This document shows positions 1 to 64,000 of a DNA stretch of 64,000 bases, piece after piece. Source of the stretch: a virus; the IMG/VR virus record IMGVR_UViG_3300010965_000427, positions 1 through 64,000 of that record. One strand, written 5' to 3'. The translations under genes and the position numbers were made by a program. How positions within the stretch are numbered: position 1 is the stretch's first letter; each line of letters starts with the position of its first letter. The notes beneath the pieces are model-generated. The model was not told where the DNA came from, did not search any database, and saw only the letters and a program-made list of their open reading frames with translations.

Positions 1-231
1 ATTAGCGACGTTCAAATCGGCACGAAAATACCTGGTATTGTTACGAATGTTACCGATTTTGGTGCTTTCATAAATATTGGTATAAAAGAAAATGGATTGA
101 TTCATAAATCACATCTTTCAGAAAATTTTGTATCTGATCCTTCTCAGTTTATTTCTATTCACGAACATGTTTTTGTGGAAGTGTTAGATGTAGATCTAGA
201 ACGTAAACGAATTGATGAAAAAAAAGTATAA
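1..231 (+). CDS. C-terminal fragment of an S1 RNA-binding domain (Tex/YhgF-like); 5'-truncated by window
   Basis: Frame 1 reads ISDVQIGTKIPGIVTNVTDFGAFINIGIKENGLIHKSHLSENFVSDPSQFISIHEHVFVEVLDVDLERKRI, matching the S1 pattern GxVTNVTxFGAFVxIG..GLVHxSxL. Confidence 0.75.
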   Translation: MSDVQIGTKIPGIVTNVTDFGAFINIGIKENGLIHKSHLSENFVSDPSQFISIHEHVFVEVLDVDLERKRIDEKKV

Positions 232-421
232 ACATTAACTATTTATGCAATGAATTTAGATTTCGACGGTAATTTTTTTGGGGCCATAGTGTGAAAATGG
301 CAATGCGCTTTAAACGCAGGACTATAAATTACGTTTAGCTAGATGGCAAAAAACTTATAATCTGCCATAAATAGCCTTATTTTAAAACCTTTTTTTACTT
401 ACAGCCGCACGGTGTTTTCTT

Positions 422-958
422 ATGAACATTCTGAGTCTATCTAGAGCTTCGCAAGATTTTGTGACAGCCCTTTCTTTTAATAATAAAGCAAAAAGCTGCT
501 ATGTATCAATTGTGCTTGCTAAGTGCTTAATTGACCGAACCAGCATTCCTACAATTAAAGCAATTGTTCCTGTATATGAAAATGTGGTATTGAAAAATAC
601 ATTAATGGCCCCAGTTTGCCAAGCCGACAACGGAGCTATGTATTTTAAAACAAATATTGAATTAGACATTACGAGAAAATTAAGTTATTTAAACGAATGT
701 GTTTGCATAGACATAAAGGCTATAATCGATTATGCCCAAAAATTTTATTTGGCTAGACTAGCTATTATATATCCTTTGAAAACCATTAGAATTGCATCTG
801 CTCAAACTGCCATTGTGGATTTTTTTCAAATATCTCAAGCCATCGATGGCGCAACTTTAAAAGAAATAACTGACCACGAAACTGAAATTGCTTTGCTATA
901 TAACTCAGCTACACGTTTCTTCAATGAAAATATTCCTGCCTCTTCTGCTTTAATCTAG
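422..958 (+). CDS. hypothetical protein
   Basis: 178-aa ORF, co-oriented with next gene. Confidence 0.6.
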   Translation: MNILSLSRASQDFVTALSFNNKAKSCYVSIVLAKCLIDRTSIPTIKAIVPVYENVVLKNTLMAPVCQADNGAMYFKTNIELDITRKLSYLNECVCIDIKAIIDYAQKFYLARLAIIYPLKTIRIASAQTAIVDFFQISQAIDGATLKEITDHETEIALLYNSATRFFNENIPASSALI

Positions 959-970
959 AAGAGAAAAATA

Positions 971-1999
971 ATGACAAAAAATTGCCTTCCTTTAGATTTT
1001 GGGTTTAATATTGTTGATGAATCTGATTCAGCCGGCAAAATAGAAACGTTGCCATTTAAGCAAATAGAAGGAATTATTGAAAGAACTGCTAAAGAAGGAA
1101 ATAACCTTCGTATTTGTGCTGAAAGTTTAAATGATAAAATAACCCTATCAAAAGCCATTAAAGAAAGTCAATCTATTTGTATAGAAGAAGCGGAACTTAT
1201 TAGTTGTCAATATGAAGATTTCTTTAATGAAGAACGACCAAAGGCCGGTTTTAGTCAAACTAGTTCATTAGCTTTTTACTTACAATCGGTTAACTTTATA
1301 GAAAGAAAAATTAGCATAGAAGAAGCTGATTTCAGAAATAAAAGCAAATTATTTATTAAAGAAGCTAGCCAACAATTTTTATCTTTATCTGAATTATTTT
1401 TAAAGGATTATTTTTACCCAGTGCGTGAAGAATTAGAACATATCAAAACAATGCATACCGAAGAAATGAATAAATTACTTAATCGTAATAGCATAGTGCA
1501 AACTATCAATTTAAATTTTGTTAATTTAGTTAATGCTCCTTTTATAAATCTAAATAACGATAGTTTATTATTAACTGAAGAAACAAATAAAAGAAAAGCT
1601 TTCATTTTAATGTTATTAGAAATTTCTAATTTCATTAGGACTGAGTCATCTCAAACTTACATACTACCATTGCTTATTGCTAATGGGACGAATAAAACAA
1701 ATTTTGCAGAATTAATGTTTGTACAACTATTGCCCGTACAAAATGAAGAAATCTCATTAAAAAATGTAATCGCTTTTTATATTGAAACAAATTATGGCGA
1801 TTATCTTACATCAGTAGAAAAAAAATTAGAAAGTAGAATAGCAGTTTGGAACAATAATTTAAATGAAAGCAATATTTATAACGAAGAATGCGTGAGTGAT
1901 ATATCGGAATTATTAAATTATTTTAAAATATTTAGAAATTTATTATCTTTAAATGCATTAATGGAAAAACTTATAGTGGCTCATTCCTGTATTGAGTGA
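971..1999 (+). CDS. hypothetical protein
   Basis: 342-aa ORF ending at a hairpin terminator. Confidence 0.7.
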   Translation: MTKNCLPLDFGFNIVDESDSAGKIETLPFKQIEGIIERTAKEGNNLRICAESLNDKITLSKAIKESQSICIEEAELISCQYEDFFNEERPKAGFSQTSSLAFYLQSVNFIERKISIEEADFRNKSKLFIKEASQQFLSLSELFLKDYFYPVREELEHIKTMHTEEMNKLLNRNSIVQTINLNFVNLVNAPFINLNNDSLLLTEETNKRKAFILMLLEISNFIRTESSQTYILPLLIANGTNKTNFAELMFVQLLPVQNEEISLKNVIAFYIETNYGDYLTSVEKKLESRIAVWNNNLNESNIYNEECVSDISELLNYFKIFRNLLSLNALMEKLIVAHSCIE

Positions 2000-2017
2000 T
2001 TAAAAAAAATAAATTTA

Positions 2018-2063
2018 GAAGACCGCTAGCCAAAGCAGGCCAGCGGTCTTCCCATTGCTTTTT
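2018..2063. terminator. bidirectional intrinsic terminator
   Basis: GAAGACCGCT...AGCGGTCTTC inverted repeat between convergent genes, A-tract upstream and T-tract downstream. Confidence 0.7.
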
Positions 2064-4987
2064 TACGTGTAAGAAACAAATTTAACCACGATGTCTTCTA
2101 AAGCAATTAGTGTTCCATCTTCTTGAGCTAATAATTTTTTCTTTAATGTAAGTCTGTCTGATGGCTCTACTGTGCTAAGTGTTTCTAGATTGCTAGAGCC
2201 TCCAAGCCCTTCTACACGAATGCTTACAACGCTAGTCGAATATGCTTCTCTTAATGTGGATATTAACTCACTTATTGAAAGAGTGGATTTTAATATAAAA
2301 TCTTGAATTTTTGATTGGGCGGTGCTTTCTAATAACGCGCGAGCTTTGCTGTCTCTGTACAGCGAATCTGGAATATAAAGAGTGATTACAAACGCCTGCG
2401 CTGCGTTAATGAGCATCTCGTTTCCATCACCAACCGCTACTGTAATCAATCCATGCGATTTTTTTGGATGGAAATATATAGAAGTCTGTTCTAATAAATC
2501 TAGTTTTATATCAGATAATTTTTCAGTAATCCAAGAGACTAATGTAGAGACTACCTCTTTTGAGTAATCTTTATATCTAGTGTCCGTTACAAAATAATAA
2601 GGTCCTTCGATAAATAAAAGATCAACGTAGCGCAGAATTCCTTCTGGATGAGGACCAACGGGGTTTCCATCGACATCGTATATAACATCTCCTATGTGGT
2701 GTTCTATTATTGGGTTGCCATTTGCGTCTCTAACTACCTCTCCTTCTAAATGAAGAGTGGTGTAAACTAATTGATTATCTACGACTCTGAATGCAGTTCC
2801 TGTCACTGGGTCTCTTTCATAAACTTCGTTTGCATAACGAAGAGGCATGTCTTCCGTGTAAACATCGTAACCGGTTCCGGAAAAAATTGATCTAGATTGT
2901 GTCCATAATTGTTCAAGAGAGTTTCCAAATTGAAGTAATATTTTTTCGTGAGTAATAACCTCTGAGTTGTCTGGTAATAAAAATTTACCAAGTAATAGTG
3001 TTTCAGGTATAGGTGCAAAGTTTTCGGGTATGGAATGAGTTATATAAAAAAGTTCAAATTGTTGACTTAAAGTTGTTTTAGTAATTAAAAAATTATCAGT
3101 GTACATTTTAAAATTAGTTAACGACAGCCCATGATTTTCATCAATATCGTAATTAGTATCAAATAAGAATTCGTAAATTCTTTCTCCATCTGTTTTTCCA
3201 TACAAAGATCCATTTACATATGCTCTGGCGGTTTCACCAATTGGAATGTATGCTAATTGAACATTTAAAAATTCATCAGACATCGCCTTAAATAATTCGT
3301 CTGATTTTGTCAATATTCGCAATCGGAATCCAGTGTTTATCTTTTCTAAAGTATAACTTGATGTATTTACAGATAATTGAATTGAAGCATTAGAAGCAAG
3401 AAAATTAAAATTAGTGGCAATTGGATTGTCTAAATGGTAAGCTCTTAGCCTAAATTCACTGGAGGAGTTATCGAATACGTAATGGAACGGGCAATAAAAA
3501 AATGTTTTTGAATTTACAAATTCTGCAAGGTCGTAAGGACTTCTTTGTCTAATTATTTCAATATCAGCTTCTGTATATAACCTAAATTGCCCGTTAATCC
3601 ATTCAAATAAACAATTTGATAATAGAGTGACTCTATTTCCATTCGATCTAGCTACATCTTGTAGTCTAAGATTTTCCAACGAAATGCCGATAGACCCAAT
3701 TGTGAGTCCGGCTGGAGAATTTATTATAGAATTTGACGGCTGAGGTAAATTACGAGTGGCTATAAATATTCTATTGGTAATTAAATCAACGTGTTTAATG
3801 ATGTCAAAACCTAAAACTTGGCTTTGTGTTACAAATTGATTTGTGGTAATTGGTATTTGCCATTTACCAATTGAATTATTAATTACTCTATTTCTAAGAT
3901 CGGAAAAAGATATTCCATTAGAACCTCCGCTTACAATAGCGCTGGTAAAAGCCAGCATATTTGTATTTGACATTCCGTTTGTAAAAACATTATAATCATT
4001 TACTTCATCTATAGCTTTTAATTCAACAGAAAAAGCCGTTAATAAATAATTCGACATATTAGCATAAACTTCTCCTTTTGTTGTATACACATCTATTCTT
4101 ACAGATCCATCAATGAGGCCATTTGCTATATAAACCGGAGGGATATATATTTGAACTGCATTATCAATTACTTTAATAATAGCAGTTGGAGTGAATGGAT
4201 CGTAAACTTGATCGGTGTGGGTGGTTTTCATATCCGCCCATGTTGTTGGAGCAGATACAGGTTGATAAAATACGCGGCAATAATAAAATTGGTCTGTAAA
4301 TAAAATTTTATAATTAAATGCGCTAGATGTCACTACTGGATAATAAACTGTGGAAATATTAAATTGATAAAATTCTATATTAAAAAATAGCCATTTTACT
4401 CCATCTGAATCTGTTCTAATTTCATAGTCTACAATGTTACTTTTCAGTGCTTGTAATGGCGTAATTAATGCTCCATCGTATTCAACTTGAATTGTTCCTG
4501 ACGGATACCTTTTAATATCTACTGGGTATTGTAAACTAAAATTTAATGAATTAGCGCTAATAACAGTATTTCTAGGAATAGTAACCTTTATACAATTTTC
4601 TGCGGCAGAAGGCTGCATTTTATTTAAAAGATTTTCATATTGAATCATAAATGTAAATATGGCATTAGCCGGAGTAGCAAATCTATTTAAATAATCTACA
4701 TCTGACATATGGCGATATAATTCTTCTTCAGTTTGAGCTAATATTGGATACTGATTTCTTAAATAAGTCATAGCTTCAGTAATCGCGACAGCTGTATTTA
4801 CAGCAGATGCTTCTAATAAAAATACAAATGGATTTGTTGGGTCTACAATGTCCACTTGGCCATCTGTTACGGCCGCAAGATGATCTAAAATTATTCTTTG
4901 TATTTGAGACGGATTGTTCTTATATCTAGTTATGTTAGACATAAGGGAATTAGTTGAAATAAGCTTGTAAGATGTAATATCAGGCAT
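2063..4987 (-). CDS. virion structural protein, phiKZ gp87-like (possibly baseplate)
   Basis: 974 aa; N-terminal NPSxIQR...DPTNPFVFLLEAS...LYRHMSDxDY motifs as I recall them from this jumbo-phage family; synteny. Confidence 0.7.
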   Translation of the reverse strand: MPDITSYKLISTNSLMSNITRYKNNPSQIQRIILDHLAAVTDGQVDIVDPTNPFVFLLEASAVNTAVAITEAMTYLRNQYPILAQTEEELYRHMSDVDYLNRFATPANAIFTFMIQYENLLNKMQPSAAENCIKVTIPRNTVISANSLNFSLQYPVDIKRYPSGTIQVEYDGALITPLQALKSNIVDYEIRTDSDGVKWLFFNIEFYQFNISTVYYPVVTSSAFNYKILFTDQFYYCRVFYQPVSAPTTWADMKTTHTDQVYDPFTPTAIIKVIDNAVQIYIPPVYIANGLIDGSVRIDVYTTKGEVYANMSNYLLTAFSVELKAIDEVNDYNVFTNGMSNTNMLAFTSAIVSGGSNGISFSDLRNRVINNSIGKWQIPITTNQFVTQSQVLGFDIIKHVDLITNRIFIATRNLPQPSNSIINSPAGLTIGSIGISLENLRLQDVARSNGNRVTLLSNCLFEWINGQFRLYTEADIEIIRQRSPYDLAEFVNSKTFFYCPFHYVFDNSSSEFRLRAYHLDNPIATNFNFLASNASIQLSVNTSSYTLEKINTGFRLRILTKSDELFKAMSDEFLNVQLAYIPIGETARAYVNGSLYGKTDGERIYEFLFDTNYDIDENHGLSLTNFKMYTDNFLITKTTLSQQFELFYITHSIPENFAPIPETLLLGKFLLPDNSEVITHEKILLQFGNSLEQLWTQSRSIFSGTGYDVYTEDMPLRYANEVYERDPVTGTAFRVVDNQLVYTTLHLEGEVVRDANGNPIIEHHIGDVIYDVDGNPVGPHPEGILRYVDLLFIEGPYYFVTDTRYKDYSKEVVSTLVSWITEKLSDIKLDLLEQTSIYFHPKKSHGLITVAVGDGNEMLINAAQAFVITLYIPDSLYRDSKARALLESTAQSKIQDFILKSTLSISELISTLREAYSTSVVSIRVEGLGGSSNLETLSTVEPSDRLTLKKKLLAQEDGTLIALEDIVVKFVSYT

Positions 4988-4988
4988 A

Positions 4989-6074
4989 TCAGTCTCCTTC
5001 TTCGTAGAAAGTTTCTAATGTGGCATTTAATAACCCATTAGCTCTAAGTCTAGTGCTTCGTGTGTTGAAAAATTGTAAAGACACCCACCATTCTAACTCA
5101 TGTGTTTTTGGATTTATTCTTGGATAGCCACGATTATTAAAATATGGCAATAAAGGAGATGGAATCATCAGTAAACTTTGTTCTCTTCTTTGATCGTCCA
5201 TGGAAGGATTGAATACAACTACTGTTTTATTAAATTCATGAATCAAAATGTCGTCTTGATAAATTGCTCCGAGGGATTTAAATCTAATTACTATCTCCTT
5301 AGTTTGTTCATTGTATGGCGTTTCTGCGCTATAATCAAAATACTGGCCCATTGGAAGAGATATTGGAAAAGAAACTCCTGTGGCTGCAATTTTAGTAACT
5401 GTTTTTCTATGTTGGTCCAAAACTAAACGATATATTCTGGTATTATAATCTATTCGATTATTAACAATAAAATCAGGATAGGGAACAAGCGTTCCTTCAA
5501 AAACACTTGACTCGTAATTAGCCCAAATATAGAGCAGATATAAAATAGGGTCTCCTCTAGTATTTCTAAAGGTAGCATCCAAATCAAATTCTGAATAAAT
5601 TTTTGCAGTTCCGTCCACTTGAGAATAGTTTTCTTTATACAGCCCTTCTTTTGAACTAAATGTATCTACAGTTATATCTGGCCAGCCGCTAATGGATTTA
5701 AGATTATTTGTTAATGCAGGAATAAAACATTGCAAAGGGTCTACTATTGGGCATTTAAAAGAACTAGACGAGTTCGATCCTGAATACATAAGCCTAGGAT
5801 CAAGAGTGCACCTAGCAAACCTTTGTATACTTCTCTCATTACTGTTTAATAATTTATACATTATTCTTAAATTTCTAATGTTATCAGATGTTAAATTTAA
5901 TTGCGGCCTTACAAAAAATGTTAATCCATACAAATCTCTATTAGAAGGTATGATGCCAGTTATTTGTCTATGATTCACTCCGTATAAATTATTACCAATT
6001 GCCCTATCAATTGACCCCATTGGACTAGCTGCAAAATAATCGTCTAATGAAAATTCATTTAGTGGCGAGGGCAT
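4989..6074 (-). CDS. virion structural protein, phiKZ gp88-like
   Basis: GLTFFVRPQLNL, RCTLDP, SISGWPD, IDYNTRIYRLVLD motifs; adjacent to gp87-like gene. Confidence 0.7.
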   Translation of the reverse strand: MPSPLNEFSLDDYFAASPMGSIDRAIGNNLYGVNHRQITGIIPSNRDLYGLTFFVRPQLNLTSDNIRNLRIMYKLLNSNERSIQRFARCTLDPRLMYSGSNSSSSFKCPIVDPLQCFIPALTNNLKSISGWPDITVDTFSSKEGLYKENYSQVDGTAKIYSEFDLDATFRNTRGDPILYLLYIWANYESSVFEGTLVPYPDFIVNNRIDYNTRIYRLVLDQHRKTVTKIAATGVSFPISLPMGQYFDYSAETPYNEQTKEIVIRFKSLGAIYQDDILIHEFNKTVVVFNPSMDDQRREQSLLMIPSPLLPYFNNRGYPRINPKTHELEWWVSLQFFNTRSTRLRANGLLNATLETFYEEGD

Positions 6075-6119
6075 ATTTTATCCTGTTTTTTCTAAAAAAA
6101 GGTTAGGGGTTTTAAACGT

Positions 6120-7280
6120 ATGAACATAGCAAATACACTTCTTGAAACAATTCAGGCCGCTATCTTTACAAGAAAAATTAGCAAACAAACTTCATTAAGC
6201 GAAGTTTCTCGATCTGCAAGAGTGCAACCTCTTGTCATTATTTCGAAAGATTGCATTACCCTTGAAGTAATGGATGATTTATTACAATCTCTATTAAATG
6301 TTTTTATTGCATATTACTTACAAGCAGTTTCATTAATGACAACTGTAAATAGCGTTAAAGTGATTAAAATACTTGATCAATTTAGCCCTGATCGCAATCT
6401 TGATGGTTATTTTTTAGGAACAGAATCGCTAGAAAAGCCCTCAACGGCAAACGCTGATGAAACTCTGTTAATGTTGGATTCCTATCAATACACACTTCCA
6501 ACTAAAGGTAATGAAAGAGCGTACAATGCAGCTAGACTCTGCGGCATAGCGCAAGAAGACAAAGGACCTAACAAAAGCCCAATTAATGTTGTTACAGAAC
6601 AAACAAATTTGGTTGTCGGGAAATTAGTAAACGTCACCATTTCATCTGTTGAAACAAACCAAATTAATAATGCCAACGCAGCAACCGATCAGCCTAATAA
6701 ATCTGTAACAATTCCAGTCCTTTTCCAATTTGCTCCTGCCAGCTTACTGGCTAATTCAATTTTACATATTCTTGCATTTAAAACAGAAGATACTTCTTTA
6801 TTGGAAAGATACCATCTTTGGAGAGCCGGCAGGATTAGTTTTATTAGGGATCTTATTTTTTGCCAAGATCTAATAGATGAACATAAAAAAGAATTAATGC
6901 ACGATACAGACGGCATTTATTCTCAAATTATTGGCCGCGGTAACTCAGGAAAAATAATTGGCTTGCTTAGCCAGAAACCTTCATTAGCTTCGGCATCTAA
7001 TATTTTTATCATTTCGGAAGAAGTTGCTAAAGCTTTAGAACTTCGTCTTGGAGGAAAGCTTAGCGTAGCTGCCATTAGGCAAAAAGCATTTGAAAACACG
7101 TACGGCATGATATTGGTTATTATTGATAGAAATTATGAAAGAGTCACTATATATACCAGAGGAAATTCGGCCGCAACCGAATTAGGTTATCGGCAACTAT
7201 CTACATTAAATCGGCAAAAAGGAGGGCCGGACATTATGGATATTTTGAAAACTTTCTCCTTAGGCTCTTCGTTACTTTGA
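6120..7280 (+). CDS. internal head protein, phiKZ gp89-like
   Basis: Divergent from gp88-like gene; ERYHLWRAGRISFIRDLIFCQDLI motif; G/S/A-x-E protease sites. Confidence 0.7.
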   Translation: MNIANTLLETIQAAIFTRKISKQTSLSEVSRSARVQPLVIISKDCITLEVMDDLLQSLLNVFIAYYLQAVSLMTTVNSVKVIKILDQFSPDRNLDGYFLGTESLEKPSTANADETLLMLDSYQYTLPTKGNERAYNAARLCGIAQEDKGPNKSPINVVTEQTNLVVGKLVNVTISSVETNQINNANAATDQPNKSVTIPVLFQFAPASLLANSILHILAFKTEDTSLLERYHLWRAGRISFIRDLIFCQDLIDEHKKELMHDTDGIYSQIIGRGNSGKIIGLLSQKPSLASASNIFIISEEVAKALELRLGGKLSVAAIRQKAFENTYGMILVIIDRNYERVTIYTRGNSAATELGYRQLSTLNRQKGGPDIMDILKTFSLGSSLL

Positions 7281-7293
7281 CGGAAGGATTAAA

Positions 7294-8187
7294 ATGAATT
7301 TAACAAAATGGCTAGAAGGTCTGTTGCCTAGAATTGGAAAAGCAACGGTTTTAGAAGACTTAAGAATAACAGAAAAAGAATTTCTCGATACTGTTACGCC
7401 GTGTTACGCTCAGGCGGCAGAATATTTTAAAGTAGCCAAATTTAAGTCACCCGACGTTATTGCTCTTTCTAGCATCTTTTATAGAAATTATTCTAAACCG
7501 GCTTCTTCCGGAAAAGTTAATTTTATTTCGGAAATATCTGATCAAATTCCCACAATTTTAAAGAATTTAAATCATCTAGAAATTCAAATAGAAGACCTTT
7601 TTTCTAGAGATATAATAAGAGAAGGGCTATCCGTCAGAAAAGCAATTCTTTTATTACATGCGGAGAATATGTCAACGGTTTCTAGATTCTCCATTGATTT
7701 ACTTGATTATGTTTATCATAAAGAAATTGAGATGCAAACAAATTTGGCAGATAACGATATACTGCCAGTTACTGAAAAAAAAATGACTTCCGGCATTGGT
7801 CATTTTGCAAGATGTTTTTCACTATTAGCAATAAAACCAGAAAAGTTTATAAAAGAAATTGGCACGATACCAGATGTTGTCGTAAATCTTAAGAACGAGG
7901 CGGCTGTATTTTCTGCAAATAGCGCCAATCTCATTCATGCAAATGACGCTCTGTTGTTAGGGGGCGAAACTCTTAATCCTATTTACCATATTAGATTAAT
8001 AATTGCAGAATGGCAGGCAACCAGGTACAAGGCATATGGAGCTAAGAAAAAGCTGTTAGAACTTCGACTTTTAAATTTGAAAACAACATCTAGCGGGGAG
8101 CCAAATTTGGCTGTCCAAAAAGAAATTGAATACATGGAAGAAAGAATAAGGACTCTGGACTATCAAATGAAAAAAATGGAGTCTTAG
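7294..8187 (+). CDS. internal head protein, phiKZ gp90-like
   Basis: 297 aa, NPIYHIRL..AEWQ..RY motif, coiled-coil C-terminus; synteny. Confidence 0.65.
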   Translation: MNLTKWLEGLLPRIGKATVLEDLRITEKEFLDTVTPCYAQAAEYFKVAKFKSPDVIALSSIFYRNYSKPASSGKVNFISEISDQIPTILKNLNHLEIQIEDLFSRDIIREGLSVRKAILLLHAENMSTVSRFSIDLLDYVYHKEIEMQTNLADNDILPVTEKKMTSGIGHFARCFSLLAIKPEKFIKEIGTIPDVVVNLKNEAAVFSANSANLIHANDALLLGGETLNPIYHIRLIIAEWQATRYKAYGAKKKLLELRLLNLKTTSSGEPNLAVQKEIEYMEERIRTLDYQMKKMES

Positions 8188-8191
8188 AAAA

Positions 8192-8812
8192 ATGATTAGA
8201 AAATGCTTAATTCTTCAATCAGGATTCATCACGCCAGAATCAAACGATCTTATTAAATCGGATGACATATCTGCACAAGTAATAAATTCACATCTGAAAT
8301 TGGGAAAAGCTGTCCAGGAAAGATTATCTCCGTTTTTTTTTCATAGTGAATTAAATAATTTATTTGCATTGGAATCTACAAATTCAAATTCTATTAATAA
8401 TTTTAATTTTAGGGAAAGACTGTTAAAAGCATTTAAAGAAGCTATTCAGTTAACGTCATTTTTTGAATGGTGCCTCTTGCAGAAAGACACCCCCCATCTA
8501 ACTCTTGCCCACACAGAATTTATGCACGATACATTTCATTTTATTAATAATGGAGAAAGAAAAATTAGTATTGAATCATGGCTTCCAATGTTGGAAGCAC
8601 GTAGAATTCATCAGACCGATCCCGCCACAGTTTCCTTTCTTGATATATATTTTCGTACACAAATTCCTATTTATTTTAAATCTTATCTTAATGACTATCG
8701 CAACATCAATCCGCTATTAGTAAGATGGACTTCGCATGTTAACGGATTTAAAGATTTAATTTGTTTCTCAAAAATAGTTTTTGGTAAAACATATAGCCGC
8801 CGTATCTCTTAG
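8192..8812 (+). CDS. conserved jumbo-phage protein (gp91-like by position)
   Basis: 206-aa ORF in head operon. Confidence 0.5.
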   Translation: MIRKCLILQSGFITPESNDLIKSDDISAQVINSHLKLGKAVQERLSPFFFHSELNNLFALESTNSNSINNFNFRERLLKAFKEAIQLTSFFEWCLLQKDTPHLTLAHTEFMHDTFHFINNGERKISIESWLPMLEARRIHQTDPATVSFLDIYFRTQIPIYFKSYLNDYRNINPLLVRWTSHVNGFKDLICFSKIVFGKTYSRRIS

Positions 8813-8823
8813 GAATTAATAAA

Positions 8824-10185
8824 ATGAGAAAACTGCTTTTACTAGACATTGATGACAATCAAACTGACGTTCCATTAGAAACAGAAAGATTAGAGCAAAG
8901 ACGTTTGGAAGAAGCCTCAGGAAAAATAAAAGACGATCCTGATGCAATACAAGCGCCTCTTAATTTAGATGAAAATGAAAACGCTGTAGAAAGTAATAGT
9001 GTCGAAGAAGATAGTTCAGAAGATTCTTCAATTGCTAAAGAAGAATTATTTATAGAAAATGCATTTATAAATGTAGGAGTAAATGATCGAAAAGATCTTA
9101 ATGAACTCGTAGCTTTAGCTTCGTCTATAGCTACAGAAGATAATAAAGAAATACTCGAAGCTCTTTCTAGGCACGGGTTTAAATATGGAAAATTGGCAGT
9201 AACCCATTTATCAAAAATATTATTAAAAATTCTAAATGGAGTTTATAATGGTTTAATTAAATCTTTAGAAGCTCTAATTGCTTTTTCAAAAAAGAGAGAA
9301 ATTTCTTTTAATAAACATTTAGGAACAATAGATTCTTTATATAAAAAAGTACAAAAATTAGATCAAGAAAAAGAAATATTTGTGATTGTTAATATTTACG
9401 AAAAACCCACAATTGTCAGGAGTCTATGTATCGATGGATCAAAAAATTTAATTAGAAATATTAGAGTAGCCAAAACATTTTCAACATCTACAATAGAAGC
9501 TTTTTTGTCATATTCTATTGATTCATTAACAACTTTAAAAATAATCATTTCATTAGTTGTTAATGGAAAAATGAAAGATCCAGAAACAATTTTTGCACCA
9601 TCGCCAAATTTTAATGATTTTATGCCAACTAGTCTTAGCCAATATAAAATAAAAAATGGCAGTAAAATCAAAGTCCATCGGTATAAAAATAAGCTGCCAG
9701 GGAATATGGCAGCCATTTTGCATCTTCCTATATTCAATAAAAACAATGCAGCAGAGGAATTATCCGGATACTCAAAAAGTCAATTCTTTTTTGATTTAGA
9801 AATGGATAGAAATCAAATTACATCTGAAATAAATTATTCATCAAAAGCAGAATTAATTGCCTTACTGGACCTAGCTAAAGAAATTTGCCATGTAAGCCTT
9901 TCACACAAATCTAAATATAACCAATGCATTAATCATTATGAACAATTATCTCATGTCTATAAGAATTATATTGATATTATTTTAAACAAAGAATTTGATA
10001 TTACTATGCGTCAATCCATGATTGAAATTGTTAGCCCGGCTGTTTATTTCATAAGACACGTTTGTTTATTTGGTACTGTTAAAATAGACGATTACATAGG
10101 GCATTTATTAAAAGATCTTTTTCAATATATCAACGATAATATTAACCACTGGAATAATCTAAATATTAATAAAAATAAGACTTAG
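8824..10185 (+). CDS. internal head protein (gp92-like)
   Basis: Acidic N-terminal propeptide with A-x-E sites (IAKEE, IATED); synteny. Confidence 0.55.
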   Translation: MRKLLLLDIDDNQTDVPLETERLEQRRLEEASGKIKDDPDAIQAPLNLDENENAVESNSVEEDSSEDSSIAKEELFIENAFINVGVNDRKDLNELVALASSIATEDNKEILEALSRHGFKYGKLAVTHLSKILLKILNGVYNGLIKSLEALIAFSKKREISFNKHLGTIDSLYKKVQKLDQEKEIFVIVNIYEKPTIVRSLCIDGSKNLIRNIRVAKTFSTSTIEAFLSYSIDSLTTLKIIISLVVNGKMKDPETIFAPSPNFNDFMPTSLSQYKIKNGSKIKVHRYKNKLPGNMAAILHLPIFNKNNAAEELSGYSKSQFFFDLEMDRNQITSEINYSSKAELIALLDLAKEICHVSLSHKSKYNQCINHYEQLSHVYKNYIDIILNKEFDITMRQSMIEIVSPAVYFIRHVCLFGTVKIDDYIGHLLKDLFQYINDNINHWNNLNINKNKT

Positions 10186-10274
10186 GCTATAAAAGATGTA
10201 ATATTATGGACGTATTGGATTAAATTCAATAGCGTTCACCACCGGTGTTTTTTTCTCTGTTTGAGGCTACGAAG

Positions 10275-11609
10275 ATGTCGACACACAATAGAGGTTTGAT
10301 TCGTTGGGCGTTGGAAGAAGAGGGCGAAGTGGAAGATACGACCGAGGCCCTGGCCGCCGACCCCGAGGTCGAAAGTGACGCCAACGAGCTCATGGAAGAC
10401 GACGGCAACATGACGGACATGACTGATACGATCGAAAGCACCGTCGAAGACGCCGGCACCCTGGACGAGATCGGCGACGTCATGGAAGAATCCGTCGAGA
10501 GCGGCGAAGGGCTGTCCCAAGAATCCGCCAAGATCGCTGGAATCGCCATTTCCGCCATCGCCAAGCGCTTAGGCTATCCGGCCAACATCGACCTGATGCC
10601 TTCGATGGAAGCCTTCGGCGCTACCTCCTCGCGTGTTACGGCCACTCGAATCGCCCTTGAGGCCGAGCAATCGCTTGCGACACGAGCCTGGGATGCGATC
10701 AAGCGTGCCGTCACCGCTTTGTACAACATGGTCGCCAATTTCATCGCGAAGATCTTGAGTAGCACGACCCTGCTCGACGCCTACGCCGTCCGGCTTGAGA
10801 CAGCAGTCAAGGCCATCAAGGCTGACAAGCCCAAGAAGGGCGACCTGGAATCGAAGGCCATGGCCCTGGCGTTCGGCGGAAAGAACAACACCGCCACGTT
10901 CGAAAACGCAAAGAGCACGGCCGCCGTCCACAAGTCCCTGGCCGAGAATCTCGAAAAGTTTGGTTCGGCCGCGCAATCCGCGGTTACCAAAATCGACAGC
11001 ATTCTCGCCGAAATTAAGGGCGCAAAGGGCGAAACAAAGCTGGAAGAATTGAAGAAATCTCACGAAGACTTAATGGATGTCTTCGAGAAGTCTGTCGGGG
11101 GCCATGTCACTTCGGACAACACCAGCAGCCGGCTCAAAGGAACAACCAAGATACAAACTGTCGAGGGGCTTGTTCAAGGAAAGAAGCTTCGTGTGATTCA
11201 AAACGACTCTGGAACAACGGTTCAGCTGCGGGTCGAGGTCGTAAAGGGTGAAACTCCTGCCGGAGACCAAGCTCATGGCGATACCCTTTCGCAGAAGCAA
11301 ATGTTGGAACTCATATCTGAAGCCCGGCAGCTTATCGCCGGCAACAAGGCTTTGAAAGCGTCCAATGGCGACGTAAAGAAGCTTCAAGGCAAATTCGAAA
11401 AGGCCATTGATACGGCCATTAAGGGGCTTAACAAAGAAAAGGAAAATGAAAGCGCAAAATCTGAAGCGGCCGTCATGAGCACTGCCAAGAAAACAGTTTC
11501 GGCGATGTCGTCCAGCGTGGCCTCTGTTTACTTCAAGATTCCGTCCTTGAATTACACGGCTGCAAAAGCCCTGCTCGCCTATGTTTCCGCATCCGCGGCT
11601 CAATACTGA
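10275..11609 (+). CDS. abundant internal head/inner-body protein, phiKZ gp93/gp162 family
   Basis: Acidic propeptide; WALEE, GLSQES, PSMEAF, IALEA cleavage motifs; GAGG SD before ATG 10275; strongly GC-shifted codons. Confidence 0.75.
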   Translation: MSTHNRGLIRWALEEEGEVEDTTEALAADPEVESDANELMEDDGNMTDMTDTIESTVEDAGTLDEIGDVMEESVESGEGLSQESAKIAGIAISAIAKRLGYPANIDLMPSMEAFGATSSRVTATRIALEAEQSLATRAWDAIKRAVTALYNMVANFIAKILSSTTLLDAYAVRLETAVKAIKADKPKKGDLESKAMALAFGGKNNTATFENAKSTAAVHKSLAENLEKFGSAAQSAVTKIDSILAEIKGAKGETKLEELKKSHEDLMDVFEKSVGGHVTSDNTSSRLKGTTKIQTVEGLVQGKKLRVIQNDSGTTVQLRVEVVKGETPAGDQAHGDTLSQKQMLELISEARQLIAGNKALKASNGDVKKLQGKFEKAIDTAIKGLNKEKENESAKSEAAVMSTAKKTVSAMSSSVASVYFKIPSLNYTAAKALLAYVSASAAQY

Positions 11610-11668
11610 TACATCGTGCTAGCAGTTTTTGACGTAACTTCTAATGTGCGTCGATAGCTGCCATTGTC

Positions 11669-11723
11669 TTCCTCCGTTGCTATGCCTAACGGCAGCGCAA
11701 CGGAGGAAAATTATTTTTTTTTT
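11669..11723 (+). terminator. intrinsic terminator
   Basis: TTCCTCCGTTGC...GCAACGGAGGAA followed by a T-run. Confidence 0.75.
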
Positions 11724-11729
11724 GCAAAA

Positions 11730-11800
11730 AAAAATAGTCACATATAAACAAATAGACATAACCTTATCATAATGGTAAGAGTGTCTCAATTTGACTGGAG
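11730..11800 (+). promoter_or_regulatory. phage promoter motif (CATATA) + conserved leader hairpin copy 1 + SD
   Basis: TAGTCACATATAAACAAAT-AGACATAACCTTATCATAATGGTAAGAGTGTCT-...CTGGAG. Confidence 0.75.
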
Positions 11801-11806
11801 AATGAC

Positions 11807-12211
11807 GTGGCAATAAAAAGAAACGGCAAGGTGATTTCCACTCGAGAAGCAGCTGCCGACGTTTTGAAAAGTAAAACAGCTGAAAAAAACAGAATCAAGC
11901 TGCCTAGGGCGCCCTCTTTTATTGTTGAAGAAGAGGAGGCGGAGGGCAGAGGTTTTCGCGAAAATCCTCTTTATAGCATTCTTAAAGACATCAGAAACCC
12001 GCCGTTAAAAGAAATTACTATCGGGGGCGCAACGGAAGTGACAATTCAACCGGAAAAGTCGGCTAAGCCAGAAAAACCCGCTAAGCCAGAAAAACCCGCT
12101 GAGCCAGAAAAACCCGATGAGCTGAAAAAAAAGGAGGCTAGCCAGCCGCCTTCTACGTCTCGCAGGACATGGAAAACCCCGACTCAATATTTCTATGGAA
12201 CGTTCGGGTAA
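11807..12211 (+). CDS. hypothetical protein with PEKPAK repeats
   Basis: GTG start after GGAG; 18-bp tandem repeat at ~12050-12120. Confidence 0.65.
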   Translation: MAIKRNGKVISTREAAADVLKSKTAEKNRIKLPRAPSFIVEEEEAEGRGFRENPLYSILKDIRNPPLKEITIGGATEVTIQPEKSAKPEKPAKPEKPAEPEKPDELKKKEASQPPSTSRRTWKTPTQYFYGTFG

Positions 12212-12230
12212 ACAACGCTTCAGATTAGAC

Positions 12231-12288
12231 TTATACGCCAACCTGCCATTTACTGGCGGGTTGGCGTATAAAATGATTATTTTTTTTA
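12231..12288 (+). terminator. intrinsic terminator
   Basis: TTATACGCCAACCTGCCA...TGGCGGGTTGGCGTATAA then T-run; implies the ORF-track start at 12195 is wrong. Confidence 0.7.
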
Positions 12289-12347
12289 CATTGTGTGATC
12301 TTTTGGACAAGCCAATACGTCCGACTACTAAAGAGAGAAGTAACTTC

Positions 12348-13832
12348 ATGCCTGTAGTTAATACAACTTTACCAGAAGTAGAACAATCAACAAGCCGCCC
12401 TATTATTTTTTCAGTTATAAATGAAATAATTGAAAGAACCGGATTACCAAAAGATATTCGTATTTTTTTTCCTGGCGATAGCGCTAAAATGGCGCAAGCC
12501 GGCACTACAATTGAAGATAACGATAGAACCCCTTTATTATCTAGTAAACAATTGTTATTTATAGAAGTAGAAGAAGCTTTTAATAGATCCTTGGTTGGAA
12601 CCTCTGCTATATCTAGACAAGAACATTTGCCAGTATTTATAGATTACCAAGTAGGCGTTCAACTGCGCCCTATTTATGCAACCACAAATGTAATAATTCG
12701 TATTCGTTTTCAATCTATTAGTAAAAATGAAGTAATTAGGTGGCATAATCAATTTTTTATGAAAATTACTCAATTGCAAGATCAGTTTGTTCATAGTTTT
12801 AAATATCATTATGCACTAACGGATGGCATTTTATCTTTGTTAGAAATAATACATCGGTATAGAGAAGCAATTGAGCCATATGGTGAAGAATTTGTAGATT
12901 ATGTTAAAACACGCATGACAGAAAGATTGACTACATTGGGCGACATGGCCGGAAAAGATTGGAAATTAGCAATAGCAGAAACTCAATCTAGAATTTTAGG
13001 TCGTTTTAATTTTGATACTTTGCCTGAAAAAATGGAGCATGAGGACGACAAAAGCGGGTGGGCAGGATCGGTAGAATATGAATTTACATATGAAAAACCT
13101 ATTGGCTGCATTATAGACTATCCGATATTTGTCCATAATAGATTATTACCAAAAGAGTATATTTTACCTACTTTAGATAACGATAATATTAATACAGCCC
13201 CTGTTCGTTATAGTCAGTCCTTTAATTCACTTTCTTATTTCGAAGTTCCAAATATGCAAGATGAATTTATTATGAATTCAAAATATTATAAACTGCCATT
13301 TTTTGATGATTTTATTCCAAACAAAACACTGCCAGGCACATCGCCTATATTTATTGCGCTTTGCCAAGTTGAAAGCGTTAGCAAAAAAATATTAATTAAT
13401 TTAACTAAATTAGACGAAATTCAACTTAACCCGTCAATCGTTAATTTTATAATAAATTCAGAATACCCGTATCTAACGACTTTATATTCATCGGTTATTC
13501 AAGTCAATTTATACAGAGATAATTCTTTATTGATAAAAAATACATTAACGTGCTCTAATAGAGGGATTATTTCTGCTGTAACTGCATTAAATTTAAGACA
13601 AGTCCATAGGGTTTGTTTCTCTATCGTTACAGATTTAACATTATTAACTTCTGCGGCTCTTGCTAGATTACAACTTTATCCAGATGTTTTTGATTTAATT
13701 CAAAAACTTATAGAAAAAACAACTAATTATCAAAACGATTACATTGGAGGAAAAACTATTATGGCCAACGTAATGCAATCAACAATTATTGCGATGCGTA
13801 AAAATCCATCCTCTGCTTCAGAATTGCTTTAA
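12348..13832 (+). CDS. virion structural protein, phiKZ gp98-like
   Basis: Start MPVVNTTLPE downstream of the terminator; RPIIFSVI and YPIFVHN motifs; synteny. Confidence 0.6.
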   Translation: MPVVNTTLPEVEQSTSRPIIFSVINEIIERTGLPKDIRIFFPGDSAKMAQAGTTIEDNDRTPLLSSKQLLFIEVEEAFNRSLVGTSAISRQEHLPVFIDYQVGVQLRPIYATTNVIIRIRFQSISKNEVIRWHNQFFMKITQLQDQFVHSFKYHYALTDGILSLLEIIHRYREAIEPYGEEFVDYVKTRMTERLTTLGDMAGKDWKLAIAETQSRILGRFNFDTLPEKMEHEDDKSGWAGSVEYEFTYEKPIGCIIDYPIFVHNRLLPKEYILPTLDNDNINTAPVRYSQSFNSLSYFEVPNMQDEFIMNSKYYKLPFFDDFIPNKTLPGTSPIFIALCQVESVSKKILINLTKLDEIQLNPSIVNFIINSEYPYLTTLYSSVIQVNLYRDNSLLIKNTLTCSNRGIISAVTALNLRQVHRVCFSIVTDLTLLTSAALARLQLYPDVFDLIQKLIEKTTNYQNDYIGGKTIMANVMQSTIIAMRKNPSSASELL

Positions 13833-13841
13833 GAGGCCCGT

Positions 13842-15170
13842 ATGCCAATTGCAACGTTTGACCCTATACCAGATGAACAGACCGACATTGACCTGCCAAG
13901 GGTCGAACCAGCGGTTTATAAGAGCATAATTAACGACGATCGTTACCAACCGTTACAAGGTTTAATTTCATATGTAGAAGGAGCTCCGTGGTCAGTCAAT
14001 TACTATAACCAAATTTTAACTCAGCACACTGATCTTAGAGAGCTGGATGTAAACCAAGCGGCAATCTATCAACAATATTCAAAAATAATAAATCTTGAGA
14101 TTCGTGTTACCGATCAACTTACAGAAAGCCAAGATCAAATATCAGGGTTAATCACGGTGCAAGGCTCTGGTATCATTTACCCATTTTTAACTCCAAATGC
14201 TAATGATTATTTTGTTGCTTCTGTTGGCGATGGAAAAGATGGACTTTTTAGAATTACTCAGGTCGATAGAAAGTCACATCATAAAAATTCTGTATTTAGT
14301 GCAGAATACGTATTAATAGCCTTCTTAGGGGACAACGACCCTCGCTACCTAAACCTTGAGCAAAAAACAACTAATTCAGTTTATTTCAATAAAGATAGAT
14401 TAATAGAGGGCCTCCAGCCAACACTGGTCACTAGCGAACATAACACGGCTTTATTTTTAAAAGACTTTTTTCATCAATGTTGCGAATTCTATTTCTCAAA
14501 TTTTGTCTCTAAAGATTATGGAACAATTATTATTCCTAAACAAATTAAAACCATTTACGATCCGTTTTTAGTTAATTTTTTATTAAAAATAACCGAAACT
14601 TCCGACGCTAAAGAAATCGCTACCATTTCGCAATTAAATATGGAACAATTAAAAAGATTGACAGAACCGCAATTGTGGTCTTTATTACTCAATAGTAACA
14701 ATCTATCTGCTACATTACTTTCCGGATGTAATTCGTCAATGGGAATTTTACAAAATTCATTTTTCAGTACAAATCCAGTTATGAGTAGTTTTAGATTTTC
14801 TAGGTTCTACGGAATGGTGTATCCTACGAGGAGAGTTCCGGAGGACCCGTTTGAAAAAAGTTTTCCAATTCCTCCGGTTTTATTTAACTCCATTATCGAG
14901 GAAAGAGGAACAAACCCAATAAGCACTGTTCTAATAAAGCCGGTTCTCATAGATAATTTTTATGTTTTATCAGAGGCATTTTATACAAAAACTCCTCCCT
15001 TATCGTTATTAGAAACTCTTGTTTTAAACCATTTACAAAACAAGGCAATTCCTACAGCAGATGTTAAAAAACTTTGTGACGATTATTTAAATTGGGGGCT
15101 TTTGGAGCAATTTTATTATCTGCCTATTTTAATGTTATTAATTAAAGTAACTGTTTCAGGTCTTTATTAA
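13842..15170 (+). CDS. virion structural protein, phiKZ gp99-like
   Basis: LISYVEGAPWSVNYY...QQY, PNANDYF, YDPF, EQFYYLP motifs; synteny. Confidence 0.65.
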   Translation: MPIATFDPIPDEQTDIDLPRVEPAVYKSIINDDRYQPLQGLISYVEGAPWSVNYYNQILTQHTDLRELDVNQAAIYQQYSKIINLEIRVTDQLTESQDQISGLITVQGSGIIYPFLTPNANDYFVASVGDGKDGLFRITQVDRKSHHKNSVFSAEYVLIAFLGDNDPRYLNLEQKTTNSVYFNKDRLIEGLQPTLVTSEHNTALFLKDFFHQCCEFYFSNFVSKDYGTIIIPKQIKTIYDPFLVNFLLKITETSDAKEIATISQLNMEQLKRLTEPQLWSLLLNSNNLSATLLSGCNSSMGILQNSFFSTNPVMSSFRFSRFYGMVYPTRRVPEDPFEKSFPIPPVLFNSIIEERGTNPISTVLIKPVLIDNFYVLSEAFYTKTPPLSLLETLVLNHLQNKAIPTADVKKLCDDYLNWGLLEQFYYLPILMLLIKVTVSGLY

Positions 15171-15194
15171 CAATTTTCAAAAGAGAAATAACAA

Positions 15195-15839
15195 ATGTCA
15201 ATTGCCGATTTAGAAAAGTTAAAAAACTCCGCAGATACAACAATTGCAATTTGGGAGGTGCTTTATTTAACTAGAATTCCTAAACTACAAACTACATCAA
15301 TAACTAATTTAAGGGCCGTTGGAACTTATATAAGCGGCGATAGATCCGTTGATAATACATTATCCGAACAATGGCTAACCACGTATATATGTATTTCAGA
15401 CATGGTGTCGTATTATAGAGACGGAGTCCAAATAAAAATTGTTAAAGAAATAGATACTAAAGCTATATACGAAGCAATTTCAGAACATTTAGAAGCATGG
15501 TTACTAAACTTACGATATGCTATAAATATAGGAAATGCTCCTGTGCAAGATTTAATTGATATGGATAATTTCGCAAACGACATTTACTCCTTTGCTAAAT
15601 ATCACTTCACTAGAGACGCATTAAGTTCAGTTATTGGTAAGAAGATGACAGAAGGTTTAACATTTACTCCTAATACCTTTTTTAAACAAAACCCAAACAA
15701 CCCAATTCAATTAATACCTTCAATAAATGAAGAATGTGGGTCTGTAACAAGAATTCGCCCAATTGAAGATGATTTTCCTGAAAGAGAATCTTTAACAGAG
15801 CATTTAAAAAACCATCTTCAAGTCCAAAACCGCTGGTAA
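15195..15839 (+). CDS. conserved protein, phiKZ gp100-like
   Basis: IYEAISEHL...APxxDLIxMDxFA motif; synteny. Confidence 0.55.
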   Translation: MSIADLEKLKNSADTTIAIWEVLYLTRIPKLQTTSITNLRAVGTYISGDRSVDNTLSEQWLTTYICISDMVSYYRDGVQIKIVKEIDTKAIYEAISEHLEAWLLNLRYAINIGNAPVQDLIDMDNFANDIYSFAKYHFTRDALSSVIGKKMTEGLTFTPNTFFKQNPNNPIQLIPSINEECGSVTRIRPIEDDFPERESLTEHLKNHLQVQNRW

Positions 15840-15846
15840 AAAGAAT

Positions 15847-17199
15847 ATGAACAACCTTGCTGTTTTTCTGAAAGCTAATCAATCCGCAAAATTAGCAGAA
15901 GACATAGATTCCACATATGTTGCTTTGGAAACATTAATTGAAACTTCGGAGTTTGTTAGAACTTCATTGCCAAACGGATTAGATTTAAATAGCGGTAAAA
16001 TTTTAGGAATTCATATTAACAGTTTATGCAGACGTTTAAATTTACCATCAGAAAATATGATTCCAGCTTGCGAAGCTTTTGAATGTCCTTTTACTAATAA
16101 AGCAGCAACAAGTATTTCCATGGAAGGAATGCTTGAAAATATTAAAATTACATTAATTGCTATTTATAAAGCCATCATCAGATTTATAGAAGAAGTAAAA
16201 GGGCATTTAGTTAATGGATTTGAAGACCATAGACAACGAGTTAGAAATGAAAAAATTTCTAAGTTAAATAAAGAACTTAGCGAATTATTAACTGCGGCGT
16301 CAAGAAGCGATATCGATTATCAAAAAAAGTACGGGGCTAGAGAATTAGCTGGCAGTGAATTATTAGCTCGCAATTTTACATACAACGGAAAAGCAGATGG
16401 TTCTACCGTTGAACATTATCTTAATAATACATCTCAAACATTAGATTTGTTTTTAAAATTTGAACCAGTAATGCAACAAATTGTTAGAAATTTTGTAACA
16501 GGATTTAATAATCTTAGATCTGAATTAGACGTAAATCTTAAAAATAAAATAGTGGGAGATCAAAATACCATCGACGGGGAAAGAATAATAGAAAATGTTT
16601 CTAAGTTATATGAAGGAACTTTAGATGTATTTGAAGAATTTGTAAAACATCATTTTAAAAAACGAACTGTAACGGAGTTTAGCAGACTCGTTCATGGCGA
16701 TTACGAAGGATATAGTGTTTATAGCGCTATTGACATGCCGGGGCCGTCTGTTGCTTTAGTTTTTATAAATGATAAAAAAGATAAAATACTTCCGCATTTT
16801 GAATCTATTACAATTGCAGAAGGTCTTTTCCCTATTGCTATTATTTCTCCGACATTTGAAGAATTAGGGCATTTGGTAAAAAAGGACATTTCTATATTTG
16901 GCGCTAATGCGCAAAGACTTAGCGGAAATATTAAACGATATGAAAGTGCATTAAATATAGTGCAAAAAATTCTGGGGGATTTAATTGGCAGCTACGACAC
17001 TTTCAATAATCCCGATTTTCATAAAGAAGAAGCAGTTAGGCAGGCTAGGCGCGCTTATAAAGAATTGCCAAGTTTTATGAGGCGCTGCGTCATCGGGCTA
17101 TTTTCAAATACAGCTTCTCAAATTTCAAAAGCTAGTGATTTATCAAACTCGTATTTAATAAAATCAGGCAAAGCATTCAAAGTTTCTTATGAACGATAA
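15847..17199 (+). CDS. internal head protein paralog (gp93/gp162-like family)
   Basis: N-terminal propeptide similar to the 10275 protein (GL..SGKILGI..L..RL..P..EAF...ISMEG). Confidence 0.6.
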   Translation: MNNLAVFLKANQSAKLAEDIDSTYVALETLIETSEFVRTSLPNGLDLNSGKILGIHINSLCRRLNLPSENMIPACEAFECPFTNKAATSISMEGMLENIKITLIAIYKAIIRFIEEVKGHLVNGFEDHRQRVRNEKISKLNKELSELLTAASRSDIDYQKKYGARELAGSELLARNFTYNGKADGSTVEHYLNNTSQTLDLFLKFEPVMQQIVRNFVTGFNNLRSELDVNLKNKIVGDQNTIDGERIIENVSKLYEGTLDVFEEFVKHHFKKRTVTEFSRLVHGDYEGYSVYSAIDMPGPSVALVFINDKKDKILPHFESITIAEGLFPIAIISPTFEELGHLVKKDISIFGANAQRLSGNIKRYESALNIVQKILGDLIGSYDTFNNPDFHKEEAVRQARRAYKELPSFMRRCVIGLFSNTASQISKASDLSNSYLIKSGKAFKVSYER

Positions 17200-17204
17200 A
17201 TAAA

Positions 17205-17227
17205 ACAGACATATATACTTATTATGC
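17205..17227 (+). promoter_or_regulatory. phage promoter motif
   Basis: GACATATATACTTATTATG, same family as other cassette promoters. Confidence 0.55.
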
Positions 17228-17273
17228 TGCTGCAATAATTATTATAATAAAAATTTTAACCGTAGAGAAAAAT

Positions 17274-17567
17274 ATGAATAATGCTCACGCAACAAAACTA
17301 GTAAGGTCCATTCTGGAAAAAGAAAACCCTTCAGCAAAAAGAGCAAATAACTATGTTTTAATTCAGGAAGAAATAAATGAAACTTCTAAACTTTCATTTG
17401 AACTGAAGCCTCCGGTCGTAATACATGAATCGTGGCAATTGCAATCTGGAGAAACTACATCTGGTCTAAGAATTCACGTTGGAAAAGAATGGCTTAAAAG
17501 TAAAATTTTAGAATCAACGTTAGAAGTAATCGATTCGCTTGGAACTACCGGGCAACTCGTAATTTAA
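17274..17567 (+). CDS. hypothetical protein
   Basis: 97-aa ORF after promoter motif. Confidence 0.6.
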   Translation: MNNAHATKLVRSILEKENPSAKRANNYVLIQEEINETSKLSFELKPPVVIHESWQLQSGETTSGLRIHVGKEWLKSKILESTLEVIDSLGTTGQLVI

Positions 17568-17601
17568 TGTCAAACATGTCTAACTTAAAAGAGTTTTAAT
17601 T

Positions 17602-18612
17602 ATGGCTAAATTAAACTTAACTGACTATTTTTCTTCAGAAGAATCGGAATTTTACTTCGAATTATTTAATGAAATAAAAAACGCTTTAAGCGTTATGTCG
17701 GATTCAAATAACCTAATTACTTTTATCTCGCTATTAAGTGAAAATAAAAATTACAAAATAAAAATTAGTAAAAACTTATTGATTTGTGTTTTAGCAATAT
17801 CAAATAAAGATGTATATGTATTCAGATCGGTTAATGACGAATGGTTATTAACTGATGCATTAAAATCACTTTGTCCTGAAAATAGTAAAAGAAACTATTC
17901 CGACTTTGGAACTGATGTCGCGATATCTCAAAAAGGAGAATTAATATTTGTTAGCGACACACAATACGATGAAAAAAATTCTGGATGCATTGAAATATTT
18001 CAAATTTATTCAAATAAACCAACAAAACATTTACAAACATTAATTCCAAATAGCTATGAAGGACCCGTCAATAAATTTGGTGCATCTATAACCGTATCTG
18101 AAAACGCGGACTATGTATTAGGAGGCGGCACTGTTAATGGACTTTTTACTATATTTACATTTACAATTTGCTCATTGGAAAACCAATCTTGGTCATTATA
18201 TTCAGAACAATTGTTATCGTCAAATTCAAAAACAAATATAGCTGAGTTCGATAAAATTTATTTAGCAAACAACGCAACAGAATTATTTATAACCGTTATT
18301 GGAACAGTAGTTTCATCTGGTAATAAAATAGAATCTAATAACTTTGGGCTTTTTTCAGTTCCATTTAATTCATTTCTTCAAAACGAATTAAAATTATTTA
18401 TTGATTGTGGTTTTACTGACATTGTTGTTGGTAAAAATCAAAAAATAACAACATTTATAGAAAAAAATCGAAAAGAAAATATTATTTTAGTAGGATGTTT
18501 AATGTTTAAAGATAACAATCAAAATACTGTTCATATTTCAACTTATTCAAAAGCTTATGAAGAAAATTATAATCTAACAAATAGCATGGTGCTAAAAAGA
18601 ATTTTAAATTAA
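17602..18612 (+). CDS. degenerate FG-GAP-type beta-propeller protein
   Basis: DFGTDVAISQKG..IFVSD...SGCIEIF and KFGASITVSENA blades resemble those of the 36394 protein. Confidence 0.5.
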   Translation: MAKLNLTDYFSSEESEFYFELFNEIKNALSVMSDSNNLITFISLLSENKNYKIKISKNLLICVLAISNKDVYVFRSVNDEWLLTDALKSLCPENSKRNYSDFGTDVAISQKGELIFVSDTQYDEKNSGCIEIFQIYSNKPTKHLQTLIPNSYEGPVNKFGASITVSENADYVLGGGTVNGLFTIFTFTICSLENQSWSLYSEQLLSSNSKTNIAEFDKIYLANNATELFITVIGTVVSSGNKIESNNFGLFSVPFNSFLQNELKLFIDCGFTDIVVGKNQKITTFIEKNRKENIILVGCLMFKDNNQNTVHISTYSKAYEENYNLTNSMVLKRILN

Positions 18613-18638
18613 GTAACATTTTGACTAATCGATTAATT

Positions 18639-18682
18639 GCTCAGCCGCTTTGTTAGCGGCTGAGCGAAAATTTTATTTTTTT
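18639..18682 (+). terminator. intrinsic terminator
   Basis: GCTCAGCCGCT...AGCGGCTGAGC then T-rich tail. Confidence 0.7.
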
Positions 18683-18722
18683 ATAAATAAAAAATACGCT
18701 TATACTTTAAAAAGAGAAAAAA

Positions 18723-20102
18723 ATGAAGCCTTTTGAAAAATCGGTGCTTTGGCCCGATGTCCAGCGAGTTATGAAAAATGGAGATACTTCTCTTAGATTT
18801 GAATATACAGGGGAATTACATACTGAAAAGAAAAACATAAAAATAGTAAAAATAATTTCTTTTGACATAATTAGAGATTATGTTAATTCAATTGGTGATC
18901 AATTTTATATAGAGTTTATGATTGGTTTGGGGGATTATGCGATCGATCTTTATCCGTTTCGTAATAATTTAGAATTTACACTTTTTAGTAGAGAACTTAC
19001 AGATCTTAGCGATTCTACTAAGAAAAATAAACCAAAAAAAGAAGAACGATTCAAAGCAGTCTTTTTAATTGAAGAAAATAAATCAATTAGAGCTTCTGAA
19101 TATGAAAATTTTGATATTTTTACATTAAATGTATCTGATGTTGTTACCGTTAAGCTCCAGCTTCTTAACAGATCGCTTGAGCCCATTAGAATAAAAACTA
19201 CCGGAGGAACATTTGCAAATGTTACAAACGAGGATCTATTAAAATCGATTATTTCTTCCGAATGTTTAAAGATAACGGTAGACGGCAAACCATCTTTGGA
19301 CGGTTTGGATATGGTGGAAGCTGATAATAAAGATAACCAAACTCAATTGCTTATACCTCATTCTACTTTAATAGTAAATCTTCCTATTTATTTACAGGGA
19401 CAAAAAACAGGAGTTTATAATGCAGGAATTGGAAGTTATATTCAAAGTTACGACGATAGAATGACATGGTTTATATACCCACTTTTTAATCCAACTCGTT
19501 TAAATTCAAAAAAGAAAAAAGCTATTTTTTATTCAGTTCCTAAAAATCGTTTTCCGGGAATAGAAAAAACATATAGAACTACACAAGGAGTGGTTTATAT
19601 ATTAGCAACAGGAGGAAAAGGATATAGAAGCACTGGAGAAACTGACATGATGAATTCTGGTGCAGGATACAGGATGACAGATTCTAGGTCAATTATGAAA
19701 AAACCTGTTGAGATGACTGCCGATGGACCAGTCGCCAATAGGAATCAATTAAACCACGAAGTAGCAACAATTCAAAGAAAAGATGGCTTAAACTATGCGC
19801 CTATCGCTAGCCGCCCAATATCGTCTAATCCGTTTTTACAATCCAGCCAAGTGTTGCAAAGAAGAGGAGCTAGAATTGATTTTACATGGATAAATGCTAA
19901 GCCTTCCTTATTATATCCTGGCATGCCTTGTCAGTTTATATTTTTAGACAAAGACGATAAAGCAAAAGAAGTAGATGGAATTTTGTTATTTGTACATTGC
20001 TATACAGAAATGTCCGGGAAAGGTTTAATGACCAGCTCTCACACAACTTCATGCCAAATCACTTTATTTGTAGCAGAAATGGAAGAAGTAGCAACTGAAT
20101 AG
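18723..20102 (+). CDS. virion structural protein, phiKZ gp101-like (possibly baseplate hub)
   Basis: RDYVNSIGD, GVYNAGIGSYIQ, WFIYPL, LLYPGMP motifs. Confidence 0.6.
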   Translation: MKPFEKSVLWPDVQRVMKNGDTSLRFEYTGELHTEKKNIKIVKIISFDIIRDYVNSIGDQFYIEFMIGLGDYAIDLYPFRNNLEFTLFSRELTDLSDSTKKNKPKKEERFKAVFLIEENKSIRASEYENFDIFTLNVSDVVTVKLQLLNRSLEPIRIKTTGGTFANVTNEDLLKSIISSECLKITVDGKPSLDGLDMVEADNKDNQTQLLIPHSTLIVNLPIYLQGQKTGVYNAGIGSYIQSYDDRMTWFIYPLFNPTRLNSKKKKAIFYSVPKNRFPGIEKTYRTTQGVVYILATGGKGYRSTGETDMMNSGAGYRMTDSRSIMKKPVEMTADGPVANRNQLNHEVATIQRKDGLNYAPIASRPISSNPFLQSSQVLQRRGARIDFTWINAKPSLLYPGMPCQFIFLDKDDKAKEVDGILLFVHCYTEMSGKGLMTSSHTTSCQITLFVAEMEEVATE

Positions 20103-20117
20103 ATTATGTTGAAAAAA

Positions 20118-20190
20118 TAAATAGCCACATATAAACAAATAGACATAACCTTACTACGACTGTGAGAGTGTCTTAATCTGACTGGAGAAT
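20118..20190 (+). promoter_or_regulatory. promoter motif + leader hairpin copy 2 + SD
   Basis: TAGCCACATATAAACAAAT-AGACATAACCTTACTACGACTGTGAGAGTGTCT-...CTGGAG. Confidence 0.75.
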
Positions 20191-20195
20191 CTATT

Positions 20196-20618
20196 ATGAA
20201 AAAATTAGTTAAAGATGAAGTCGATGCGCAAAGCCCAGAGATAAAAGACGCGGCTCCTCTTCGTGTAGATGGAACTCCTTTTTGGATTGTCAATGAATTT
20301 AATTTCCACGGAGAAGGCATAACCGCATTTGCAATTGCTTATGGTGTGCACATAAACACCGAATGCATAATGCATCGGTTTAGTGAAAAAAGATACACTC
20401 TTTATTGGAGAGCAACAACTGGTTTAAGTTCTATTTATGAGAATAAACAAACAGGACCAGACAGCTGCGTTGACGACCCAGAAAACAAATGGACTCTTGG
20501 ACAAGAGGTGGATTGGCCATTGAACGTAAAGCTGGCTTGGGACGATATTTTTAAATACCTGGAAAAAAGCGGAGTGAGTAAAATTACTGGAAAAACAGAA
20601 TTCAAAACGACGGCATAA
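20196..20618 (+). CDS. hypothetical protein
   Basis: 140-aa single-gene cassette with SD and terminator. Confidence 0.7.
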   Translation: MKKLVKDEVDAQSPEIKDAAPLRVDGTPFWIVNEFNFHGEGITAFAIAYGVHINTECIMHRFSEKRYTLYWRATTGLSSIYENKQTGPDSCVDDPENKWTLGQEVDWPLNVKLAWDDIFKYLEKSGVSKITGKTEFKTTA

Positions 20619-20639
20619 AGCAGTTTGGTTCTGTTTTTC

Positions 20640-20701
20640 TTATAAAGCTAACTTGCATTTCATTGCAAGTTAGCTTTATAAATTAAAAATATATTTTTTT
20701 T
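20640..20701 (+). terminator. intrinsic terminator
   Basis: TTATAAAGCTAACTTGCA...TGCAAGTTAGCTTTATAA. Confidence 0.7.
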
Positions 20702-20704
20702 GAA

Positions 20705-20776
20705 AAAAATGGTCGCATATATTTAATATGGCGCAACTTTACTATGACAGTAAAAACGCTTTGATTTGAATGGAGA
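20705..20776 (+). promoter_or_regulatory. promoter motif + covaried leader hairpin copy 3 + SD
   Basis: GGTCGCATATATTTAATAT-GGCGCAACTTTACTATGACAGTAAAAACGCT-...GGAG. Confidence 0.65.
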
Positions 20777-20781
20777 ACGAC

Positions 20782-22224
20782 ATGCAAAATGTATTTATTG
20801 GTAATTGCCAGCCAACTGCTGATAACGCCGTGTTAAAATTGTTTGCAGCTGGAGATTATATTGTTGATTGGGGGGATGGCTCCGAAGAAACTTTTCAGGC
20901 AAATTCAGTAGCCTCTCATGTTTATTCAATTTTCCGTCCAATGACAGTTAAGATTAAACCGCAATCAGGCTCTTTATTAGCTGTTTTAAATTTTAAAGTT
21001 CTGGTTAATAATTGTATAAATTTTACAGAAATTAATGTGGAATGTGGGGATTTAGAAATTCTAAAATTCAATGCCAATGAGCTATGTAAGGTTTCATTGA
21101 AAAAAAATAAAATTAAAAATTTTACTGGTATGTTTAGTGGTTGCCATAAAAATATTAGTTTTTCAGAATTATATACTTCACATGGAAAAAATTTTGATGA
21201 AATGTTTAATAATTGCTACGAAGCTACAAGCTTTCCAGAGCTGAATACCTCAAATGGCGAAAACTTTCGTGGGATGTTTAGTGGCTGCTCTGGGGCAACT
21301 AGTTTCCCGGAATTAAACACCTCGAGAGGAAAAAATTTTGGCGCAATGTTTAGTGGCTGCTTTGGAGCAACTAGTTTCCCGGCGCTAAACACCTCATCAG
21401 GAGAGAGCTTTGGCGGAATGTTTTACGGCTGTTTTAATGCCAAAAGCTTCCCGGAATTAAACACCTCGAAAGGAAAAGACTTTGGTGCAATGTTTTATGG
21501 CTGCTCCAAAGCAAGCGGCTTTCCAATGCTAAACACCTCAAAAGGAGAAAGTTTTGTTGCAATGTTTCATGGTTGCTCTGGCGCCAAAAGCTTCCCGGAA
21601 TTAAATACCTCGGCAGGAAAAAACTTTGGCGCAATGTTCTATGGCTGCTCTGGAGCCAAAGGCTTTCCGGAATTAAACACTTCAGCAGGAAAGAGTTTTG
21701 ACGAAATGTTTTATGGCTGCTCTGGAGCCAAAGGCTTTCCGGAATTAAACACTTCAGCAGGAAAATACTTTATAAATATGTTTTCTGGTTGCTTTGGAGC
21801 AACCAATTTCCCACTATTAGATACCTCAGCAGGAAAAGATTTCTATGGGATGTTTAATGGCTGCTCTGGGGCAACTAGTTTCCCGGCGCTAAACACCTCA
21901 TTAGGAGAGAGCTTTGGCGGAATGTTTTACGACTGCTTTAATGCCAAAAGCTTTCCAACACTAAACACCTCGGCAGGAGAAAGCTTTGATGGGATGTTTA
22001 ATGGCTGCTCTGGGGCAACGAGTTTCCCAGCGCTAGATACCTCAGCAGGAACAAGTTTTGACAAAATGTTTTACGGCTGCTCTGGAGCCAAAAGCTTTCC
22101 AGAACTAAACGCCTTGGCAGGAGAAAGCTTTGATAGGATGTTTGGTGGCTGCTGTGGAATCACGATCATTCCAGCTATAAATATTCCAGCTAAAAGCAAT
22201 ATTAGTAAAATGTTTAACGACTAA
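20782..22224 (+). CDS. PKD-like domain + ~15 x 24-aa DUF285/BspA-type repeats
   Basis: YIVDWGDG N-domain; repeats FPELNTSxGxxFxxMFxGCxxAxS; start reassigned to ATG after GGAG. Confidence 0.85.
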   Translation: MQNVFIGNCQPTADNAVLKLFAAGDYIVDWGDGSEETFQANSVASHVYSIFRPMTVKIKPQSGSLLAVLNFKVLVNNCINFTEINVECGDLEILKFNANELCKVSLKKNKIKNFTGMFSGCHKNISFSELYTSHGKNFDEMFNNCYEATSFPELNTSNGENFRGMFSGCSGATSFPELNTSRGKNFGAMFSGCFGATSFPALNTSSGESFGGMFYGCFNAKSFPELNTSKGKDFGAMFYGCSKASGFPMLNTSKGESFVAMFHGCSGAKSFPELNTSAGKNFGAMFYGCSGAKGFPELNTSAGKSFDEMFYGCSGAKGFPELNTSAGKYFINMFSGCFGATNFPLLDTSAGKDFYGMFNGCSGATSFPALNTSLGESFGGMFYDCFNAKSFPTLNTSAGESFDGMFNGCSGATSFPALDTSAGTSFDKMFYGCSGAKSFPELNALAGESFDRMFGGCCGITIIPAINIPAKSNISKMFND

Positions 22225-22294
22225 TGAACTGAGTGTTTGATTAATTAGGTTACTGTGGCTAACAAAGGTGACAATAACCTAAATTTTTTTATTA

Positions 22295-22322
22295 AATTAC
22301 AGCCATATATACTTAATATGAG
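22295..22322 (+). promoter_or_regulatory. phage promoter motif
   Basis: CAGCCATATATACTTAATATG after T-run/ATTAAA. Confidence 0.6.
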
Positions 22323-22351
22323 ACAACATTCGGCCCAATGGAAAAATATAA

Positions 22352-22834
22352 ATGTTAAATCAGTTAGAATATCCAATTCGTTTGGTTTACCCAGTATTTG
22401 TAAGAGTAAAACCGTCAATTATAAGTAAACAATACGACGAATATGCAGCCTTTTTTCCAGATTTAAACAGAAGACAAAGTTTATTCAGCACAGTAAAAGA
22501 ACATGTAGCATTACATGCTGAATCTACTTTAAACAATTATTTTTATCATTTAACATTAGACAACGGATTAGCTCCTACGCCCTCAAAACCTAAGGAAGAT
22601 CATATTGAAATTGAAGTTGGAAGTGATCATTCTGTTTTCTATATTGCTAATTATCTTGTAAATAACGAAACTCCTAATTTTGAGATGCTTAGAAGTTATT
22701 TAATGTTATCAAAATGGAAAGCATTGAAGATAAAACTAGCTAAACATCAATTTGACATTTCTAAAAAAGACTTAGAATTGATTTGCGAACTATTTAACGT
22801 AAAGTTTTCTCATCCGGTTTGGTATAAAAAATGA
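22352..22834 (+). CDS. HicB-like antitoxin-fold protein
   Basis: YPV...YAAFFPDL...L..YF...NGLAPTPS pattern. Confidence 0.55.
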   Translation: MLNQLEYPIRLVYPVFVRVKPSIISKQYDEYAAFFPDLNRRQSLFSTVKEHVALHAESTLNNYFYHLTLDNGLAPTPSKPKEDHIEIEVGSDHSVFYIANYLVNNETPNFEMLRSYLMLSKWKALKIKLAKHQFDISKKDLELICELFNVKFSHPVWYKK

Positions 22835-22915
22835 ATGACGATCAAAAACTTTCATTAAAATACCCCTGGGTAACACAAAAATATTTTGAAGAAGTAAAAA
22901 AAAAATAATTGTGAA

Positions 22916-23311
22916 TTGATTAATAAAAAGTGGAAGTGTATAGATAAAAATCTAAGAAAATTTATTTCCGATATAAATAACCACGCTAACGTTGCTACTT
23001 TATATTGTTGCGAATCTCATTTTAAAAGAAAAAAATTATCTCCGCGTTTTTATATTTCTTTTATATGCAATAGCGAAGGACATAACTTTCTAATAAATTT
23101 TCTAAATAAAGTAATAGCATCAAATCCAATGTTTTCATTAATAATAAATTTGCGTTACGAAACATGTTTATCTTCGGAATTAAAGAATGGCTATATAACA
23201 TGCTTTAGGTTTAGGCAAGTATTAAGGGCAAATGTTTTAAACAGAAAACAAAAACAAAAACTTTTACGAATACTTGAAAATGCGCTAGCAGAAACAAACA
23301 CCAGTTTCTAA
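22916..23311 (+). CDS. hypothetical protein, possibly Tyw3-like N-terminal motif
   Basis: IDKNLRKFISDIN...TLYCCESH resembles iD..i..l...N...T.sSCeGH. Confidence 0.35.
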   Translation: MINKKWKCIDKNLRKFISDINNHANVATLYCCESHFKRKKLSPRFYISFICNSEGHNFLINFLNKVIASNPMFSLIINLRYETCLSSELKNGYITCFRFRQVLRANVLNRKQKQKLLRILENALAETNTSF

Positions 23312-23340
23312 ATATTCAAACAAATCAAAAGAGTAAGAAA

Positions 23341-23922
23341 ATGTATCAAAATTTTGAAGCAATTCTAGAGCCAACTGCTGAAAATAATGAATTAAAAGTT
23401 GTTGCAAATGGAAAGTATACAGTAAATTGGGGGGACGGAGAATGCGAAGAATTTAATGAAAACGAAGAAGCTTTTCATAAATATAAAATCTTCAGAAGAA
23501 TAGTAGTTCGTATTTTTCCCAAACTTGGTTGTAAATTAGTGAAATTAGATTTTTCTAAAAGCAGTATTTATTTTACAGAAGTTTATATAAAATGTGAATA
23601 TTTAAAATTACTAAAATTACAATTAAAAAGTCCTTTAGTAATTTCAATATACAAAAATGAAATAAATAAATTTCATCTAAATTTTAATAATATAAATAAT
23701 AATATTAATTTCTCAATTCAAGATTCATTGGAAGGAGTTGATTTTTTATTAATTTTTACTAAATATTGTTTGACAGCTAATACTGTAATGCTAAATCTAA
23801 TGCCTGAAATAAAATTTTCTTGGGTATTTCTTGATTGTCACTTAGCTGCTAATTCCCAATTATTAAATTTATTTGAAGGCGCTAGACATTATTTGGAATT
23901 TAATGGCAGTTATTCTATATAA
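23341..23922 (+). CDS. PKD-like paralog of the repeat proteins with degenerate/absent repeats
   Basis: EPTAENNEL...YTVNWGDG...AFHKY..IFPKLG..L..LDF N-domain matches the 20782 family. Confidence 0.7.
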   Translation: MYQNFEAILEPTAENNELKVVANGKYTVNWGDGECEEFNENEEAFHKYKIFRRIVVRIFPKLGCKLVKLDFSKSSIYFTEVYIKCEYLKLLKLQLKSPLVISIYKNEINKFHLNFNNINNNINFSIQDSLEGVDFLLIFTKYCLTANTVMLNLMPEIKFSWVFLDCHLAANSQLLNLFEGARHYLEFNGSYSI

Positions 23923-23961
23923 ATAATTTCAAAACTTTAAACACTAGTGGAAAAATAAAAA

Positions 23962-24180
23962 ATGGAATCAAAAAAAGAAGAAAAAAAAGAAAAAATTAAA
24001 GAGTCTCTTTGGGAAAAAAGAGCATTAATAAAAAGACTGCTAATAGAACATCGAATGAGATTAAAAACATCTATAAATAAAGCTCCTGTTCTTGAAAGTG
24101 TGTTGGGTTCAACATTAAATGAATGTGAGTTGTTAATAAATGAATTAAAAGATGTTAAGGAAATGTGCACGATTGTATAA
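23962..24180 (+). CDS. small helical protein, paralog 1
   Basis: IKESLWEKRALIK shared with 24222 ORF. Confidence 0.65.
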   Translation: MESKKEEKKEKIKESLWEKRALIKRLLIEHRMRLKTSINKAPVLESVLGSTLNECELLINELKDVKEMCTIV

Positions 24181-24221
24181 AAGACATTTAGTATTAAAAA
24201 AACAATCAAAGAGAAAAAACT

Positions 24222-24503
24222 ATGAGCAAAAAAGTTAATTCAGTCCAACAAGAAGCTAAAAACTCTGTTTTAAAAAAAAGAAAACTGGCTAAAAAAATAA
24301 TTATAAATAATTTGACTTTGCATGAAATTAAAGAGTCTCTTTGGAAAAATAGAAAATTAATTAAAGGAATGCTTTTGAATTATTCGGAAGAGATTGAAAC
24401 AGCTATGAATAAATATCCATCTACAAAACCTATTTTATCAGATTGTCTAAATAATGTAAAAGCGCTGATAGAATTATTAAGAAAAGTTGAAGTTGAAGAT
24501 TAA
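24222..24503 (+). CDS. small helical protein, paralog 2
   Basis: IKESLWKNRKLIK. Confidence 0.65.
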   Translation: MSKKVNSVQQEAKNSVLKKRKLAKKIIINNLTLHEIKESLWKNRKLIKGMLLNYSEEIETAMNKYPSTKPILSDCLNNVKALIELLRKVEVED

Positions 24504-24539
24504 TATAAAAAAATATTTTTAATTTAATAAACACTCCTT

Positions 24540-24917
24540 ATGAACAACCTAACCGAACGCGATATCAAAAAGGCAATAAAAGAACTTTTAAATCCAAACG
24601 GAGCATTTTTAAACTGTTTAAATGAATTAGAAAAAATCGTCAATACAAATCCAGCCATAAACATTTTCTTATCGGAACCTATGAGCGAAATAAAAATGCT
24701 TATAAAAATATTAAAAACATCAAAACAAATGAACGAATACAAATATAAACCAATTTTTAAACCAGATATTTGGTTAGAACGTTGTAAAAAACGATTACTG
24801 TTTAGAGGAGTTTCTGATCAAAGATCTAGATTATGGGCAGAATCCTTACTCAATAATCTGCCAAATGCATTAAATATAACTCCGGAAGGAGCAGCTGATA
24901 ATGAGTTTTTCTCATGA
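24540..24917 (+). CDS. hypothetical protein, distant paralog 3
   Basis: IKELL...NTNPAINIFLSEPMSEIKMLIKIL resembles the preceding two. Confidence 0.6.
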   Translation: MNNLTERDIKKAIKELLNPNGAFLNCLNELEKIVNTNPAINIFLSEPMSEIKMLIKILKTSKQMNEYKYKPIFKPDIWLERCKKRLLFRGVSDQRSRLWAESLLNNLPNALNITPEGAADNEFFS

Positions 24918-25120
24918 GCATAAATTCTTCAAAAACCAGAAGGTGCGAAATTTGTCTATTTTCTCAACCAACTGAATATCCAGATTTAGTTGAGTGTCAT
25001 TTTACGCTGACAACAGAAAAATGCCCAAGAATTAAAAATATACCTTGGCCAAAAATTAATAATTGGGACTGGTGTAAACATTTTGAACCAAAACTTTCTA
25101 CAACTACAGGAAATCAATAA
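24914..25120 (+). CDS. small 4-Cys protein (HiPIP-like motif), paralog 1
   Basis: CEICLF...ECH...WPKINNWDWCKHF. Confidence 0.65.
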   Translation: MSINSSKTRRCEICLFSQPTEYPDLVECHFTLTTEKCPRIKNIPWPKINNWDWCKHFEPKLSTTTGNQ

Positions 25121-25369
25121 ATGTCTGACAATGCTGCGACTGCTCTTAAAACCCAAACTAAAATAGTTGAAAATTGCAGTGTTTGTTATTTTTCTAGAAA
25201 CCACTATTCTGAAATGGAAGACAACAAACAACGCATTACTTTAGAATGTCGATATAATACTCCGGTAATGTTTAAATGTTTCGATGGCTCTGTTGAAACA
25301 CATTGGCCGGTAGTTGATGAAGTTGATTGGTGCGGGCTTTATCAAAAATCAAAACTTTTGGAAAAATAA
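25121..25369 (+). CDS. small 4-Cys protein (HiPIP-like motif), paralog 2
   Basis: CSVCYF...ECRYNTP...WPVVDEVDWCGLY. Confidence 0.7.
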   Translation: MSDNAATALKTQTKIVENCSVCYFSRNHYSEMEDNKQRITLECRYNTPVMFKCFDGSVETHWPVVDEVDWCGLYQKSKLLEK

Positions 25370-25717
25370 ATGTCAAATGTATTGCGATACCCGGCTTCTT
25401 GCAAATTGATTCGCGGAGAGTGGTTTGTTCAGTTATTAGATGTTCATTCAATATCTGCCAGTGGAAGAAGAATAAAAGATGCGAAAGCAAGGGTGCGAGA
25501 TAATCTAGAAAATTATTTAGAAGAGGCACTTTATAATGGAGCAATGGTGCCATTGCCATCATTAGCAGATGAAAAAACTATTCTTATTGCTATAAATGAA
25601 AAACTATCATTAAGAATACTTTCCTTAACCCATTTCTTTGGAATATTAATCAATATATTCTATTATAAATTGCACATGAATTTAAATAATAAATACACAA
25701 TTTCCAATTCCAATTGA
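25370..25717 (+). CDS. HicB family antitoxin-like protein
   Basis: YPA...WFVQLLDV...SASGRRIKDAKARVRDNLENYL...NGAMVPLPS fits the HicB N-domain. Confidence 0.7.
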   Translation: MSNVLRYPASCKLIRGEWFVQLLDVHSISASGRRIKDAKARVRDNLENYLEEALYNGAMVPLPSLADEKTILIAINEKLSLRILSLTHFFGILINIFYYKLHMNLNNKYTISNSN

Positions 25718-25738
25718 GTCTATTACGGTAAAATATTT

Positions 25739-26209
25739 ATGAGAATCCAAAACCCACTTAGGCTTTGCTACCCAATTTCCATTAATACCACAACGTCCTC
25801 AAAAAAAATATCTTACCATATTTACTGCCCAGATCTCAAAAGGCAGCTTGGACGTACTTATATCGATAGACATAAAGTAATTCAATCTGCTAGAGAAGAT
25901 ATAAACTGTTATTTTACAATGCTGCGTGAAAGTAACGGAACTCCTCCTGTTCCTTCTAAATGCAAATCAGACGAAACCATCATTGCTCCTAATAACAAAA
26001 TAGCAATAAGTTATTTTATAAATTATTTATTTAAGAATGAAGATCCCAATAAAGAATTGCTAAGTAATAGAAATGTGTGTATTAAATTAGAAGCTTTAAA
26101 AAAGTTAGGTGTGGCGGATTTTTTATGTATAAAAGCCGACGATCTTGCTTTTATTAGTAAACTATATTCTGCCCAATTAGATTTATCTGTATTGTCAATA
26201 AACGATTAA
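25739..26209 (+). CDS. HicB-like protein
   Basis: YPI...YHIYCPDL...AREDINCYF..LRESNGTPPVPS. Confidence 0.6.
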   Translation: MRIQNPLRLCYPISINTTTSSKKISYHIYCPDLKRQLGRTYIDRHKVIQSAREDINCYFTMLRESNGTPPVPSKCKSDETIIAPNNKIAISYFINYLFKNEDPNKELLSNRNVCIKLEALKKLGVADFLCIKADDLAFISKLYSAQLDLSVLSIND

Positions 26210-26223
26210 CTGATAAAAAAACC

Positions 26224-26703
26224 ATGAATAAAGATGATTCAAACATAATAAAGCTGTGTTACCCCGCAGTAGCTTCACTTAATGAACTTAAAAAAAAATC
26301 GGTTTATTCTATTTATTTACCAGACTTTAAAAAAACATTTGGTTTACCAAATGTAATAAAAAATGAAGCAATTAAAAGCGCAATACGTGATTTAGATCAG
26401 CATTTTTATTTGCTTTCTTATGTAAAAAAAACTGCGCCTGTTCCCTCAAAATCATTAAATATTGAATTTAAAATTGCTCCAACCGTTATTGCGGCTACAT
26501 GCTATTTTATAAATTATTTATTTGAACATAAAACTCCCGATTTTTCTTATATAGAAGACGGCGACGATTATACTAAAAGAAATCAATGGGACAATTTGAA
26601 TATGGCAATTTCAAGCGGGCACCCTATAATTAAAATTAGTGATTTGGCATTTATAAGTAAAATTTATAATACCCAACTAGACCTAACAACGCTTTCATTG
26701 TGA
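26224..26703 (+). CDS. HicB-like protein
   Basis: YPA...YSIYLPDF...APVPSK; C-terminal DLAFISKxYxxQLDL shared with 25739. Confidence 0.6.
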   Translation: MNKDDSNIIKLCYPAVASLNELKKKSVYSIYLPDFKKTFGLPNVIKNEAIKSAIRDLDQHFYLLSYVKKTAPVPSKSLNIEFKIAPTVIAATCYFINYLFEHKTPDFSYIEDGDDYTKRNQWDNLNMAISSGHPIIKISDLAFISKIYNTQLDLTTLSL

Positions 26704-26732
26704 AAGCGACTTATGCAACCAGGAAAAAATAA

Positions 26733-27002
26733 ATGAATGAAACTGAACGTTGTGAAAATGAAACTGAACGTTGCGAAATATGCTACTTTTGCCGTTCTGT
26801 GAAAGGCAATGACTCTTTATGGTTTGAATGTCGAAAAAGATCGCCAAAACAAATGGACGACAAATACAGACGCATGGCCATTTGGCCAATAGTGGAGGCT
26901 GAGCATTGGTGCGGAAAGTTCAAGAAAATAAAAAAGACAAAACTGCAAGAATCTGAAAAAGTAATGCAAGAGCATAAGGTTTCTATTAATAGCGCAATGT
27001 AA
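26733..27002 (+). CDS. small 4-Cys protein (HiPIP-like motif), paralog 3
   Basis: CEICYF...ECRKRSP...WPIVEAEHWCGKF; 21-bp N-terminal duplication (NETERCE x2). Confidence 0.7.
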   Translation: MNETERCENETERCEICYFCRSVKGNDSLWFECRKRSPKQMDDKYRRMAIWPIVEAEHWCGKFKKIKKTKLQESEKVMQEHKVSINSAM

Positions 27003-27022
27003 ACACAACAGCAATCAATTAT

Positions 27023-27072
27023 CTAGCGATCAATGCTATGGCGCATTGATCGCTAGGTTTTATTATTTTTTT
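27023..27072 (+). terminator. intrinsic terminator
   Basis: CTAGCGATCAATGC...GCATTGATCGCTAG + T-tract. Confidence 0.75.
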
Positions 27073-27095
27073 ATTAATAAAAAGAGGGCTTTGGA

Positions 27096-29201
27096 ATGTT
27101 TTCATTTGGTAATCCCGACGTTAGCCAACATGGCTCTATTATTATAATTAGAAATATCCGTACAAAAATACTAATGAATGACATTAGTAGAATTTGGAAA
27201 ACACAAAGAATTAATTCTAATATGTTTGAAGATATTGGAAGATCGGCTATCAAATTTGAAGCTTTCTTTGCTTTAGAATTTTATTATATTTTAGATTCCA
27301 TCATTTATAATCGTCGCGTAATTTCAAATGTAAGGGTCCTGAGGGCAATACAAAGGCAATTAGAGACAAACACCTGGCTTAAAGCGCTAAATGCTCCTGT
27401 GGCTCCTAGAATCGATTTAAAACGCCTTAATGATCTAACTCTCACATTGTTTCCCTATCAATTAGATTTTCTAGAAAAATATGACAAACAAACACAACGA
27501 TATTGTTTAAATGGAATGCTATTAGGAACTTTGCCAGGAAGCGGAAAAACAGCAACAACTTTGGCATTAACTCATGCTTTAAGCGCTGAAAGAATTATAG
27601 TAATTTGCCCAAAAACAGCAGTAGAAAGAGTTTGGGAACAAAATATTCAGACATTATTTAAAACAAAACAATCTTATTGGTATTCATATTCTGGAAAAAA
27701 ATATGCAAATGAACGATTTGCAATATTCCATTACGAAGCCATTAACAAAGCTATGGATATTATTGATGAATTAAGAAACCCTAAAATTGCTGTTATTTTA
27801 GACGAATCTCATAATCTAACAGAAATGACTTCTTTGAGAACTCAGCTGTTTATTGAGCTCTGCCAAAAACTTAATAGTAAAGATACAATATTGGCATCTG
27901 GCACTCCGATTAAAGCAATAACGTCTGAAATTATTCCTTTATTTCATGTAATAGATCCGCTGTTTAATGATAACGTAGCTACCCGCTTCAGAGCCATTTA
28001 CAGAGGCGATGCAAACAGAGCAACCGAAATATTAACCCACCGAATAGATCAGGTATCTTTTAAGATTGAAAAAGAAGAATTAAAACTCACAGCTCCTATA
28101 TTCAGAAATCTTCCAATCGCCATACCTAATGGAAACGAATACACCTTAGCTTTTATAGGAAATGACTTGGCCGATTATGCAAAAAAACAAATTGAATTTT
28201 ATACAAAACAAAGACCCGCTAATGAAAAAGCTTTTTATGAATTGTTAGATAAAGCTGAACAAATAATTTTATCAAAAAATCAACCAAGAAGCGAATATAA
28301 AAAAGCAATTGAACAAAATGCAAAATATCACACTTTATTAGAACAGGTTATTTTTTGCGATAAGCGAAATAAATTAAGAGATGCTCGGGACGCTATTGTT
28401 TTTTGCAATTCATATGAAAAAAATGTTATAATGGCAGTTTTAACATTAAAAGACGATAGAGTAAGTTTTAAAGAATTAAAAACATTAGTAAAATATATGA
28501 GATTAAAAGTTAGAGGGGAATGTTTAGGCCGAGTGCTAGGCCGTAAAAGAATTGAAGCTCATATGGCAATGGTTCCTTATATAGACTTTGATACAATATT
28601 AAATTCTACTGAAAAAAAAACCGTCGTGTTTACTTCATATGTGGAAGTTGTTGATAAAGCTAATGAAATTTTGCTATCGCAGGGAAATTTTCCAGTAGTT
28701 GTATACGGAGCAGTAAATAAAAATTTAGCAAATTTAATAGATCAATTTGAAAGAGACTCGGAAAAAAACCCATTAATAGCTACATATGCATCTTTATCTA
28801 CAGCTGTCCCTTTGATTATGGCCGACACTATGGTAATTGTTAATTCTCCATTTAGAAATTATATATTTGAACAAGCAGTTAGCCGAATTCATAGATTAGG
28901 CGCAAATACACAGACTTGTATTTATTTATGTTTTCTAGATACAGGGAGTGATCTCAATATAAGTTCGCGTAATGTCGATATACTAAAATGGTCCCAGGAT
29001 CAAGTAGAAAAAATATTAGGTATAGATGCTGTTTTTAAAATTGAAGATTTACCAAATATGGCAGAAATCGATGAACAAGTAACTAGCGGATTAATTCCAG
29101 TTATTGAAGAACTCCATATACCCGATGAGAGTTTAAATAAATTAGAAATAAATTCTGAAAAACTTTTAGAAATAACTCCTTTATGGGTAAATTGGAAATG
29201 A
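27096..29201 (+). CDS. SNF2/DExH-like helicase (phiKZ gp203-like)
   Basis: PGSGKT Walker A, LDESH, ASGTP, QAVSRIHRLG motif VI. Confidence 0.85.
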   Translation: MFSFGNPDVSQHGSIIIIRNIRTKILMNDISRIWKTQRINSNMFEDIGRSAIKFEAFFALEFYYILDSIIYNRRVISNVRVLRAIQRQLETNTWLKALNAPVAPRIDLKRLNDLTLTLFPYQLDFLEKYDKQTQRYCLNGMLLGTLPGSGKTATTLALTHALSAERIIVICPKTAVERVWEQNIQTLFKTKQSYWYSYSGKKYANERFAIFHYEAINKAMDIIDELRNPKIAVILDESHNLTEMTSLRTQLFIELCQKLNSKDTILASGTPIKAITSEIIPLFHVIDPLFNDNVATRFRAIYRGDANRATEILTHRIDQVSFKIEKEELKLTAPIFRNLPIAIPNGNEYTLAFIGNDLADYAKKQIEFYTKQRPANEKAFYELLDKAEQIILSKNQPRSEYKKAIEQNAKYHTLLEQVIFCDKRNKLRDARDAIVFCNSYEKNVIMAVLTLKDDRVSFKELKTLVKYMRLKVRGECLGRVLGRKRIEAHMAMVPYIDFDTILNSTEKKTVVFTSYVEVVDKANEILLSQGNFPVVVYGAVNKNLANLIDQFERDSEKNPLIATYASLSTAVPLIMADTMVIVNSPFRNYIFEQAVSRIHRLGANTQTCIYLCFLDTGSDLNISSRNVDILKWSQDQVEKILGIDAVFKIEDLPNMAEIDEQVTSGLIPVIEELHIPDESLNKLEINSEKLLEITPLWVNWK

Positions 29202-29590
29202 CAGGCAGTTTGCACAGTGTTAACCAGTCAATGGCCCCGCTAAGAATTATTAGCGAAGACCAAAATCAATTTGAAAATGACGAAGCAATTAATTGGAAAG
29301 AGTGGCAATATGAAAAAGTAGATAATCATTTTCTAATAAGTTACTATAGTGAAAGTAACTTTACAATGCAATTACAAAATAGTTGCTTTTTTATCTACAG
29401 AAGCTATGTTAAAGATGATATAATGGAATATTCTGTTTATTTTTACTGCAATGGCAGAAGCAAATTTTTAGACTTATTCTGCACCCATCCAGATCAAGTT
29501 ATCAGCCAAGGAGAGTTTATTGGGCGAACTACAAAAGAAGACGATGTCTTAAGCATTGTGGAAAGTCGTATCAAAATAATAGTAAACTGA
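29183..29590 (+). CDS. hypothetical protein
   Basis: ORF coupled to helicase stop; true start uncertain. Confidence 0.55.
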   Translation: MGKLEMTGSLHSVNQSMAPLRIISEDQNQFENDEAINWKEWQYEKVDNHFLISYYSESNFTMQLQNSCFFIYRSYVKDDIMEYSVYFYCNGRSKFLDLFCTHPDQVISQGEFIGRTTKEDDVLSIVESRIKIIVN

Positions 29591-29631
29591 CTTTTTAAAA
29601 GAAACCCCTCGTTTTTAAATGGGCAAAAAAT

Positions 29632-30273
29632 ATGTTCAAAGATCCTAGGTTAGTTTCAAAATTTTATAAAGAATTCCAAGTTGGAAAATTATATTTTTAC
29701 AAAATTTACTACCCGTTTAATAAACCGTCTGGTTGTTTTGTTTGTTTTAAACGAGACAATAGTTTAATTATACAGTATTCAAATATTTCACTTTCCGAAC
29801 AATTATATAATATTGTAAATTGTGAAGAAAACGATATACCCTTAAAATCAGATTTTGAGGTTACGTATTGGAATAGCAGAAACGAAGTAGAATGCGTAAT
29901 TAGCTATTGGATTTATTTAAAAAAGCAACTCCAAAATTTAGATTCAAATTTAAAAGAAAAAGATTTATGTAAAAATAAAATGGAAAATATCGATCAAATT
30001 TTAGCATCAATGATGAAAAGTCTGTTTCGTAATTTTGACTTTAAATATAAAATTCCATTAAGAGATTTAAATATGCCAATAGAATGGATAAGAATGGCCA
30101 TTTATTATGGAATTATTATTGAAGATGTTTCATCTAGCGATTTGACAGCCGGATGGTATTTAACTAACTTTGGAATTGCTCTCAGAGCACAATTCGATTG
30201 GCTAGAATTAAGCCAAAAAATAAACACAGAAAACTATCAAGAATTAAAAACGGTGTTACAAATTAAAGCATAA
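29632..30273 (+). CDS. hypothetical protein
   Basis: 213-aa ORF. Confidence 0.6.
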   Translation: MFKDPRLVSKFYKEFQVGKLYFYKIYYPFNKPSGCFVCFKRDNSLIIQYSNISLSEQLYNIVNCEENDIPLKSDFEVTYWNSRNEVECVISYWIYLKKQLQNLDSNLKEKDLCKNKMENIDQILASMMKSLFRNFDFKYKIPLRDLNMPIEWIRMAIYYGIIIEDVSSSDLTAGWYLTNFGIALRAQFDWLELSQKINTENYQELKTVLQIKA

Positions 30274-30279
30274 TGAATA

Positions 30280-30308
30280 AAAAAATGGTCACATATATTA
30301 AAATTACT
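30280..30308 (+). promoter_or_regulatory. phage promoter motif
   Basis: AAAAAATGGTCACATATATTAAAATT. Confidence 0.55.
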
Positions 30309-30340
30309 AATAAACAATTGCAAAGCATAAGAGAGCAATT

Positions 30341-30775
30341 ATGCCTGTCATTTTTAATCTCACATTAACCAATTCAACTCATCTTCAAATTAGCCAAGGA
30401 ATAGTAGATCTGCCTGAAGATAAACTTTTAAAACTTGAAGAAATATTAAAAATAGAGTTATCTCTTCTCAATTCGATTGGACAGCATTATTTATGTAACA
30501 AAATAACTAAATTAATTTTCGAAATAATAATTCCCATTCAAATGGAAAATGCCGAACAACTGCTTTTAAACCAAAGCAAATCTAAAAAAACTCTTGCTAA
30601 TAAAGAAGCGTTTGAAGCTGTAAAACGAGTTTTAGAATGCCACGTCTTCGTTAGCGGCCACGAATTCTTTCCTCTTATGTTAGAACTAGAACGCAGGTCA
30701 AAACAACATAACATTATTGTCCATTACCCACAAATATCCGAAGGCCGTTATATTGGATTTTACCCTCCAATGTAA
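30341..30775 (+). CDS. hypothetical protein
   Basis: 144-aa ORF after promoter motif. Confidence 0.6.
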   Translation: MPVIFNLTLTNSTHLQISQGIVDLPEDKLLKLEEILKIELSLLNSIGQHYLCNKITKLIFEIIIPIQMENAEQLLLNQSKSKKTLANKEAFEAVKRVLECHVFVSGHEFFPLMLELERRSKQHNIIVHYPQISEGRYIGFYPPM

Positions 30776-30789
30776 AATTAAACTACCAA

Positions 30790-31033
30790 ATTAATGGCAC
30801 CGAGCGCCAAAAAGCTTCGGGGATTCGACGGGTTTCAAGTGCCTTAACCCCGCCAGTCGCAGTGGTGCACTCTCCATGGTAATTGGTTCGTGAAAATGAG
30901 CCAACTGCCATTTTGCCAAAACGGTCTGCATCGATAGGCAATGCATCGGTGATGCGACCCTGGCGCTACAGGTAATGGAATAGCGCATTACATGGAATAA
31001 TTCGTCGCCAATTCAGGCCATTAAACGAATTAT
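30790..31033 (+). ncRNA. candidate structured non-coding RNA
   Basis: GC-rich intergenic island with at least five helices; G-U pairs favour the + strand; followed by a terminator. Confidence 0.5.
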
Positions 31034-31054
31034 GAAAGTCAAAAAATAAGTTTT

Positions 31055-31101
31055 TAAACTACTAGAAAAGCCATTGGCTTTTCTAGTAGTTTAATTTTTT
31101 T
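31055..31101 (+). terminator. intrinsic terminator
   Basis: TAAACTACTAGAAAAGCC...GGCTTTTCTAGTAGTTTA + T-run. Confidence 0.8.
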
Positions 31102-31104
31102 ATT

Positions 31105-31178
31105 AAAATATAACTACATATATTTAATATGACACAACCTTACTATGGTAGTAAGAATGTCTTAATTTCACCGGAGAT
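31105..31178 (+). promoter_or_regulatory. promoter motif + leader hairpin copy 4 + SD
   Basis: CTACATATATTTAATAT-GACACAACCTTACTATGGTAGTAAGAATGTCT-...CCGGAG. Confidence 0.75.
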
Positions 31179-31182
31179 CGGC

Positions 31183-32955
31183 ATGACAGAACTATTTGTA
31201 GGGCATTTAAAATTAACTTTTAACGGCACCAATGTGGCATTTTTCGCAGCAGGAGACTATAGAGTAAAATGGGGCGATGGAGCAACAAATGATTTTAAAG
31301 CAAATGAAATTGCTTCTCACACATATTCCAAAAGCCAAATTGCTATTATAGAAATTTCTCCCCTGCCAGGATCAAATTTAACTATTTTAAATTTTAAAGC
31401 CATGTCTGCCTGCAATGTTTGCTTTGTCAAAATTAATGCACAGTGCGAACATTTGGAACTATTAGATTTTGATGCTAGCAAACTAACTACAGTATCTCTT
31501 GGAAAAAATAAAATCAAAAATTTTAGCTGGATGTTTAGTAATTGCTCTGAAGATGTTAACTTCGAAAAACTGTATACCTTAGAAGGACGAGATTTTAGCT
31601 GGATGTTTAATAACTGTTGTAAAATTACCAGTTTCCCATTGCTGGATACTTCCAAAGGAACAAACTTTAATGGAATGTTTCAAAATTGCTCTATAGCTAC
31701 TAGCTTTCCAGATTTGGATACTTCGGCTGGAACAGATTTTAGCTGGATGTTTTTTAATTGTTCTGGAGCAATTAGCTTTCCAAAACTAAATACCTCAGCA
31801 GGAGAAAAGTTTTTAGGGATGTTCAATGGCTGTTATAATGCCACCAACTTCCAAAATATGAATACTTCGGCCGGAATTAACTTTGGTTGGATGTTTGGCG
31901 ATTGTTCCGGAGCTACTAGCTTTCCGGAACTAAATACGTCAAAAGGAGTAAATTTTTGCGGAATGTTTAGCCGTTGCTCTAAAGCCACCAATTTCCCAAA
32001 TCTCGATACCTCGGCTGGAACCGATTTTGGGTACATGTTTACTGGTTGTTCTAAAGCCGTTAGTTTTCCTAAATTGGATACTTCAGAAGGAACAAATTTC
32101 TATAAAATGTTTGCTGGTTGTTTTTTAGCTATTAGCTTCCCAGAACTAAATACATCAAAAGGAAAAAATTTTAGTTTGATGTTTGGCGATTGTTATGAGG
32201 CTACCAGCTTTCCCTATCTTGACACTTCGTTTGGAGAAAACTTTTCAGGGATGTTTTATAAATGTTCTAAGGCCACAGTTTTTCCATGGCTAGATACACT
32301 ATATGGAAAAAATTTTAGCGAAATGTATTTCGGCTGTTACAGAGCAATTAGCTTTCCGGATATAGAAACTCCATTTGGTACAAATTTTAAAAGAATGTTT
32401 CACAAATGTTCTGGCGCGCCCAGCTTTCCAAAAATAGACACCTCAGAAGGAGAAAATTTTAAAGAAATGTTTACTGGTTGTTTTTTAGCTATTAGCTTCC
32501 CAGAACTAAATACGTCAAAAGGGAAAAACTTTTACGGGATGTTTAATGGCTGCTCTAAAGCCACCAGTTTCCCAAAACTAAATACCTCAGCTGGGACTAA
32601 TTTTGCTAGAATGTTCCACGGCTGCTCTCAAGCAACCGGCTTTCCAAAAATAGACACCTCAGAAGGAGAAAATTTTAAAGGAATGTTTAACGGTTGTTAT
32701 GGCGCTATTAGCTTCCCAGAACTAGATACTTCAAAAGGAAAAGACTTTAGCTGGATGTTTAATGGTTGTTTTAGGGTTACCAGTTTCCCAAAATTAAATA
32801 CCCCAGAGGGCATTAATTTTTATCAGATGTTTGGCGGTTGTTCGGGGGCCAACAGCTTCCCAGAACTAAATACGTCATCCGGAAAAAGACTTAATAAAAT
32901 GTTTCCTGGATGCAAAAAAATGCAAAAAGATGAAAACAAACATTTAAAAAAATAA
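31183..32955 (+). CDS. PKD-like domain + ~20 x 24-aa DUF285/BspA-type repeats
   Basis: YRVKWGDG; 20 FxxMFxxC-type units; start reassigned to MTELF after GGAG. Confidence 0.85.
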   Translation: MTELFVGHLKLTFNGTNVAFFAAGDYRVKWGDGATNDFKANEIASHTYSKSQIAIIEISPLPGSNLTILNFKAMSACNVCFVKINAQCEHLELLDFDASKLTTVSLGKNKIKNFSWMFSNCSEDVNFEKLYTLEGRDFSWMFNNCCKITSFPLLDTSKGTNFNGMFQNCSIATSFPDLDTSAGTDFSWMFFNCSGAISFPKLNTSAGEKFLGMFNGCYNATNFQNMNTSAGINFGWMFGDCSGATSFPELNTSKGVNFCGMFSRCSKATNFPNLDTSAGTDFGYMFTGCSKAVSFPKLDTSEGTNFYKMFAGCFLAISFPELNTSKGKNFSLMFGDCYEATSFPYLDTSFGENFSGMFYKCSKATVFPWLDTLYGKNFSEMYFGCYRAISFPDIETPFGTNFKRMFHKCSGAPSFPKIDTSEGENFKEMFTGCFLAISFPELNTSKGKNFYGMFNGCSKATSFPKLNTSAGTNFARMFHGCSQATGFPKIDTSEGENFKGMFNGCYGAISFPELDTSKGKDFSWMFNGCFRVTSFPKLNTPEGINFYQMFGGCSGANSFPELNTSSGKRLNKMFPGCKKMQKDENKHLKK

Positions 32956-33019
32956 CCAACGCAAAAAATAAAAAATAAACTGCTAAAGTTGCTATAACTG
33001 AAGTGGTTTATTTTTTATT

Positions 33020-33050
33020 AAAAAATAATCTCATATACTTAATTTGATTC
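33020..33050 (+). promoter_or_regulatory. phage promoter motif
   Basis: AAAAATAATCTCATATACTTAATTTG. Confidence 0.55.
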
Positions 33051-33098
33051 TATCTCATCGTGTCGGCGGGGTCACTAACGAGCTAACTGGAATTTAAC

Positions 33099-34208
33099 AT
33101 GACAGAATTATTCGTAGGCATTTGTTCCCCGACAACCGCCATTAACACATTAACATTTATAGCAGACGGAGATTGCTTTGTCAAATGGGGAGATGGAACA
33201 ACTGAATATATTAATAAATGGGATTTAGCAGCTCATACCTACTCTGATCTAGTCCATAAAGTAGTAGAAATTTCCCCTCGGCCAGGATCTTCAATAACCA
33301 GTTTAGATTTTAAAACTAATCAAAGAAACAATATTTGTTTTTTCGCAATAAGCGTAAATTGTAAAAATTTAAAAGTGTTAAAATTTATTCCGTATGAATT
33401 AGTTACCGTGTCTATATTAGAAAATAAAATTAGTGATTTCTCTAGAATGTTTAGTGACTGTAAATACAGTATAAATATCTTAGAATTAAACACATCGCAT
33501 GGAACAGATTTTAAAAGAATGTTTAATGGATGCCGTGCGCATATTTCGATTCCAAAAATGAACACTTCAAAAGGAGTTGATTTTTCGCACATGTTTGGAA
33601 ATTGTAGAAAATTCACTAGCTTTCCGGAACTAGATACGTCATCTGGGATAAACTTTACAGGAATGTTTTATAATTGCAATGAAGCCGTTTGTTTTCCTAA
33701 TTTAAATACCTCAAAAGGCTTGGATTTTTCATGGATGTTTTATGGGTGCCGTAAAGTTTCTAGTTTTCCTCCTATGAACACTTCTTCTGGAGACGATTTC
33801 TCGGGGATGTTTTACGATTGTTCTGGAGCAGTTAGCTTTCCAGATTTGGATACTTCGTTAGGAAAAGATTTTTCATCAATGTTTTATAATTGCTACGGTG
33901 CTTCTAAATTTCCTAAATTAAATACTTTATTGGGAGAATTATTTTTCACAATGTTTAAAAACTGCTATAATGCTACTGAATTTCCAGCACTTAACACATC
34001 AAAAGGTTTAGATTTTTCAGGAATGTTTTGTAACTGTTATGCCGCTTGCGTTTTTCCTGAAATGGACACTTCAAAAGGTTTAGACTTTTCTGAAATGTTT
34101 TGCGGTTGTAATAAAGCAGTTACATTTCCTAAATTAATAATTTCAGATGAAGCTCACACTTCTGGAATGTTTGAAGGATGTAATAAAACTAGCTCCAATA
34201 AAATATAG
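33099..34208 (+). CDS. PKD-like domain + ~11 x 24-aa DUF285/BspA-type repeats
   Basis: MTELFVG...CFVKWGDG; repeat units as above. Confidence 0.85.
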   Translation: MTELFVGICSPTTAINTLTFIADGDCFVKWGDGTTEYINKWDLAAHTYSDLVHKVVEISPRPGSSITSLDFKTNQRNNICFFAISVNCKNLKVLKFIPYELVTVSILENKISDFSRMFSDCKYSINILELNTSHGTDFKRMFNGCRAHISIPKMNTSKGVDFSHMFGNCRKFTSFPELDTSSGINFTGMFYNCNEAVCFPNLNTSKGLDFSWMFYGCRKVSSFPPMNTSSGDDFSGMFYDCSGAVSFPDLDTSLGKDFSSMFYNCYGASKFPKLNTLLGELFFTMFKNCYNATEFPALNTSKGLDFSGMFCNCYAACVFPEMDTSKGLDFSEMFCGCNKAVTFPKLIISDEAHTSGMFEGCNKTSSNKI

Positions 34209-34279
34209 TTCTATTAAAACCCACATAACTCACTTCTCTATAAACCAAAATTCAACAACAAAACTTTCCGGGGAATAAA

Positions 34280-35005
34280 ATGAAAACGACACTAAACCAA
34301 AGCCAATTAAATGCATTAATTGAAAAAGCTTCACAAATGCATGAGCCAATATATTTTGTTGACATTATAATGGACGGCCTGTCTTTTGAAGCATTTAGAA
34401 AATTTAATGAATTTTTTGAACACGCTAATTCTATCGTAAATAAATATCAAAATCCAATATTAATTTCGATAATATTTATCAACTGCGAAATTAAAAATAT
34501 GGATTTGTCAAATTTATATTTTAATTCGTTGTCTGTTAATAATGTTTTATTCAAAAATGTTAATTTTTCAGACTCCGTAATATCATTGGGATCTTTTACA
34601 AACGCCACTTTCGATGGATGTAAATTTTGCAAAACATTTTTTTACATGACAAGCATTAGGCATTCAGTAATAGCCGATAGTTTATTAGAACATTTAAAAA
34701 CAGAAATGTTTAAGATAATATATTCAGCCATACACCACACAACATTAAACCACATTGTAACAATGCATGTTGATTTTTCTTGCACTATTTTGACGATGTG
34801 TTCCTTTAGCCAAAGCATATTCCAATATTCGTATTTAACAAATGCGTGTTTTCAAAACTGCTCTTTAGGTAAAGATTCTTTTTTAGATAGCGATTTAAAT
34901 GCAGCTTCTTTTTATAAAACAACCTACGAGGGTGTTAATAAAGAATCGACGGACGATCCAAATGCTCTTATACAGGACACAACCAGTATAGGCTATCAAG
35001 GTTAG
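34280..35005 (+). CDS. pentapeptide-repeat protein
   Basis: Periodic xxFxx units (NVLFKNVNFSDSVIS, NATFDGCKFCK, NACFQNCSL, DSDLNAASFYK). Confidence 0.7.
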   Translation: MKTTLNQSQLNALIEKASQMHEPIYFVDIIMDGLSFEAFRKFNEFFEHANSIVNKYQNPILISIIFINCEIKNMDLSNLYFNSLSVNNVLFKNVNFSDSVISLGSFTNATFDGCKFCKTFFYMTSIRHSVIADSLLEHLKTEMFKIIYSAIHHTTLNHIVTMHVDFSCTILTMCSFSQSIFQYSYLTNACFQNCSLGKDSFLDSDLNAASFYKTTYEGVNKESTDDPNALIQDTTSIGYQG

Positions 35006-35173
35006 TTGAGCCGTTTATTTGCTAATTGATGGAGCCATTAAAAGGCTCCATTAAAACTTTCTTTTTTTTTAAGAACAAAGCGTTATAACATAAATCATTT
35101 GGATAAGTGATTTTAAAAAATGCATTAATGCTTACTTTATTTTTATTTTTTTTAGAAAACCGAGGAATAAGTA

Positions 35174-36340
35174 ATGCCATTGCTTCTTACGCGTTATCCA
35201 TTAGACCCAACAGGATTAAGCAATAATAATAGAGTTAATAATGAGATACACACCACAACTAATCGCCAAATTAGAGCTATTGCCCCAACATATGGAGCAT
35301 TTTTTACAACTTCGGTAAGCGTTGTAGATGCTACCACAAATGCAACTCTTACAAAAAATACAGACTATATTACAACAGAGCTTTTACAGGAAGCTACGTT
35401 GCGCTATGGAAAGGAACTCTGTTTATTAATATTAATAATTAATCCATCAGTTAGCCAAAATATCAGGATTAGTTACAATGTATTAGGCGGGGCATATCAA
35501 AATTTATCGCAAGAAATTCAACTTCTATATGAAAATATTTTAAATGATGGAAGACCAGTCAATTGGAACGATATTCAAAATAAACCATATGAATTCCCTC
35601 CTTCCTTGCATAATCATTTGCTAGCTGACGTAGTTGGCTTTGAGCCTTTAGTAACTGCGTTAGAAAGAATTAGAAATGCCATTATCCTCAGTGACGTTCC
35701 AGCTTTTGAAGCCATTATTGATTGGACATCCAGTCAGTTAGATTTTTTCAGACAGCATATTATAAATTATACTAACCCACATCGGGTTAATCTTGGCCAA
35801 CTTGGGCACACCGTTGCGACAATGGAGGAATTGGTCGCTGGGGTGTCAACAACAGCATTTATAACCCCAAGTATTTTAGTTCCTTATTTAATGTCGATTT
35901 TATCAAGAGGGCTTTACCAACTTACAAGCCCAGTTTCTGTTGTAGAAGGAGCTTCGGCAGTTTTTGTTATTAATACAACAAATGTTTTGAACGGGGCAAT
36001 AGTATATTGGTCTGTTGTAGATGTTCAAACTAGCCCTTTAGATTTTGTAGCCACAAGCGGTTTTGTAGCAATACAAAGTTCTACTGCTACTTTTTCAGTA
36101 TCGGTTAGGTCTGATACAATTTTAGAAACAGATGAAATATTTAGAATACAGCTTCGTAAAGAAGATGCTGCTGGTGAAATACTGGCATTATCCACTCCTG
36201 TGGTTGTAATAAACTATACTCCTCCAATATTTATTTCTTACGATTGGTTTACTTTACTTTTATTGGATACTTCTTTAATAAGTTCAGCAATTACAGTCGA
36301 GCCGGATGTATATTTCTTTGCTGGATCATTGGAACTTTAA
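35174..36340 (+). CDS. tail/tail-fibre-associated structural protein (phiKZ-type N-domain + Calx-beta/Ig-like domain)
   Basis: YPLDPTG..NRVNNEIH and WNDIQNKP.EFPPS.H.H motifs; C-terminal VVEG...DF...SG...D.I.E.DE.F Calx-beta pattern. Confidence 0.7.
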   Translation: MPLLLTRYPLDPTGLSNNNRVNNEIHTTTNRQIRAIAPTYGAFFTTSVSVVDATTNATLTKNTDYITTELLQEATLRYGKELCLLILIINPSVSQNIRISYNVLGGAYQNLSQEIQLLYENILNDGRPVNWNDIQNKPYEFPPSLHNHLLADVVGFEPLVTALERIRNAIILSDVPAFEAIIDWTSSQLDFFRQHIINYTNPHRVNLGQLGHTVATMEELVAGVSTTAFITPSILVPYLMSILSRGLYQLTSPVSVVEGASAVFVINTTNVLNGAIVYWSVVDVQTSPLDFVATSGFVAIQSSTATFSVSVRSDTILETDEIFRIQLRKEDAAGEILALSTPVVVINYTPPIFISYDWFTLLLLDTSLISSAITVEPDVYFFAGSLEL

Positions 36341-36393
36341 TCTTTATTTGTAAGTAACTTTTTTACTTTTTCAAATCTGCTGAGAGCTTTAAG

Positions 36394-38346
36394 ATGCCAA
36401 GAACTTTACACTCCCCAGAATACAATGTAGTGTCTCGAAGCGTGGTGGATATCGCCAGAGGAGGGACAAATGCAGAAACAAGCGACGCGGCAAAACACTC
36501 CCTTCGAGTTTTAGGAAGGCGGTCTCGCGATATTCCGTTTGGGTACGGGTCTCTTAATAGTTTAATACAATTAAAAGAAGAACAAATTCCGGCCAATTTA
36601 AATCAATTTATAAACATAAAAGGACCTTTAACGTCGGCGGCTGGAGCCCAAACAACTCACACTATAACAAATTTTGATATTGGAACGCTATATTTATTTT
36701 CAACAATATCTGGAACTATTACACATACGGAAGAAGTAATTACCTATACAGCCCCCTCCCTTCCAGGGGTAGCCGGCTTTTATATTAATGAAAAACCCTT
36801 TTACGTAACCGTAACTGGGGACGGAGTTGTGCAGCCGGCGATTACGTCGCCTTATGATAAAGCTACAAAACAATACAAATCGGTAGTTATTACAAGCAGT
36901 GCTTTTGTTTGCAACAGCACAATAACAGATTCGCATTTGTCATCGACATGGCAGCTTTCTGACACTCCAACATTCGATGTAATTAGGCAAAATAGCACTA
37001 GAAGTACCACAAATAAAACAACATGGACTGTTGTCAATTTAACAGAAAATACGACTTACTATGTTCGAGTTCTGCATACTGGAAATATAAACGGGGACAG
37101 CTTATGGAGCGGGGTGCGTTCTTTTACTACAAAATCAGGCTATTACCCACAAGTAGAAACATTTGAAATCGCTTCCGAAGCACTTCAAGCGAATGACCAA
37201 TTTGGGACATCGGTGGCTTTAAATGGGGTAGGAACATTATTTGCTGGCAGTGCTCCCACGGCAAACGATAGTTTTGGAATACCTTGCGGCGTTGTTTATA
37301 CATATTGGTTAAGTCACGGCACAACATGGGTTGGCTCAGACAGCTTAAAGCCATCTTCCCCAGCTATTGATCAACTATTTGGTTTTAGTATATCAATAAG
37401 TAATGATGGAAATACACTTGTAATTGGATCGCCAGGCCATAATGCAAATACTGGCGCTGTGTATATATTTACTCGTGCAAATAATGTTTGGACTCAATCG
37501 GTCATCTTATTAGCAAACGATTCTTCCCCTGGGGATATGTTTGGATATTCAGTGGAAATTTGTGGAAACGGAGCTACCATCGCAGTTGGTTCTATAAACG
37601 ATAGCAATCTTAATGGGACAAATTCAGGAGCGGTTTATATATTTTCATTTTCAGGCACAGCTTGGACTCAGCAAGCAAAGATATTAGCTATTTCAGCGGG
37701 AGACGGCTGGGCGTTTGGTACAAATGTAGCGCTAAGTTATGACGGAAATACTCTTGCCGCAAGCTATCCAAAGAAAACAATCAATGCCGTTGTTAATCGC
37801 GGGGCAGTGTCTATATATACACGTTATCAAGCAACGTGGACAGCAAATAGAGACGTTATTGATTCTGGTGGGGTAGCAAATGATTATTTTGGTAGCTCAT
37901 TAGCAATAAGCAGCACTGGAAATATTTTATTTGTTGGTAGCGGGTTGGCAGACACAACTCACGGAATAAATTCAGGCGTAGTTAGAGTCTATACCTTAAA
38001 TGGAGCCGATTGGGTATTTCAGGCCCAGTTACTTGGTGCAGATACAAGAACTGGGGATAATTTTGGAACATCAATTTCGTGTAATAACGACGGCTCTATT
38101 GTAATGATTGGAGCGCCATCAGCTGCAAATGTTTCTAGAAGAAATGCTGGGGCTAGCTATATTTTTACACAAGATGGAAATGTTTGGTCAGAAAGACCAA
38201 AGCTATTAGCCAATGATTCGACCGCCTATTCTTTCTTTGGCAATGCATTAAAATTATCGGCTGACGGAAATATGGCCGTCATATGTTCCTTTAGGCACCC
38301 ATTTAGCTATATTGATAATGCTGGAGCAGCATACATATTTAATTAA
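36394..38346 (+). CDS. putative receptor-binding/tail-fibre protein with FN3 and FG-GAP beta-propeller
   Basis: IARGGTNA fibre motif; NLTENTTYYVRV...SLWS FN3; seven FGxSVAxxxDG..GAVYIF blades. Confidence 0.75.
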   Translation: MPRTLHSPEYNVVSRSVVDIARGGTNAETSDAAKHSLRVLGRRSRDIPFGYGSLNSLIQLKEEQIPANLNQFINIKGPLTSAAGAQTTHTITNFDIGTLYLFSTISGTITHTEEVITYTAPSLPGVAGFYINEKPFYVTVTGDGVVQPAITSPYDKATKQYKSVVITSSAFVCNSTITDSHLSSTWQLSDTPTFDVIRQNSTRSTTNKTTWTVVNLTENTTYYVRVLHTGNINGDSLWSGVRSFTTKSGYYPQVETFEIASEALQANDQFGTSVALNGVGTLFAGSAPTANDSFGIPCGVVYTYWLSHGTTWVGSDSLKPSSPAIDQLFGFSISISNDGNTLVIGSPGHNANTGAVYIFTRANNVWTQSVILLANDSSPGDMFGYSVEICGNGATIAVGSINDSNLNGTNSGAVYIFSFSGTAWTQQAKILAISAGDGWAFGTNVALSYDGNTLAASYPKKTINAVVNRGAVSIYTRYQATWTANRDVIDSGGVANDYFGSSLAISSTGNILFVGSGLADTTHGINSGVVRVYTLNGADWVFQAQLLGADTRTGDNFGTSISCNNDGSIVMIGAPSAANVSRRNAGASYIFTQDGNVWSERPKLLANDSTAYSFFGNALKLSADGNMAVICSFRHPFSYIDNAGAAYIFN

Positions 38347-38375
38347 ATAACAAAAACTTCTCAGGATTAAAAGAC

Positions 38376-38729
38376 ATGGTTTTAAAAATCAGAAACGTTA
38401 GGCCCCGCAATCTTTACTACATCTTAAGTTGGGTTGTGATAATAGGTCTATTGCTGCTGTCGGACCCAGATTCTGGCATTATACAAAATCTTCCAATTGG
38501 CGCGTCGACAATTGCCATCCTTATGTCGGTGCTAGTGGCAACACTGGTTGTTTCAATATTAAGCGCATCGAGACATATGCTGCTTGATTATGACATAGCA
38601 GAATTTTCAAGTCTATTAAAAAAAGCATGTGAAACCCCCCAAGGGGCTGGCTTAGCTTCAGTTGCTGTCGCTATCATGACGCTATCGATTGCCATTGCCC
38701 TTGTTGGAGGGCTATTCATTCTTAAATAA
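38376..38729 (+). CDS. putative holin (3 TM)
   Basis: Three hydrophobic segments; directly upstream of a transglycosylase. Confidence 0.55.
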   Translation: MVLKIRNVRPRNLYYILSWVVIIGLLLLSDPDSGIIQNLPIGASTIAILMSVLVATLVVSILSASRHMLLDYDIAEFSSLLKKACETPQGAGLASVAVAIMTLSIAIALVGGLFILK

Positions 38730-38752
38730 AAAAACCCAGAGAGGAAAAAACT

Positions 38753-39514
38753 ATGAACAAAAATACCGTATTCCTTTTAATTAGCTTATTTATTTTTCCG
38801 TCTATATCGATATCCAAACCAATCGATCCTAAAGTTTATATTCCTAAAAATGCATCTCAATACATGCCTTTGGTTATTAATGAAACTTCAATTCATTTTA
38901 AAGAATTACCAATACCTTGGTATATTCCGTCATTAATAGAGCACGAAAGTTGTGTCAGCTTAACTCATTCAAAATGCTGGAATCCAAAATCCAGATTAAG
39001 AACCGCCAGAGAAGAAGGAGGCGGGCTTGGTCAATTAACCAGAGCATTTAATAAAAATGGATCAATTAGATTCGATTCATTAAGTGATATGCGTCGTAAA
39101 CATATAACCGAATTAAAGGAACTTACTTGGAGAATACTTTATTCAAGACCGGATTTACAAGTTCGGGCAATATTGTTAATGTCTAGAGACAACTATAGAC
39201 AACTGTATGCGGTGGTAGATTCTAGAGAGCGCTTAGCGATGGCCGATGCTGCTTATAATGGCGGTCTCGGCGGCTTAAATAAAGAAAGACGAGCATGCAA
39301 ATTGAGGGCCAATTGTAATCAAAATAAATGGTTTGGAAATGTAGAAAAAGTTTGTTTAAAAAGCAAAAGAATTTTATACGGTAATAGAAATGCATGCGAT
39401 ATCAATAGAAATCATGTTAGAGAAGTATTAAATTTGAGACTTATAAAATACAAAGCGTTTTATGTAAAAAAACCAATTATAAAAAAACCTACTAAAATTA
39501 TTGGACGAAAGTAA
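38753..39514 (+). CDS. lytic transglycosylase (SLT-like) endolysin with N-terminal signal/anchor
   Basis: IEHES catalytic Glu, GGGLGQL, AAYNGG motifs; hydrophobic N-terminus. Confidence 0.8.
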   Translation: MNKNTVFLLISLFIFPSISISKPIDPKVYIPKNASQYMPLVINETSIHFKELPIPWYIPSLIEHESCVSLTHSKCWNPKSRLRTAREEGGGLGQLTRAFNKNGSIRFDSLSDMRRKHITELKELTWRILYSRPDLQVRAILLMSRDNYRQLYAVVDSRERLAMADAAYNGGLGGLNKERRACKLRANCNQNKWFGNVEKVCLKSKRILYGNRNACDINRNHVREVLNLRLIKYKAFYVKKPIIKKPTKIIGRK

Positions 39515-39522
39515 TATTTGAA

Positions 39523-39575
39523 TTTAGCTAGATAGAGCCATACGGCTCTATCTAGCTAAATAACCTATTTTTTTA
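39523..39575 (+). terminator. intrinsic terminator
   Basis: TTTAGCTAGATAGAGCC...GGCTCTATCTAGCTAAA. Confidence 0.75.
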
Positions 39576-39577
39576 CA

Positions 39578-39627
39578 ATTATATATAATAAATAAGACAT
39601 AACCTTACTACAATAGTAAGAGTGTCT
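39578..39627 (+). promoter_or_regulatory. promoter motif + leader hairpin copy 5
   Basis: TATATAATAAATA-AGACATAACCTTACTACAATAGTAAGAGTGTCT. Confidence 0.75.
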
Positions 39628-39655
39628 GTAATCAAAAAACTAAAGGCGGATAATC

Positions 39656-39997
39656 ATGCAGCCAAAAATCACCCAACCATTTCTTAATTTCCAACCGGCA
39701 TTTTTGTCGTACGACGAAAGAAGGAATATGTTTAAAGTATATATGGATGTAGAAGAAAAAGCTCGTTTTGAATGGCCTCATTTCATAATGACCTCGTCAA
39801 AATGGAGACCGGAAGAGGAAGAAACTACTGGGGCTTGGATGGCAAAATACGAATTGAGAGATAAAAACGATATGAAAATACAAAAATCCGAAATTGAAAA
39901 ATGGCTGCCAGGCAAGGATGTTTTAGTCTTTCAGCCAGTCTTAGCCATTTTTTCAAGTGATAAACCAGATGTTATCTTTAGCTTAGCCCCTCCATAA
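39656..39997 (+). CDS. hypothetical protein
   Basis: 113-aa single-gene cassette. Confidence 0.7.
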   Translation: MQPKITQPFLNFQPAFLSYDERRNMFKVYMDVEEKARFEWPHFIMTSSKWRPEEEETTGAWMAKYELRDKNDMKIQKSEIEKWLPGKDVLVFQPVLAIFSSDKPDVIFSLAPP

Positions 39998-40017
39998 GTT
40001 ATGTTCGATTAGATTGA

Positions 40018-40076
40018 TTTAAACACTGTGCGACTAAAGTGAAAACTTTAGTCGCACAGTGTTTAAATTTTTTTTA
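40018..40076 (+). terminator. intrinsic terminator
   Basis: TTTAAACACTGTGCGACTAAAGT...ACTTTAGTCGCACAGTGTTTAAA + T-run. Confidence 0.8.
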
Positions 40077-40081
40077 TTAAA

Positions 40082-40150
40082 ATATAGGCACATATATTTA
40101 ATATGACACAACTTTACTATGGTAGTAAGAATGTCTTAACCTGTTTGGAA
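40082..40150 (+). promoter_or_regulatory. promoter motif + leader hairpin copy 6
   Basis: GGCACATATATTTAATAT-GACACAACTTTACTATGGTAGTAAGAATGTCT. Confidence 0.75.
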
Positions 40151-40156
40151 TGTATT

Positions 40157-41191
40157 ATGTCAGAATTATTTATTGGCCATTGCGAGCCAACTGCTTTCAA
40201 TAGCACGTTAGCATTCTTAGTCGCCGGAAACTGCATTGTAAATTGGGGCGACGGAGTTACTGAGACTTTCAAAGCAAATACGCTTGCCTATCACGTTTAC
40301 TCTAAATATCAGCCAATAACTGCGCTAATAACTCCGCGGCCTGGTTCTCATTTAACTATTTTAGAATTTAATGCCGAGTATGGCTGCAATGTCTATTTTA
40401 CTAATATAAATGCGCAGTGCGAACATCTAGCGGTATTAAATTTTAATCCTAGTCAGCTAGCTTCTATTTCAATAGGAAAAAATAAAATTAAAGATTTCTC
40501 TGGGATGTTTTATAACTGCTCCAAAGCCGTGAATTTTTTAGAACTATTTGTGTCTGAAGGAATTAACTTTTCTGGAACATTTAGCAATTGTTGTAAAATT
40601 ACCAGTCTCCCACTGCTGGATACTTCCAAGGGAACAAACTTTCAAGGAATGTTTAACGGCTGCTCTGAGATCGCCAATTTCCCAAAAATAAACACTTCAA
40701 AAGGAAAAAATTTTAGAGGAATGTTTAACGGTTGTTCCAAAGCAAAAAGCTTTCCAGAATTAGATACTTCAGTTGGAATGGATTTTAGCTGGATGTTTGG
40801 TAATTGTTCTGGAGCTACCGGTTTTCCAAAGTTAAACACTTCTAATGGAACAAACTTTCAAGGAATGTTTGTAGGCTGTTCTGGGGCCACTAGCTTTCCA
40901 GATTTAAATACTTCTGCTGGCATTTATTTTAAAGGAATGTTTGACGGCTGTTGTAAAGCTGTGGGTTTCCCAGAGTTAAATACTTCAAAAGGAATTGACT
41001 TTACATGGATGTTTGCAGGCTGTTCTGAAGCCACCAGCTTTCCAGATTTAAATACTTCTGCTGGCATTTATTTTAAAGGAATGTTTGGAGGCTGTTTTAG
41101 GGCCGTTAATTTTCCAGAACTAGATATTTCAAAAGGAAAAGACTTTAGAAAAATGTTTTATAACTGTAATATAAAAAAAAGTAAAAAATAA
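40157..41191 (+). CDS. PKD-like domain + ~10 x 24-aa DUF285/BspA-type repeats
   Basis: MSELFIG...CIVNWGDG; repeat units; start reassigned by paralog alignment. Confidence 0.85.
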   Translation: MSELFIGHCEPTAFNSTLAFLVAGNCIVNWGDGVTETFKANTLAYHVYSKYQPITALITPRPGSHLTILEFNAEYGCNVYFTNINAQCEHLAVLNFNPSQLASISIGKNKIKDFSGMFYNCSKAVNFLELFVSEGINFSGTFSNCCKITSLPLLDTSKGTNFQGMFNGCSEIANFPKINTSKGKNFRGMFNGCSKAKSFPELDTSVGMDFSWMFGNCSGATGFPKLNTSNGTNFQGMFVGCSGATSFPDLNTSAGIYFKGMFDGCCKAVGFPELNTSKGIDFTWMFAGCSEATSFPDLNTSAGIYFKGMFGGCFRAVNFPELDISKGKDFRKMFYNCNIKKSKK

Positions 41192-41281
41192 TAGAGCCTA
41201 ATTTATATGGGAAACTTACCATAGGTTATTTTACCTATGGTAAGAACGAAACTTTTTTAACCCAACGCCGGATATTTTTTT

Positions 41282-42418
41282 ATGAAAAATTACCTCTCTC
41301 TGCTAAATAGCATAGTGTACGACGGAGATACACACGAAGACAGGACAGGCGTAGGACGAAGAAGCCTATTTTCTGCCGAGCTACGATATAATCTTGCGGA
41401 TGGATTTCCACTAGTAACAACTAGAAAAATTCCTATACGTCCTTTTATAGGCGAAATACTTTGGCATTTAACCGGCAGTAAAGACATACGCTTTCTTAAT
41501 GAAAATAAAATAAAAATTTGGGATGAATGGGCAGTTAATAAAAATCATATAAAAGACTTTATTGAAAATGTAATATTAAAAAAATTAATTACAAAAGAAG
41601 AACCAGAATCCGAGTCATTATCACAAATGATGAATATTCAGGCAATGCCGTTTTATGAGCATTTTGGAAATTCAATAGGACCTATATACGGTCCTAATTG
41701 GAGAGCTGCTCCTGGATCTGAATATAATCCCTTTAGAAAAGTCACTCCGCACGAAGACATCGAGAAAAAACGTTTACTAAATTTAAGAGCTGAATACATA
41801 AATTATTTAAAATTTATTAAAAATGATAAAAACAATGCTAGTCCATTAACAGAAGAGGAATTTATCGAACAAAACGTGCAATCAAATATAGACCAAGTGC
41901 AAAATTTATTAAATGGTTTAAAAAAACGTCCATGGTCTTCCAGGCACGTAATTTCATCATGGGTGCCAGAATGCATTCCGGATGAAGAATTGCCTCCTCA
42001 GTATAACGTTATTTTAGGAAAAGGGGCACTGGCTCCTTGTCCAATGACCCAACAATACTTTGTAACTCCTCCAAAAACTCCAAAAGATCTTCCCAGACTT
42101 TCCTTAAAAGTAACTAGCAGGTCGTGCGATTTTGTTCTTGGGGGACCTACCAATATAGCGGAATATTCGTTGTTAGTAAGTATGATTGCTCAAATAGTGA
42201 ATATGGAGCCTTATGAATTTATTTTTTCAATGGGCGATGTGCATATATACACTAATCAAATAGAAACGGCAAAGAAACAGTTAGATAGAGACCCAAAACC
42301 TTTGCCAAAATTAGTATTAAATAAAAATATTATAGACCTCTTTGATTTTACATTTGGCGATATTTCTATTGACGATTATAAATATCATCCGGTATTAAAG
42401 TATCCTATTTCTGTATAA
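41282..42418 (+). CDS. thyA: thymidylate synthase
   Basis: DRTGVG, FPLVTT, IWDEWA, GPIYG, ALAPC, RSCD, NIAEY, GDVHIY. Confidence 0.93.
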   Translation: MKNYLSLLNSIVYDGDTHEDRTGVGRRSLFSAELRYNLADGFPLVTTRKIPIRPFIGEILWHLTGSKDIRFLNENKIKIWDEWAVNKNHIKDFIENVILKKLITKEEPESESLSQMMNIQAMPFYEHFGNSIGPIYGPNWRAAPGSEYNPFRKVTPHEDIEKKRLLNLRAEYINYLKFIKNDKNNASPLTEEEFIEQNVQSNIDQVQNLLNGLKKRPWSSRHVISSWVPECIPDEELPPQYNVILGKGALAPCPMTQQYFVTPPKTPKDLPRLSLKVTSRSCDFVLGGPTNIAEYSLLVSMIAQIVNMEPYEFIFSMGDVHIYTNQIETAKKQLDRDPKPLPKLVLNKNIIDLFDFTFGDISIDDYKYHPVLKYPISV

Positions 42419-42427
42419 AAATAAAAA

Positions 42428-42754
42428 ATGACTAAAAATTATAAAATTATTATAACAAGAGTCGGAACATCATTACCTTATGAATATATTGGAAGACCAA
42501 GCCCTTTAGGTAATCCTTTACCGCTTTCCGAAACCGTTAGCCGTGATTTTTCTTGCGACCAATATGAAGTTTGGTTTGCAAAACAAATTGAAGATAATAA
42601 CGAAATAGTAATAAACGAATTAAAACGATTGCACAAAATAGGAATGAAACAAGGAATTCTTCGCCTTGGCTGTTATTGCTCTCCGAAAAGATGTCACGGA
42701 GATACTATTAAAAAGTATTTAGATGATAATAAAAGTGTATTTGAAATGTTTTAA
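42428..42754 (+). CDS. DUF4326-family protein
   Basis: YIGRPSPLGNP...LGCYCSPKRCHGD signature. Confidence 0.8.
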   Translation: MTKNYKIIITRVGTSLPYEYIGRPSPLGNPLPLSETVSRDFSCDQYEVWFAKQIEDNNEIVINELKRLHKIGMKQGILRLGCYCSPKRCHGDTIKKYLDDNKSVFEMF

Positions 42755-42779
42755 ATGGCCTTTAACAGAGAAAAACATT

Positions 42780-43355
42780 ATGAAAATTCCTACGTTGTTG
42801 CTTCCGTTAGAACCAAAAGTAATTACTCCATTAAAGTCTATAGCAAAAACAGAAGCAAATGTTGATGGATGTTATATAGTTCCGGTAGGAGGTCTAAATG
42901 TAAAAGGAGCTTCAAATAAATGGTATAAATTAAAAAAATCGTTTCATTTGTTTGATAAAAATGAACAATTTATGAGAAATGTATTTATTGGAAAAGTCTT
43001 TTCAGAAATGGATGGGCCAAGCCTAGATAAAAAAGAAGATTTTAGTAAACAAGCCGAAAGACTTGTTCTAATGGAACCAAATAATGTATGCGGGATGATA
43101 AAGGATGTGTCTTTAGTAGATATTCAAGGAAGCGTAATAGAAAACGAAGATTATGAATGCCCTGTAAGCATAATGGCATCTATTAAGCCGATTGGGCCTC
43201 ATGCAAAAATATTAGAAAATGCCATTCAACACGAGACATCAATTAATTACGGATTTGCTTTAAGAGGAATTATGCTTGTAGATTCCATTTCAAATGGAGA
43301 CAATTTAAGTATTGATATTTGTTCTGTTATAACATTTGATTTAGTGCGATGTTAA
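42780..43355 (+). CDS. head-maturation protease (phiKZ gp175/S80)-like paralog, probably inactive
   Basis: Y.V.VGGLN, FMR...G.v.sE, KPIGP, FALRG, ITFD match the family scaffold; catalytic-motif His/Ser appear substituted. Confidence 0.55.
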   Translation: MKIPTLLLPLEPKVITPLKSIAKTEANVDGCYIVPVGGLNVKGASNKWYKLKKSFHLFDKNEQFMRNVFIGKVFSEMDGPSLDKKEDFSKQAERLVLMEPNNVCGMIKDVSLVDIQGSVIENEDYECPVSIMASIKPIGPHAKILENAIQHETSINYGFALRGIMLVDSISNGDNLSIDICSVITFDLVRC

Positions 43356-43361
43356 TGGGCC

Positions 43362-43721
43362 ATGATTAATTTAAGGCAGACAATTATTGTTCAATGGGCT
43401 ATATCGAAACTTTCCAAATTAGGTATTTTTAATAGTTATAAAGATGTAAATAATTTTGATGATTATAAAACTAGAAAAACCAATAAACCAGTTTCTTTAT
43501 GCCCTGTTTTATTTTTTAAGACTAATCAAGACTCTGGTTTTTTTGAAGTTGAGCGAGTTTCCCATACAAAACGTAACCGTGTGGTATATTATGTAAGGCA
43601 TGTTAAAAGTAAACGACTGTTTACTATTCAAAAAGAATGGTTTGAATTAATATTCACAGAAGCAAAAATTGAAAAAACTCCTATTGAATTTATGAACCAA
43701 TTAAACGCTTTTAAAAAATAA
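43362..43721 (+). CDS. hypothetical protein
   Basis: 119-aa ORF in operon. Confidence 0.6.
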   Translation: MINLRQTIIVQWAISKLSKLGIFNSYKDVNNFDDYKTRKTNKPVSLCPVLFFKTNQDSGFFEVERVSHTKRNRVVYYVRHVKSKRLFTIQKEWFELIFTEAKIEKTPIEFMNQLNAFKK

Positions 43722-44239
43722 TGAAGTCTCATGAATTTACTGATTTGACATTAATAGAAATGCCGAAGGACTGTCCAGACCCAAAGTTTCCAATTTACGT
43801 CACTACTGATAAATGGGTGCTTTGTTTTGGAGGAAGTTTAGCTACTAAAATTAATAATAAACTTTCTATAGTTTTACATAAATGTGTACATGAAAATAAT
43901 TCTTGGTTTAATGTAGCATTAACTCATGAATTAGGGCATCTTTTATCAAACCATAATTTGGTAGAAACTAATCCTAAAATATTTAATTTTAAAGAGGAAT
44001 TTCAGGCCGATTTATGTTCATTCTTATTTGTAGTTTTAATATCCAAATCTAAAATCTCGGCTAAGATTTTAATAATTAAATATCTTTCAATTGGGCATTA
44101 TATTTCATTTTTAAATATTTATAATGTTTTAAGAAAAAAAAATAACGTATTAATTTGCAGTCTTATAATGATGAAACTATTGACGTTATATATTGTATCA
44201 ATTGTAGCAAGAGCAATAAATATTATTAAAGCTAAATGA
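43721..44239 (+). CDS. HExxH zinc metallopeptidase-like membrane protein
   Basis: LTHELGHLLSNH...EEFQAD; hydrophobic C-terminus. Confidence 0.6.
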   Translation: MKSHEFTDLTLIEMPKDCPDPKFPIYVTTDKWVLCFGGSLATKINNKLSIVLHKCVHENNSWFNVALTHELGHLLSNHNLVETNPKIFNFKEEFQADLCSFLFVVLISKSKISAKILIIKYLSIGHYISFLNIYNVLRKKNNVLICSLIMMKLLTLYIVSIVARAINIIKAK

Positions 44240-44249
44240 TTAATTGTCT

Positions 44250-44299
44250 TTACTCAGCTTAGCCTGCGCTAAGCTGAGTAAAAACATCTGATTTTTTTT
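44250..44299. terminator. bidirectional terminator
   Basis: TTACTCAGCTTAGC...GCTAAGCTGAGTAA between convergent genes. Confidence 0.7.
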
Positions 44300-44319
44300 A
44301 AAACTATAATTACATCTCT

Positions 44320-45849
44320 TTAAATGAATGAAAATAACTCTGAACTTGTTCCTGCTAATTTAGTAGGTAATTTTGAAAACCCGCTATCCTCTTGGTCAAC
44401 GTCGTCTGGTATTGGCATTTTTCCAGGAAATTTTAATAGAAAATATTTATCAACATTAGGAAGTATTGTTGGTAGTCTGTGTTTTCCTCTTTGCACAGAC
44501 AAATATGTTTCGTCTTTTACTTTAACTAAATGAATGTGCATCTCTAAATCTATTTCTTGGCACAGTTGTTTAGAACCAGCCCAGTATCCTTTCTCAGCTA
44601 CTTCTTTAACAAATTGATCTTGCGGCATTCCGTTTCTTACTAAAGTTTTAGTGTCAGTTGATAATTGATGCGGTGTAATTAGTGTGATCTTTTTAGGCCC
44701 GCAAAATACACGCAGTCTTCTGAACATCTCTCTTAGATCTGTTCCTATTGGACCGCTAGAAGCACACCCAGTCGTGGGAACCATTCCAAGGTAATCCAAC
44801 ATAAGCAACTGAACTTCGTAACCATTAGCTTCCAACTCAATTATTTTATTACAAATATTTTTATAAGACCAAGCAAAAGGATCTACCCTCATCATCTTAA
44901 TATGAAAACCGTTAACTTGCAGTCTTCTTTTAATATATTCGCTCATTGTTTGAACGCTAATTCCTGTCAAATCAATTTCTTCTTTAGTTTCCTCAAAATA
45001 AAGTAGTTGATATAGAAACTGTAGATTTTCAGCCAAATCGTCTTCAAAAGAAATACGAAGTAAAAGAGGTTTTTTTGTTATATCAAATAAATACGGATTG
45101 TTATGTAGTGCGATTTGTTTAAAAATAGACAAAGTAAAGCCTGTTTTATAATTATGCTGCTGAGCGCCAATTGTGCAAAACTCTCCTCTTCTAAAACCTC
45201 CTTGAAGCATTCTGTTTAATCTTTGCCACCCAGTGGACAAAATGCCGTGGCCATTTGCATTATCTCTAATAGTTTTAAAAACAGCTTGCGTTTGGCCTTC
45301 GTCGCCGATATCTACGTCTGATATAACACCGGTATCTTTTGTTGTGGCTGTATTTTGCAAAGGTTCTAATTGACCAATAACTTCGCTTATAAATAATCCA
45401 ATATCTTTTATCGAATCTCTATTTACCCTAAATCTATAGGAAGCTTTATTTAATATTTCACTTATTTTTTCTTCTTTAAAATGAGTGGTAATTGATCGTC
45501 TTAAATTAATAATTGTTCTTTTTAGTTGAGCTTCCGTAAGAATTGGCTCGACGCCTTGGCGTATTGCTTCTAGTAATTTATTATCTTCATCTACATTTAC
45601 TTGAATTTGTTGTAAAAAGCCGCTAATATCATATTCATAGTCAATTGGATTATTACACATATCCATGACAGTTTGTTTTAATGCTAACAGTCTTTCTCTG
45701 TCTGTATGTAAACCTATTCCTATATCAGATATTTTAACAGAATCCATTGCAGTGCGAACTAAGTCCACACTATTTTCGGTATGCTGGTCTAGTTGGCTTT
45801 CCCGATACAGCAGAGAGATACTTTTCACTAGTAAAAGATTTGGCTTCAT
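44320..45849 (-). CDS. DnaB-like replicative helicase (phiKZ gp118-like)
   Basis: TGWQRLNRMLQGGFRRGE, variant Walker A GAQQHNYKT, DYL, TPHQLS, RGKHR. Confidence 0.88.
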   Translation of the reverse strand: MKPNLLLVKSISLLYRESQLDQHTENSVDLVRTAMDSVKISDIGIGLHTDRERLLALKQTVMDMCNNPIDYEYDISGFLQQIQVNVDEDNKLLEAIRQGVEPILTEAQLKRTIINLRRSITTHFKEEKISEILNKASYRFRVNRDSIKDIGLFISEVIGQLEPLQNTATTKDTGVISDVDIGDEGQTQAVFKTIRDNANGHGILSTGWQRLNRMLQGGFRRGEFCTIGAQQHNYKTGFTLSIFKQIALHNNPYLFDITKKPLLLRISFEDDLAENLQFLYQLLYFEETKEEIDLTGISVQTMSEYIKRRLQVNGFHIKMMRVDPFAWSYKNICNKIIELEANGYEVQLLMLDYLGMVPTTGCASSGPIGTDLREMFRRLRVFCGPKKITLITPHQLSTDTKTLVRNGMPQDQFVKEVAEKGYWAGSKQLCQEIDLEMHIHLVKVKDETYLSVQRGKHRLPTILPNVDKYFLLKFPGKMPIPDDVDQEDSGFSKLPTKLAGTSSELFSFI

Positions 45850-45996
45850 TTTTTTCTTTTCTTAAATTAATTAGGTCATTGTTTTCCATAGTATCGTAGT
45901 CTACTTTTTTTCTTAAATAGCTGCAATTAAAAAGCAAATGGTATGGCAATTCTAACACGTAATAGCTAATCCGACTAAAACTGGAAATTAACTGCA

Positions 45997-46662
45997 ATGT
46001 TAAGAATTGAAGATAGCAGCCCTCTATACGTATTAGATAATGTAAATGCTCCAATTACATCAAATCAAACATATTTAAAAAAGGATGTAATCATTGTACC
46101 AGAATGGATTTTCAGATGTCTTATTAGAAATAAACTAAATTATATGGACTTATTCGATTATAGTCGTTTATCGGCTGTTTTAGCTACTTCTGATATTTTA
46201 GAATTAGTGGCTACAAATATACTGCTAACCAAACTCTTATTTTCCACTTTGCCTTTTGCTAATAATAAAAACAATATTGACTTAATTGAGCCTCCGATGA
46301 GTTTGGCACTAGTTGAGGAATGGCAACAAAGTTTTTCTTTTCAAAAATCTGGGCTAGGTTCTATTATATACAATTACGATTATTTAAAATCTTATGAAAA
46401 CTCAATTAAAACAAAATTAACTTCTGAAAAAATAGAAAATTTTTCTTTAGAAACAGATTTAAAATCGTGTTATTCAATACACACTGGTCCTGACAAAACA
46501 GTTTTTATGCTAGTAAAACCAGGAATTATTGAAAGACATCAAAATATAGATTTTTTAAAAATACTATGCGAATCGCTATTAACTGAATTTTATCGTTTAT
46601 ATCCAATGCATGTGTGCTCAACTGTTAATAATATTTTTTCTAAGTACGTTAGTCTGCTTTAA
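45997..46662 (+). CDS. conserved protein between DnaB and capsid (gp119-like by position)
   Basis: 221-aa ORF; synteny. Confidence 0.5.
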   Translation: MLRIEDSSPLYVLDNVNAPITSNQTYLKKDVIIVPEWIFRCLIRNKLNYMDLFDYSRLSAVLATSDILELVATNILLTKLLFSTLPFANNKNNIDLIEPPMSLALVEEWQQSFSFQKSGLGSIIYNYDYLKSYENSIKTKLTSEKIENFSLETDLKSCYSIHTGPDKTVFMLVKPGIIERHQNIDFLKILCESLLTEFYRLYPMHVCSTVNNIFSKYVSLL

Positions 46663-46701
46663 AAAAAGCATCTTTTCTACGTTTGACACCAGGGCCTAAA
46701 A

Positions 46702-48918
46702 ATGAACACAATATTCACAAAAAATTCCCGTCGCAGCCTGGCCCCTTCGCCGACCGACAAGAACGTGGAGCTCTATAGCTCCGTGGTAAACGGAAACAAT
46801 TCCTTCGGGAGTTCAAAGTTGACGCGTGTAGCGTTAGCAATGGAAGGCATGAATGACAGCGATTACGGCCTGCTAACCAGTTCGGCTTCCGAGCTTTCTA
46901 TCGCGATTGAGTCGTGTATTGAACAACTCGGTTTAACAAAGTGCACCATTCAGCCCCAAATCGACGCCGCCGTAGTAGCCGGCATGATCGCAGGTGATCC
47001 GCAAGCATTTTTCAGATTCGAGCCTAAGCCGCTTGGCGTGGCGACAGAATCCATGGCCATCATGGCCCAAACGGCATTTGATGCCGTTGAACGGCGAATG
47101 ATTTCGACGGAAGCGTACGACGAACGGGACAACAAAAACACAGTTGTCTATTCGATTGAATACAATATGCAATCCGCCCGCCAAGACGAATTTGGCGAAG
47201 CCTGGTTCCCGACGATTGTCATTACGCCGGACCAAGTCGGGTTCGACGTAACTGTCCGAATTCTGTCCGTGATGAACGATTTCAAGCGAAGCATCACCGG
47301 CGAAATTGATAACTTTGACCGTAAAAATCTCATTCGAGCGATTGCCGACCCCACCATTCTGAAGAACGACGGCACACGAGTAATACCAGTTGCTCGCGCT
47401 CAGGCCGCCTCGAAGTTCGTCAGGCCGACCATTATTCCAGTTCGAACAATTTTACACGAAGGCGAATCGATTGTCACAGCTCCTTTGGCATTCGGCCAAA
47501 CATTCAGCCTGCTTGGCATTTCCCAGACCGACACGCTTCTGGCAAATGGCGCAATGGACCTCACCGACACACTCGATACCGGGTCGGTGCTGGAAAACAT
47601 CTATGTTCGAGTTGGCGGGGTCGTTGGCGGCCCCACCCCGCGAATTGGTGATGTTTTAAAATTCAATGTGACCAATCTTCCGTTAAGCAATTTTACAAAT
47701 GCAATTCAAGGCAGCTATCGTTTGATGCTGCTGAATTTCCAAACAAGCAGTATGCTGATAAATAAGAATACAAAAAATAACGACGGCAGCGCATTGATCG
47801 ACCTTATTTCCGTTGTCACCAACGACCTGATTGTCCGGCTGGCTATCAATGTCACCGGGTCTATCAACATCGAGACTGCGGAAACGGTTCTGTATGGCAA
47901 TCCAATTAGCGTGGCGTCCGTCCAAAATGCTGCTGGAGAGCTTCTGGACTTAACCCAAGAACCGGCAGCATCACTGGTTTCTTTATTCGCGAACGGCGAG
48001 CCCATCGGTTATGACCTGAAGGCTTATCGCACCAACATGAACCGTCGTCAGCGCGGCCAGCTGATCAATACGACGCAATACACTCAGCGCTACCCGGTGA
48101 CTCTGCGCAGCCCGATTACGGCAATTCATCCTGTCAACACAGACGGCCAAACCGATACATCGGATCTGGCAAGCCTGATAACCGCCACTCGGATTCGGAC
48201 GTCAAATGCAAGCGTTGGTGCGTTGATCGCTCAAGCGACCGCCCTGGGCGAATATGTTGACGCACGAGATTCGGCCGGCGTCGGCCCGGATGTCATAGGC
48301 GTCGGCCGGTTCTATGTGAAGCCTACGTTCTTCTATGAATCCGTAGACGTTCTGGCTCAAATCAATTCGGTAAAGACTTCTGAAAGAATTGCAGACATCC
48401 AGGCTGTTTTGGTAAACAAGCTTCGAGACTATGCCTACAAGATGTATCGCGATTCCGAGTACAAGGCAGCGGCAGACGCCTTGGCCGGCGGCCTTGCTCC
48501 TACGCCGGTTGTGCTGATCGGAACCGACCCAATCATTGCTCGTTATTTGTGCGTCTCCGGCGATCTGCGAACTCTCGGGGCCTCTGAGTTTGACGTGCGA
48601 ATCGTCCATACTCTGGATAACCGTGTAAAGGGAAAGATATTTATTTCATTTAGTGTCTTCGATGAGACACGAAATACCACCATTAATCCTTTGAATTTTG
48701 GCAATATGGCGTGGTCTCCTGAAATCACGGTTGTTCTGCCTATTTCCCGCGATGGCCAAATTTCTCGAGAACTGGCTGTCCAGCCACGTTTCTCCCACGT
48801 AGTCAATCTCCCGGTGATGACAGTCCTTTCCGTCGTCGGTATTTCCGATACGCTGGACAAGATCCCGCTCACAATCGCCACGTCAATCGTTGCTCCGATA
48901 CATACTGTTACACCATAG
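46702..48918 (+). CDS. major capsid protein (phiKZ gp120-like)
   Basis: 738 aa; propeptide with AME/ATE/STE sites; ARQDEFGEAWFPT and RTNMNRRQRG motifs; GC-shifted codons. Confidence 0.9.
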   Translation: MNTIFTKNSRRSLAPSPTDKNVELYSSVVNGNNSFGSSKLTRVALAMEGMNDSDYGLLTSSASELSIAIESCIEQLGLTKCTIQPQIDAAVVAGMIAGDPQAFFRFEPKPLGVATESMAIMAQTAFDAVERRMISTEAYDERDNKNTVVYSIEYNMQSARQDEFGEAWFPTIVITPDQVGFDVTVRILSVMNDFKRSITGEIDNFDRKNLIRAIADPTILKNDGTRVIPVARAQAASKFVRPTIIPVRTILHEGESIVTAPLAFGQTFSLLGISQTDTLLANGAMDLTDTLDTGSVLENIYVRVGGVVGGPTPRIGDVLKFNVTNLPLSNFTNAIQGSYRLMLLNFQTSSMLINKNTKNNDGSALIDLISVVTNDLIVRLAINVTGSINIETAETVLYGNPISVASVQNAAGELLDLTQEPAASLVSLFANGEPIGYDLKAYRTNMNRRQRGQLINTTQYTQRYPVTLRSPITAIHPVNTDGQTDTSDLASLITATRIRTSNASVGALIAQATALGEYVDARDSAGVGPDVIGVGRFYVKPTFFYESVDVLAQINSVKTSERIADIQAVLVNKLRDYAYKMYRDSEYKAAADALAGGLAPTPVVLIGTDPIIARYLCVSGDLRTLGASEFDVRIVHTLDNRVKGKIFISFSVFDETRNTTINPLNFGNMAWSPEITVVLPISRDGQISRELAVQPRFSHVVNLPVMTVLSVVGISDTLDKIPLTIATSIVAPIHTVTP

Positions 48919-48950
48919 ACCTCTCACTACTGAATCTGTAGGTTAGGTCT

Positions 48951-49008
48951 CCTCCCGCCAGACCAGTTTAGGCTGGTCTGGCGGGAGGCGTATTTTTTTT
49001 TGTTTTTT
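48951..49008 (+). terminator. intrinsic terminator of capsid gene
   Basis: CCTCCCGCCAGACCAG...CTGGTCTGGCGGGAGG + T-run. Confidence 0.85.
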
Positions 49009-49035
49009 TACAATAAAATTAAATAAAGCCTATAT

Positions 49036-49064
49036 AAAAAAATAGTCGCATATACTTCATATGC
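49036..49064 (+). promoter_or_regulatory. phage promoter motif
   Basis: AAAAAATAGTCGCATATACTTCATATG; followed by a different hairpin (TTTGGTTTA/TAAACCAAA). Confidence 0.65.
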
Positions 49065-49118
49065 TGTTTGGTTTAGTTTGTAAACCAAATTACAAATAAC
49101 AAATAAAGGTAAAAACCA

Positions 49119-49682
49119 ATGACTTTTAATGCTATTAACGAAGACTCTTCCAGTTGGGAAATTATTGCTGAAATTTCCACTGGAACAGCTTTATCTTTTT
49201 TAAAAAACGAAACCCAACTAGAAGCTCCATTTGGAGTTTCTAAAGAAAAATTGAATGAGTCTATATTAGAAGAAAAATGGAAAAATAATCACAGAATTTA
49301 TATGAGATGCGACGCTATTGCAAATACATCCTTTCAAATAAGTATGTTAAAAACCCAATTAGCAATATATCTATGCAAAAAAAGTAAAGATAAATTAATA
49401 GTAGAAAGGCCGTTTATTTTAATTGAAGGTTTGGTTTATTTTGGAGAAGCCAGACTTAGAGGATCAGATGGTTTTGAGTTATTGCTGGCATTTCCGGAAG
49501 GTTATTTTTCATGCAAAGAACCTCCAGGGCAAAGAAAATATAGTATGCTCGGCTATGCTTCTGGAGTAATGGGCCAAGGATTAAAATTTAACCCATTGCT
49601 TAAATTGTGTGAAGAATGGGAATTCCTTGCCGACGATCAACCGATTGCATCAATGCCAGATAGACCGGTAATCTTGCTATAA
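49119..49682 (+). CDS. hypothetical protein; C-half paralogous to 51656 ORF
   Basis: LVYFG...LAFPEGYF...GVMGQGLKFNPLLKLCEEWEFL. Confidence 0.65.
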   Translation: MTFNAINEDSSSWEIIAEISTGTALSFLKNETQLEAPFGVSKEKLNESILEEKWKNNHRIYMRCDAIANTSFQISMLKTQLAIYLCKKSKDKLIVERPFILIEGLVYFGEARLRGSDGFELLLAFPEGYFSCKEPPGQRKYSMLGYASGVMGQGLKFNPLLKLCEEWEFLADDQPIASMPDRPVILL

Positions 49683-49764
49683 ATTCATGTGGTTGCGTGG
49701 TTATAAAGCTAAGTTGTTATTTGTAACCACGTAATCGCATGAATCAAAAAGAGATCTGCAAAAA

Positions 49765-50268
49765 ATGATAGAAACAGAACATCAATTTCGCGTCATTACC
49801 GAAACTCCAGAACCTTATAAAACATTACAAAAATTATCGGAAAACCCAAACTTTACTTATCATTTAACAGACATGCTTTTCTTTGTTGGTTTTTGCGTGG
49901 TGCCTCCTATTTATATATTCTTTTGTGAAAATACGGCTGAACAATTATTATTTCTAAATTCATTAGGTTTTAATATTTATAATAATGATTTAGAATTTAA
50001 TGATAAAATGCCAATGCAAGATAGTTTAACAAAATACATTTATGTTCACAACGAATCAAAAATAGCAATAGAAGTAGTAACAAATATAGATATAAAAAAG
50101 AAAGCACAATTATCGTTATTAAATAAAATTCGTTTAGAAGAAAGAACTAGAGCAGTAAAAATTAAAACAATGTTTTTAACTTATAATCAATTGCAAAAAC
50201 AAAAAGAATGGAATAAAACGATTCAAGAAGAGCGGAACAAAGCAATGGCTGAAAAAAGAAAAAAATGA
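49765..50268 (+). CDS. degenerate nucleotidyltransferase-like protein, paralog 1
   Basis: YHLTD..FF...YIFF...FL.SLGF pattern shared with 50265 and 52027. Confidence 0.5.
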   Translation: MIETEHQFRVITETPEPYKTLQKLSENPNFTYHLTDMLFFVGFCVVPPIYIFFCENTAEQLLFLNSLGFNIYNNDLEFNDKMPMQDSLTKYIYVHNESKIAIEVVTNIDIKKKAQLSLLNKIRLEERTRAVKIKTMFLTYNQLQKQKEWNKTIQEERNKAMAEKRKK

Positions 50269-50762
50269 TTAACCTAGAAAGTTTTACACCAACTTTAAAT
50301 TTAGAACCGCTAAATACACTAATAAAACTTATTTCTAATAACGATTATGTTTATTTCTTAACAGATTCTAGATATATCGAATCTAAATTTTGTAGAAAAA
50401 TTCAAAACTCTATTTCCCACGAATGGATATTTTTTGCAGATTATTCTTTAGAACATGTAGAATTTTTAAAGAATATTGGTTTTTATTTATACGAGGATGG
50501 AACATTTATACACACAGATTCAGATATTTTAACACATTCCATTTATGGCCATGATGATTCAAACGTTTACATCCAACTTGTAATTGATATTGAATTAAAA
50601 AAAGCGGCGTTAGATTTAATTGTAGAAAATATTATTGCAGAGCAATCCAATATTTCACACCCTTTGCAGAACGCATTTATAAACTCCGATGATGTATTAA
50701 TGAGAGAAGCTTGGAATTGTGCAATAAGAACTTGTAGAAAAATTAATAATGAGAATGCATAA
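50265..50762 (+). CDS. degenerate nucleotidyltransferase-like protein, paralog 2
   Basis: YFLTDSRY...HEWIFF...FLKNIGF...IQLV resembles LTGSR..DxD NTase motifs. Confidence 0.5.
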   Translation: MINLESFTPTLNLEPLNTLIKLISNNDYVYFLTDSRYIESKFCRKIQNSISHEWIFFADYSLEHVEFLKNIGFYLYEDGTFIHTDSDILTHSIYGHDDSNVYIQLVIDIELKKAALDLIVENIIAEQSNISHPLQNAFINSDDVLMREAWNCAIRTCRKINNENA

Positions 50763-51315
50763 TTTGTTTTACATTATTTATAAAAAACTTTTTAGAATTA
50801 AATCACACATTGAAATAATTGAAGAAGATAATTCAAATTTGATCCGCTTTGGGGATCTTTATCAAGGAGATTGGTTTTATAAAAATAGACATTTTTGCCA
50901 AGTTGTTACCAGAACCAAACAATGTTACAGTGTATTAAATCCCAATTCCGCTTTATTTAGTAGAACTGGTAAAATCTCATTAGACAGTTTCAATTATAAA
51001 GATCTGGTCGTTCCAATTAAGTGCAAATATAGCTTTACAACTAACAATCTTTTATCAACTAATAAATCAGATTTTTCAGAATTTTTAACGGAATTTTATA
51101 TGCCGTCATTATTTGAATGTTTAAATAACAATCAACCATTCTGGCACTGCCGTCTTAAATGTTTCGGAATCGTAGTCCCTTATAAAAGAAACCCAGTTAA
51201 TTACTCAATGCCCAATTCTTTATTAATCTTTTCAGATGATTCTTTGCGCACAGAAACAATGCGCGCTTGTGAAGCTGTTGTTCCTATTAACAAAGTAATA
51301 GTTAAAAAACTTTAA
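50749..51315 (+). CDS. hypothetical protein
   Basis: 188-aa ORF; two internal F.xL..g..F...V.P-type halves. Confidence 0.55.
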   Translation: MRMHNLFYIIYKKLFRIKSHIEIIEEDNSNLIRFGDLYQGDWFYKNRHFCQVVTRTKQCYSVLNPNSALFSRTGKISLDSFNYKDLVVPIKCKYSFTTNNLLSTNKSDFSEFLTEFYMPSLFECLNNNQPFWHCRLKCFGIVVPYKRNPVNYSMPNSLLIFSDDSLRTETMRACEAVVPINKVIVKKL

Positions 51316-51602
51316 TGAAAGATTTTAAACATAAAGTTTTAATGGAAAACCCTGAGCAAACTTTAAAAATAATATTAGAATTGTGTGAAGATAATAATTT
51401 TGGCCAAATGCACTATTATGTTCCATTAAAAACAGTTACATTAGATGGCGTAGAAATTATTGTTGACGAAGACGACCCAAAAGGTCGGTTTTATTTAATA
51501 GAATCGATGAATGAAAATGACACTGGCCATCATTATAATGATACTTTTGAAGTAATTGCTCACATTTTAAGATTGAAAAATAAAATAATTACATATACAT
51601 AA
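51315..51602 (+). CDS. hypothetical protein
   Basis: 95-aa ORF, translationally coupled. Confidence 0.6.
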   Translation: MKDFKHKVLMENPEQTLKIILELCEDNNFGQMHYYVPLKTVTLDGVEIIVDEDDPKGRFYLIESMNENDTGHHYNDTFEVIAHILRLKNKIITYT

Positions 51603-51652
51603 AGCGACATAGCCTTATCATAACGGTAAGAGTGTCTTATTCTAACTGGAAA
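51588..51652 (+). promoter_or_regulatory. promoter motif + leader hairpin copy 7 + SD
   Basis: ACATATACATAAAGC-GACATAGCCTTATCATAACGGTAAGAGTGTCT-...CTGGA. Confidence 0.7.
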
Positions 51653-51655
51653 TAA

Positions 51656-51931
51656 ATGATGCTGTTATATGACGATATGATCTACGTCGGCGCCCTGGTC
51701 ATTGCTGGCTCCCCGGAAATTGCCGCATTGGTGGCTCTTCCTGTCGGATATTTTCGCGAATTCAACATTAATGAAAAAGAGAGCAAGATGAGGGCCGAAT
51801 ACTACTTCCAAGGAGCAATGGATCAAGGAATGATCCATAACCCAGTTCTCAGGCTATTTGAATCGTGGGATTTTATTCCTGAAGATTGGCATTTCTCAGA
51901 CTTGTCAAACAAAACCACCATTCTCATCTAA
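51656..51931 (+). CDS. hypothetical protein; paralog of 49119 C-half
   Basis: MIYVG...VALPVGYF...GAMDQGMIHNPVLRLFESWDFI. Confidence 0.7.
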   Translation: MMLLYDDMIYVGALVIAGSPEIAALVALPVGYFREFNINEKESKMRAEYYFQGAMDQGMIHNPVLRLFESWDFIPEDWHFSDLSNKTTILI

Positions 51932-51980
51932 CCGCCATTCTCATCTAACAAAAAATCATAATAAAAAAATCAATCGATAA

Positions 51981-52012
51981 GCTAGCGGTTTTGCCGCTAG
52001 CAGTTTTTTTTT
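51981..52012 (+). terminator. intrinsic terminator
   Basis: GCTAGCGG-TTTTG-CCGCTAGC + T-run. Confidence 0.7.
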
Positions 52013-52026
52013 AAAAAGGTTAACCT

Positions 52027-52554
52027 ATGCCTATTAAAAATTTAAATGCTAAACAGAAAAAAATGCTAGATGAACATCAACTGACCATCGCAGGAAACGA
52101 CGATTTTTTGTCCCGTCGCGATCTTCCTCTTACTAAAATACGCCAATTAAATAATCTTAAATTTATTTTCTCAACAACTAACAACTATTATTTTAATAAA
52201 AAAATAAAAATAGCAAAATGGGAATTCTTTTCCCAAAATTTAAGTGAAACGGAAAGATATTTACAATCAATAGGTTATATTACAGTATATAATGAAAACG
52301 AAGTTGATTCAAATATTACTACTATTATGAAGCATAGTTCTAATGTAATTGTGTATTTGTCGTCCGATTATTGGCTAAGAGTTAGAGCTCAGCTATACTT
52401 ATCAAATTTAATAAAAAGAAAACAATTAGATGTAAATGTTTTTGAAGATTCTGAAAAAACAAAATGCATTTGGGAAAACGCGCTAGATCACGCTTGGAGC
52501 AAAAGAGTTAATGAGTCTTTTCTACGTACTCGAAGATTTTTAAAACGCCAGTAA
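52027..52554 (+). CDS. degenerate nucleotidyltransferase-like protein, paralog 3
   Basis: FIFSTTNNYYF...KWEFF...YLQSIGY...H.S. Confidence 0.45.
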   Translation: MPIKNLNAKQKKMLDEHQLTIAGNDDFLSRRDLPLTKIRQLNNLKFIFSTTNNYYFNKKIKIAKWEFFSQNLSETERYLQSIGYITVYNENEVDSNITTIMKHSSNVIVYLSSDYWLRVRAQLYLSNLIKRKQLDVNVFEDSEKTKCIWENALDHAWSKRVNESFLRTRRFLKRQ

Positions 52555-52564
52555 TTTTATTAAT

Positions 52565-52619
52565 GGTTTACTCCTACGCAGCATTTTGCGTAGGAGTAAA
52601 CCGTTGCTGTATTTTTTTA
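52565..52619 (+). terminator. intrinsic terminator
   Basis: GGTTTACTCCTACGCA...TGCGTAGGAGTAAACC. Confidence 0.75.
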
Positions 52620-52641
52620 TACTCATATATACTAAATATGT
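52620..52641 (+). promoter_or_regulatory. phage promoter motif
   Basis: ACTCATATATACTAAATATG. Confidence 0.55.
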
Positions 52642-52681
52642 AGTTAATAATATAAGTTTTAAGTCTTGATGGAAAAAATCA

Positions 52682-53878
52682 GTGCCTAAGCAAGTTACTT
52701 ATTTACACGCACTTTCAATTCCCTCCACAATAGATCTTAGAGAAGCTGTCGATAAGGATGTAAATGGAATTATTAAAAGAGTTTCATATATAAACTATTC
52801 GCCCCATTGCATTTATGTTCTTGAACGATCTGGTTTGGTTTTTTCTGTAAAAAATGTACCAAATCGATTTAGCACTCAGTTTATAATTAGATGTGAATAC
52901 ACAATACCGTTTACTATATTTGAAGAACTTGCTCCGTTATTTTCAAAGGAAATAAATAAAGAAACGCATCCAGATCTGTTTTCATTAAAAGAGTTATTTT
53001 TTAAACATTGTGAAAATTCAACAAATAAATATAAAAGCCTCAGATTAGTTGTAGACACCGTTATTGAACATAATGACTTAAAAACAGCTGACATTCTTTA
53101 TATTTATAATCAAGATATAGTTATATCAAATGAACAATTAACAAATAATATTAGCCATCCTTTTAATGGATACGATAAATTAAAAGAACGATACCAAGAA
53201 ATTTCTAAAACAACCGGAACACATTTCTCAATTGAAATAATTGATAACGAAGAATTATTAGGAGAGCGTTATTTTTACGTAGCTGACAGGCTTTTTAAAG
53301 TCATTCCATTTAAAGATAAAACTCGCACATCTGGAATTTATTTTATTATTAGTGATTTTACTAGAGCAGAGCCCAGAATAGATATAAAGCAATATGAAAT
53401 ATCGGAAGCCGAAACTGTTTTAGGTTTGTATAAAACAAAAGAAATTGCCCTGTCATCTGGAGATTTAAAACTAGCTCGTCAAGAAGAAATTGCTCGATTA
53501 ATGCATGAAAGTTCTGTAAATAAAATAGAAATAAACAAACTAGAAAGTAAACATTCGCTTGAATTAGAAAGAATTAAAATAGAAAAAGATAAAGCCGATA
53601 ACATTCGAAAAGCAACCATTCTTGAACTTGAATCAGAAATTGCTCAAAAAGAAATCGAAAATAAATTACTAGAAGCTGCTAATGAAAGGGAAAAAAGAAA
53701 TTACGAAAAGGAAAGCCAATTGTTTAAATTTGCTCATGAGCAAAGACGAACAATAGAAGACGAATACTACAGTCAAAAAATGCATAAAAGAAAAGACCTA
53801 TCGGAATTAATAAAAACAATTGGAGTAATTGCTGTTGGTGTAATTAGCATAGCAGCCATAGTGCTAAAAGCAAAGTAA
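52682..53878 (+). CDS. conserved coiled-coil, C-terminal TM protein (phiKZ gp122-like)
   Basis: GLYKTKE.A...GD motif, coiled coil, C-terminal hydrophobic helix; position before gp123-like gene. Confidence 0.6.
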   Translation: MPKQVTYLHALSIPSTIDLREAVDKDVNGIIKRVSYINYSPHCIYVLERSGLVFSVKNVPNRFSTQFIIRCEYTIPFTIFEELAPLFSKEINKETHPDLFSLKELFFKHCENSTNKYKSLRLVVDTVIEHNDLKTADILYIYNQDIVISNEQLTNNISHPFNGYDKLKERYQEISKTTGTHFSIEIIDNEELLGERYFYVADRLFKVIPFKDKTRTSGIYFIISDFTRAEPRIDIKQYEISEAETVLGLYKTKEIALSSGDLKLARQEEIARLMHESSVNKIEINKLESKHSLELERIKIEKDKADNIRKATILELESEIAQKEIENKLLEAANEREKRNYEKESQLFKFAHEQRRTIEDEYYSQKMHKRKDLSELIKTIGVIAVGVISIAAIVLKAK

Positions 53879-54013
53879 ATATGGTTATAAAAATATAAAA
53901 GTTATGTAAAAAATAAATAAGGGCATTAATTAATTGGCTCATTCATTGCTTTTTTGTTTATCTTTGTAAACAAAAAATGCATTAGTTTAAATGTTGGCGC
54001 AGGAGAACGATTA

Positions 54014-55636
54014 ATGCACCGATTGTTTAAAAAACTATTAGATAAAGAAGGCCCCGCGTCAAATCCGATTATTGGAAATGGAATATCGGTTGTATATATT
54101 AAGGAAGCCATGCGCTACATAGACAGTGTATTTAGAAGCGCAAGAACCAGTTTGCCTGAAGGTCTGGAATATATAGGTTGTGAAAGGTGCACCCCTCAAG
54201 AAGAATACGATGAAATAACTAGAGCAAAAAATAATAATAAAAGAATTTTTGACTTAGCTAAATCTTATTTATTTGTAGTAAAATACTTCTTTCGTTTTGA
54301 AGGTATAGATTTACCACCTAGGTATTTATATCTTCCGTATGTTTTAGATGGAGGAATAATTTATTTAGGAGGCTCTTGTTATAGGGTCTCGCCAGTAATT
54401 TCTGAAACAATATCGCCGACTTCAAAAACAGTATTTATTCGATTATTGCGAGACAAAATGATTTTTGAAAGAATATTTCATAATTTCATAATTGATAATA
54501 AAAGAGAAACCAATCACGTTGTTTGGTCAAAAATTCATAAAAAAAAAGTAACTACTCAAAGAGTAAGTTCAACAACTAGAGCAAAAACATGCAATGTCCA
54601 TTATTTATTGGGCAAATATGGATTTTCTGAAATGTTTAGAAGGTTTGTTAATTTCATTCCAATCGTTGGAGAAGAAGAAATTAACATAGAAACCTATCCT
54701 CCTTCAAAATGGATAATATGTCGTTCCACAGAAGTAAAACCAATCGGGTATTTATCTCAGTTTTATACTCCATGTAAAATTAGATTAGCAATACCAAAAG
54801 AGCTTTGGTCGGCCGATGTAAAAAATCTTGTTGCTGGGTTTTATTATGTTGCGGATAATTTTCCAAATAGAATTAGAATAGAATATTTAGAAAATACTAG
54901 CCTATGGATGATTTTGCTAGGGCATATTATTTTTAGCGGGGTTTATGGAGAAGGAAAACTTTACGAGCAAATAGCGGAACACTATCGTTCAATAGACGAA
55001 TGCATTGATACAATAGTAGTTACTAAATTTAAAGAAGCTGGTTTTAAAATAGAAAATTTTTACGATCTGTTATTTTTAATATTGCAACAATTTGATGACT
55101 GGACTGTTAATTCAACAGAAAGCAACAAATTAATGTATAATAAAACTTTAGAAGTATTGTACTATGTTCTTTTTAATGTGACGTCTACTATTTTTAATGC
55201 AATTTTTATTCTTAATAAACAATCGCTAAAAAAGAAACTAGTGGCAAAAGAAATAATTCGTGCACTAAATAAACACCTTACAATAGGAGTCATACACGGA
55301 ATTAGAGAAGCAAATTTGGCTGTTTCGAATGTATCGTATTCCGGAGATAATAAATACATAAAAATTGCATCAGCGGCTGTGCCACAGCATAATTTAACTA
55401 CAGCCACACGAGGAAAAAAAACAAGAATAACAATAGATTCAACAAAAAGAATAAATATGTCGCTTGTAATTGGCGGCTCAGTTCTTTATCTTAGCAAATC
55501 AAATCCATCTCCAGCTGTTCATCTCAATCTATTTGCTGAAGTAGATCTAAAAACAGCTAGAATCATTGAACCAGAAAAGTTTAAACAGATTTGCTTAGAT
55601 ACGGATAACCGGCTAAAAGGACTTACTTCAAATTAA
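54014..55636 (+). CDS. non-virion RNA polymerase beta subunit (phiKZ gp123-like)
   Basis: YID.VF...PEGLEY.G.ERCTP.EEY, YLYLPY..GG.I.LGG..Y.VSPV, FIRLLRDK; AGGAG SD before ATG 54014. Confidence 0.8.
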   Translation: MHRLFKKLLDKEGPASNPIIGNGISVVYIKEAMRYIDSVFRSARTSLPEGLEYIGCERCTPQEEYDEITRAKNNNKRIFDLAKSYLFVVKYFFRFEGIDLPPRYLYLPYVLDGGIIYLGGSCYRVSPVISETISPTSKTVFIRLLRDKMIFERIFHNFIIDNKRETNHVVWSKIHKKKVTTQRVSSTTRAKTCNVHYLLGKYGFSEMFRRFVNFIPIVGEEEINIETYPPSKWIICRSTEVKPIGYLSQFYTPCKIRLAIPKELWSADVKNLVAGFYYVADNFPNRIRIEYLENTSLWMILLGHIIFSGVYGEGKLYEQIAEHYRSIDECIDTIVVTKFKEAGFKIENFYDLLFLILQQFDDWTVNSTESNKLMYNKTLEVLYYVLFNVTSTIFNAIFILNKQSLKKKLVAKEIIRALNKHLTIGVIHGIREANLAVSNVSYSGDNKYIKIASAAVPQHNLTTATRGKKTRITIDSTKRINMSLVIGGSVLYLSKSNPSPAVHLNLFAEVDLKTARIIEPEKFKQICLDTDNRLKGLTSN

Positions 55637-55648
55637 AACACAGGAACC

Positions 55649-57910
55649 ATGATGTTACCATATCGCTTGGATATGATTGGAACGCCGTTGGTAGCTTACC
55701 CAGCTACCAGCCCGCCTTGTATGCCACAAGTAGCAATAAACCCGCTAGTGGCTCCGTTTTTGGCTTTTATTTCAGCAACTGTAGCAAACGTAGCCGCTAC
55801 AGAATCTTCAAAAAATCCTATTCGCACATTTTACTACAACGAACTATCGCGCCAAAATTGGAATAATGAATCTTTTTCTGAAGCTGTAGAACTCACAGCT
55901 GGAATTTGTTTTATAAATATTTTTAAGAAAACATTTATTTCTCCAGAAGCATCCATTCCTATTTACGCATCTAATGCACTTGGATATTTAACATCCAAAA
56001 GAATTGCTCTATATCCAGAATTAAAGCAACATTGTTCACCATCAATGCTAACCGATGCTGGAAATGCAATTATTAATCTAAAAAACACAGAAGGAGAAAT
56101 TGCTCAACTAAATTATCAGTTTAATCAATCTGCAAAGAATAATCAAAATGCATATATAAATAATCAGCACGGCTATCTACAGCAGCAAGGCTGGCCCCCA
56201 CAGGGCTATCCACAGCAGCAAGGCTGGCCCCCACAGGGCTATCCACAGCAGCAAGGCTGGTCCCCACAGGGCTATCCACAGCAGCAAGGCTGGTCTCCAC
56301 AGGGCTATCCACAGCAGCAAGGCTGGCCCCCACAGGGCTATCCACAGCAGCAAGGCTGGTCTCCACAGGGCTATCCACAGCAGCAAGGCTGGTCTCCACA
56401 GGGTTATCCACAGCAGCAAGGCTGGTCCCAGCAAGAATCGTACTATCGGCAAAACACAAATTCCGGATCTATGCCGAACCATCCTTCAGAACCAATGGCT
56501 GGCCAAAGATTCCAAACAAATAACGCCTTGCTTTCTCCAGGGCTTACTCCTGGTTTTAATCCAAAAACTGTTCAAAATAATCAACAAAACCCACAAATCA
56601 ATCCTATACAACAAACTTCGTTTTTTAAACCAAATAAACCACAAGACCAAATTTTTAATACAATAGAAACCGCTGTTTCAAATTCGCCAAACATTGCCAC
56701 TTCTACCACAGAAGTATTGGCTATAAACAACTGGTTGCCATCTGAAAAACAATGGTATTTAAGTTCTTACGATGTCAGAACTAAAAACGAAAAATTTATT
56801 AAAATTGGCAATACCGTTATTCAAATAATTACTGATAAAGAGGAACCTGAAGTGGACAGAAGCCAACATACAATTGTTATTGGGAATTATGAATTTACAA
56901 GAAAAAAAATACCTTTGAAAGATGAAGAATCTGAAATTGTTACAAGTTTTGATGCCTCTAAATTTCAACCCAACATAAAAGAAGATGCAATGAACGAATT
57001 TCCAGAAGCAGAAGTAATCTTTGATACTGATGTAACAGAATCATTTTATGCTGAACAAGCAGAATTTGAAGCAATTGTTGAATTTAGAGGCTATCTATCG
57101 GTTGCAAATATAGACGCCTATGTGACACACGTCAATGTTTTAAATCCAGCGGTTACAATAGCCGATTATAGCAAGGTTCTTAAATCCATTTCTTCAAAAT
57201 TAAACTTTGTAGATGCTGCAAAACAAATTAAACAAAACATTATTTCAGCTAAAGATCTTTCTGAAAGAAGACCTGAAAATTTTCAAAACGCTATAGAAAT
57301 AGCAACCTTAATGGAAAAAACTAATATATTTTTAACGGAAGTAATTAATAGTTTCCTGCATAATAATATATCTTTAAGCGCATTAACGATCGATAGTTTT
57401 TGCGAAGACGTAGCAGACCTCGAGTCATATCTGCTAAGCAAATATGGGGCAACATTTATCGAAGCCTACAGACGATTTGAAAGAGAAACGTTTAATAAAT
57501 TATTAATTACAGAAACACCTTATCTAGACCTAAGAAATTTATTGTTTAATAAAAATGAAACTGCTGAATCTGATGCGGCTGTTGATCCAGATGCAGAAGA
57601 ACTTGCCAAAATAGAAAATATTGAACTTGAACGCAATGTCAATACATTTGTAACCTTCTTTCCAATCAAACATTCTTTTGTAATTGTTAACTTATTAAGT
57701 TCAGATTTAGATCGCTGGGTTCAAAGAGAAGCCAGACTAATCGAAGAAAGAGAATGCCCAAAATTGCATTCGGTAGTAAAACAATTTTATGAAAATAAAC
57801 AAAATAGAGAATTAAGCACATCGTACGATACGTTAATAACTTTAGATAATAAGAAATACAAAATCTATTACGGCCATCTCGGAATCAATGCGTATCTCGT
57901 AAGCTGTTAA
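55649..57910 (+). CDS. conserved jumbo-phage protein with Q/G/P/W/Y low-complexity repeat
   Basis: 753 aa; N-terminal [14 protein letters not shown] domain, central repeat, C-terminal globular domain. Confidence 0.7.
56180..56434 (+). repeat. 33-bp tandem repeat, 7 full units + partial (QQQGW[P/S]PQGYP)
   Basis: CAGCAGCAAGGCTGGYCYCCACAGGGCTATCCA units. Confidence 0.95.
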
Positions 57911-57985
57911 AGAAGCAGCCAGTGGCTTTAAAGAGACTGGATATCCAGTCTCTTTAATTAAAAACCCCCAGGAGAATTTCAAAAA

Positions 57986-58402
57986 ATGATTGAAAATGTT
58001 GAAAATGAAAAACCAGTATCGAAAAGCGTGCCGTTAACTCCTCTTGAATTATTTGACCGATTTTTTGACATCGAACTTTGTTCAGCTACTCAATTTCCAT
58101 ATGAAGTTATTAAATTAATTTGCTCAGGAGTAAAAAATGAAAAAATTCATTTTGTAAATAACTTAAAAACTGGGCAATATTGTTTCTTAAATGAAGACGA
58201 AAATCCTTGTCTATTTATTAAAGATTCAGTTCAAAGAGGTCTGTTTATTAGAATTCCGTCGTCCGACGATTCTCCAGATAAAATTTTAATGTACTATTAT
58301 TCTCCAAATAAAGTAATATCGGTATATCCCACAATAAAAGCTATGGCAGAAATTTTGGGCGCGCTCTGTCTATGTGAACAAGAAGTTATGATTAAAGAAT
58401 AA
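57986..58402 (+). CDS. hypothetical protein
   Basis: 138 aa with AGGAG upstream. Confidence 0.65.
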   Translation: MIENVENEKPVSKSVPLTPLELFDRFFDIELCSATQFPYEVIKLICSGVKNEKIHFVNNLKTGQYCFLNEDENPCLFIKDSVQRGLFIRIPSSDDSPDKILMYYYSPNKVISVYPTIKAMAEILGALCLCEQEVMIKE

Positions 58403-58431
58403 ATCTATTTTTTGCTAATCGAAATACGCAC

Positions 58432-58479
58432 ATTAGACGACTACCTAACCAGTAGTCGTCTAATGTAACTTTTTTTTTT
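58432..58479. terminator. terminator between convergent genes
   Basis: ATTAGACGACTAC...GTAGTCGTCTAAT + T-run. Confidence 0.7.
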
Positions 58480-58494
58480 AAAATAATTTACTAT

Positions 58495-61203
58495 TTATTT
58501 TTTTTCAGAACTATTTGGTTCTTTATTTTTTTCTTGATCTTTTTCAGGTGTTTCGGATTCTTCCTTAGACGCCTCTGGCTCCTCTTCAGGCATCTCCGGC
58601 TCTTCCTCAGGAACCTCTGGCTCCTCTTCCATATTGAAATTGTCTTCTTCAGTTCCGTCATTTTCAGAAGGACTTTCAGAACCTGGCTCCGTTCCAAGCC
58701 TTTCTAAATCAGTATTAGCAGCTTGCTCTGCTGGTTTTAAACTTTTAATAAATTCAATAGAGCTTAAAACAACCCCTTCGTTATGTTCTTTCATTATTTC
58801 ATATAAATTAATAGTGGCTTTCCCATTTTCATCTGGAGTGACTATATCTGAAAGTTCTAACATAAACCCATTGTCGGCTTGCCATCTTCTTAAAAAGAAC
58901 GCCTTAAATGTATTTTTAATAGCATCTATATTAGATCCTAATTCACCAATTAATTCGGTAGTCATGAAATCAGAGTTTAACCATGCGTCTATTGTTTTTT
59001 CTAATGTTTCCGCATATTCATCGTATGCTTCTATTTGGCTTTTTATAGTAGTTACATCTGGTTTTGGCAAAGACAAATCTACGTTATCAACAAATTTATC
59101 GTACATATATAAATAATAACTATCTTCGTTTTCTTTAAATAATTCTTTTTCTTCATCTGTTGCTGTTCTATCTAGTAAGCCTGTATTGCTTTTCATTAAG
59201 TCAATTATTTTATTTCTTATAATGGAGTCATTACGTGCTATTATTTGTGTGAAATTTGTTAATTGAGGAGTAAATTCATCTTGAATGATGGTTACTCTTT
59301 TTGATAATAAAACATTATTTGCTAATACAGTTGTTGCAAAATCAGCTTGGAATCCTGAATCTACAGTTTCTGGAGTTAGCCCAATAGCCATTAGCATCTG
59401 CTTTCTTAATAATTCGTCCAGATCGCTGTCTGGAACTGTATGCTGCATATTTCTTGTTTCAAATTCAAACTTAGTTTGTGGTAAAGCAGGATGCCCTTCG
59501 AACGTTAATTCTAACCCTGCTCTCTGCACCCAATCTACTAAATCTACGGGGGCGTTAATTCCTAATGGAAAATATTGTTGACGCATTTTTGTAAGTTCAT
59601 GCATAGCAATTTCAATTGTTCTTTGAGGATCTGGATCGCTCGGATCTAAAATCATATTAACATGTGTTAACGCAATAGAATTTTTTGTTAATGCCATAAC
59701 CTTGGCAAATAGCAATATCCCTCTGAGACTAGTTAATATTTTTAAATCATCTAATAATGTTTTACCTATTCCGCTATCGTGGTATTTTAATGCAAAATAA
59801 GTTACTAATTCTGACGGAACATAAATCATTCTTGTATATTGGTTTGCTAATGCTCTGGCTAACATTATTCGATACAGTTCATTATTTTGGCCAATTTCCG
59901 TTTTTCTTCCATATGCGCCATTTTTTAATCTTTGAATTAAGTCAGACTCAATAATACTTGCATAAATTTGAGTGGCCTGAGGTATAGTAAGACTTAAATT
60001 ATCTTTTCCTGCTAAGTTTCTTTTTGCTCTTTGTAATAAGAACGTGGATAGTTCTCCTCTTGGATTTCCAAGCTGGAGTTGAATGTCTCCTAAATATTTT
60101 TTATTAGTAAGATGAGATACTGGATTTCCTTCTTCGTCAATAATTACAAAATATCCTACATGCTCTCTTTTATTTCCAGGTACACAAACAGGAATTACGG
60201 ATTCTGAAGGAAATTTTAAAACTAATGGACGCCCGATCGATTTACGTTTTGTTTGCCCGCTATTTGGAACGCTGACTAATGGCACTGCTTGGTTGGGTGG
60301 ACTTTTGTATAGCAGTTTTTCTATTTTACTAGCTGATAATGACTCAGTCGAAATTCTTCTTGGCGATATTACTGATCTTACTTTATTTTTTGCATTCGTT
60401 GTAATAAGTTCCGGAAGTTTTAAAAAGTGGTAATTATCGGAGACTTCTATCATAAAACTAGGAAGCCTCGTAACTTCTCCATTATTAATTTCACAAATAC
60501 AAGGAGCGATTGGGTCTCTTTGTGCAGTATAAAAATTTCTTTCAAACGATTCTAATCCAATTTTAGCATTAGAAGGTTTTTTAGTTTGAAAACTTTCTCC
60601 CAGTATTCCTAAAGAAACGGCTTCTCCAGCAGGAGACACAATCGATCCTAAAGATTCTACGGAAATAGTTCTAGACCCATTAATAAGTTCGTCAACTGCA
60701 TTTTCTGGCAATACAGCAAACACATATGAGCCAGTTTCAAAAAGTATTTCTCTTAATATTTGTGGAAGAAGTTTAGTAACAGTATAGGCTGTATCACATT
60801 GATTTTTAAATTCTTTTAACAAGGTGGAAGTAAGCTCGCTGCAAAAAACAGGGCTCTTCATTTTATATAAAATTTCTGATGTTACCATATCTTTTGGTGA
60901 CAATATAGAACTTACAAGAATTTGAGCAGCTAATTCTAAATCTGGAAATAACTGCTGAGCATTGCGAGAATCTTCGATGTTGCTTTGAATTTTTTCACTT
61001 AACGAAGTAAATGACGATTCGCTAAGATTGTAATAGGAATTGGGGTTATTTATATCTGTTTTTCTCGGATCTTTATTTACTACCAATTTGCTAATAATGG
61101 CCGCCAGCTCTGGTTTTCCATTAATAATTCCAATAGCTGGATATTTTTTCTTTGAATTAACTAGACGCACAATTTCGTCAATTGAGCTTTCTTTAGTGGG
61201 CAT
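58495..61203 (-). CDS. portal protein (phiKZ gp129-like)
   Basis: 902 aa; PDLELA.QILVSSILSPKD, ESVIPV..PG, G.G.TLL motifs; S/G-x-E sites; acidic EEEPE tail. Confidence 0.8.
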   Translation of the reverse strand: MPTKESSIDEIVRLVNSKKKYPAIGIINGKPELAAIISKLVVNKDPRKTDINNPNSYYNLSESSFTSLSEKIQSNIEDSRNAQQLFPDLELAAQILVSSILSPKDMVTSEILYKMKSPVFCSELTSTLLKEFKNQCDTAYTVTKLLPQILREILFETGSYVFAVLPENAVDELINGSRTISVESLGSIVSPAGEAVSLGILGESFQTKKPSNAKIGLESFERNFYTAQRDPIAPCICEINNGEVTRLPSFMIEVSDNYHFLKLPELITTNAKNKVRSVISPRRISTESLSASKIEKLLYKSPPNQAVPLVSVPNSGQTKRKSIGRPLVLKFPSESVIPVCVPGNKREHVGYFVIIDEEGNPVSHLTNKKYLGDIQLQLGNPRGELSTFLLQRAKRNLAGKDNLSLTIPQATQIYASIIESDLIQRLKNGAYGRKTEIGQNNELYRIMLARALANQYTRMIYVPSELVTYFALKYHDSGIGKTLLDDLKILTSLRGILLFAKVMALTKNSIALTHVNMILDPSDPDPQRTIEIAMHELTKMRQQYFPLGINAPVDLVDWVQRAGLELTFEGHPALPQTKFEFETRNMQHTVPDSDLDELLRKQMLMAIGLTPETVDSGFQADFATTVLANNVLLSKRVTIIQDEFTPQLTNFTQIIARNDSIIRNKIIDLMKSNTGLLDRTATDEEKELFKENEDSYYLYMYDKFVDNVDLSLPKPDVTTIKSQIEAYDEYAETLEKTIDAWLNSDFMTTELIGELGSNIDAIKNTFKAFFLRRWQADNGFMLELSDIVTPDENGKATINLYEIMKEHNEGVVLSSIEFIKSLKPAEQAANTDLERLGTEPGSESPSENDGTEEDNFNMEEEPEVPEEEPEMPEEEPEASKEESETPEKDQEKNKEPNSSEKK

Positions 61204-61246
61204 GAGGTATCTCTGTGTTAAAAACGATTATTTTAAGGGATTTTAA

Positions 61247-63436
61247 ATGAGCAGTGATTCAACCCGGCTCTATTTAAAAGAATGTTTTATGCTTTGTAAA
61301 ACATTGAAAATAAAATCTGAAGATTCAATTAAAAAAATTAATGACGATCTGATTCTTCGTTACGGGCAAAATAGCGTTGATATTTATAGAAAAGAAACAT
61401 GGAAATACTATCTGAATAGCTGTGGGCAATATCATGCAACTGATTTAGTAATGACAGTCAGTTCGTTAGACACATTAGAGGAAATAAGGTTTACTAGAGA
61501 AGTATTGAATTTACACCCCACAACATTTTTAAACTACCAATATGGAACAACCTATTATAACGGACTGCTGACAAAATATCCAGAGCAAGAACAATTAATT
61601 CTTGGAATTCTTTATCCGGCAATAATGAATGAAGCGATTGCTGCTAAAGACGGAGCAATATTAGCCTATGATATCAGATATATAGAGCCACAAGAAACTA
61701 CCTTACTAAATGAACTCGAAGGCTGGATTCAGGCTTTTTTAAAACGATGGCATGTAAGGGCTTTTGGGTTAAGCGATACTTTATATCCTACATCCCAACA
61801 CGCAATAATGTATTTGCAATTAATTCCCACTCTTTTAAATCTTAGACTTAAACGCTGTAAAACGTCAGAAGCCCATACATTTCACATCTCATCTTATTTA
61901 GCTAGCCACGGTTATTTAGATAAATACATTGACTACCTTACATTAAAACAAAAACTATTTCTATATAAAAATATAGCTTATATTGAAAGACATCCTGGAA
62001 ATGCCGATACTTTTAATTGGCTAATTCAAAAATTACTTACTGACAGATACATCCCAATAGCAGATTATTCAATTAAGTTTATAGATGAATTTACAGACAC
62101 TGGAGAACCAAGTTATCATTTTCTAAAGAATCCAATAAATACAGAATACAATACAACAGATAAAGATATTTATACTTTAAATGAAATTTTTATAAAAGAG
62201 CAAAATTTAGTAAAAGGGAATAAGGACTATTCAGACGCTAATGGATTATTAATTAATGCCACGATACAAGAATCTCCAAGTAGCGTTATTAAAACAAAAC
62301 TATTAGAGTCAAGCATTGCTGATTACGGAAATTCAGAACCAATGTCTATTGATTCTATTTTGCTAAATCATTGGGGTTTTTATGCATCCAAAGAACTATA
62401 TACCGCTCCAGTTTATTTTTTAAATCCAAAAACAAACGAAACACATGTTTTATTTGCAGATGCGGCTTTTAATTATTTACTTTATTTTTTATTATGCTCC
62501 AGAGGCGTTGTTCCACTGCGCATCCCAGATTTTTTTGCAAATCGTGTTCGACGAATTGCAAAACCAACAGCGCAGACAATGATGCAAGTTGTAGATAGAA
62601 ACTCAATTCGTAATACATTATTAGCTAATTGGCTTTTATCTCAACAACCTAATTCTTCATTAATGCAGTCCACTAGTAGTTTTTTTACATTTTGCAATGC
62701 AATTCACGAAGCCGGTTTAAAAGAATGGTATTTGATATCTAATGTGCATGATTACATAGAACGCGGTTTTTCAGATAATATGATAAATACACTATATGCA
62801 GATGGAAAAGCCACATTAGAGGATGCCGGAACACTCTACTCCGATTGGTTTGTTGCACATAATATTATTCCAGTAGAATATACCAGAGAAGAAGCAACTT
62901 TAGCTTATCAAAGACTTTTTATCGCAGCCACTGGCTATGAATTAGATGAAACAAAAACACTAGCATCTATTCAAAAAGCAGGAATAGATATTTTAACACA
63001 ATTGAGTAGTTACTCTATTCAATTTGTAAAATCAATAAATAAAACACCTTATATATCTATTAATTGGCCAGCTATTCGGGCTGGAAAATTAACAGCAATG
63101 CAATACGGATACGCATTTATTCCTAGTGTTATAGATGTTCTTTTTTCTTTATTTTCTAGCAGGAGGCTGTTAGAAATTGAGATTACTCCGTTTGTTTCAA
63201 CAATATCGGTCAGTGGCAGTCAATCATGTCAAATTAATATTTCTACAGACGCATATGTGGTTGAACACATCGTGCCAGAATTATATGTAAATATTGTTTT
63301 TCAAGCTCCTGTTATCTCATTTGAATACAATGGATTAGATTTAGATATTTTTTCAAAATATGGAGGAATTGGTTTTGAGGGCTACGAGGCTTTAACAGAA
63401 GCTCAAAAATTATCTATTGTTGATATTTACCATTAG
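61247..63436 (+). CDS. virion structural protein (phiKZ gp128-like)
   Basis: TWKYYLN..G.YH.TD..M...SLDT.EEI.F motif; divergent from portal. Confidence 0.7.
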   Translation: MSSDSTRLYLKECFMLCKTLKIKSEDSIKKINDDLILRYGQNSVDIYRKETWKYYLNSCGQYHATDLVMTVSSLDTLEEIRFTREVLNLHPTTFLNYQYGTTYYNGLLTKYPEQEQLILGILYPAIMNEAIAAKDGAILAYDIRYIEPQETTLLNELEGWIQAFLKRWHVRAFGLSDTLYPTSQHAIMYLQLIPTLLNLRLKRCKTSEAHTFHISSYLASHGYLDKYIDYLTLKQKLFLYKNIAYIERHPGNADTFNWLIQKLLTDRYIPIADYSIKFIDEFTDTGEPSYHFLKNPINTEYNTTDKDIYTLNEIFIKEQNLVKGNKDYSDANGLLINATIQESPSSVIKTKLLESSIADYGNSEPMSIDSILLNHWGFYASKELYTAPVYFLNPKTNETHVLFADAAFNYLLYFLLCSRGVVPLRIPDFFANRVRRIAKPTAQTMMQVVDRNSIRNTLLANWLLSQQPNSSLMQSTSSFFTFCNAIHEAGLKEWYLISNVHDYIERGFSDNMINTLYADGKATLEDAGTLYSDWFVAHNIIPVEYTREEATLAYQRLFIAATGYELDETKTLASIQKAGIDILTQLSSYSIQFVKSINKTPYISINWPAIRAGKLTAMQYGYAFIPSVIDVLFSLFSSRRLLEIEITPFVSTISVSGSQSCQINISTDAYVVEHIVPELYVNIVFQAPVISFEYNGLDLDIFSKYGGIGFEGYEALTEAQKLSIVDIYH

Positions 63437-63459
63437 TTTTTCAACTCAGGAATAAAGAG

Positions 63460-64000
63460 ATGCAGTCTACTGTTAGAACAGTTTATGGAGCGTATCTTCA
63501 AACGTGCCATTATTTAAAGGTGCCGTTTACAGTAGTAAACCACACTACATTAAATGAAAAGCTCAACATTTTTTCAGACCTAGTTCTTGCGCAAGGCGAA
63601 GTTCCATCCACAGCCTATTTTTGCATAGGAAACGGTGGGCACAGGGCCGCTATAGGGGCAGACGGAGTTGCGCTAATAGAAGTTGTGCAACATACTCCGC
63701 GACATGCAGGATTGTATAATCAATTGCCTTTTGTATTAAGGAGGCCCGCCAATGATCTTACACAAGCAGAAAGAGCAAAATATAGATTAAGGCGCATAGA
63801 ATATCATGACTCAGTTCAATACGTTGCATATTATGCTCGCGTACTTGACTTGACTTCTTCAATACCACAAATGGAACATGTGACAATTATAGATGGAGTA
63901 AAGGAAACTACTCCGTTTATTCCTACCACCTCAGATCTCAACCCAGTGCCTCCGGCAATTCCAAATACAGGAGCCGTAGTTGTAACAGGGGATTATTTAT
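63460..64000 (+). CDS. virion structural protein, 3'-truncated (phiKZ gp139-like, tentative)
   Basis: Open frame MQSTVRTVYGAYLQTC...TTLNEK...YFCIGNGGH...LPFVLR..NDL..ERAKYRLR running off the window. Confidence 0.65.
   Translation, partial: MQSTVRTVYGAYLQTCHYLKVPFTVVNHTTLNEKLNIFSDLVLAQGEVPSTAYFCIGNGGHRAAIGADGVALIEVVQHTPRHAGLYNQLPFVLRRPANDLTQAERAKYRLRRIEYHDSVQYVAYYARVLDLTSSIPQMEHVTIIDGVKETTPFIPTTSDLNPVPPAIPNTGAVVVTGDYL

Follow-up and report, generated by a model that had tools for sequence, protein, structure and literature searches.

A repeated, covarying leader hairpin at a fixed distance from a promoter motif in a phiKZ-like jumbo phage

Short hairpins of one kind (R1) recur on one strand of a phage sequence, always at the same distance from an AT-rich promoter motif, and the question they raise is whether they form a selected RNA element and what such an element might do at the beginning of a message. 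The window analysed is the whole 64,000-nucleotide stretch of IMG/VR record IMGVR_UViG_3300010965_000427 (positions 1 to 64,000). Its source is an uncultured phiKZ-like jumbo phage: the contig encodes RNA polymerase beta-type subunits (phrog_2986 and phrog_3148), which are multisubunit RNA polymerase genes, and a 66.6-kb contig continuing the same phage has a chimallin homologue (E 3.7e-24), so a nucleus-forming phage is plausible.

The original prediction had claimed seven copies of R1 in the window, and each was found where it had been placed, on the + strand: copy 1 at 11754..11786 (-10.1 kcal/mol, z -3.8; 59.7 bits), copy 2 at 20141..20173 (-9.4 kcal/mol, z -2.6; 53.1 bits), copy 3 at 20730..20760 (-6.0 kcal/mol, z -1.6; 47.3 bits), copy 4 at 31131..31161 (-8.0 kcal/mol, z -2.0; 57.1 bits), copy 5 at 39595..39627 (-10.7 kcal/mol, z -4.25; 54.9 bits), copy 6 at 40105..40135 (-5.8 kcal/mol, z -1.2; 54.2 bits), and copy 7 at 51606..51636 (-9.5 kcal/mol, z -3.5; 49.9 bits). 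The pattern CATATA-N8-RRCRYARCYTTAY, with two or fewer mismatches, has seven matches in the window, all on the + strand, while 100 dinucleotide-preserving shuffles averaged 0.09 and never exceeded 1. A covariance model with filters off finds exactly nine copies in the 121.7-kb contig; they share the + strand and score 47.3 bits or more, and the next match, the reverse strand of a copy, has 19.5 bits. The count of seven is thus correct for the window but not for the total, since the same contig has two more (121146-121182 and 121678-121714, both +) and the continuation contig has nine more by the same model. No Rfam family matches the hairpin, which agrees with the earlier statement that it was not recognised as a known RNA family.

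Each window copy on its own folds into the two-helix hairpin, with minimum free energies between -5.8 and -10.7 kcal/mol and z values between -1.2 and -4.25; copy 1, for example, has a 6-bp outer stem, the AAC/A internal loop, and a 7-bp inner stem. Taken singly, copies 3, 4, and 6 (20716, 31117, and 40091) fold weakly, with z above -2. RNAalifold applied to the 15 distinct copies independently gives the structure that had been proposed, an outer stem, an asymmetric AAC/A internal loop, an inner stem, and a free terminal loop. The compensatory changes claimed for the stems are also real: double changes occur in 9 of 11 pairs among the 15 distinct copies, and within the window they are most numerous in copy 3. 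Paired cells make up 95.8% of 165, falling to 33-61% once partners are slid, and none of 500 shuffles did as well in pairing, in the number of double changes, or in covariation score, although these shuffle statistics overstate independence because all of the covariation comes from paralogous copies of one phage lineage. The sense strand has 140 Watson-Crick pairs, 18 G.U pairs, and 7 mismatches, while the antisense has 140, 4, and 21; the difference in minimum free energy between the two strands is not significant (p 0.11). Selection acts for pairing on the sense strand. The fold is retained even in a four-gene tandem array whose proteins share just 28-39% identity. Loops had been described as varying freely, and this is true of the terminal loop, whose columns carry only 0.5-0.8 bits, but not of the internal loop, where A8 and A28 are invariant (15/15 each) and 14 of 15 copies have A9.

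The position of the hairpin is as constant as its fold. As predicted, a spacer of exactly 8 nt separates (C/T)ATATA from the first stem base, the G of the GACA arm, in all seven window copies, and the hairpin begins at a conserved purine 8 nt after an AGTCA-CATATA core. That this purine is the likely +1 is supported only indirectly, by analogy with mapped jumbo-phage early promoters and by the hairpin-less promoters of relatives. In the available portions of two accounts, jumbo-phage early promoters have an AT-rich element near -10 with the transcription start 6 nt downstream (PMC7598289, PMC5312081). From the end of the hairpin to the start codon there are 19-21 nt in 12 of 17 cassettes by script-called starts, or in 13 of 17 if cassette 3 truly starts at its second ATG; in relatives, same-class promoters that lack a hairpin have 20-22 nt from the conserved G to the ATG. 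The spacing after R1 equals the whole G-to-ATG distance of the hairpin-less promoters, so the hairpin appears to extend a standard leader at its 5' end. A (C)TGGAG ribosome site after most copies had been proposed; GGAG follows the hairpin in four of the seven window copies, while the other three have GGAA or GGCGGA.

Together these parts make a cassette of about 100 nt: first a T-run/A-run and the AGTCA-(C/T)ATATA core, then, after a spacer of 8 nt, a bulged hairpin of 31-33 nt, followed by a second spacer of about 20 nt with a GGAG-type ribosome site and finally the start codon. All seven in the window are on the + strand. Cassette 1 (11709..11806; T/A tract, AGTCA-CATATA core, hairpin, CTGGAGA) heads a GTG-start 134-aa ORFan (11807-12211) that is followed by a terminator hairpin at 12231-12271; cassette 2 (20096..20195) heads a 140-aa ORFan (20196-20618), cassette 5 (39550..39655) a 113-aa ORFan (39656-39997), and cassette 7 (51560..51655) a 91-aa ORFan (51656-51931). 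Cassettes 3 (20684..20781), 4 (31085..31182), and 6 (40059..40156) head DUF285 paralogues (likely start 20782, end 22224; 31183-32955; and 40157-41191). A terminator lies upstream in five of the seven: terminator-like hairpins on the + strand stand directly 5' of cassettes 1 (11669..11708), 3 (20640..20681), 4 (31054..31094), and 5 (39522..39561), and another between the gene of cassette 5 and cassette 6 (40019..40066). The statement that the hairpin precedes unrelated genes is consequently too broad for three window copies (20716, 31117, and 40091), which head the DUF285 paralogues, but it fits the other four, whose proteins gave no match in mutual BLASTP. The related claim that R1 is not a by-product of gene duplication is also correct only in part: tandem paralogue arrays of four families account for 12 of the 17 cassettes, but for about 90 nt the cassettes at 11741 and 121666 hardly differ, and the proteins that they head have no BLASTP similarity to each other.

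Not every promoter of this class has the hairpin. The contig has nine promoter-like sites of the same class without it, about half of such promoters, and by a strict 5'-hairpin metric none of ten hairpin-less sites (these nine and a weaker one at 87107) reaches -6 kcal/mol; R1 is thus optional. Examples on the + strand are 17180..17226 (PWM 18.0), 22274..22320 (PWM 19.0), 30260..30306 (PWM 21.0), and 33000..33046 (PWM 23.9), the last of which heads a fourth DUF285-like paralogue (33099-34208). Directly past the major head gene is another (49017..49063, +; PWM 18.6); a different hairpin follows it, beginning about 5 nt in, and a promoter stands at the corresponding place in several relatives. 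The AGTCA-CATATA core and T(-1)G(+1) are common to relatives of 32-57% GC, in which the promoter PWM has 30 matches compared with 2 in reversed-sequence controls. Hairpins that begin no more than 3 nt from the conserved G and fold at -6 kcal/mol or lower were counted: 13 of 25 promoters of relatives have one vs 18 of 175 shifted controls (Fisher p 3.8e-6), and without the paralogous copies of one relative, G002, the count is 6 of 18 (p 0.013). The relatives' hairpins at that position are unrelated to R1. G002 has its own, GATCTTAGCC..., in 7 of 7 promoter matches, and there conservation extends over the first ~15 nt past the promoter, also in copies whose 3' arm re-registers or is missing (locus L057). 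In the first 50 kb of phiKZ, where some TATAT(T/C)AC motif sites may not be promoters, a 5' hairpin is present at 1 of 11 such sites; early leaders of phiKZ are mostly hairpin-less, so virion-RNAP transcripts do not need one.

The explanation tentatively favoured, at somewhat less than an even chance, is that R1 is a transcribed 5'-terminal stem-loop within a mobile terminator-promoter-leader cassette, which buries the 5' end of the mRNA and stabilises early messages. By analogy, the virion-type multisubunit RNA polymerase of the phage itself is the enzyme that would most likely read the promoter, early in infection. Transcription would presumably start at the conserved purine; as this is the first stem base, the 5' end of the RNA would be base-paired. 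From established knowledge, such a buried end should be protected from the pyrophosphohydrolase RppH and from RNase E or J acting in a 5'-end-dependent way, and messages of early ORFan and accessory genes would be longer-lived. RppH and RNase E require single-stranded 5' ends, according to excerpts of one source (PMC3997798), and this explains 5' stem-loop stabilisers. The E. coli ompA and papA stabilisers resemble R1 in being short hairpins at the extreme 5' end, with a free ribosome site downstream and structure selected over sequence; R1, however, forms a family of at least 17 copies joined to a phage promoter, its asymmetric internal loop is invariant, and its 5' end is deduced. The leader of phage T7 gene 10 is another 5'-terminal stem-loop stabiliser. 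A generic stabiliser leaves unexplained why unpaired A8, A9, and A28 are the most conserved bases while the terminal loop drifts, and the three thermodynamically weak window copies, the hairpin-less sites of the same class, and the mostly hairpin-less phiKZ leaders also count against it. The original prediction had offered four possible functions and preferred none; of these, stabiliser, protein tag, and export signal are all still candidates. In broader terms, one RNA hairpin recurs at the predicted beginning of many early messages of a giant phage, probably as a protection or a mark, and some relatives have other hairpins in the same place.

The cassette may have spread by two routes, carried along with tandem gene duplication or moved by recombination or conversion independently of the genes it heads, as has been described for the PeSL cassettes of T4-like phages. 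In the available parts of Arbiol et al. 2010 (PMC2839356) and Comeau et al. 2014 (PMC4122927), these are repeated composites of early promoter and stem-loop, about 100 bp long with an AT-rich tract, that precede ORFans, sometimes lie inside conserved modules, have their own promoter and terminator, and can be near-identical while flanking unrelated genes. PeSL promoters, however, are described there as sigma-70 type and the stem-loop as a terminator around or before the promoter, while R1 cassettes have a separate upstream terminator, a promoter resembling those of jumbo-phage RNA polymerases, and a covarying hairpin downstream of the start without a U tract. Also similar to the R1 promoters are the early (virion RNAP) promoters of phiKZ, 201phi2-1, and AR9, which in the descriptions available have a highly conserved AT-rich element near -10, T-rich DNA farther upstream, a conserved purine start fixed a few nt downstream, and small hypothetical genes following. 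In phiKZ, a conserved leader and ribosome site are also repeated after the promoter, but the core differs, AGTCA-CATATA-N8-G here and TATATTAC-N6-G in phiKZ, and the accessible portions of the literature on phiKZ-like early promoters do not mention a leader hairpin.

The conserved internal loop (A8 15/15, A9 14/15, A28 15/15) argues for a protein-binding tag, a plausible but less likely reading in which the AAY/A internal loop and flanking pairs would be bound by a phage protein, virion-carried or produced early, that controls translation, decay, shut-off, or trafficking of a tagged subset of early messages. The restriction of the hairpin to about half of same-class promoters resembles a regulon subset, and one homogeneous hairpin per lineage (R1 here, GATCTTAGCC in G002) fits a co-evolving partner. 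However, the binder is putative and has no candidate protein, constraint on initially transcribed DNA could equally conserve A8 and A9, cassette duplication or conversion alone can produce homogeneity within a lineage, and the many different single-copy +1 hairpins of relatives suggest that, in the clade as a whole, it is the structure that counts and not its identity. A DNA-level element, in which the inverted repeat, or only its 5' arm as initially transcribed sequence, serves polymerase recognition or promoter escape, or in an N4-like variant forms a DNA hairpin upstream of the start, is quite unlikely. The 5' arm occupies +1 to +16 and could affect initiation, the first ~15 nt in G002 are conserved despite a shifted or absent 3' arm (locus L057), and a start within the 19-21 nt past the hairpin is geometrically possible. 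Phage N4 does combine a small inverted repeat with the early promoter used by its virion-carried polymerase; as described in parts of one paper, that hairpin is formed by template-strand DNA, has its centre at -11, upstream of the start, and is a GC-rich heptamer with flanking repeats recognised by a single-subunit vRNAP (PMC4496689). R1 instead follows the AT-rich core, shows a preference for the sense strand (3'-arm compensatory changes; 18 vs 4 G.U pairs), is optional, and belongs to a phage with multisubunit RNA polymerase genes, while same-class promoters appear to function without the repeat and those of hairpin-less relatives leave merely 20-22 nt between G and ATG. The original prediction's DNA hairpin for the virion RNAP is accordingly disfavoured by the G.U bias, the hairpin-less half of the promoters, and a geometry that is not of the N4 type.

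The remaining alternatives concern the polymerase, the cassette as a whole, and termination. If the promoter belonged to host sigma-70 and not to a phage RNAP, an early promoter with the kind of AT-rich UP element found in T4-type PeSLs, the hairpin would still be a 5' leader, but this reading is unlikely. Some copies have TTGAAA or TTGCAA, about 15 nt, and TATAAA around the CATATA core, and T4-type early cassettes share the AT-rich upstream tract, as excerpted (PMC2839356). The hexamer spacing, however, is 15 nt or less and inconsistent among copies, a sigma-70 consensus scan does not single out the cassettes and shows no excess (70 vs 79 expected; 75 vs 71), and the phage has its own multisubunit RNA polymerases; invariant AGTCA beside CATATA and T(-1)G(+1) are kept in relatives from 32 to 57% GC, which points to a conserved phage enzyme, not to the polymerases of various hosts. 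It is very unlikely that the repeat is a passenger without RNA function in a ~100-nt unit copied or converted whole by PeSL-like shuffling. Near-identical cassettes before unrelated genes, cassettes flanking ORFans inserted among structural genes with terminators at their bounds, and the PeSL precedent, as far as the available text goes (PMC4122927, PMC2839356), are consistent with it; but copying predicts identity or random decay, not double changes in 9 of 11 pairs, and predicts neither a fold retained beside proteins at about 30% identity nor unrelated hairpins enriched at the same position in relatives. Least probable of all, and very unlikely, is a processive antitermination RNA (like lambda nut/boxB or HK022 put), whose nascent hairpin would let polymerase pass terminators. 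The nut and put sites immediately follow early promoters, as R1 does, and strong terminator hairpins are common in this genome. However, the two-hairpin put architecture is absent, and many cassettes look monocistronic, with a strong terminator and then the next promoter, so read-through is not obviously needed; examples are the genes at 11807-12211 and 39656-39997, followed by terminators at 12231-12271 and 40019-40066.

All seven hairpin copies predicted in the window were found in place, and the pattern of promoter core plus 5' arm gave 7 matches, all on the + strand, against a mean of 0.09 and a maximum of 1 in shuffled sequences (n=100). The window is the first 64 kb of G000, a single virus contig of 121,727 bp and 34% G+C, which was scanned whole and with filters off using R1, a covariance model of the hairpin only (37 positions). 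Exactly nine copies were returned at 47.3-59.7 bits, the seven in the window and two more at 121146-121182 and 121678-121714; the best non-copy match, at 19.5 bits, lies antisense to a copy, while all others are at or below 14.6 bits. The minus strand of G001, a 66.6-kb contig from IMG/VR, begins inside the last cassette of G000 and, judged by its sequence, is the continuation of the same or a nearly identical phage. G001 has nine R1 copies as well, one of them shared with G000, which gives 17 distinct cassettes in ~188 kb; the original observation is confirmed and extended.

The 17 cassettes align gap-free from about -40 to +55, and the fixed 8-nt offset claimed between promoter and hairpin is kept in this alignment. 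From 5' to 3' each consists of a T-run and an A-run, ATAgtcA-(C/T)ATATA, an 8-nt spacer (mostly with AT or TA at its end), the hairpin, yAAt, a GGAG-type ribosome site, and a start codon. The hairpin has an outer stem of 5-6 bp, an internal loop of 3 nt (AAY) by 1 nt (A), an inner stem of 6-7 bp, and a variable terminal loop of 3-7 nt. With script-called starts, the hairpin end is 19-21 nt from the start codon in 12/17 cassettes, or in 13/17 if cassette 3 starts at its second ATG. A strong terminator-like hairpin, separate from R1, lies directly upstream of 5/7 window copies. Several cassette units look monocistronic, including those of cassette 1 (gene 11807-12211, + strand; terminator at 12231-12271) and cassette 5 (gene 39656-39997, + strand; terminator at 40019-40066). 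A mechanical ORF at 12195-13832 opens within, or ahead of, the strong 12231-12271 terminator, has its PHROG match from residue 52, and probably has its true start near 12348. A thymidylate synthase gene (phrog_160, E 6e-80) at 41282-42418 comes right after the DUF285 gene headed by cassette 6, and no terminator was detected between the two, so this cassette, at least, may head a longer operon.

The proposed two-stem structure with an internal loop is returned unaided by RNAalifold from 15 distinct copies, and the compensatory changes noted with it are borne out by double changes in 9/11 pairs. On this structure 95.8% of 165 cells pair and 19 are double-change cells. None of 500 shuffles matches the observed pairing, double-change pair count, double-change cell count, or covariation score, although these statistics overstate the independence of the copies because all are paralogues of one lineage. 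The number of further pair types is unremarkable by the same comparison (91/500), and sliding the partners by 1-3 columns lowers pairing to 33-61%. Diverged G001 copies score only 24-30 bits against R1; their outer stem is rewritten from GACAU/GUGUC to AAUGU/GCAUU and their inner stem from CUUAC/GUAAG to UUUGC/GCAAA or UUCAU/AUGAA. A four-gene tandem array retains the fold although its proteins share only 28-39% identity. Read on the sense strand, the alignment has 18 G.U cells and 7 mismatches, while the antisense would give 4 G.U and 21 mismatches; the difference in MFE between the two strands is not significant (p 0.11). The free variation initially claimed for the loops holds for the terminal loop, which carries just 0.5-0.8 bits per position, but not for the internal loop, whose unpaired bases are the most conserved positions of R1 (A8 and A28 in 15/15 copies, A9 in 14/15). 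Structure rather than sequence is conserved in R1, as in 5' stabilisers, with the internal-loop bases conserved too.

A weight matrix built from the 38 nt upstream of the nine G000 copies identifies nine more + strand sites in G000 that have no hairpin (scores 17.6-23.9; best minus-strand score 15.8). The promoter class is therefore wider than the hairpin, and R1 is present at 9 of 18 promoter-like sites, or about half. All 18 are on the + strand; the minus-strand blocks of G000 (e.g. 2063-6074, 58495-61203, and 67512-79742) contain large structural genes and none of these promoters. The promoter consensus is AAAAAATAGTCACATATACTTAATATG. Its core, together with a conserved T(-1)G(+1), is found again in capsid-neighbourhood loci of relatives at 32-57% G+C and 32-58% capsid identity, where matrix scanning at a threshold of 14 bits gave 30 matches versus 2 in reversed-sequence controls. 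An AGTCA-CATATA-N8-G promoter is often found directly after the major capsid gene, at 49049 in G000 (window 49017-49063) as well as in several distant relatives (loci L066-L107, in many of them around 12100-12400); the promoter thus keeps its position behind a late gene.

Early promoters of jumbo phages, as far as PMC7598289 and PMC5312081 describe them, have a highly conserved AT-rich element near -10 that was found bioinformatically before early operons; the transcription start is 6 nt downstream of the conserved element in phiKZ and phiR1-37, and the AR9 consensus is AAATATATATTAT-N6-G(+1). T-rich DNA upstream of -19 is reported for phiKZ (PMC8244752), and early promoters before hypothetical genes for 201phi2-1 (PMC11512511). 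The sites in G000 share with the virion-RNAP promoters described in PMC7598289 and PMC5312081 the conserved AT-rich element near -10, the fixed purine start, and the position before small genes. The major head protein of G000 is of phiKZ type (phrog_3231, E 7e-174), and the contig encodes, like the jumbo phages with a virion RNAP, split multisubunit RNAPs, with beta-type subunits phrog_2986 (110551-112245, E 6e-193) and phrog_3148 (112264-116577, E 0) that could belong to the virion or the non-virion set alike. The R1 stem opens on the conserved purine 8 nt past the core. In hairpin-less relatives the conserved G is only 20-22 nt from the start codon (L087 12156, L077 12162, L089 5308), so that the transcription start cannot be far downstream of this G, and the same distance matches the hairpin-to-ATG spacing of the R1 cassettes. 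We therefore infer that the hairpin is probably transcribed, with its first paired base at, or 1-2 nt from, the RNA 5' end.

Hairpins at this position were scored in relatives by a metric blind to downstream sequence (<=-6 kcal/mol, first paired base <=3 nt from the G). Qualifying 5' hairpins begin 13/25 distinct promoters from all relatives, compared with 18/175 control windows displaced from the site by -60 to +36 nt (Fisher p 3.8e-6), and 6/18 promoters when the seven paralogous copies of one relative, G002, are left out (p 0.013); they have no sequence in common. By the same metric 0/10 hairpin-less G000 sites reach -6 kcal/mol. G002 (144 kb, 47% G+C, 56% capsid identity) has no R1-family match in a scan with R2, the hairpin model used for relatives and collections, and has a repeated cassette of its own, in which CATATA-N8 or TACATA-N8 is followed by GATCTTAGCC (loci L025 and L049-L064; e.g. 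L025:167-222). This element pairs with GCTGAGATC or, in another register, with GGCTAGATC (MFE -8 to -14 kcal/mol), and the resulting hairpin is unrelated to R1. The G002 cassette further includes a CTTTTTC stretch that is conserved and, ahead of the ribosome site, a second hairpin; a conserved terminator family, AGCCCAGAGAGC...GCTCTCTGGGCT, is present in G002. For phiKZ, the first 50 kb were scanned for TATAT(T/C)AC with the start placed 6 nt after the motif; 1/11 motif sites, some of which may be non-promoters, has a qualifying 5' hairpin, and this one (L037 45568-45640, -8.8 kcal/mol) precedes the nuclear-shell gene PHIKZ054. The conserved phiKZ leader is unstructured.

No Rfam 15 family matches the R1 hairpin: there are 0 matches at gathering thresholds, and none of the 13 obtained at E up to 10 overlaps a copy. 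An exact-pattern scan of IMG/VR returned 9 loci, of which the real ones come from G001 only; the others were dismissed, their 3' arm being absent. A degenerate-pattern scan of viral_contigs recovered G001 alone, and the 9 loci it gave in metagenome_contigs are all chance by R2 (best 21.9 bits). Because R2 gave no match in the capsid-gene surroundings of 43 relatives (805,380 bases) either, and the two collection scans yielded nothing real beyond G001, R1 appears to be confined to this phage lineage within the sequences searched, and is a new lineage-restricted RNA motif family. The literature searched describes no leader hairpin for jumbo-phage early transcripts. The phage has been sampled from metagenomes only, and it has no close cultured relative: a 12-kb part of the window, compared by megablast with 50,697 phage records, gave no match, and among cultured phages the capsid of Burkholderia phage FLC9 comes nearest by tblastn (46.5%). 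The 42 kb around the FLC9 capsid gene contain no repeated cassette, but this region is GC-rich and structural, hence uninformative. CheckV completeness is 45% for G000 and 24% for G001, and a 218,742-bp contig encodes a capsid protein identical to that of G000.

When the proteins headed by the 17 cassettes are compared all against all by BLASTP, they form nine families: a DUF285 family with three cassette-headed members (Pfam E 5e-19 to 4e-29), three tandem families in G001 with three, two, and four members, and five singletons, four of them in the window with no PHROG or Pfam match and the fifth with a marginal PHROG match (E 0.0087). Downstream of 5/8 complete G000 cassettes there is no PHROG or Pfam match. 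Four dispersed DUF285/BspA-like repeat paralogues in the window (20782-22224, 31183-32955, 33099-34208, and 40157-41191) share 50-57% mutual identity; PF03382 is found in three (E 5e-19 to 4e-29), and phrog_22899 and phrog_34853 in all four. Three are behind R1 cassettes, and one is behind a same-class promoter with a leader that no longer forms a hairpin. Given such paralogue families, duplication of gene plus leader accounts for part of the copy number, and the earlier view that the hairpin precedes unrelated genes and is no mere product of gene duplication survives only in part. It holds for the cassettes at 11741 and 121666, which are near-identical over ~90 nt, a stretch that spans T-run and ribosome site, while their flanks and downstream proteins are unrelated, a situation that fits independent cassette movement or conversion. 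Cassettes are located between structural genes, for example between an internal head protein gene and the phrog_3289 and phrog_3013 virion genes.

Behaviour of this kind is described in PMC2839356 and PMC4122927 for PeSL, the promoter/stem-loop cassettes of T4-like phages. As in the PeSL system so described, promoter sites are repeated (18, all on the + strand, 9 with R1) and precede ORFans. However, the PeSL promoter is sigma-70-type, while the present one is not sigma-70-like (a sigma-70 scan fails to single out the cassettes), and the PeSL stem-loop is a terminator, while R1, with no U tract and a position after the predicted start, is a leader.

The best-supported reading of these data is that the hairpin would be a sense-strand RNA at the 5' end of phage-polymerase early transcripts that hinders 5'-end decay. 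It would act as RNA, forming the very 5' end of the messages that start at an early promoter of the phage polymerase, and burial of the 5' end would hinder RppH and 5'-end-dependent RNases, which is the accepted explanation for 5' stem-loop stabilisers as presented in PMC3997798. The original interpretation is partly supported: a leader hairpin acting as RNA is favoured, and a DNA hairpin for the virion RNAP is disfavoured by position, strand, and dispensability. In the N4 promoter described in PMC4496689, recognition requires a hairpin of the template strand that precedes the start and has its centre near -11. An N4-like promoter does not fit here, since the conserved core precedes the repeat, pairing favours the sense strand (G.U 18 vs 4), and the repeat is dispensable, being absent from 9 same-class promoter-like sites. 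The promoter itself is very unlikely to be a host sigma-70 promoter, with which both the conserved AGTCA and the conservation across very different G+C contents agree poorly. Antitermination RNA is not favoured because several cassette units are apparently monocistronic. An attenuator or terminator role was rejected (no U tract, weak stems), and an RNase III site is unlikely by the requirements of that enzyme, as just 11-13 bp pair and a loop breaks the helix. The hairpin was also rejected as protein-coding: an in-frame ATG is present at the base of the stem in copies 4 and 6, but copy 3 reaches a stop after 13 codons and the conserved N-termini of the paralogues begin at the downstream ATG.

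Unrelated hairpins at the same position across the clade fit a generic structural role, but the invariant internal loop, the restriction of the hairpin to a subset of promoters, and its uniformity within the lineage speak against a role that is generic only; they would suit a specific protein-binding tag, which seems rather improbable but stays in play. A further reading, which we consider unlikely, is that in an uncultured clade of chimallin-encoding jumbo phages the virion-polymerase messages from the injected genome bear a lineage-specific 5' hairpin as an "address label" read by a co-evolving phage protein. It is equally doubtful that the label would be R1 with its invariant AAY/A loop in this phage and the unrelated hairpin in G002, and the supposed role of that protein, the selection of messages for early-infection-vesicle export, preferential translation, or timed shut-off, is speculative to the same degree. 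If true, the address label would be an RNA-tag regulon with no described phage counterpart; if the hairpin is a stabiliser only, a known trick has been reused here in a neat but unsurprising way.

The first messages of nucleus-forming jumbo phages are made by an injected polymerase and must persist and be translated in a hostile cytoplasm, and to our knowledge very little is known about how they are handled. The cassette type merges known ideas, namely the jumbo-phage early promoter, the 5' stabiliser hairpin, and the PeSL-like mobile cassette. The finding yields a promoter consensus that extends clade-wide to uncultured relatives, an RNA motif with covariation at the predicted +1 that is not in Rfam or the literature searched, evidence that some hairpin begins about half of such promoters clade-wide, and a counterpart in jumbo phages to the T4 PeSL cassettes that shift accessory genes. 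The promoter core with or without the hairpin is a concrete construct for work on early mRNA stability, tagging, and cassette mobility.

G001 also encodes a homologue of chimallin, the nuclear-shell protein (phiKZ gp54), at locus L108 (G001:20877-22103, minus strand; E 3.7e-24, 26% identity); the homologue has about 634 aa, in an open frame of 645 aa. The region upstream of this gene has no CATATA promoter, and its ribosome site is immediately preceded by a 13-bp hairpin.

Follow-up and report, generated by a model that had tools for sequence, protein, structure and literature searches.

A GC-rich non-coding block inside a split terminator of a phiKZ-like jumbo phage is probably a recent capture

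Between two genes of a phiKZ-like jumbo phage we found a GC-rich block that sits where one arm of a terminator hairpin appears to have been split. We think it probable, if far from certain, that this block is a recently captured foreign non-coding segment, which is transcribed as the 3′ end of the message of the ORFan in front of it and persists as a moderately structured RNA. Our leaning is to regard it as a recent passenger, or at most as a transcript-stabilising 3′ tail. Positions are those of the 64,000-nt stretch of DNA that was analysed (the window), which is the first 64 kb of a 121,727-nt linear IMG/VR virus record that is 45% complete. The features of the region are listed in Table 1.

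Table 1. Features in and around the GC-rich block, in window coordinates
Feature	Position	Strand	Details
144-aa ORFan	30341-30775	+	Stop TAA at 30773-30775; from the ORF list
Union of two metatranscriptome contigs	30704-31056		X6 30704-30984, X7 30818-31056; both 100% identical
Left remnant of the presumed ancestral terminator 5′ arm, AAAATTAAACTAC	30774-30786	+	Contains the left copy of the 9-nt repeat
GC-rich non-coding block	30787-31053	+	267 nt; 46.8% GC overall, core near 52%
Hairpin CCGAGC/GCT-TCGG, one bulged U	30800-30820	+	Pair probability 0.4-0.97
Word recalling the 5′ part of tmRNA, GGATTCGACGGG	30821-30832	+	Located in the sequence
Helix GGGTT/AACCC	30830-30850	+	Favoured in the ensemble; not listed in the initial annotation
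Best hairpin: 15 bp with G-U pairs, 1x1 internal loop, GAAA loop	30876-30911	+	Pair probability about 1
Hairpin ATAATTCGT/ACGAATTAT	30997-31033	+	From the repeat search; pair probability 0.5-1.0
Intrinsic terminator hairpin	31054-31094	+	Perfect arms of 19-20 bp, -26.1 kcal/mol
GTAGTTTAATTTT	31086-31098	+	Perfect complement of 30774-30786
T-run after the terminator hairpin	31095-31101	+	
AT-rich promoter-like unit and gene start	31095-31140	+	Copies at 40069-40112 (93%) and 22282-22327 (85%)
DUF285 (BspA-like repeat) gene	31129-32955	+	Pfam PF03382, E 4.4e-29

The assignment to the phiKZ-like jumbo phages is based on an ORF at 46702-48915 that matches the PhiKZ major capsid family (E 7.2e-183), and another ORF, at 10245-11606, matches phiKZ internal head proteins. 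GC content of the genome is 34.1% (150-nt windows: mean 0.341, sd 0.071). At 30800-30999 it rises to 0.52, with a local peak of 0.547, compared to 0.27-0.37 in the flanks, and the island is about 3 sd over the genome mean for 150-nt windows. The initial annotation, made from the letters of the DNA, had described an intergenic island of roughly 50% GC in an AT-rich genome, ending at a strong terminator right before a repeat-protein gene. This description holds in all its parts: GC is 0.52 against 0.34 for the genome, the island lies between the 144-aa ORF and the DUF285 gene (both on the + strand), and a perfect 19-20-bp hairpin with a T-run comes before the latter. A gap of 353 nt (30776-31128) separates the two genes; in the 121.7-kb record only 3 internal gaps reach 200 nt without an ORF of at least 80 aa, and this one is the longest. 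The block is present once in the record. The ORFan has neither a Pfam nor a PHROG family, and its sole match among 5.8 billion proteins is itself. That a densely packed phage genome should keep 267 useless bases is somewhat unexpected and speaks against our preferred reading.

The boundaries of the block carry what looks like the signature of an insertion. A 9-nt direct repeat, TTAAACTAC, brackets the block at 30778-30786 and 31054-31062, and its right copy forms the first 9 nt of the terminator 5′ arm. The repeat search also revealed a perfect 13-nt inverted repeat, in which 30774-30786 pairs with 31086-31098: four A's and the left repeat copy together complement, without a mismatch, the last part of the 3′ arm and the first four T's after it. 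When 30774-30786 was joined by script to 31063-31098, a perfect 23-bp hairpin resulted (-29.1 kcal/mol, compared to -26.1 for the present 19-bp stem), which overlaps the TAA stop of the 144-aa ORFan. Complements of at least 13 nt to the terminator 3′ arm occurred in only 2 of 3000 dinucleotide shuffles of 30700-31053. Moreover, the distance from stop codon to terminator is 278 nt here and 19-37 nt for the record's six further long, perfect terminator hairpins on the + strand. Given this spacing, the direct repeat and the split hairpin, the block at 30787-31053 looks like an insertion that duplicated 9 bp. Neither the direct repeat nor the split hairpin had been noticed in the initial annotation.

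Accordingly worded as a model, 267 nt of foreign DNA would have been captured into the 5′ arm of a palindromic terminator directly behind the ORFan stop, with 9 bp duplicated. The capture may have occurred by transposition of an unknown element or through filler DNA at a staggered break in the palindrome. Terminal inverted repeats are absent from the block ends, where local alignment of one end to the other finds at best an 8-nt subterminal pair with arms that begin 5 nt inside the left end and 30 nt inside the right end; no known transposition mechanism was therefore identified. We infer the insertion from one sequence, and the collections searched yielded no empty-site relative, second copy of the block or donor. 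A sediment contig (X8) that diverges before 31095 was considered as an empty site and rejected, as its loose end is the same as the hairpin that belongs to the paralogous unit near 40.0 kb. TTAAAC, with which the direct repeat begins (6 nt), also opens the hairpin at 40017, and this part of the repeat is thus a feature of the hairpin family, which counts against the insertion reading.

Also against an insertion, the 13-nt complementarity could be a selected long-range pairing. A cis-acting attenuator would make use of such a pairing: 30774-30786 would rival the terminator 5′ arm for the 3′ arm, and the fold of the block would set read-through into the DUF285 gene. Perfect complementarity between the start of the gap and the terminator 3′ arm plus first U's is what one would expect of it, and is improbable by chance (the 2 in 3000 above), but the insertion model accounts for this complementarity without an extra assumption. 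The competition would also be uneven, with 19-20 perfect pairs between adjoining arms in the local stem (-26.1 kcal/mol) against 13 A/U-rich pairs formed by an arm 299 nt off. Furthermore, the DUF285 gene and its paralogues each have a promoter-like unit of their own behind the terminator, and no riboswitch or leader family of Rfam matched. We consider an attenuator very improbable.

All sampled words of a 1.4-kb stretch around the block are present in five DNA runs from freshwater (two studies, 2018 and 2022), and 16-18% of them in two metatranscriptome runs of a third study. The two RNA runs, both from that one study, each contribute one contig; these contigs cover the block at a depth of 2-2.5 and carry neither strand nor end information. 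DNA carry-over is possible. Elsewhere in 30300-31700 neither RNA run gives any cover, the uncovered parts not being evidence of absence. One contig, X6, spans the left junction and extends 83 nt to one side of it and 198 nt to the other. Because it bridges this junction and comes from a different study than the DNA runs that may be the source of this DNA, the junction is not an assembly artefact. Overall, the cover is consistent with an RNA that contains the block and lasts longer than the flanking parts. The implied expression of a candidate non-coding RNA is therefore borne out as far as the presence of the block in RNA contigs goes, whereas discrete ends and strand are not visible in these data.

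X6 begins 72 nt inside the ORFan, which suggests co-transcription. No sigma-70-like promoter was seen ahead of the block on the + strand; a core resembling the promoter-like motif of the phage was read from the sequence about 50 nt upstream of the ORFan start. Since no promoter of its own was seen, the block would be transcribed as the 3′ end of the ORFan transcript, and this transcript would stop at the surviving 19-20-bp hairpin. Its 3′ piece may then outlive the AU-rich coding part: being GC-rich, moderately structured and capped by the terminator, the block would persist longer, and RNA libraries would contain the block and not the flanks.

The same RNA data bear on a different proposal, in which the block is a functional lineage-specific gene for a trans-acting non-coding RNA (a non-coding 'moron'), acquired by the same insertion, stable during infection and acting on host or phage targets. 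Presence of the block, and absence of its flanks, in two metatranscriptomes would agree with it, as would the presence of the stretch, with all sampled words, in five DNA runs from two studies and the location in one of only 3 internal ORF-free gaps of at least 200 nt. GC-rich islands as such are common in the genome; the further ones sit in coding genes, and GC enrichment there marks highly expressed genes such as the major capsid gene. Intergenic small RNAs have also been reported for phiKZ-like phages (PMC11512511). The lack of a visible promoter for the block and the start of X6 inside the ORFan speak against a separate RNA gene, and there is no partner protein nearby, the ORFan itself having no family. 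Together with the structural and homologue results below, this leads us to rate a trans-acting RNA as possible but rather unlikely.

Next, we examined how far the block is structured. For the region including the terminator the folding z-scores are -6.0 (+ strand) and -5.1 (- strand), and these values are due to the terminator hairpin. With the terminator excluded (30786-31040), the z-score is -2.21 on the + strand, where 5 of 200 shuffles fold as well, and -1.71 on the - strand (14 of 200). A structure clearly beyond chance is thus not borne out, the z-score being only -2.2 once the terminator is removed, and the structural case is weaker than the initial annotation assumed. All arms quoted there are present, some of them one base off the coordinates first assumed, but of the six local helices only three are favoured in the Boltzmann ensemble, which prefers four helices in total (30800-30820, 30830-30850, 30876-30911 and 30997-31033; Table 1). 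The other three pairings, TTAATGGCAC/GTGCCTTAA, GGTCTGCATC/GATGCGACC and GCGCTA/TAGCGC, have probabilities of at most 0.12. Similarly, the arms of the alternative end-to-end pairing exist, and their pairing has a probability of 0.4 or 0, depending on the context folded.

The best hairpin (30876-30911) folds with -18.1 kcal/mol on the + strand compared to -10.3 on the - strand, which argues for a structure at the RNA level on the + strand. This strand-specific hairpin of 15 bp with G-U pairs and a GAAA loop is a point for a trans-acting RNA. On the other hand, the best 40-nt window (-18.7 kcal/mol) is equalled or beaten in 22 of 400 shuffles of the block, and the structural evidence is accordingly modest; this result and the z-score of -2.2 weigh against the same proposal. 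Some hairpins, among them a small one at 30795-30809, come out slightly more favourably on the - strand.

We then compared the block with known RNA classes. The 12-nt word GGATTCGACGGG in the block resembles the 5′ part of many tmRNAs, and the 5′ tmRNA word GGAUUCGAC(G/A)GG is present at 30821 but not specific. The 14-mer GGGGATTCGACGGG occurs in at least 116 viral loci of IMG/VR; ARAGORN finds a tmRNA in 0 of these, and none of them is similar to the block outside the word. An 18-mer that extends the word occurs in 18 genome loci of GTDB (one genome each of 185,579 species), again with a tmRNA in 0 of the 18, and this number of hits is about that of a rough, uncomputed chance estimate for a collection of 185,579 species. 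A 26-mer around the word had 0 matches in IMG/VR, where a gapped pattern search led to 5 unrelated GC-rich coding loci. The resemblance to tmRNA 5′ domains noted in the initial annotation stands at chance level, with no tmRNA among the viral and genome loci that share the word, and from these sequence comparisons we judge it to be a chance match.

Dedicated searches point the same way. ARAGORN calls no gene either in the window or in the whole 121.7-kb record, with no tmRNA at thresholds of 80% or 70%. Three poor tRNA calls, which appeared with introns allowed (14, 46 and 184 nt) at the 70% threshold, were disregarded. At the gathering score there is no Rfam match, and the standard and permuted tmRNA models match neither at that score nor at E up to 10. 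With this looser cut-off on 801 nt, 17 of 19 weak Rfam matches fall on the terminator hairpin and the remaining two are a thermometer at 30521-30573 and a fly lncRNA. On the block alone the same cut-off gives 1 chance match, and no tmRNA, tRNA or Y-RNA. None of the three + strand translations contains a tag frame with a resume codon and a hydrophobic C-terminus. The statement that the block has no tRNA-like end and no tag is therefore confirmed, by the ARAGORN count of 0 genes and the lack of a tag-like frame, and so is the assignment to an unknown class, since the Rfam and ARAGORN checks came back empty. The block is not a tmRNA.

A looser mimic, for example a minimal acceptor/T-arm helix (30819-30855, GGGG...UUCAAGU...CCCC-GCCA) or some permuted tmRNA, would engage host tRNA or trans-translation factors. 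Besides GGATTCGACGGG at 30821, the block contains, by eye and judged against consensus features, a T-loop-like UUCAAGU and two GCCA words by short G/C stems. The ensemble, however, prefers the GGGTT/AACCC helix and the CCGAGC hairpin, which use bases that the mimic needs. ARAGORN, Rfam (E up to 10) and the search for a tag frame are negative, the record, at 45% completeness, contains neither an SmpB nor a TROVE gene, and the at least 116 viral loci with GGGGATTCGACGGG and the 18 genome loci include 0 tmRNAs. Such a mimic is already largely refuted, and we give it hardly any credence.

The initial annotation had further suggested a decoy, an RNA antitoxin, a retron mimic or a ribozyme, and nothing that we tested points to any of these. 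A reverse-transcriptase gene (RVT_1, PF00078) is likewise missing from the 45% complete record, and the neighbours of the block are the ORFan and the DUF285 gene, with no adjacent reverse transcriptase. The 13-nt inverted repeat could be taken for a retron-like a1/a2 pair, but its right arm lies within the terminator stem and the split-hairpin model fits better.

Relatives of the block were sought in several collections. The block has no blastn match in phage records, none in E. coli genomes, and only one 39-nt chance match among plasmids. IMG/VR was covered by five word or pattern scans and the JGI metagenome contigs by two. In the latter, exact words gave 0 matches both for a 22-mer of the block and for a 33-mer of the terminator. 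In IMG/VR, one of two further 18-mers found nothing and the other a single chance match, located in a Gly-rich coding sequence; neither flanking protein has a close relative there. The SNF2 helicase of the phage, for its part, has hundreds of relatives in phages of 230-320 kb. Within 10 kb of the best 80 helicase loci in IMG/VR (33-48% identity) there is nothing block-like: nhmmer and blastn on these loci gave one hit (E 0.56), inside a 507-aa ORF. In the complete records to which 50 of these 80 loci belong, the best E is 0.061, with repeated short hits in GC-rich coding sequence. Finally, among 802 sampled bacterial genomes (401 from the phylum of Persicitalea and 401 from that of Vogesella, as samples and not whole groups) there was one hit with E 5.6e-4, located in the AT-rich tail and at chance level over 401 genomes. 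The search for RNA relatives that had been proposed as a check thus found none in these collections, and consequently offers no covariation, which is a further point against a trans-acting RNA.

A bolder version of the story would have the block as a mobile non-coding RNA-gene cassette, structured, accumulating as a stable RNA and functional in natural infections, that moves from one giant phage to another by entering terminator palindromes and duplicating 9 bp. Its donor or sister copies would then lie beyond the sequence searched, in the missing 55% of the genome or among near-identical records that the collections may lack. We hold this to be unlikely.

Conversely, the block might not be an RNA element at all, and instead a decayed fragment of a coding gene or a site acting at the DNA level (origin, packaging or recombination). 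Foreign filler DNA is most often coding. The - strand has a stop-free frame of 72-73 codons, and it is on this strand that the hairpin at 30795-30809 and some others are slightly better. This 72-aa frame has 0 hits among 1.84 billion representative proteins, and no Pfam family was found in the 3 frames tried, which include it. A stop-free run of 73 codons arises in 2066 of 5000 shuffles (41%), and tblastn of all six frames against the record and 226 loci gave nothing better than E 0.05. We thus reject a decayed coding gene, there being no protein or Pfam relative and a frame length expected by shuffling; the description of the block as non-coding is upheld by these protein, Pfam and translated searches. 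As to a DNA site, iterons and tandem repeats are absent, the sole repeat within the block being a direct one of 8 nt that occurs twice, and the RNA contigs and the strand-specific hairpin with G-U pairs favour an RNA reading. Taken as a whole, a coding remnant or DNA site seems quite unlikely to us.

If the capture model is true, this is a clean and datable case of a giant phage gaining non-coding DNA, with a break inside a terminator palindrome that made the new sequence at once part of a transcript. It would also show that not every intergenic island with high GC and many helices in an AT-rich phage is an old RNA gene: here, controls took away the weight of the tmRNA-like word, of the numerous apparent helices and of the strong z-score. 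Should the RNA turn out to be functional, it would be a lineage-specific phage RNA caught soon after its acquisition, useful for studying the origin of regulatory RNAs.

Compared with known systems, the block shares with tmRNA (SsrA) the 12-nt word GGATTCGACGGG and differs from it by having no tRNA-like domain, tag frame, covariance-model match or ARAGORN call. The morons of tailed phages, a concept from the Hendrix laboratory, are expressed inserts of deviant composition between two phage genes. The block too is of deviant base composition and lies between two phage genes, whereas it lacks an ORF, shows no promoter of its own and uses a resident terminator. MITEs and other small non-autonomous elements, such as MPME of mycobacteriophages, are small and non-coding and come with a short target-site duplication. 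With 267 bp, no coding capacity and a bracketing 9-nt direct repeat the block resembles them; unlike them, it has no terminal inverted repeats, and no second copy was present in the record or in the phage, plasmid, E. coli, IMG/VR, metagenome and 802-genome searches.

For phiKZ-like phages themselves, intergenic or UTR-derived small RNAs are described in 201phi2-1 (PMC11512511) and in phiKZ (PMC8244752); their ends have been mapped, and one such RNA is conserved across genera. The block is like them in being a non-coding transcript by a terminator in a phiKZ-like genome, with no function assigned, and unlike them in having neither relatives nor mapped ends and in bearing an insertion signature.

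The setting of the block also recalls an arrangement from other phages. A composite of long hairpin, T-run and promoter-like unit ending in ATGACACAAC recurs without the block at about 22.3, 33.0 and 40.0 kb; together with the one at the block, the hairpin-promoter units are located at about 22250-22327, 31054-31140, about 33000-33098 and 40017-40112. A parallel is offered by the PeSL cassettes of T4-type phages, which are reportedly also the subject of Comeau et al. 2014 (PMC4122927). As described by Arbiol et al. 2010 (PMC2839356), these promoter-early stem-loops are recurring units of terminator stem-loop and early promoter in a variable, ORFan-rich region, where they mark the gain and loss of cargo, and in this respect the units described here are alike. 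The differences are that our phage is phiKZ-like and the cargo non-coding, and that the left boundary of the block consists of only 13 nt of one hairpin arm and not of a full PeSL. Instead of lying between two recombining PeSLs, the cargo here lies within one arm of a single hairpin, with a 9-bp duplication.

The strongest GC-rich islands of this genome are the genes for the internal head protein and the major capsid protein (51-54% GC compared to 34%), and high GC in this phage tracks the structural genes. Besides the gap that holds the GC-rich non-coding block, the record contains only two internal gaps of at least 200 nt that are free of ORFs.

GC-rich islands and other ORF-free gaps
Feature	Position	Description
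phiKZ-type internal head protein gene	10245-11606	GC-rich island
Major capsid gene, phiKZ-type	46702-48915	GC-rich island
ORF-free gap	48919-49118	contains terminator hairpin 48951-48988, 3' of capsid gene
ORF-free gap	116578-116839 of record	262 nt, 35% GC

We also found a perfect 9-nt complementarity between the 3'-terminal part of the 144-aa ORF (30720-30728, TCCATTACC) and the interior of the block (30971-30979, GGTAATGGA), with both arms inside the span of the X6 metatranscriptome contig. This match may be due to chance.

Among related phages, three homologues of the SNF2 helicase encoded at 27096-29201 (P0043, P0045 and P0074) are 1033-1042 aa long compared to the usual ~690 aa, and PF14528 is listed among their precomputed Pfam domains. 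The extra length together with this domain points to inserted sequence within the helicase, perhaps an intein. Amid the DUF285 and pentapeptide repeat genes of the window lies a gene (36394-38343) whose 650-aa product contains FG-GAP repeats, five in number (PF14312, E 1.6e-50).

Finally, a composite unit recurs at four sites in the window (22250-22327, 31054-31140, about 33000-33098 and 40017-40112), in which a long perfect hairpin is followed, 5' to 3', by TTTTTTTATTAAAAT..., a CATATAT-type core and the gene start ATGACACAAC. In make-up this unit is similar to the promoter/terminator PeSL (promoter-early stem-loop) cassettes; nonetheless those cassettes belong to T4-type phages, while the look-alike unit described here is found in a phiKZ-like genome.
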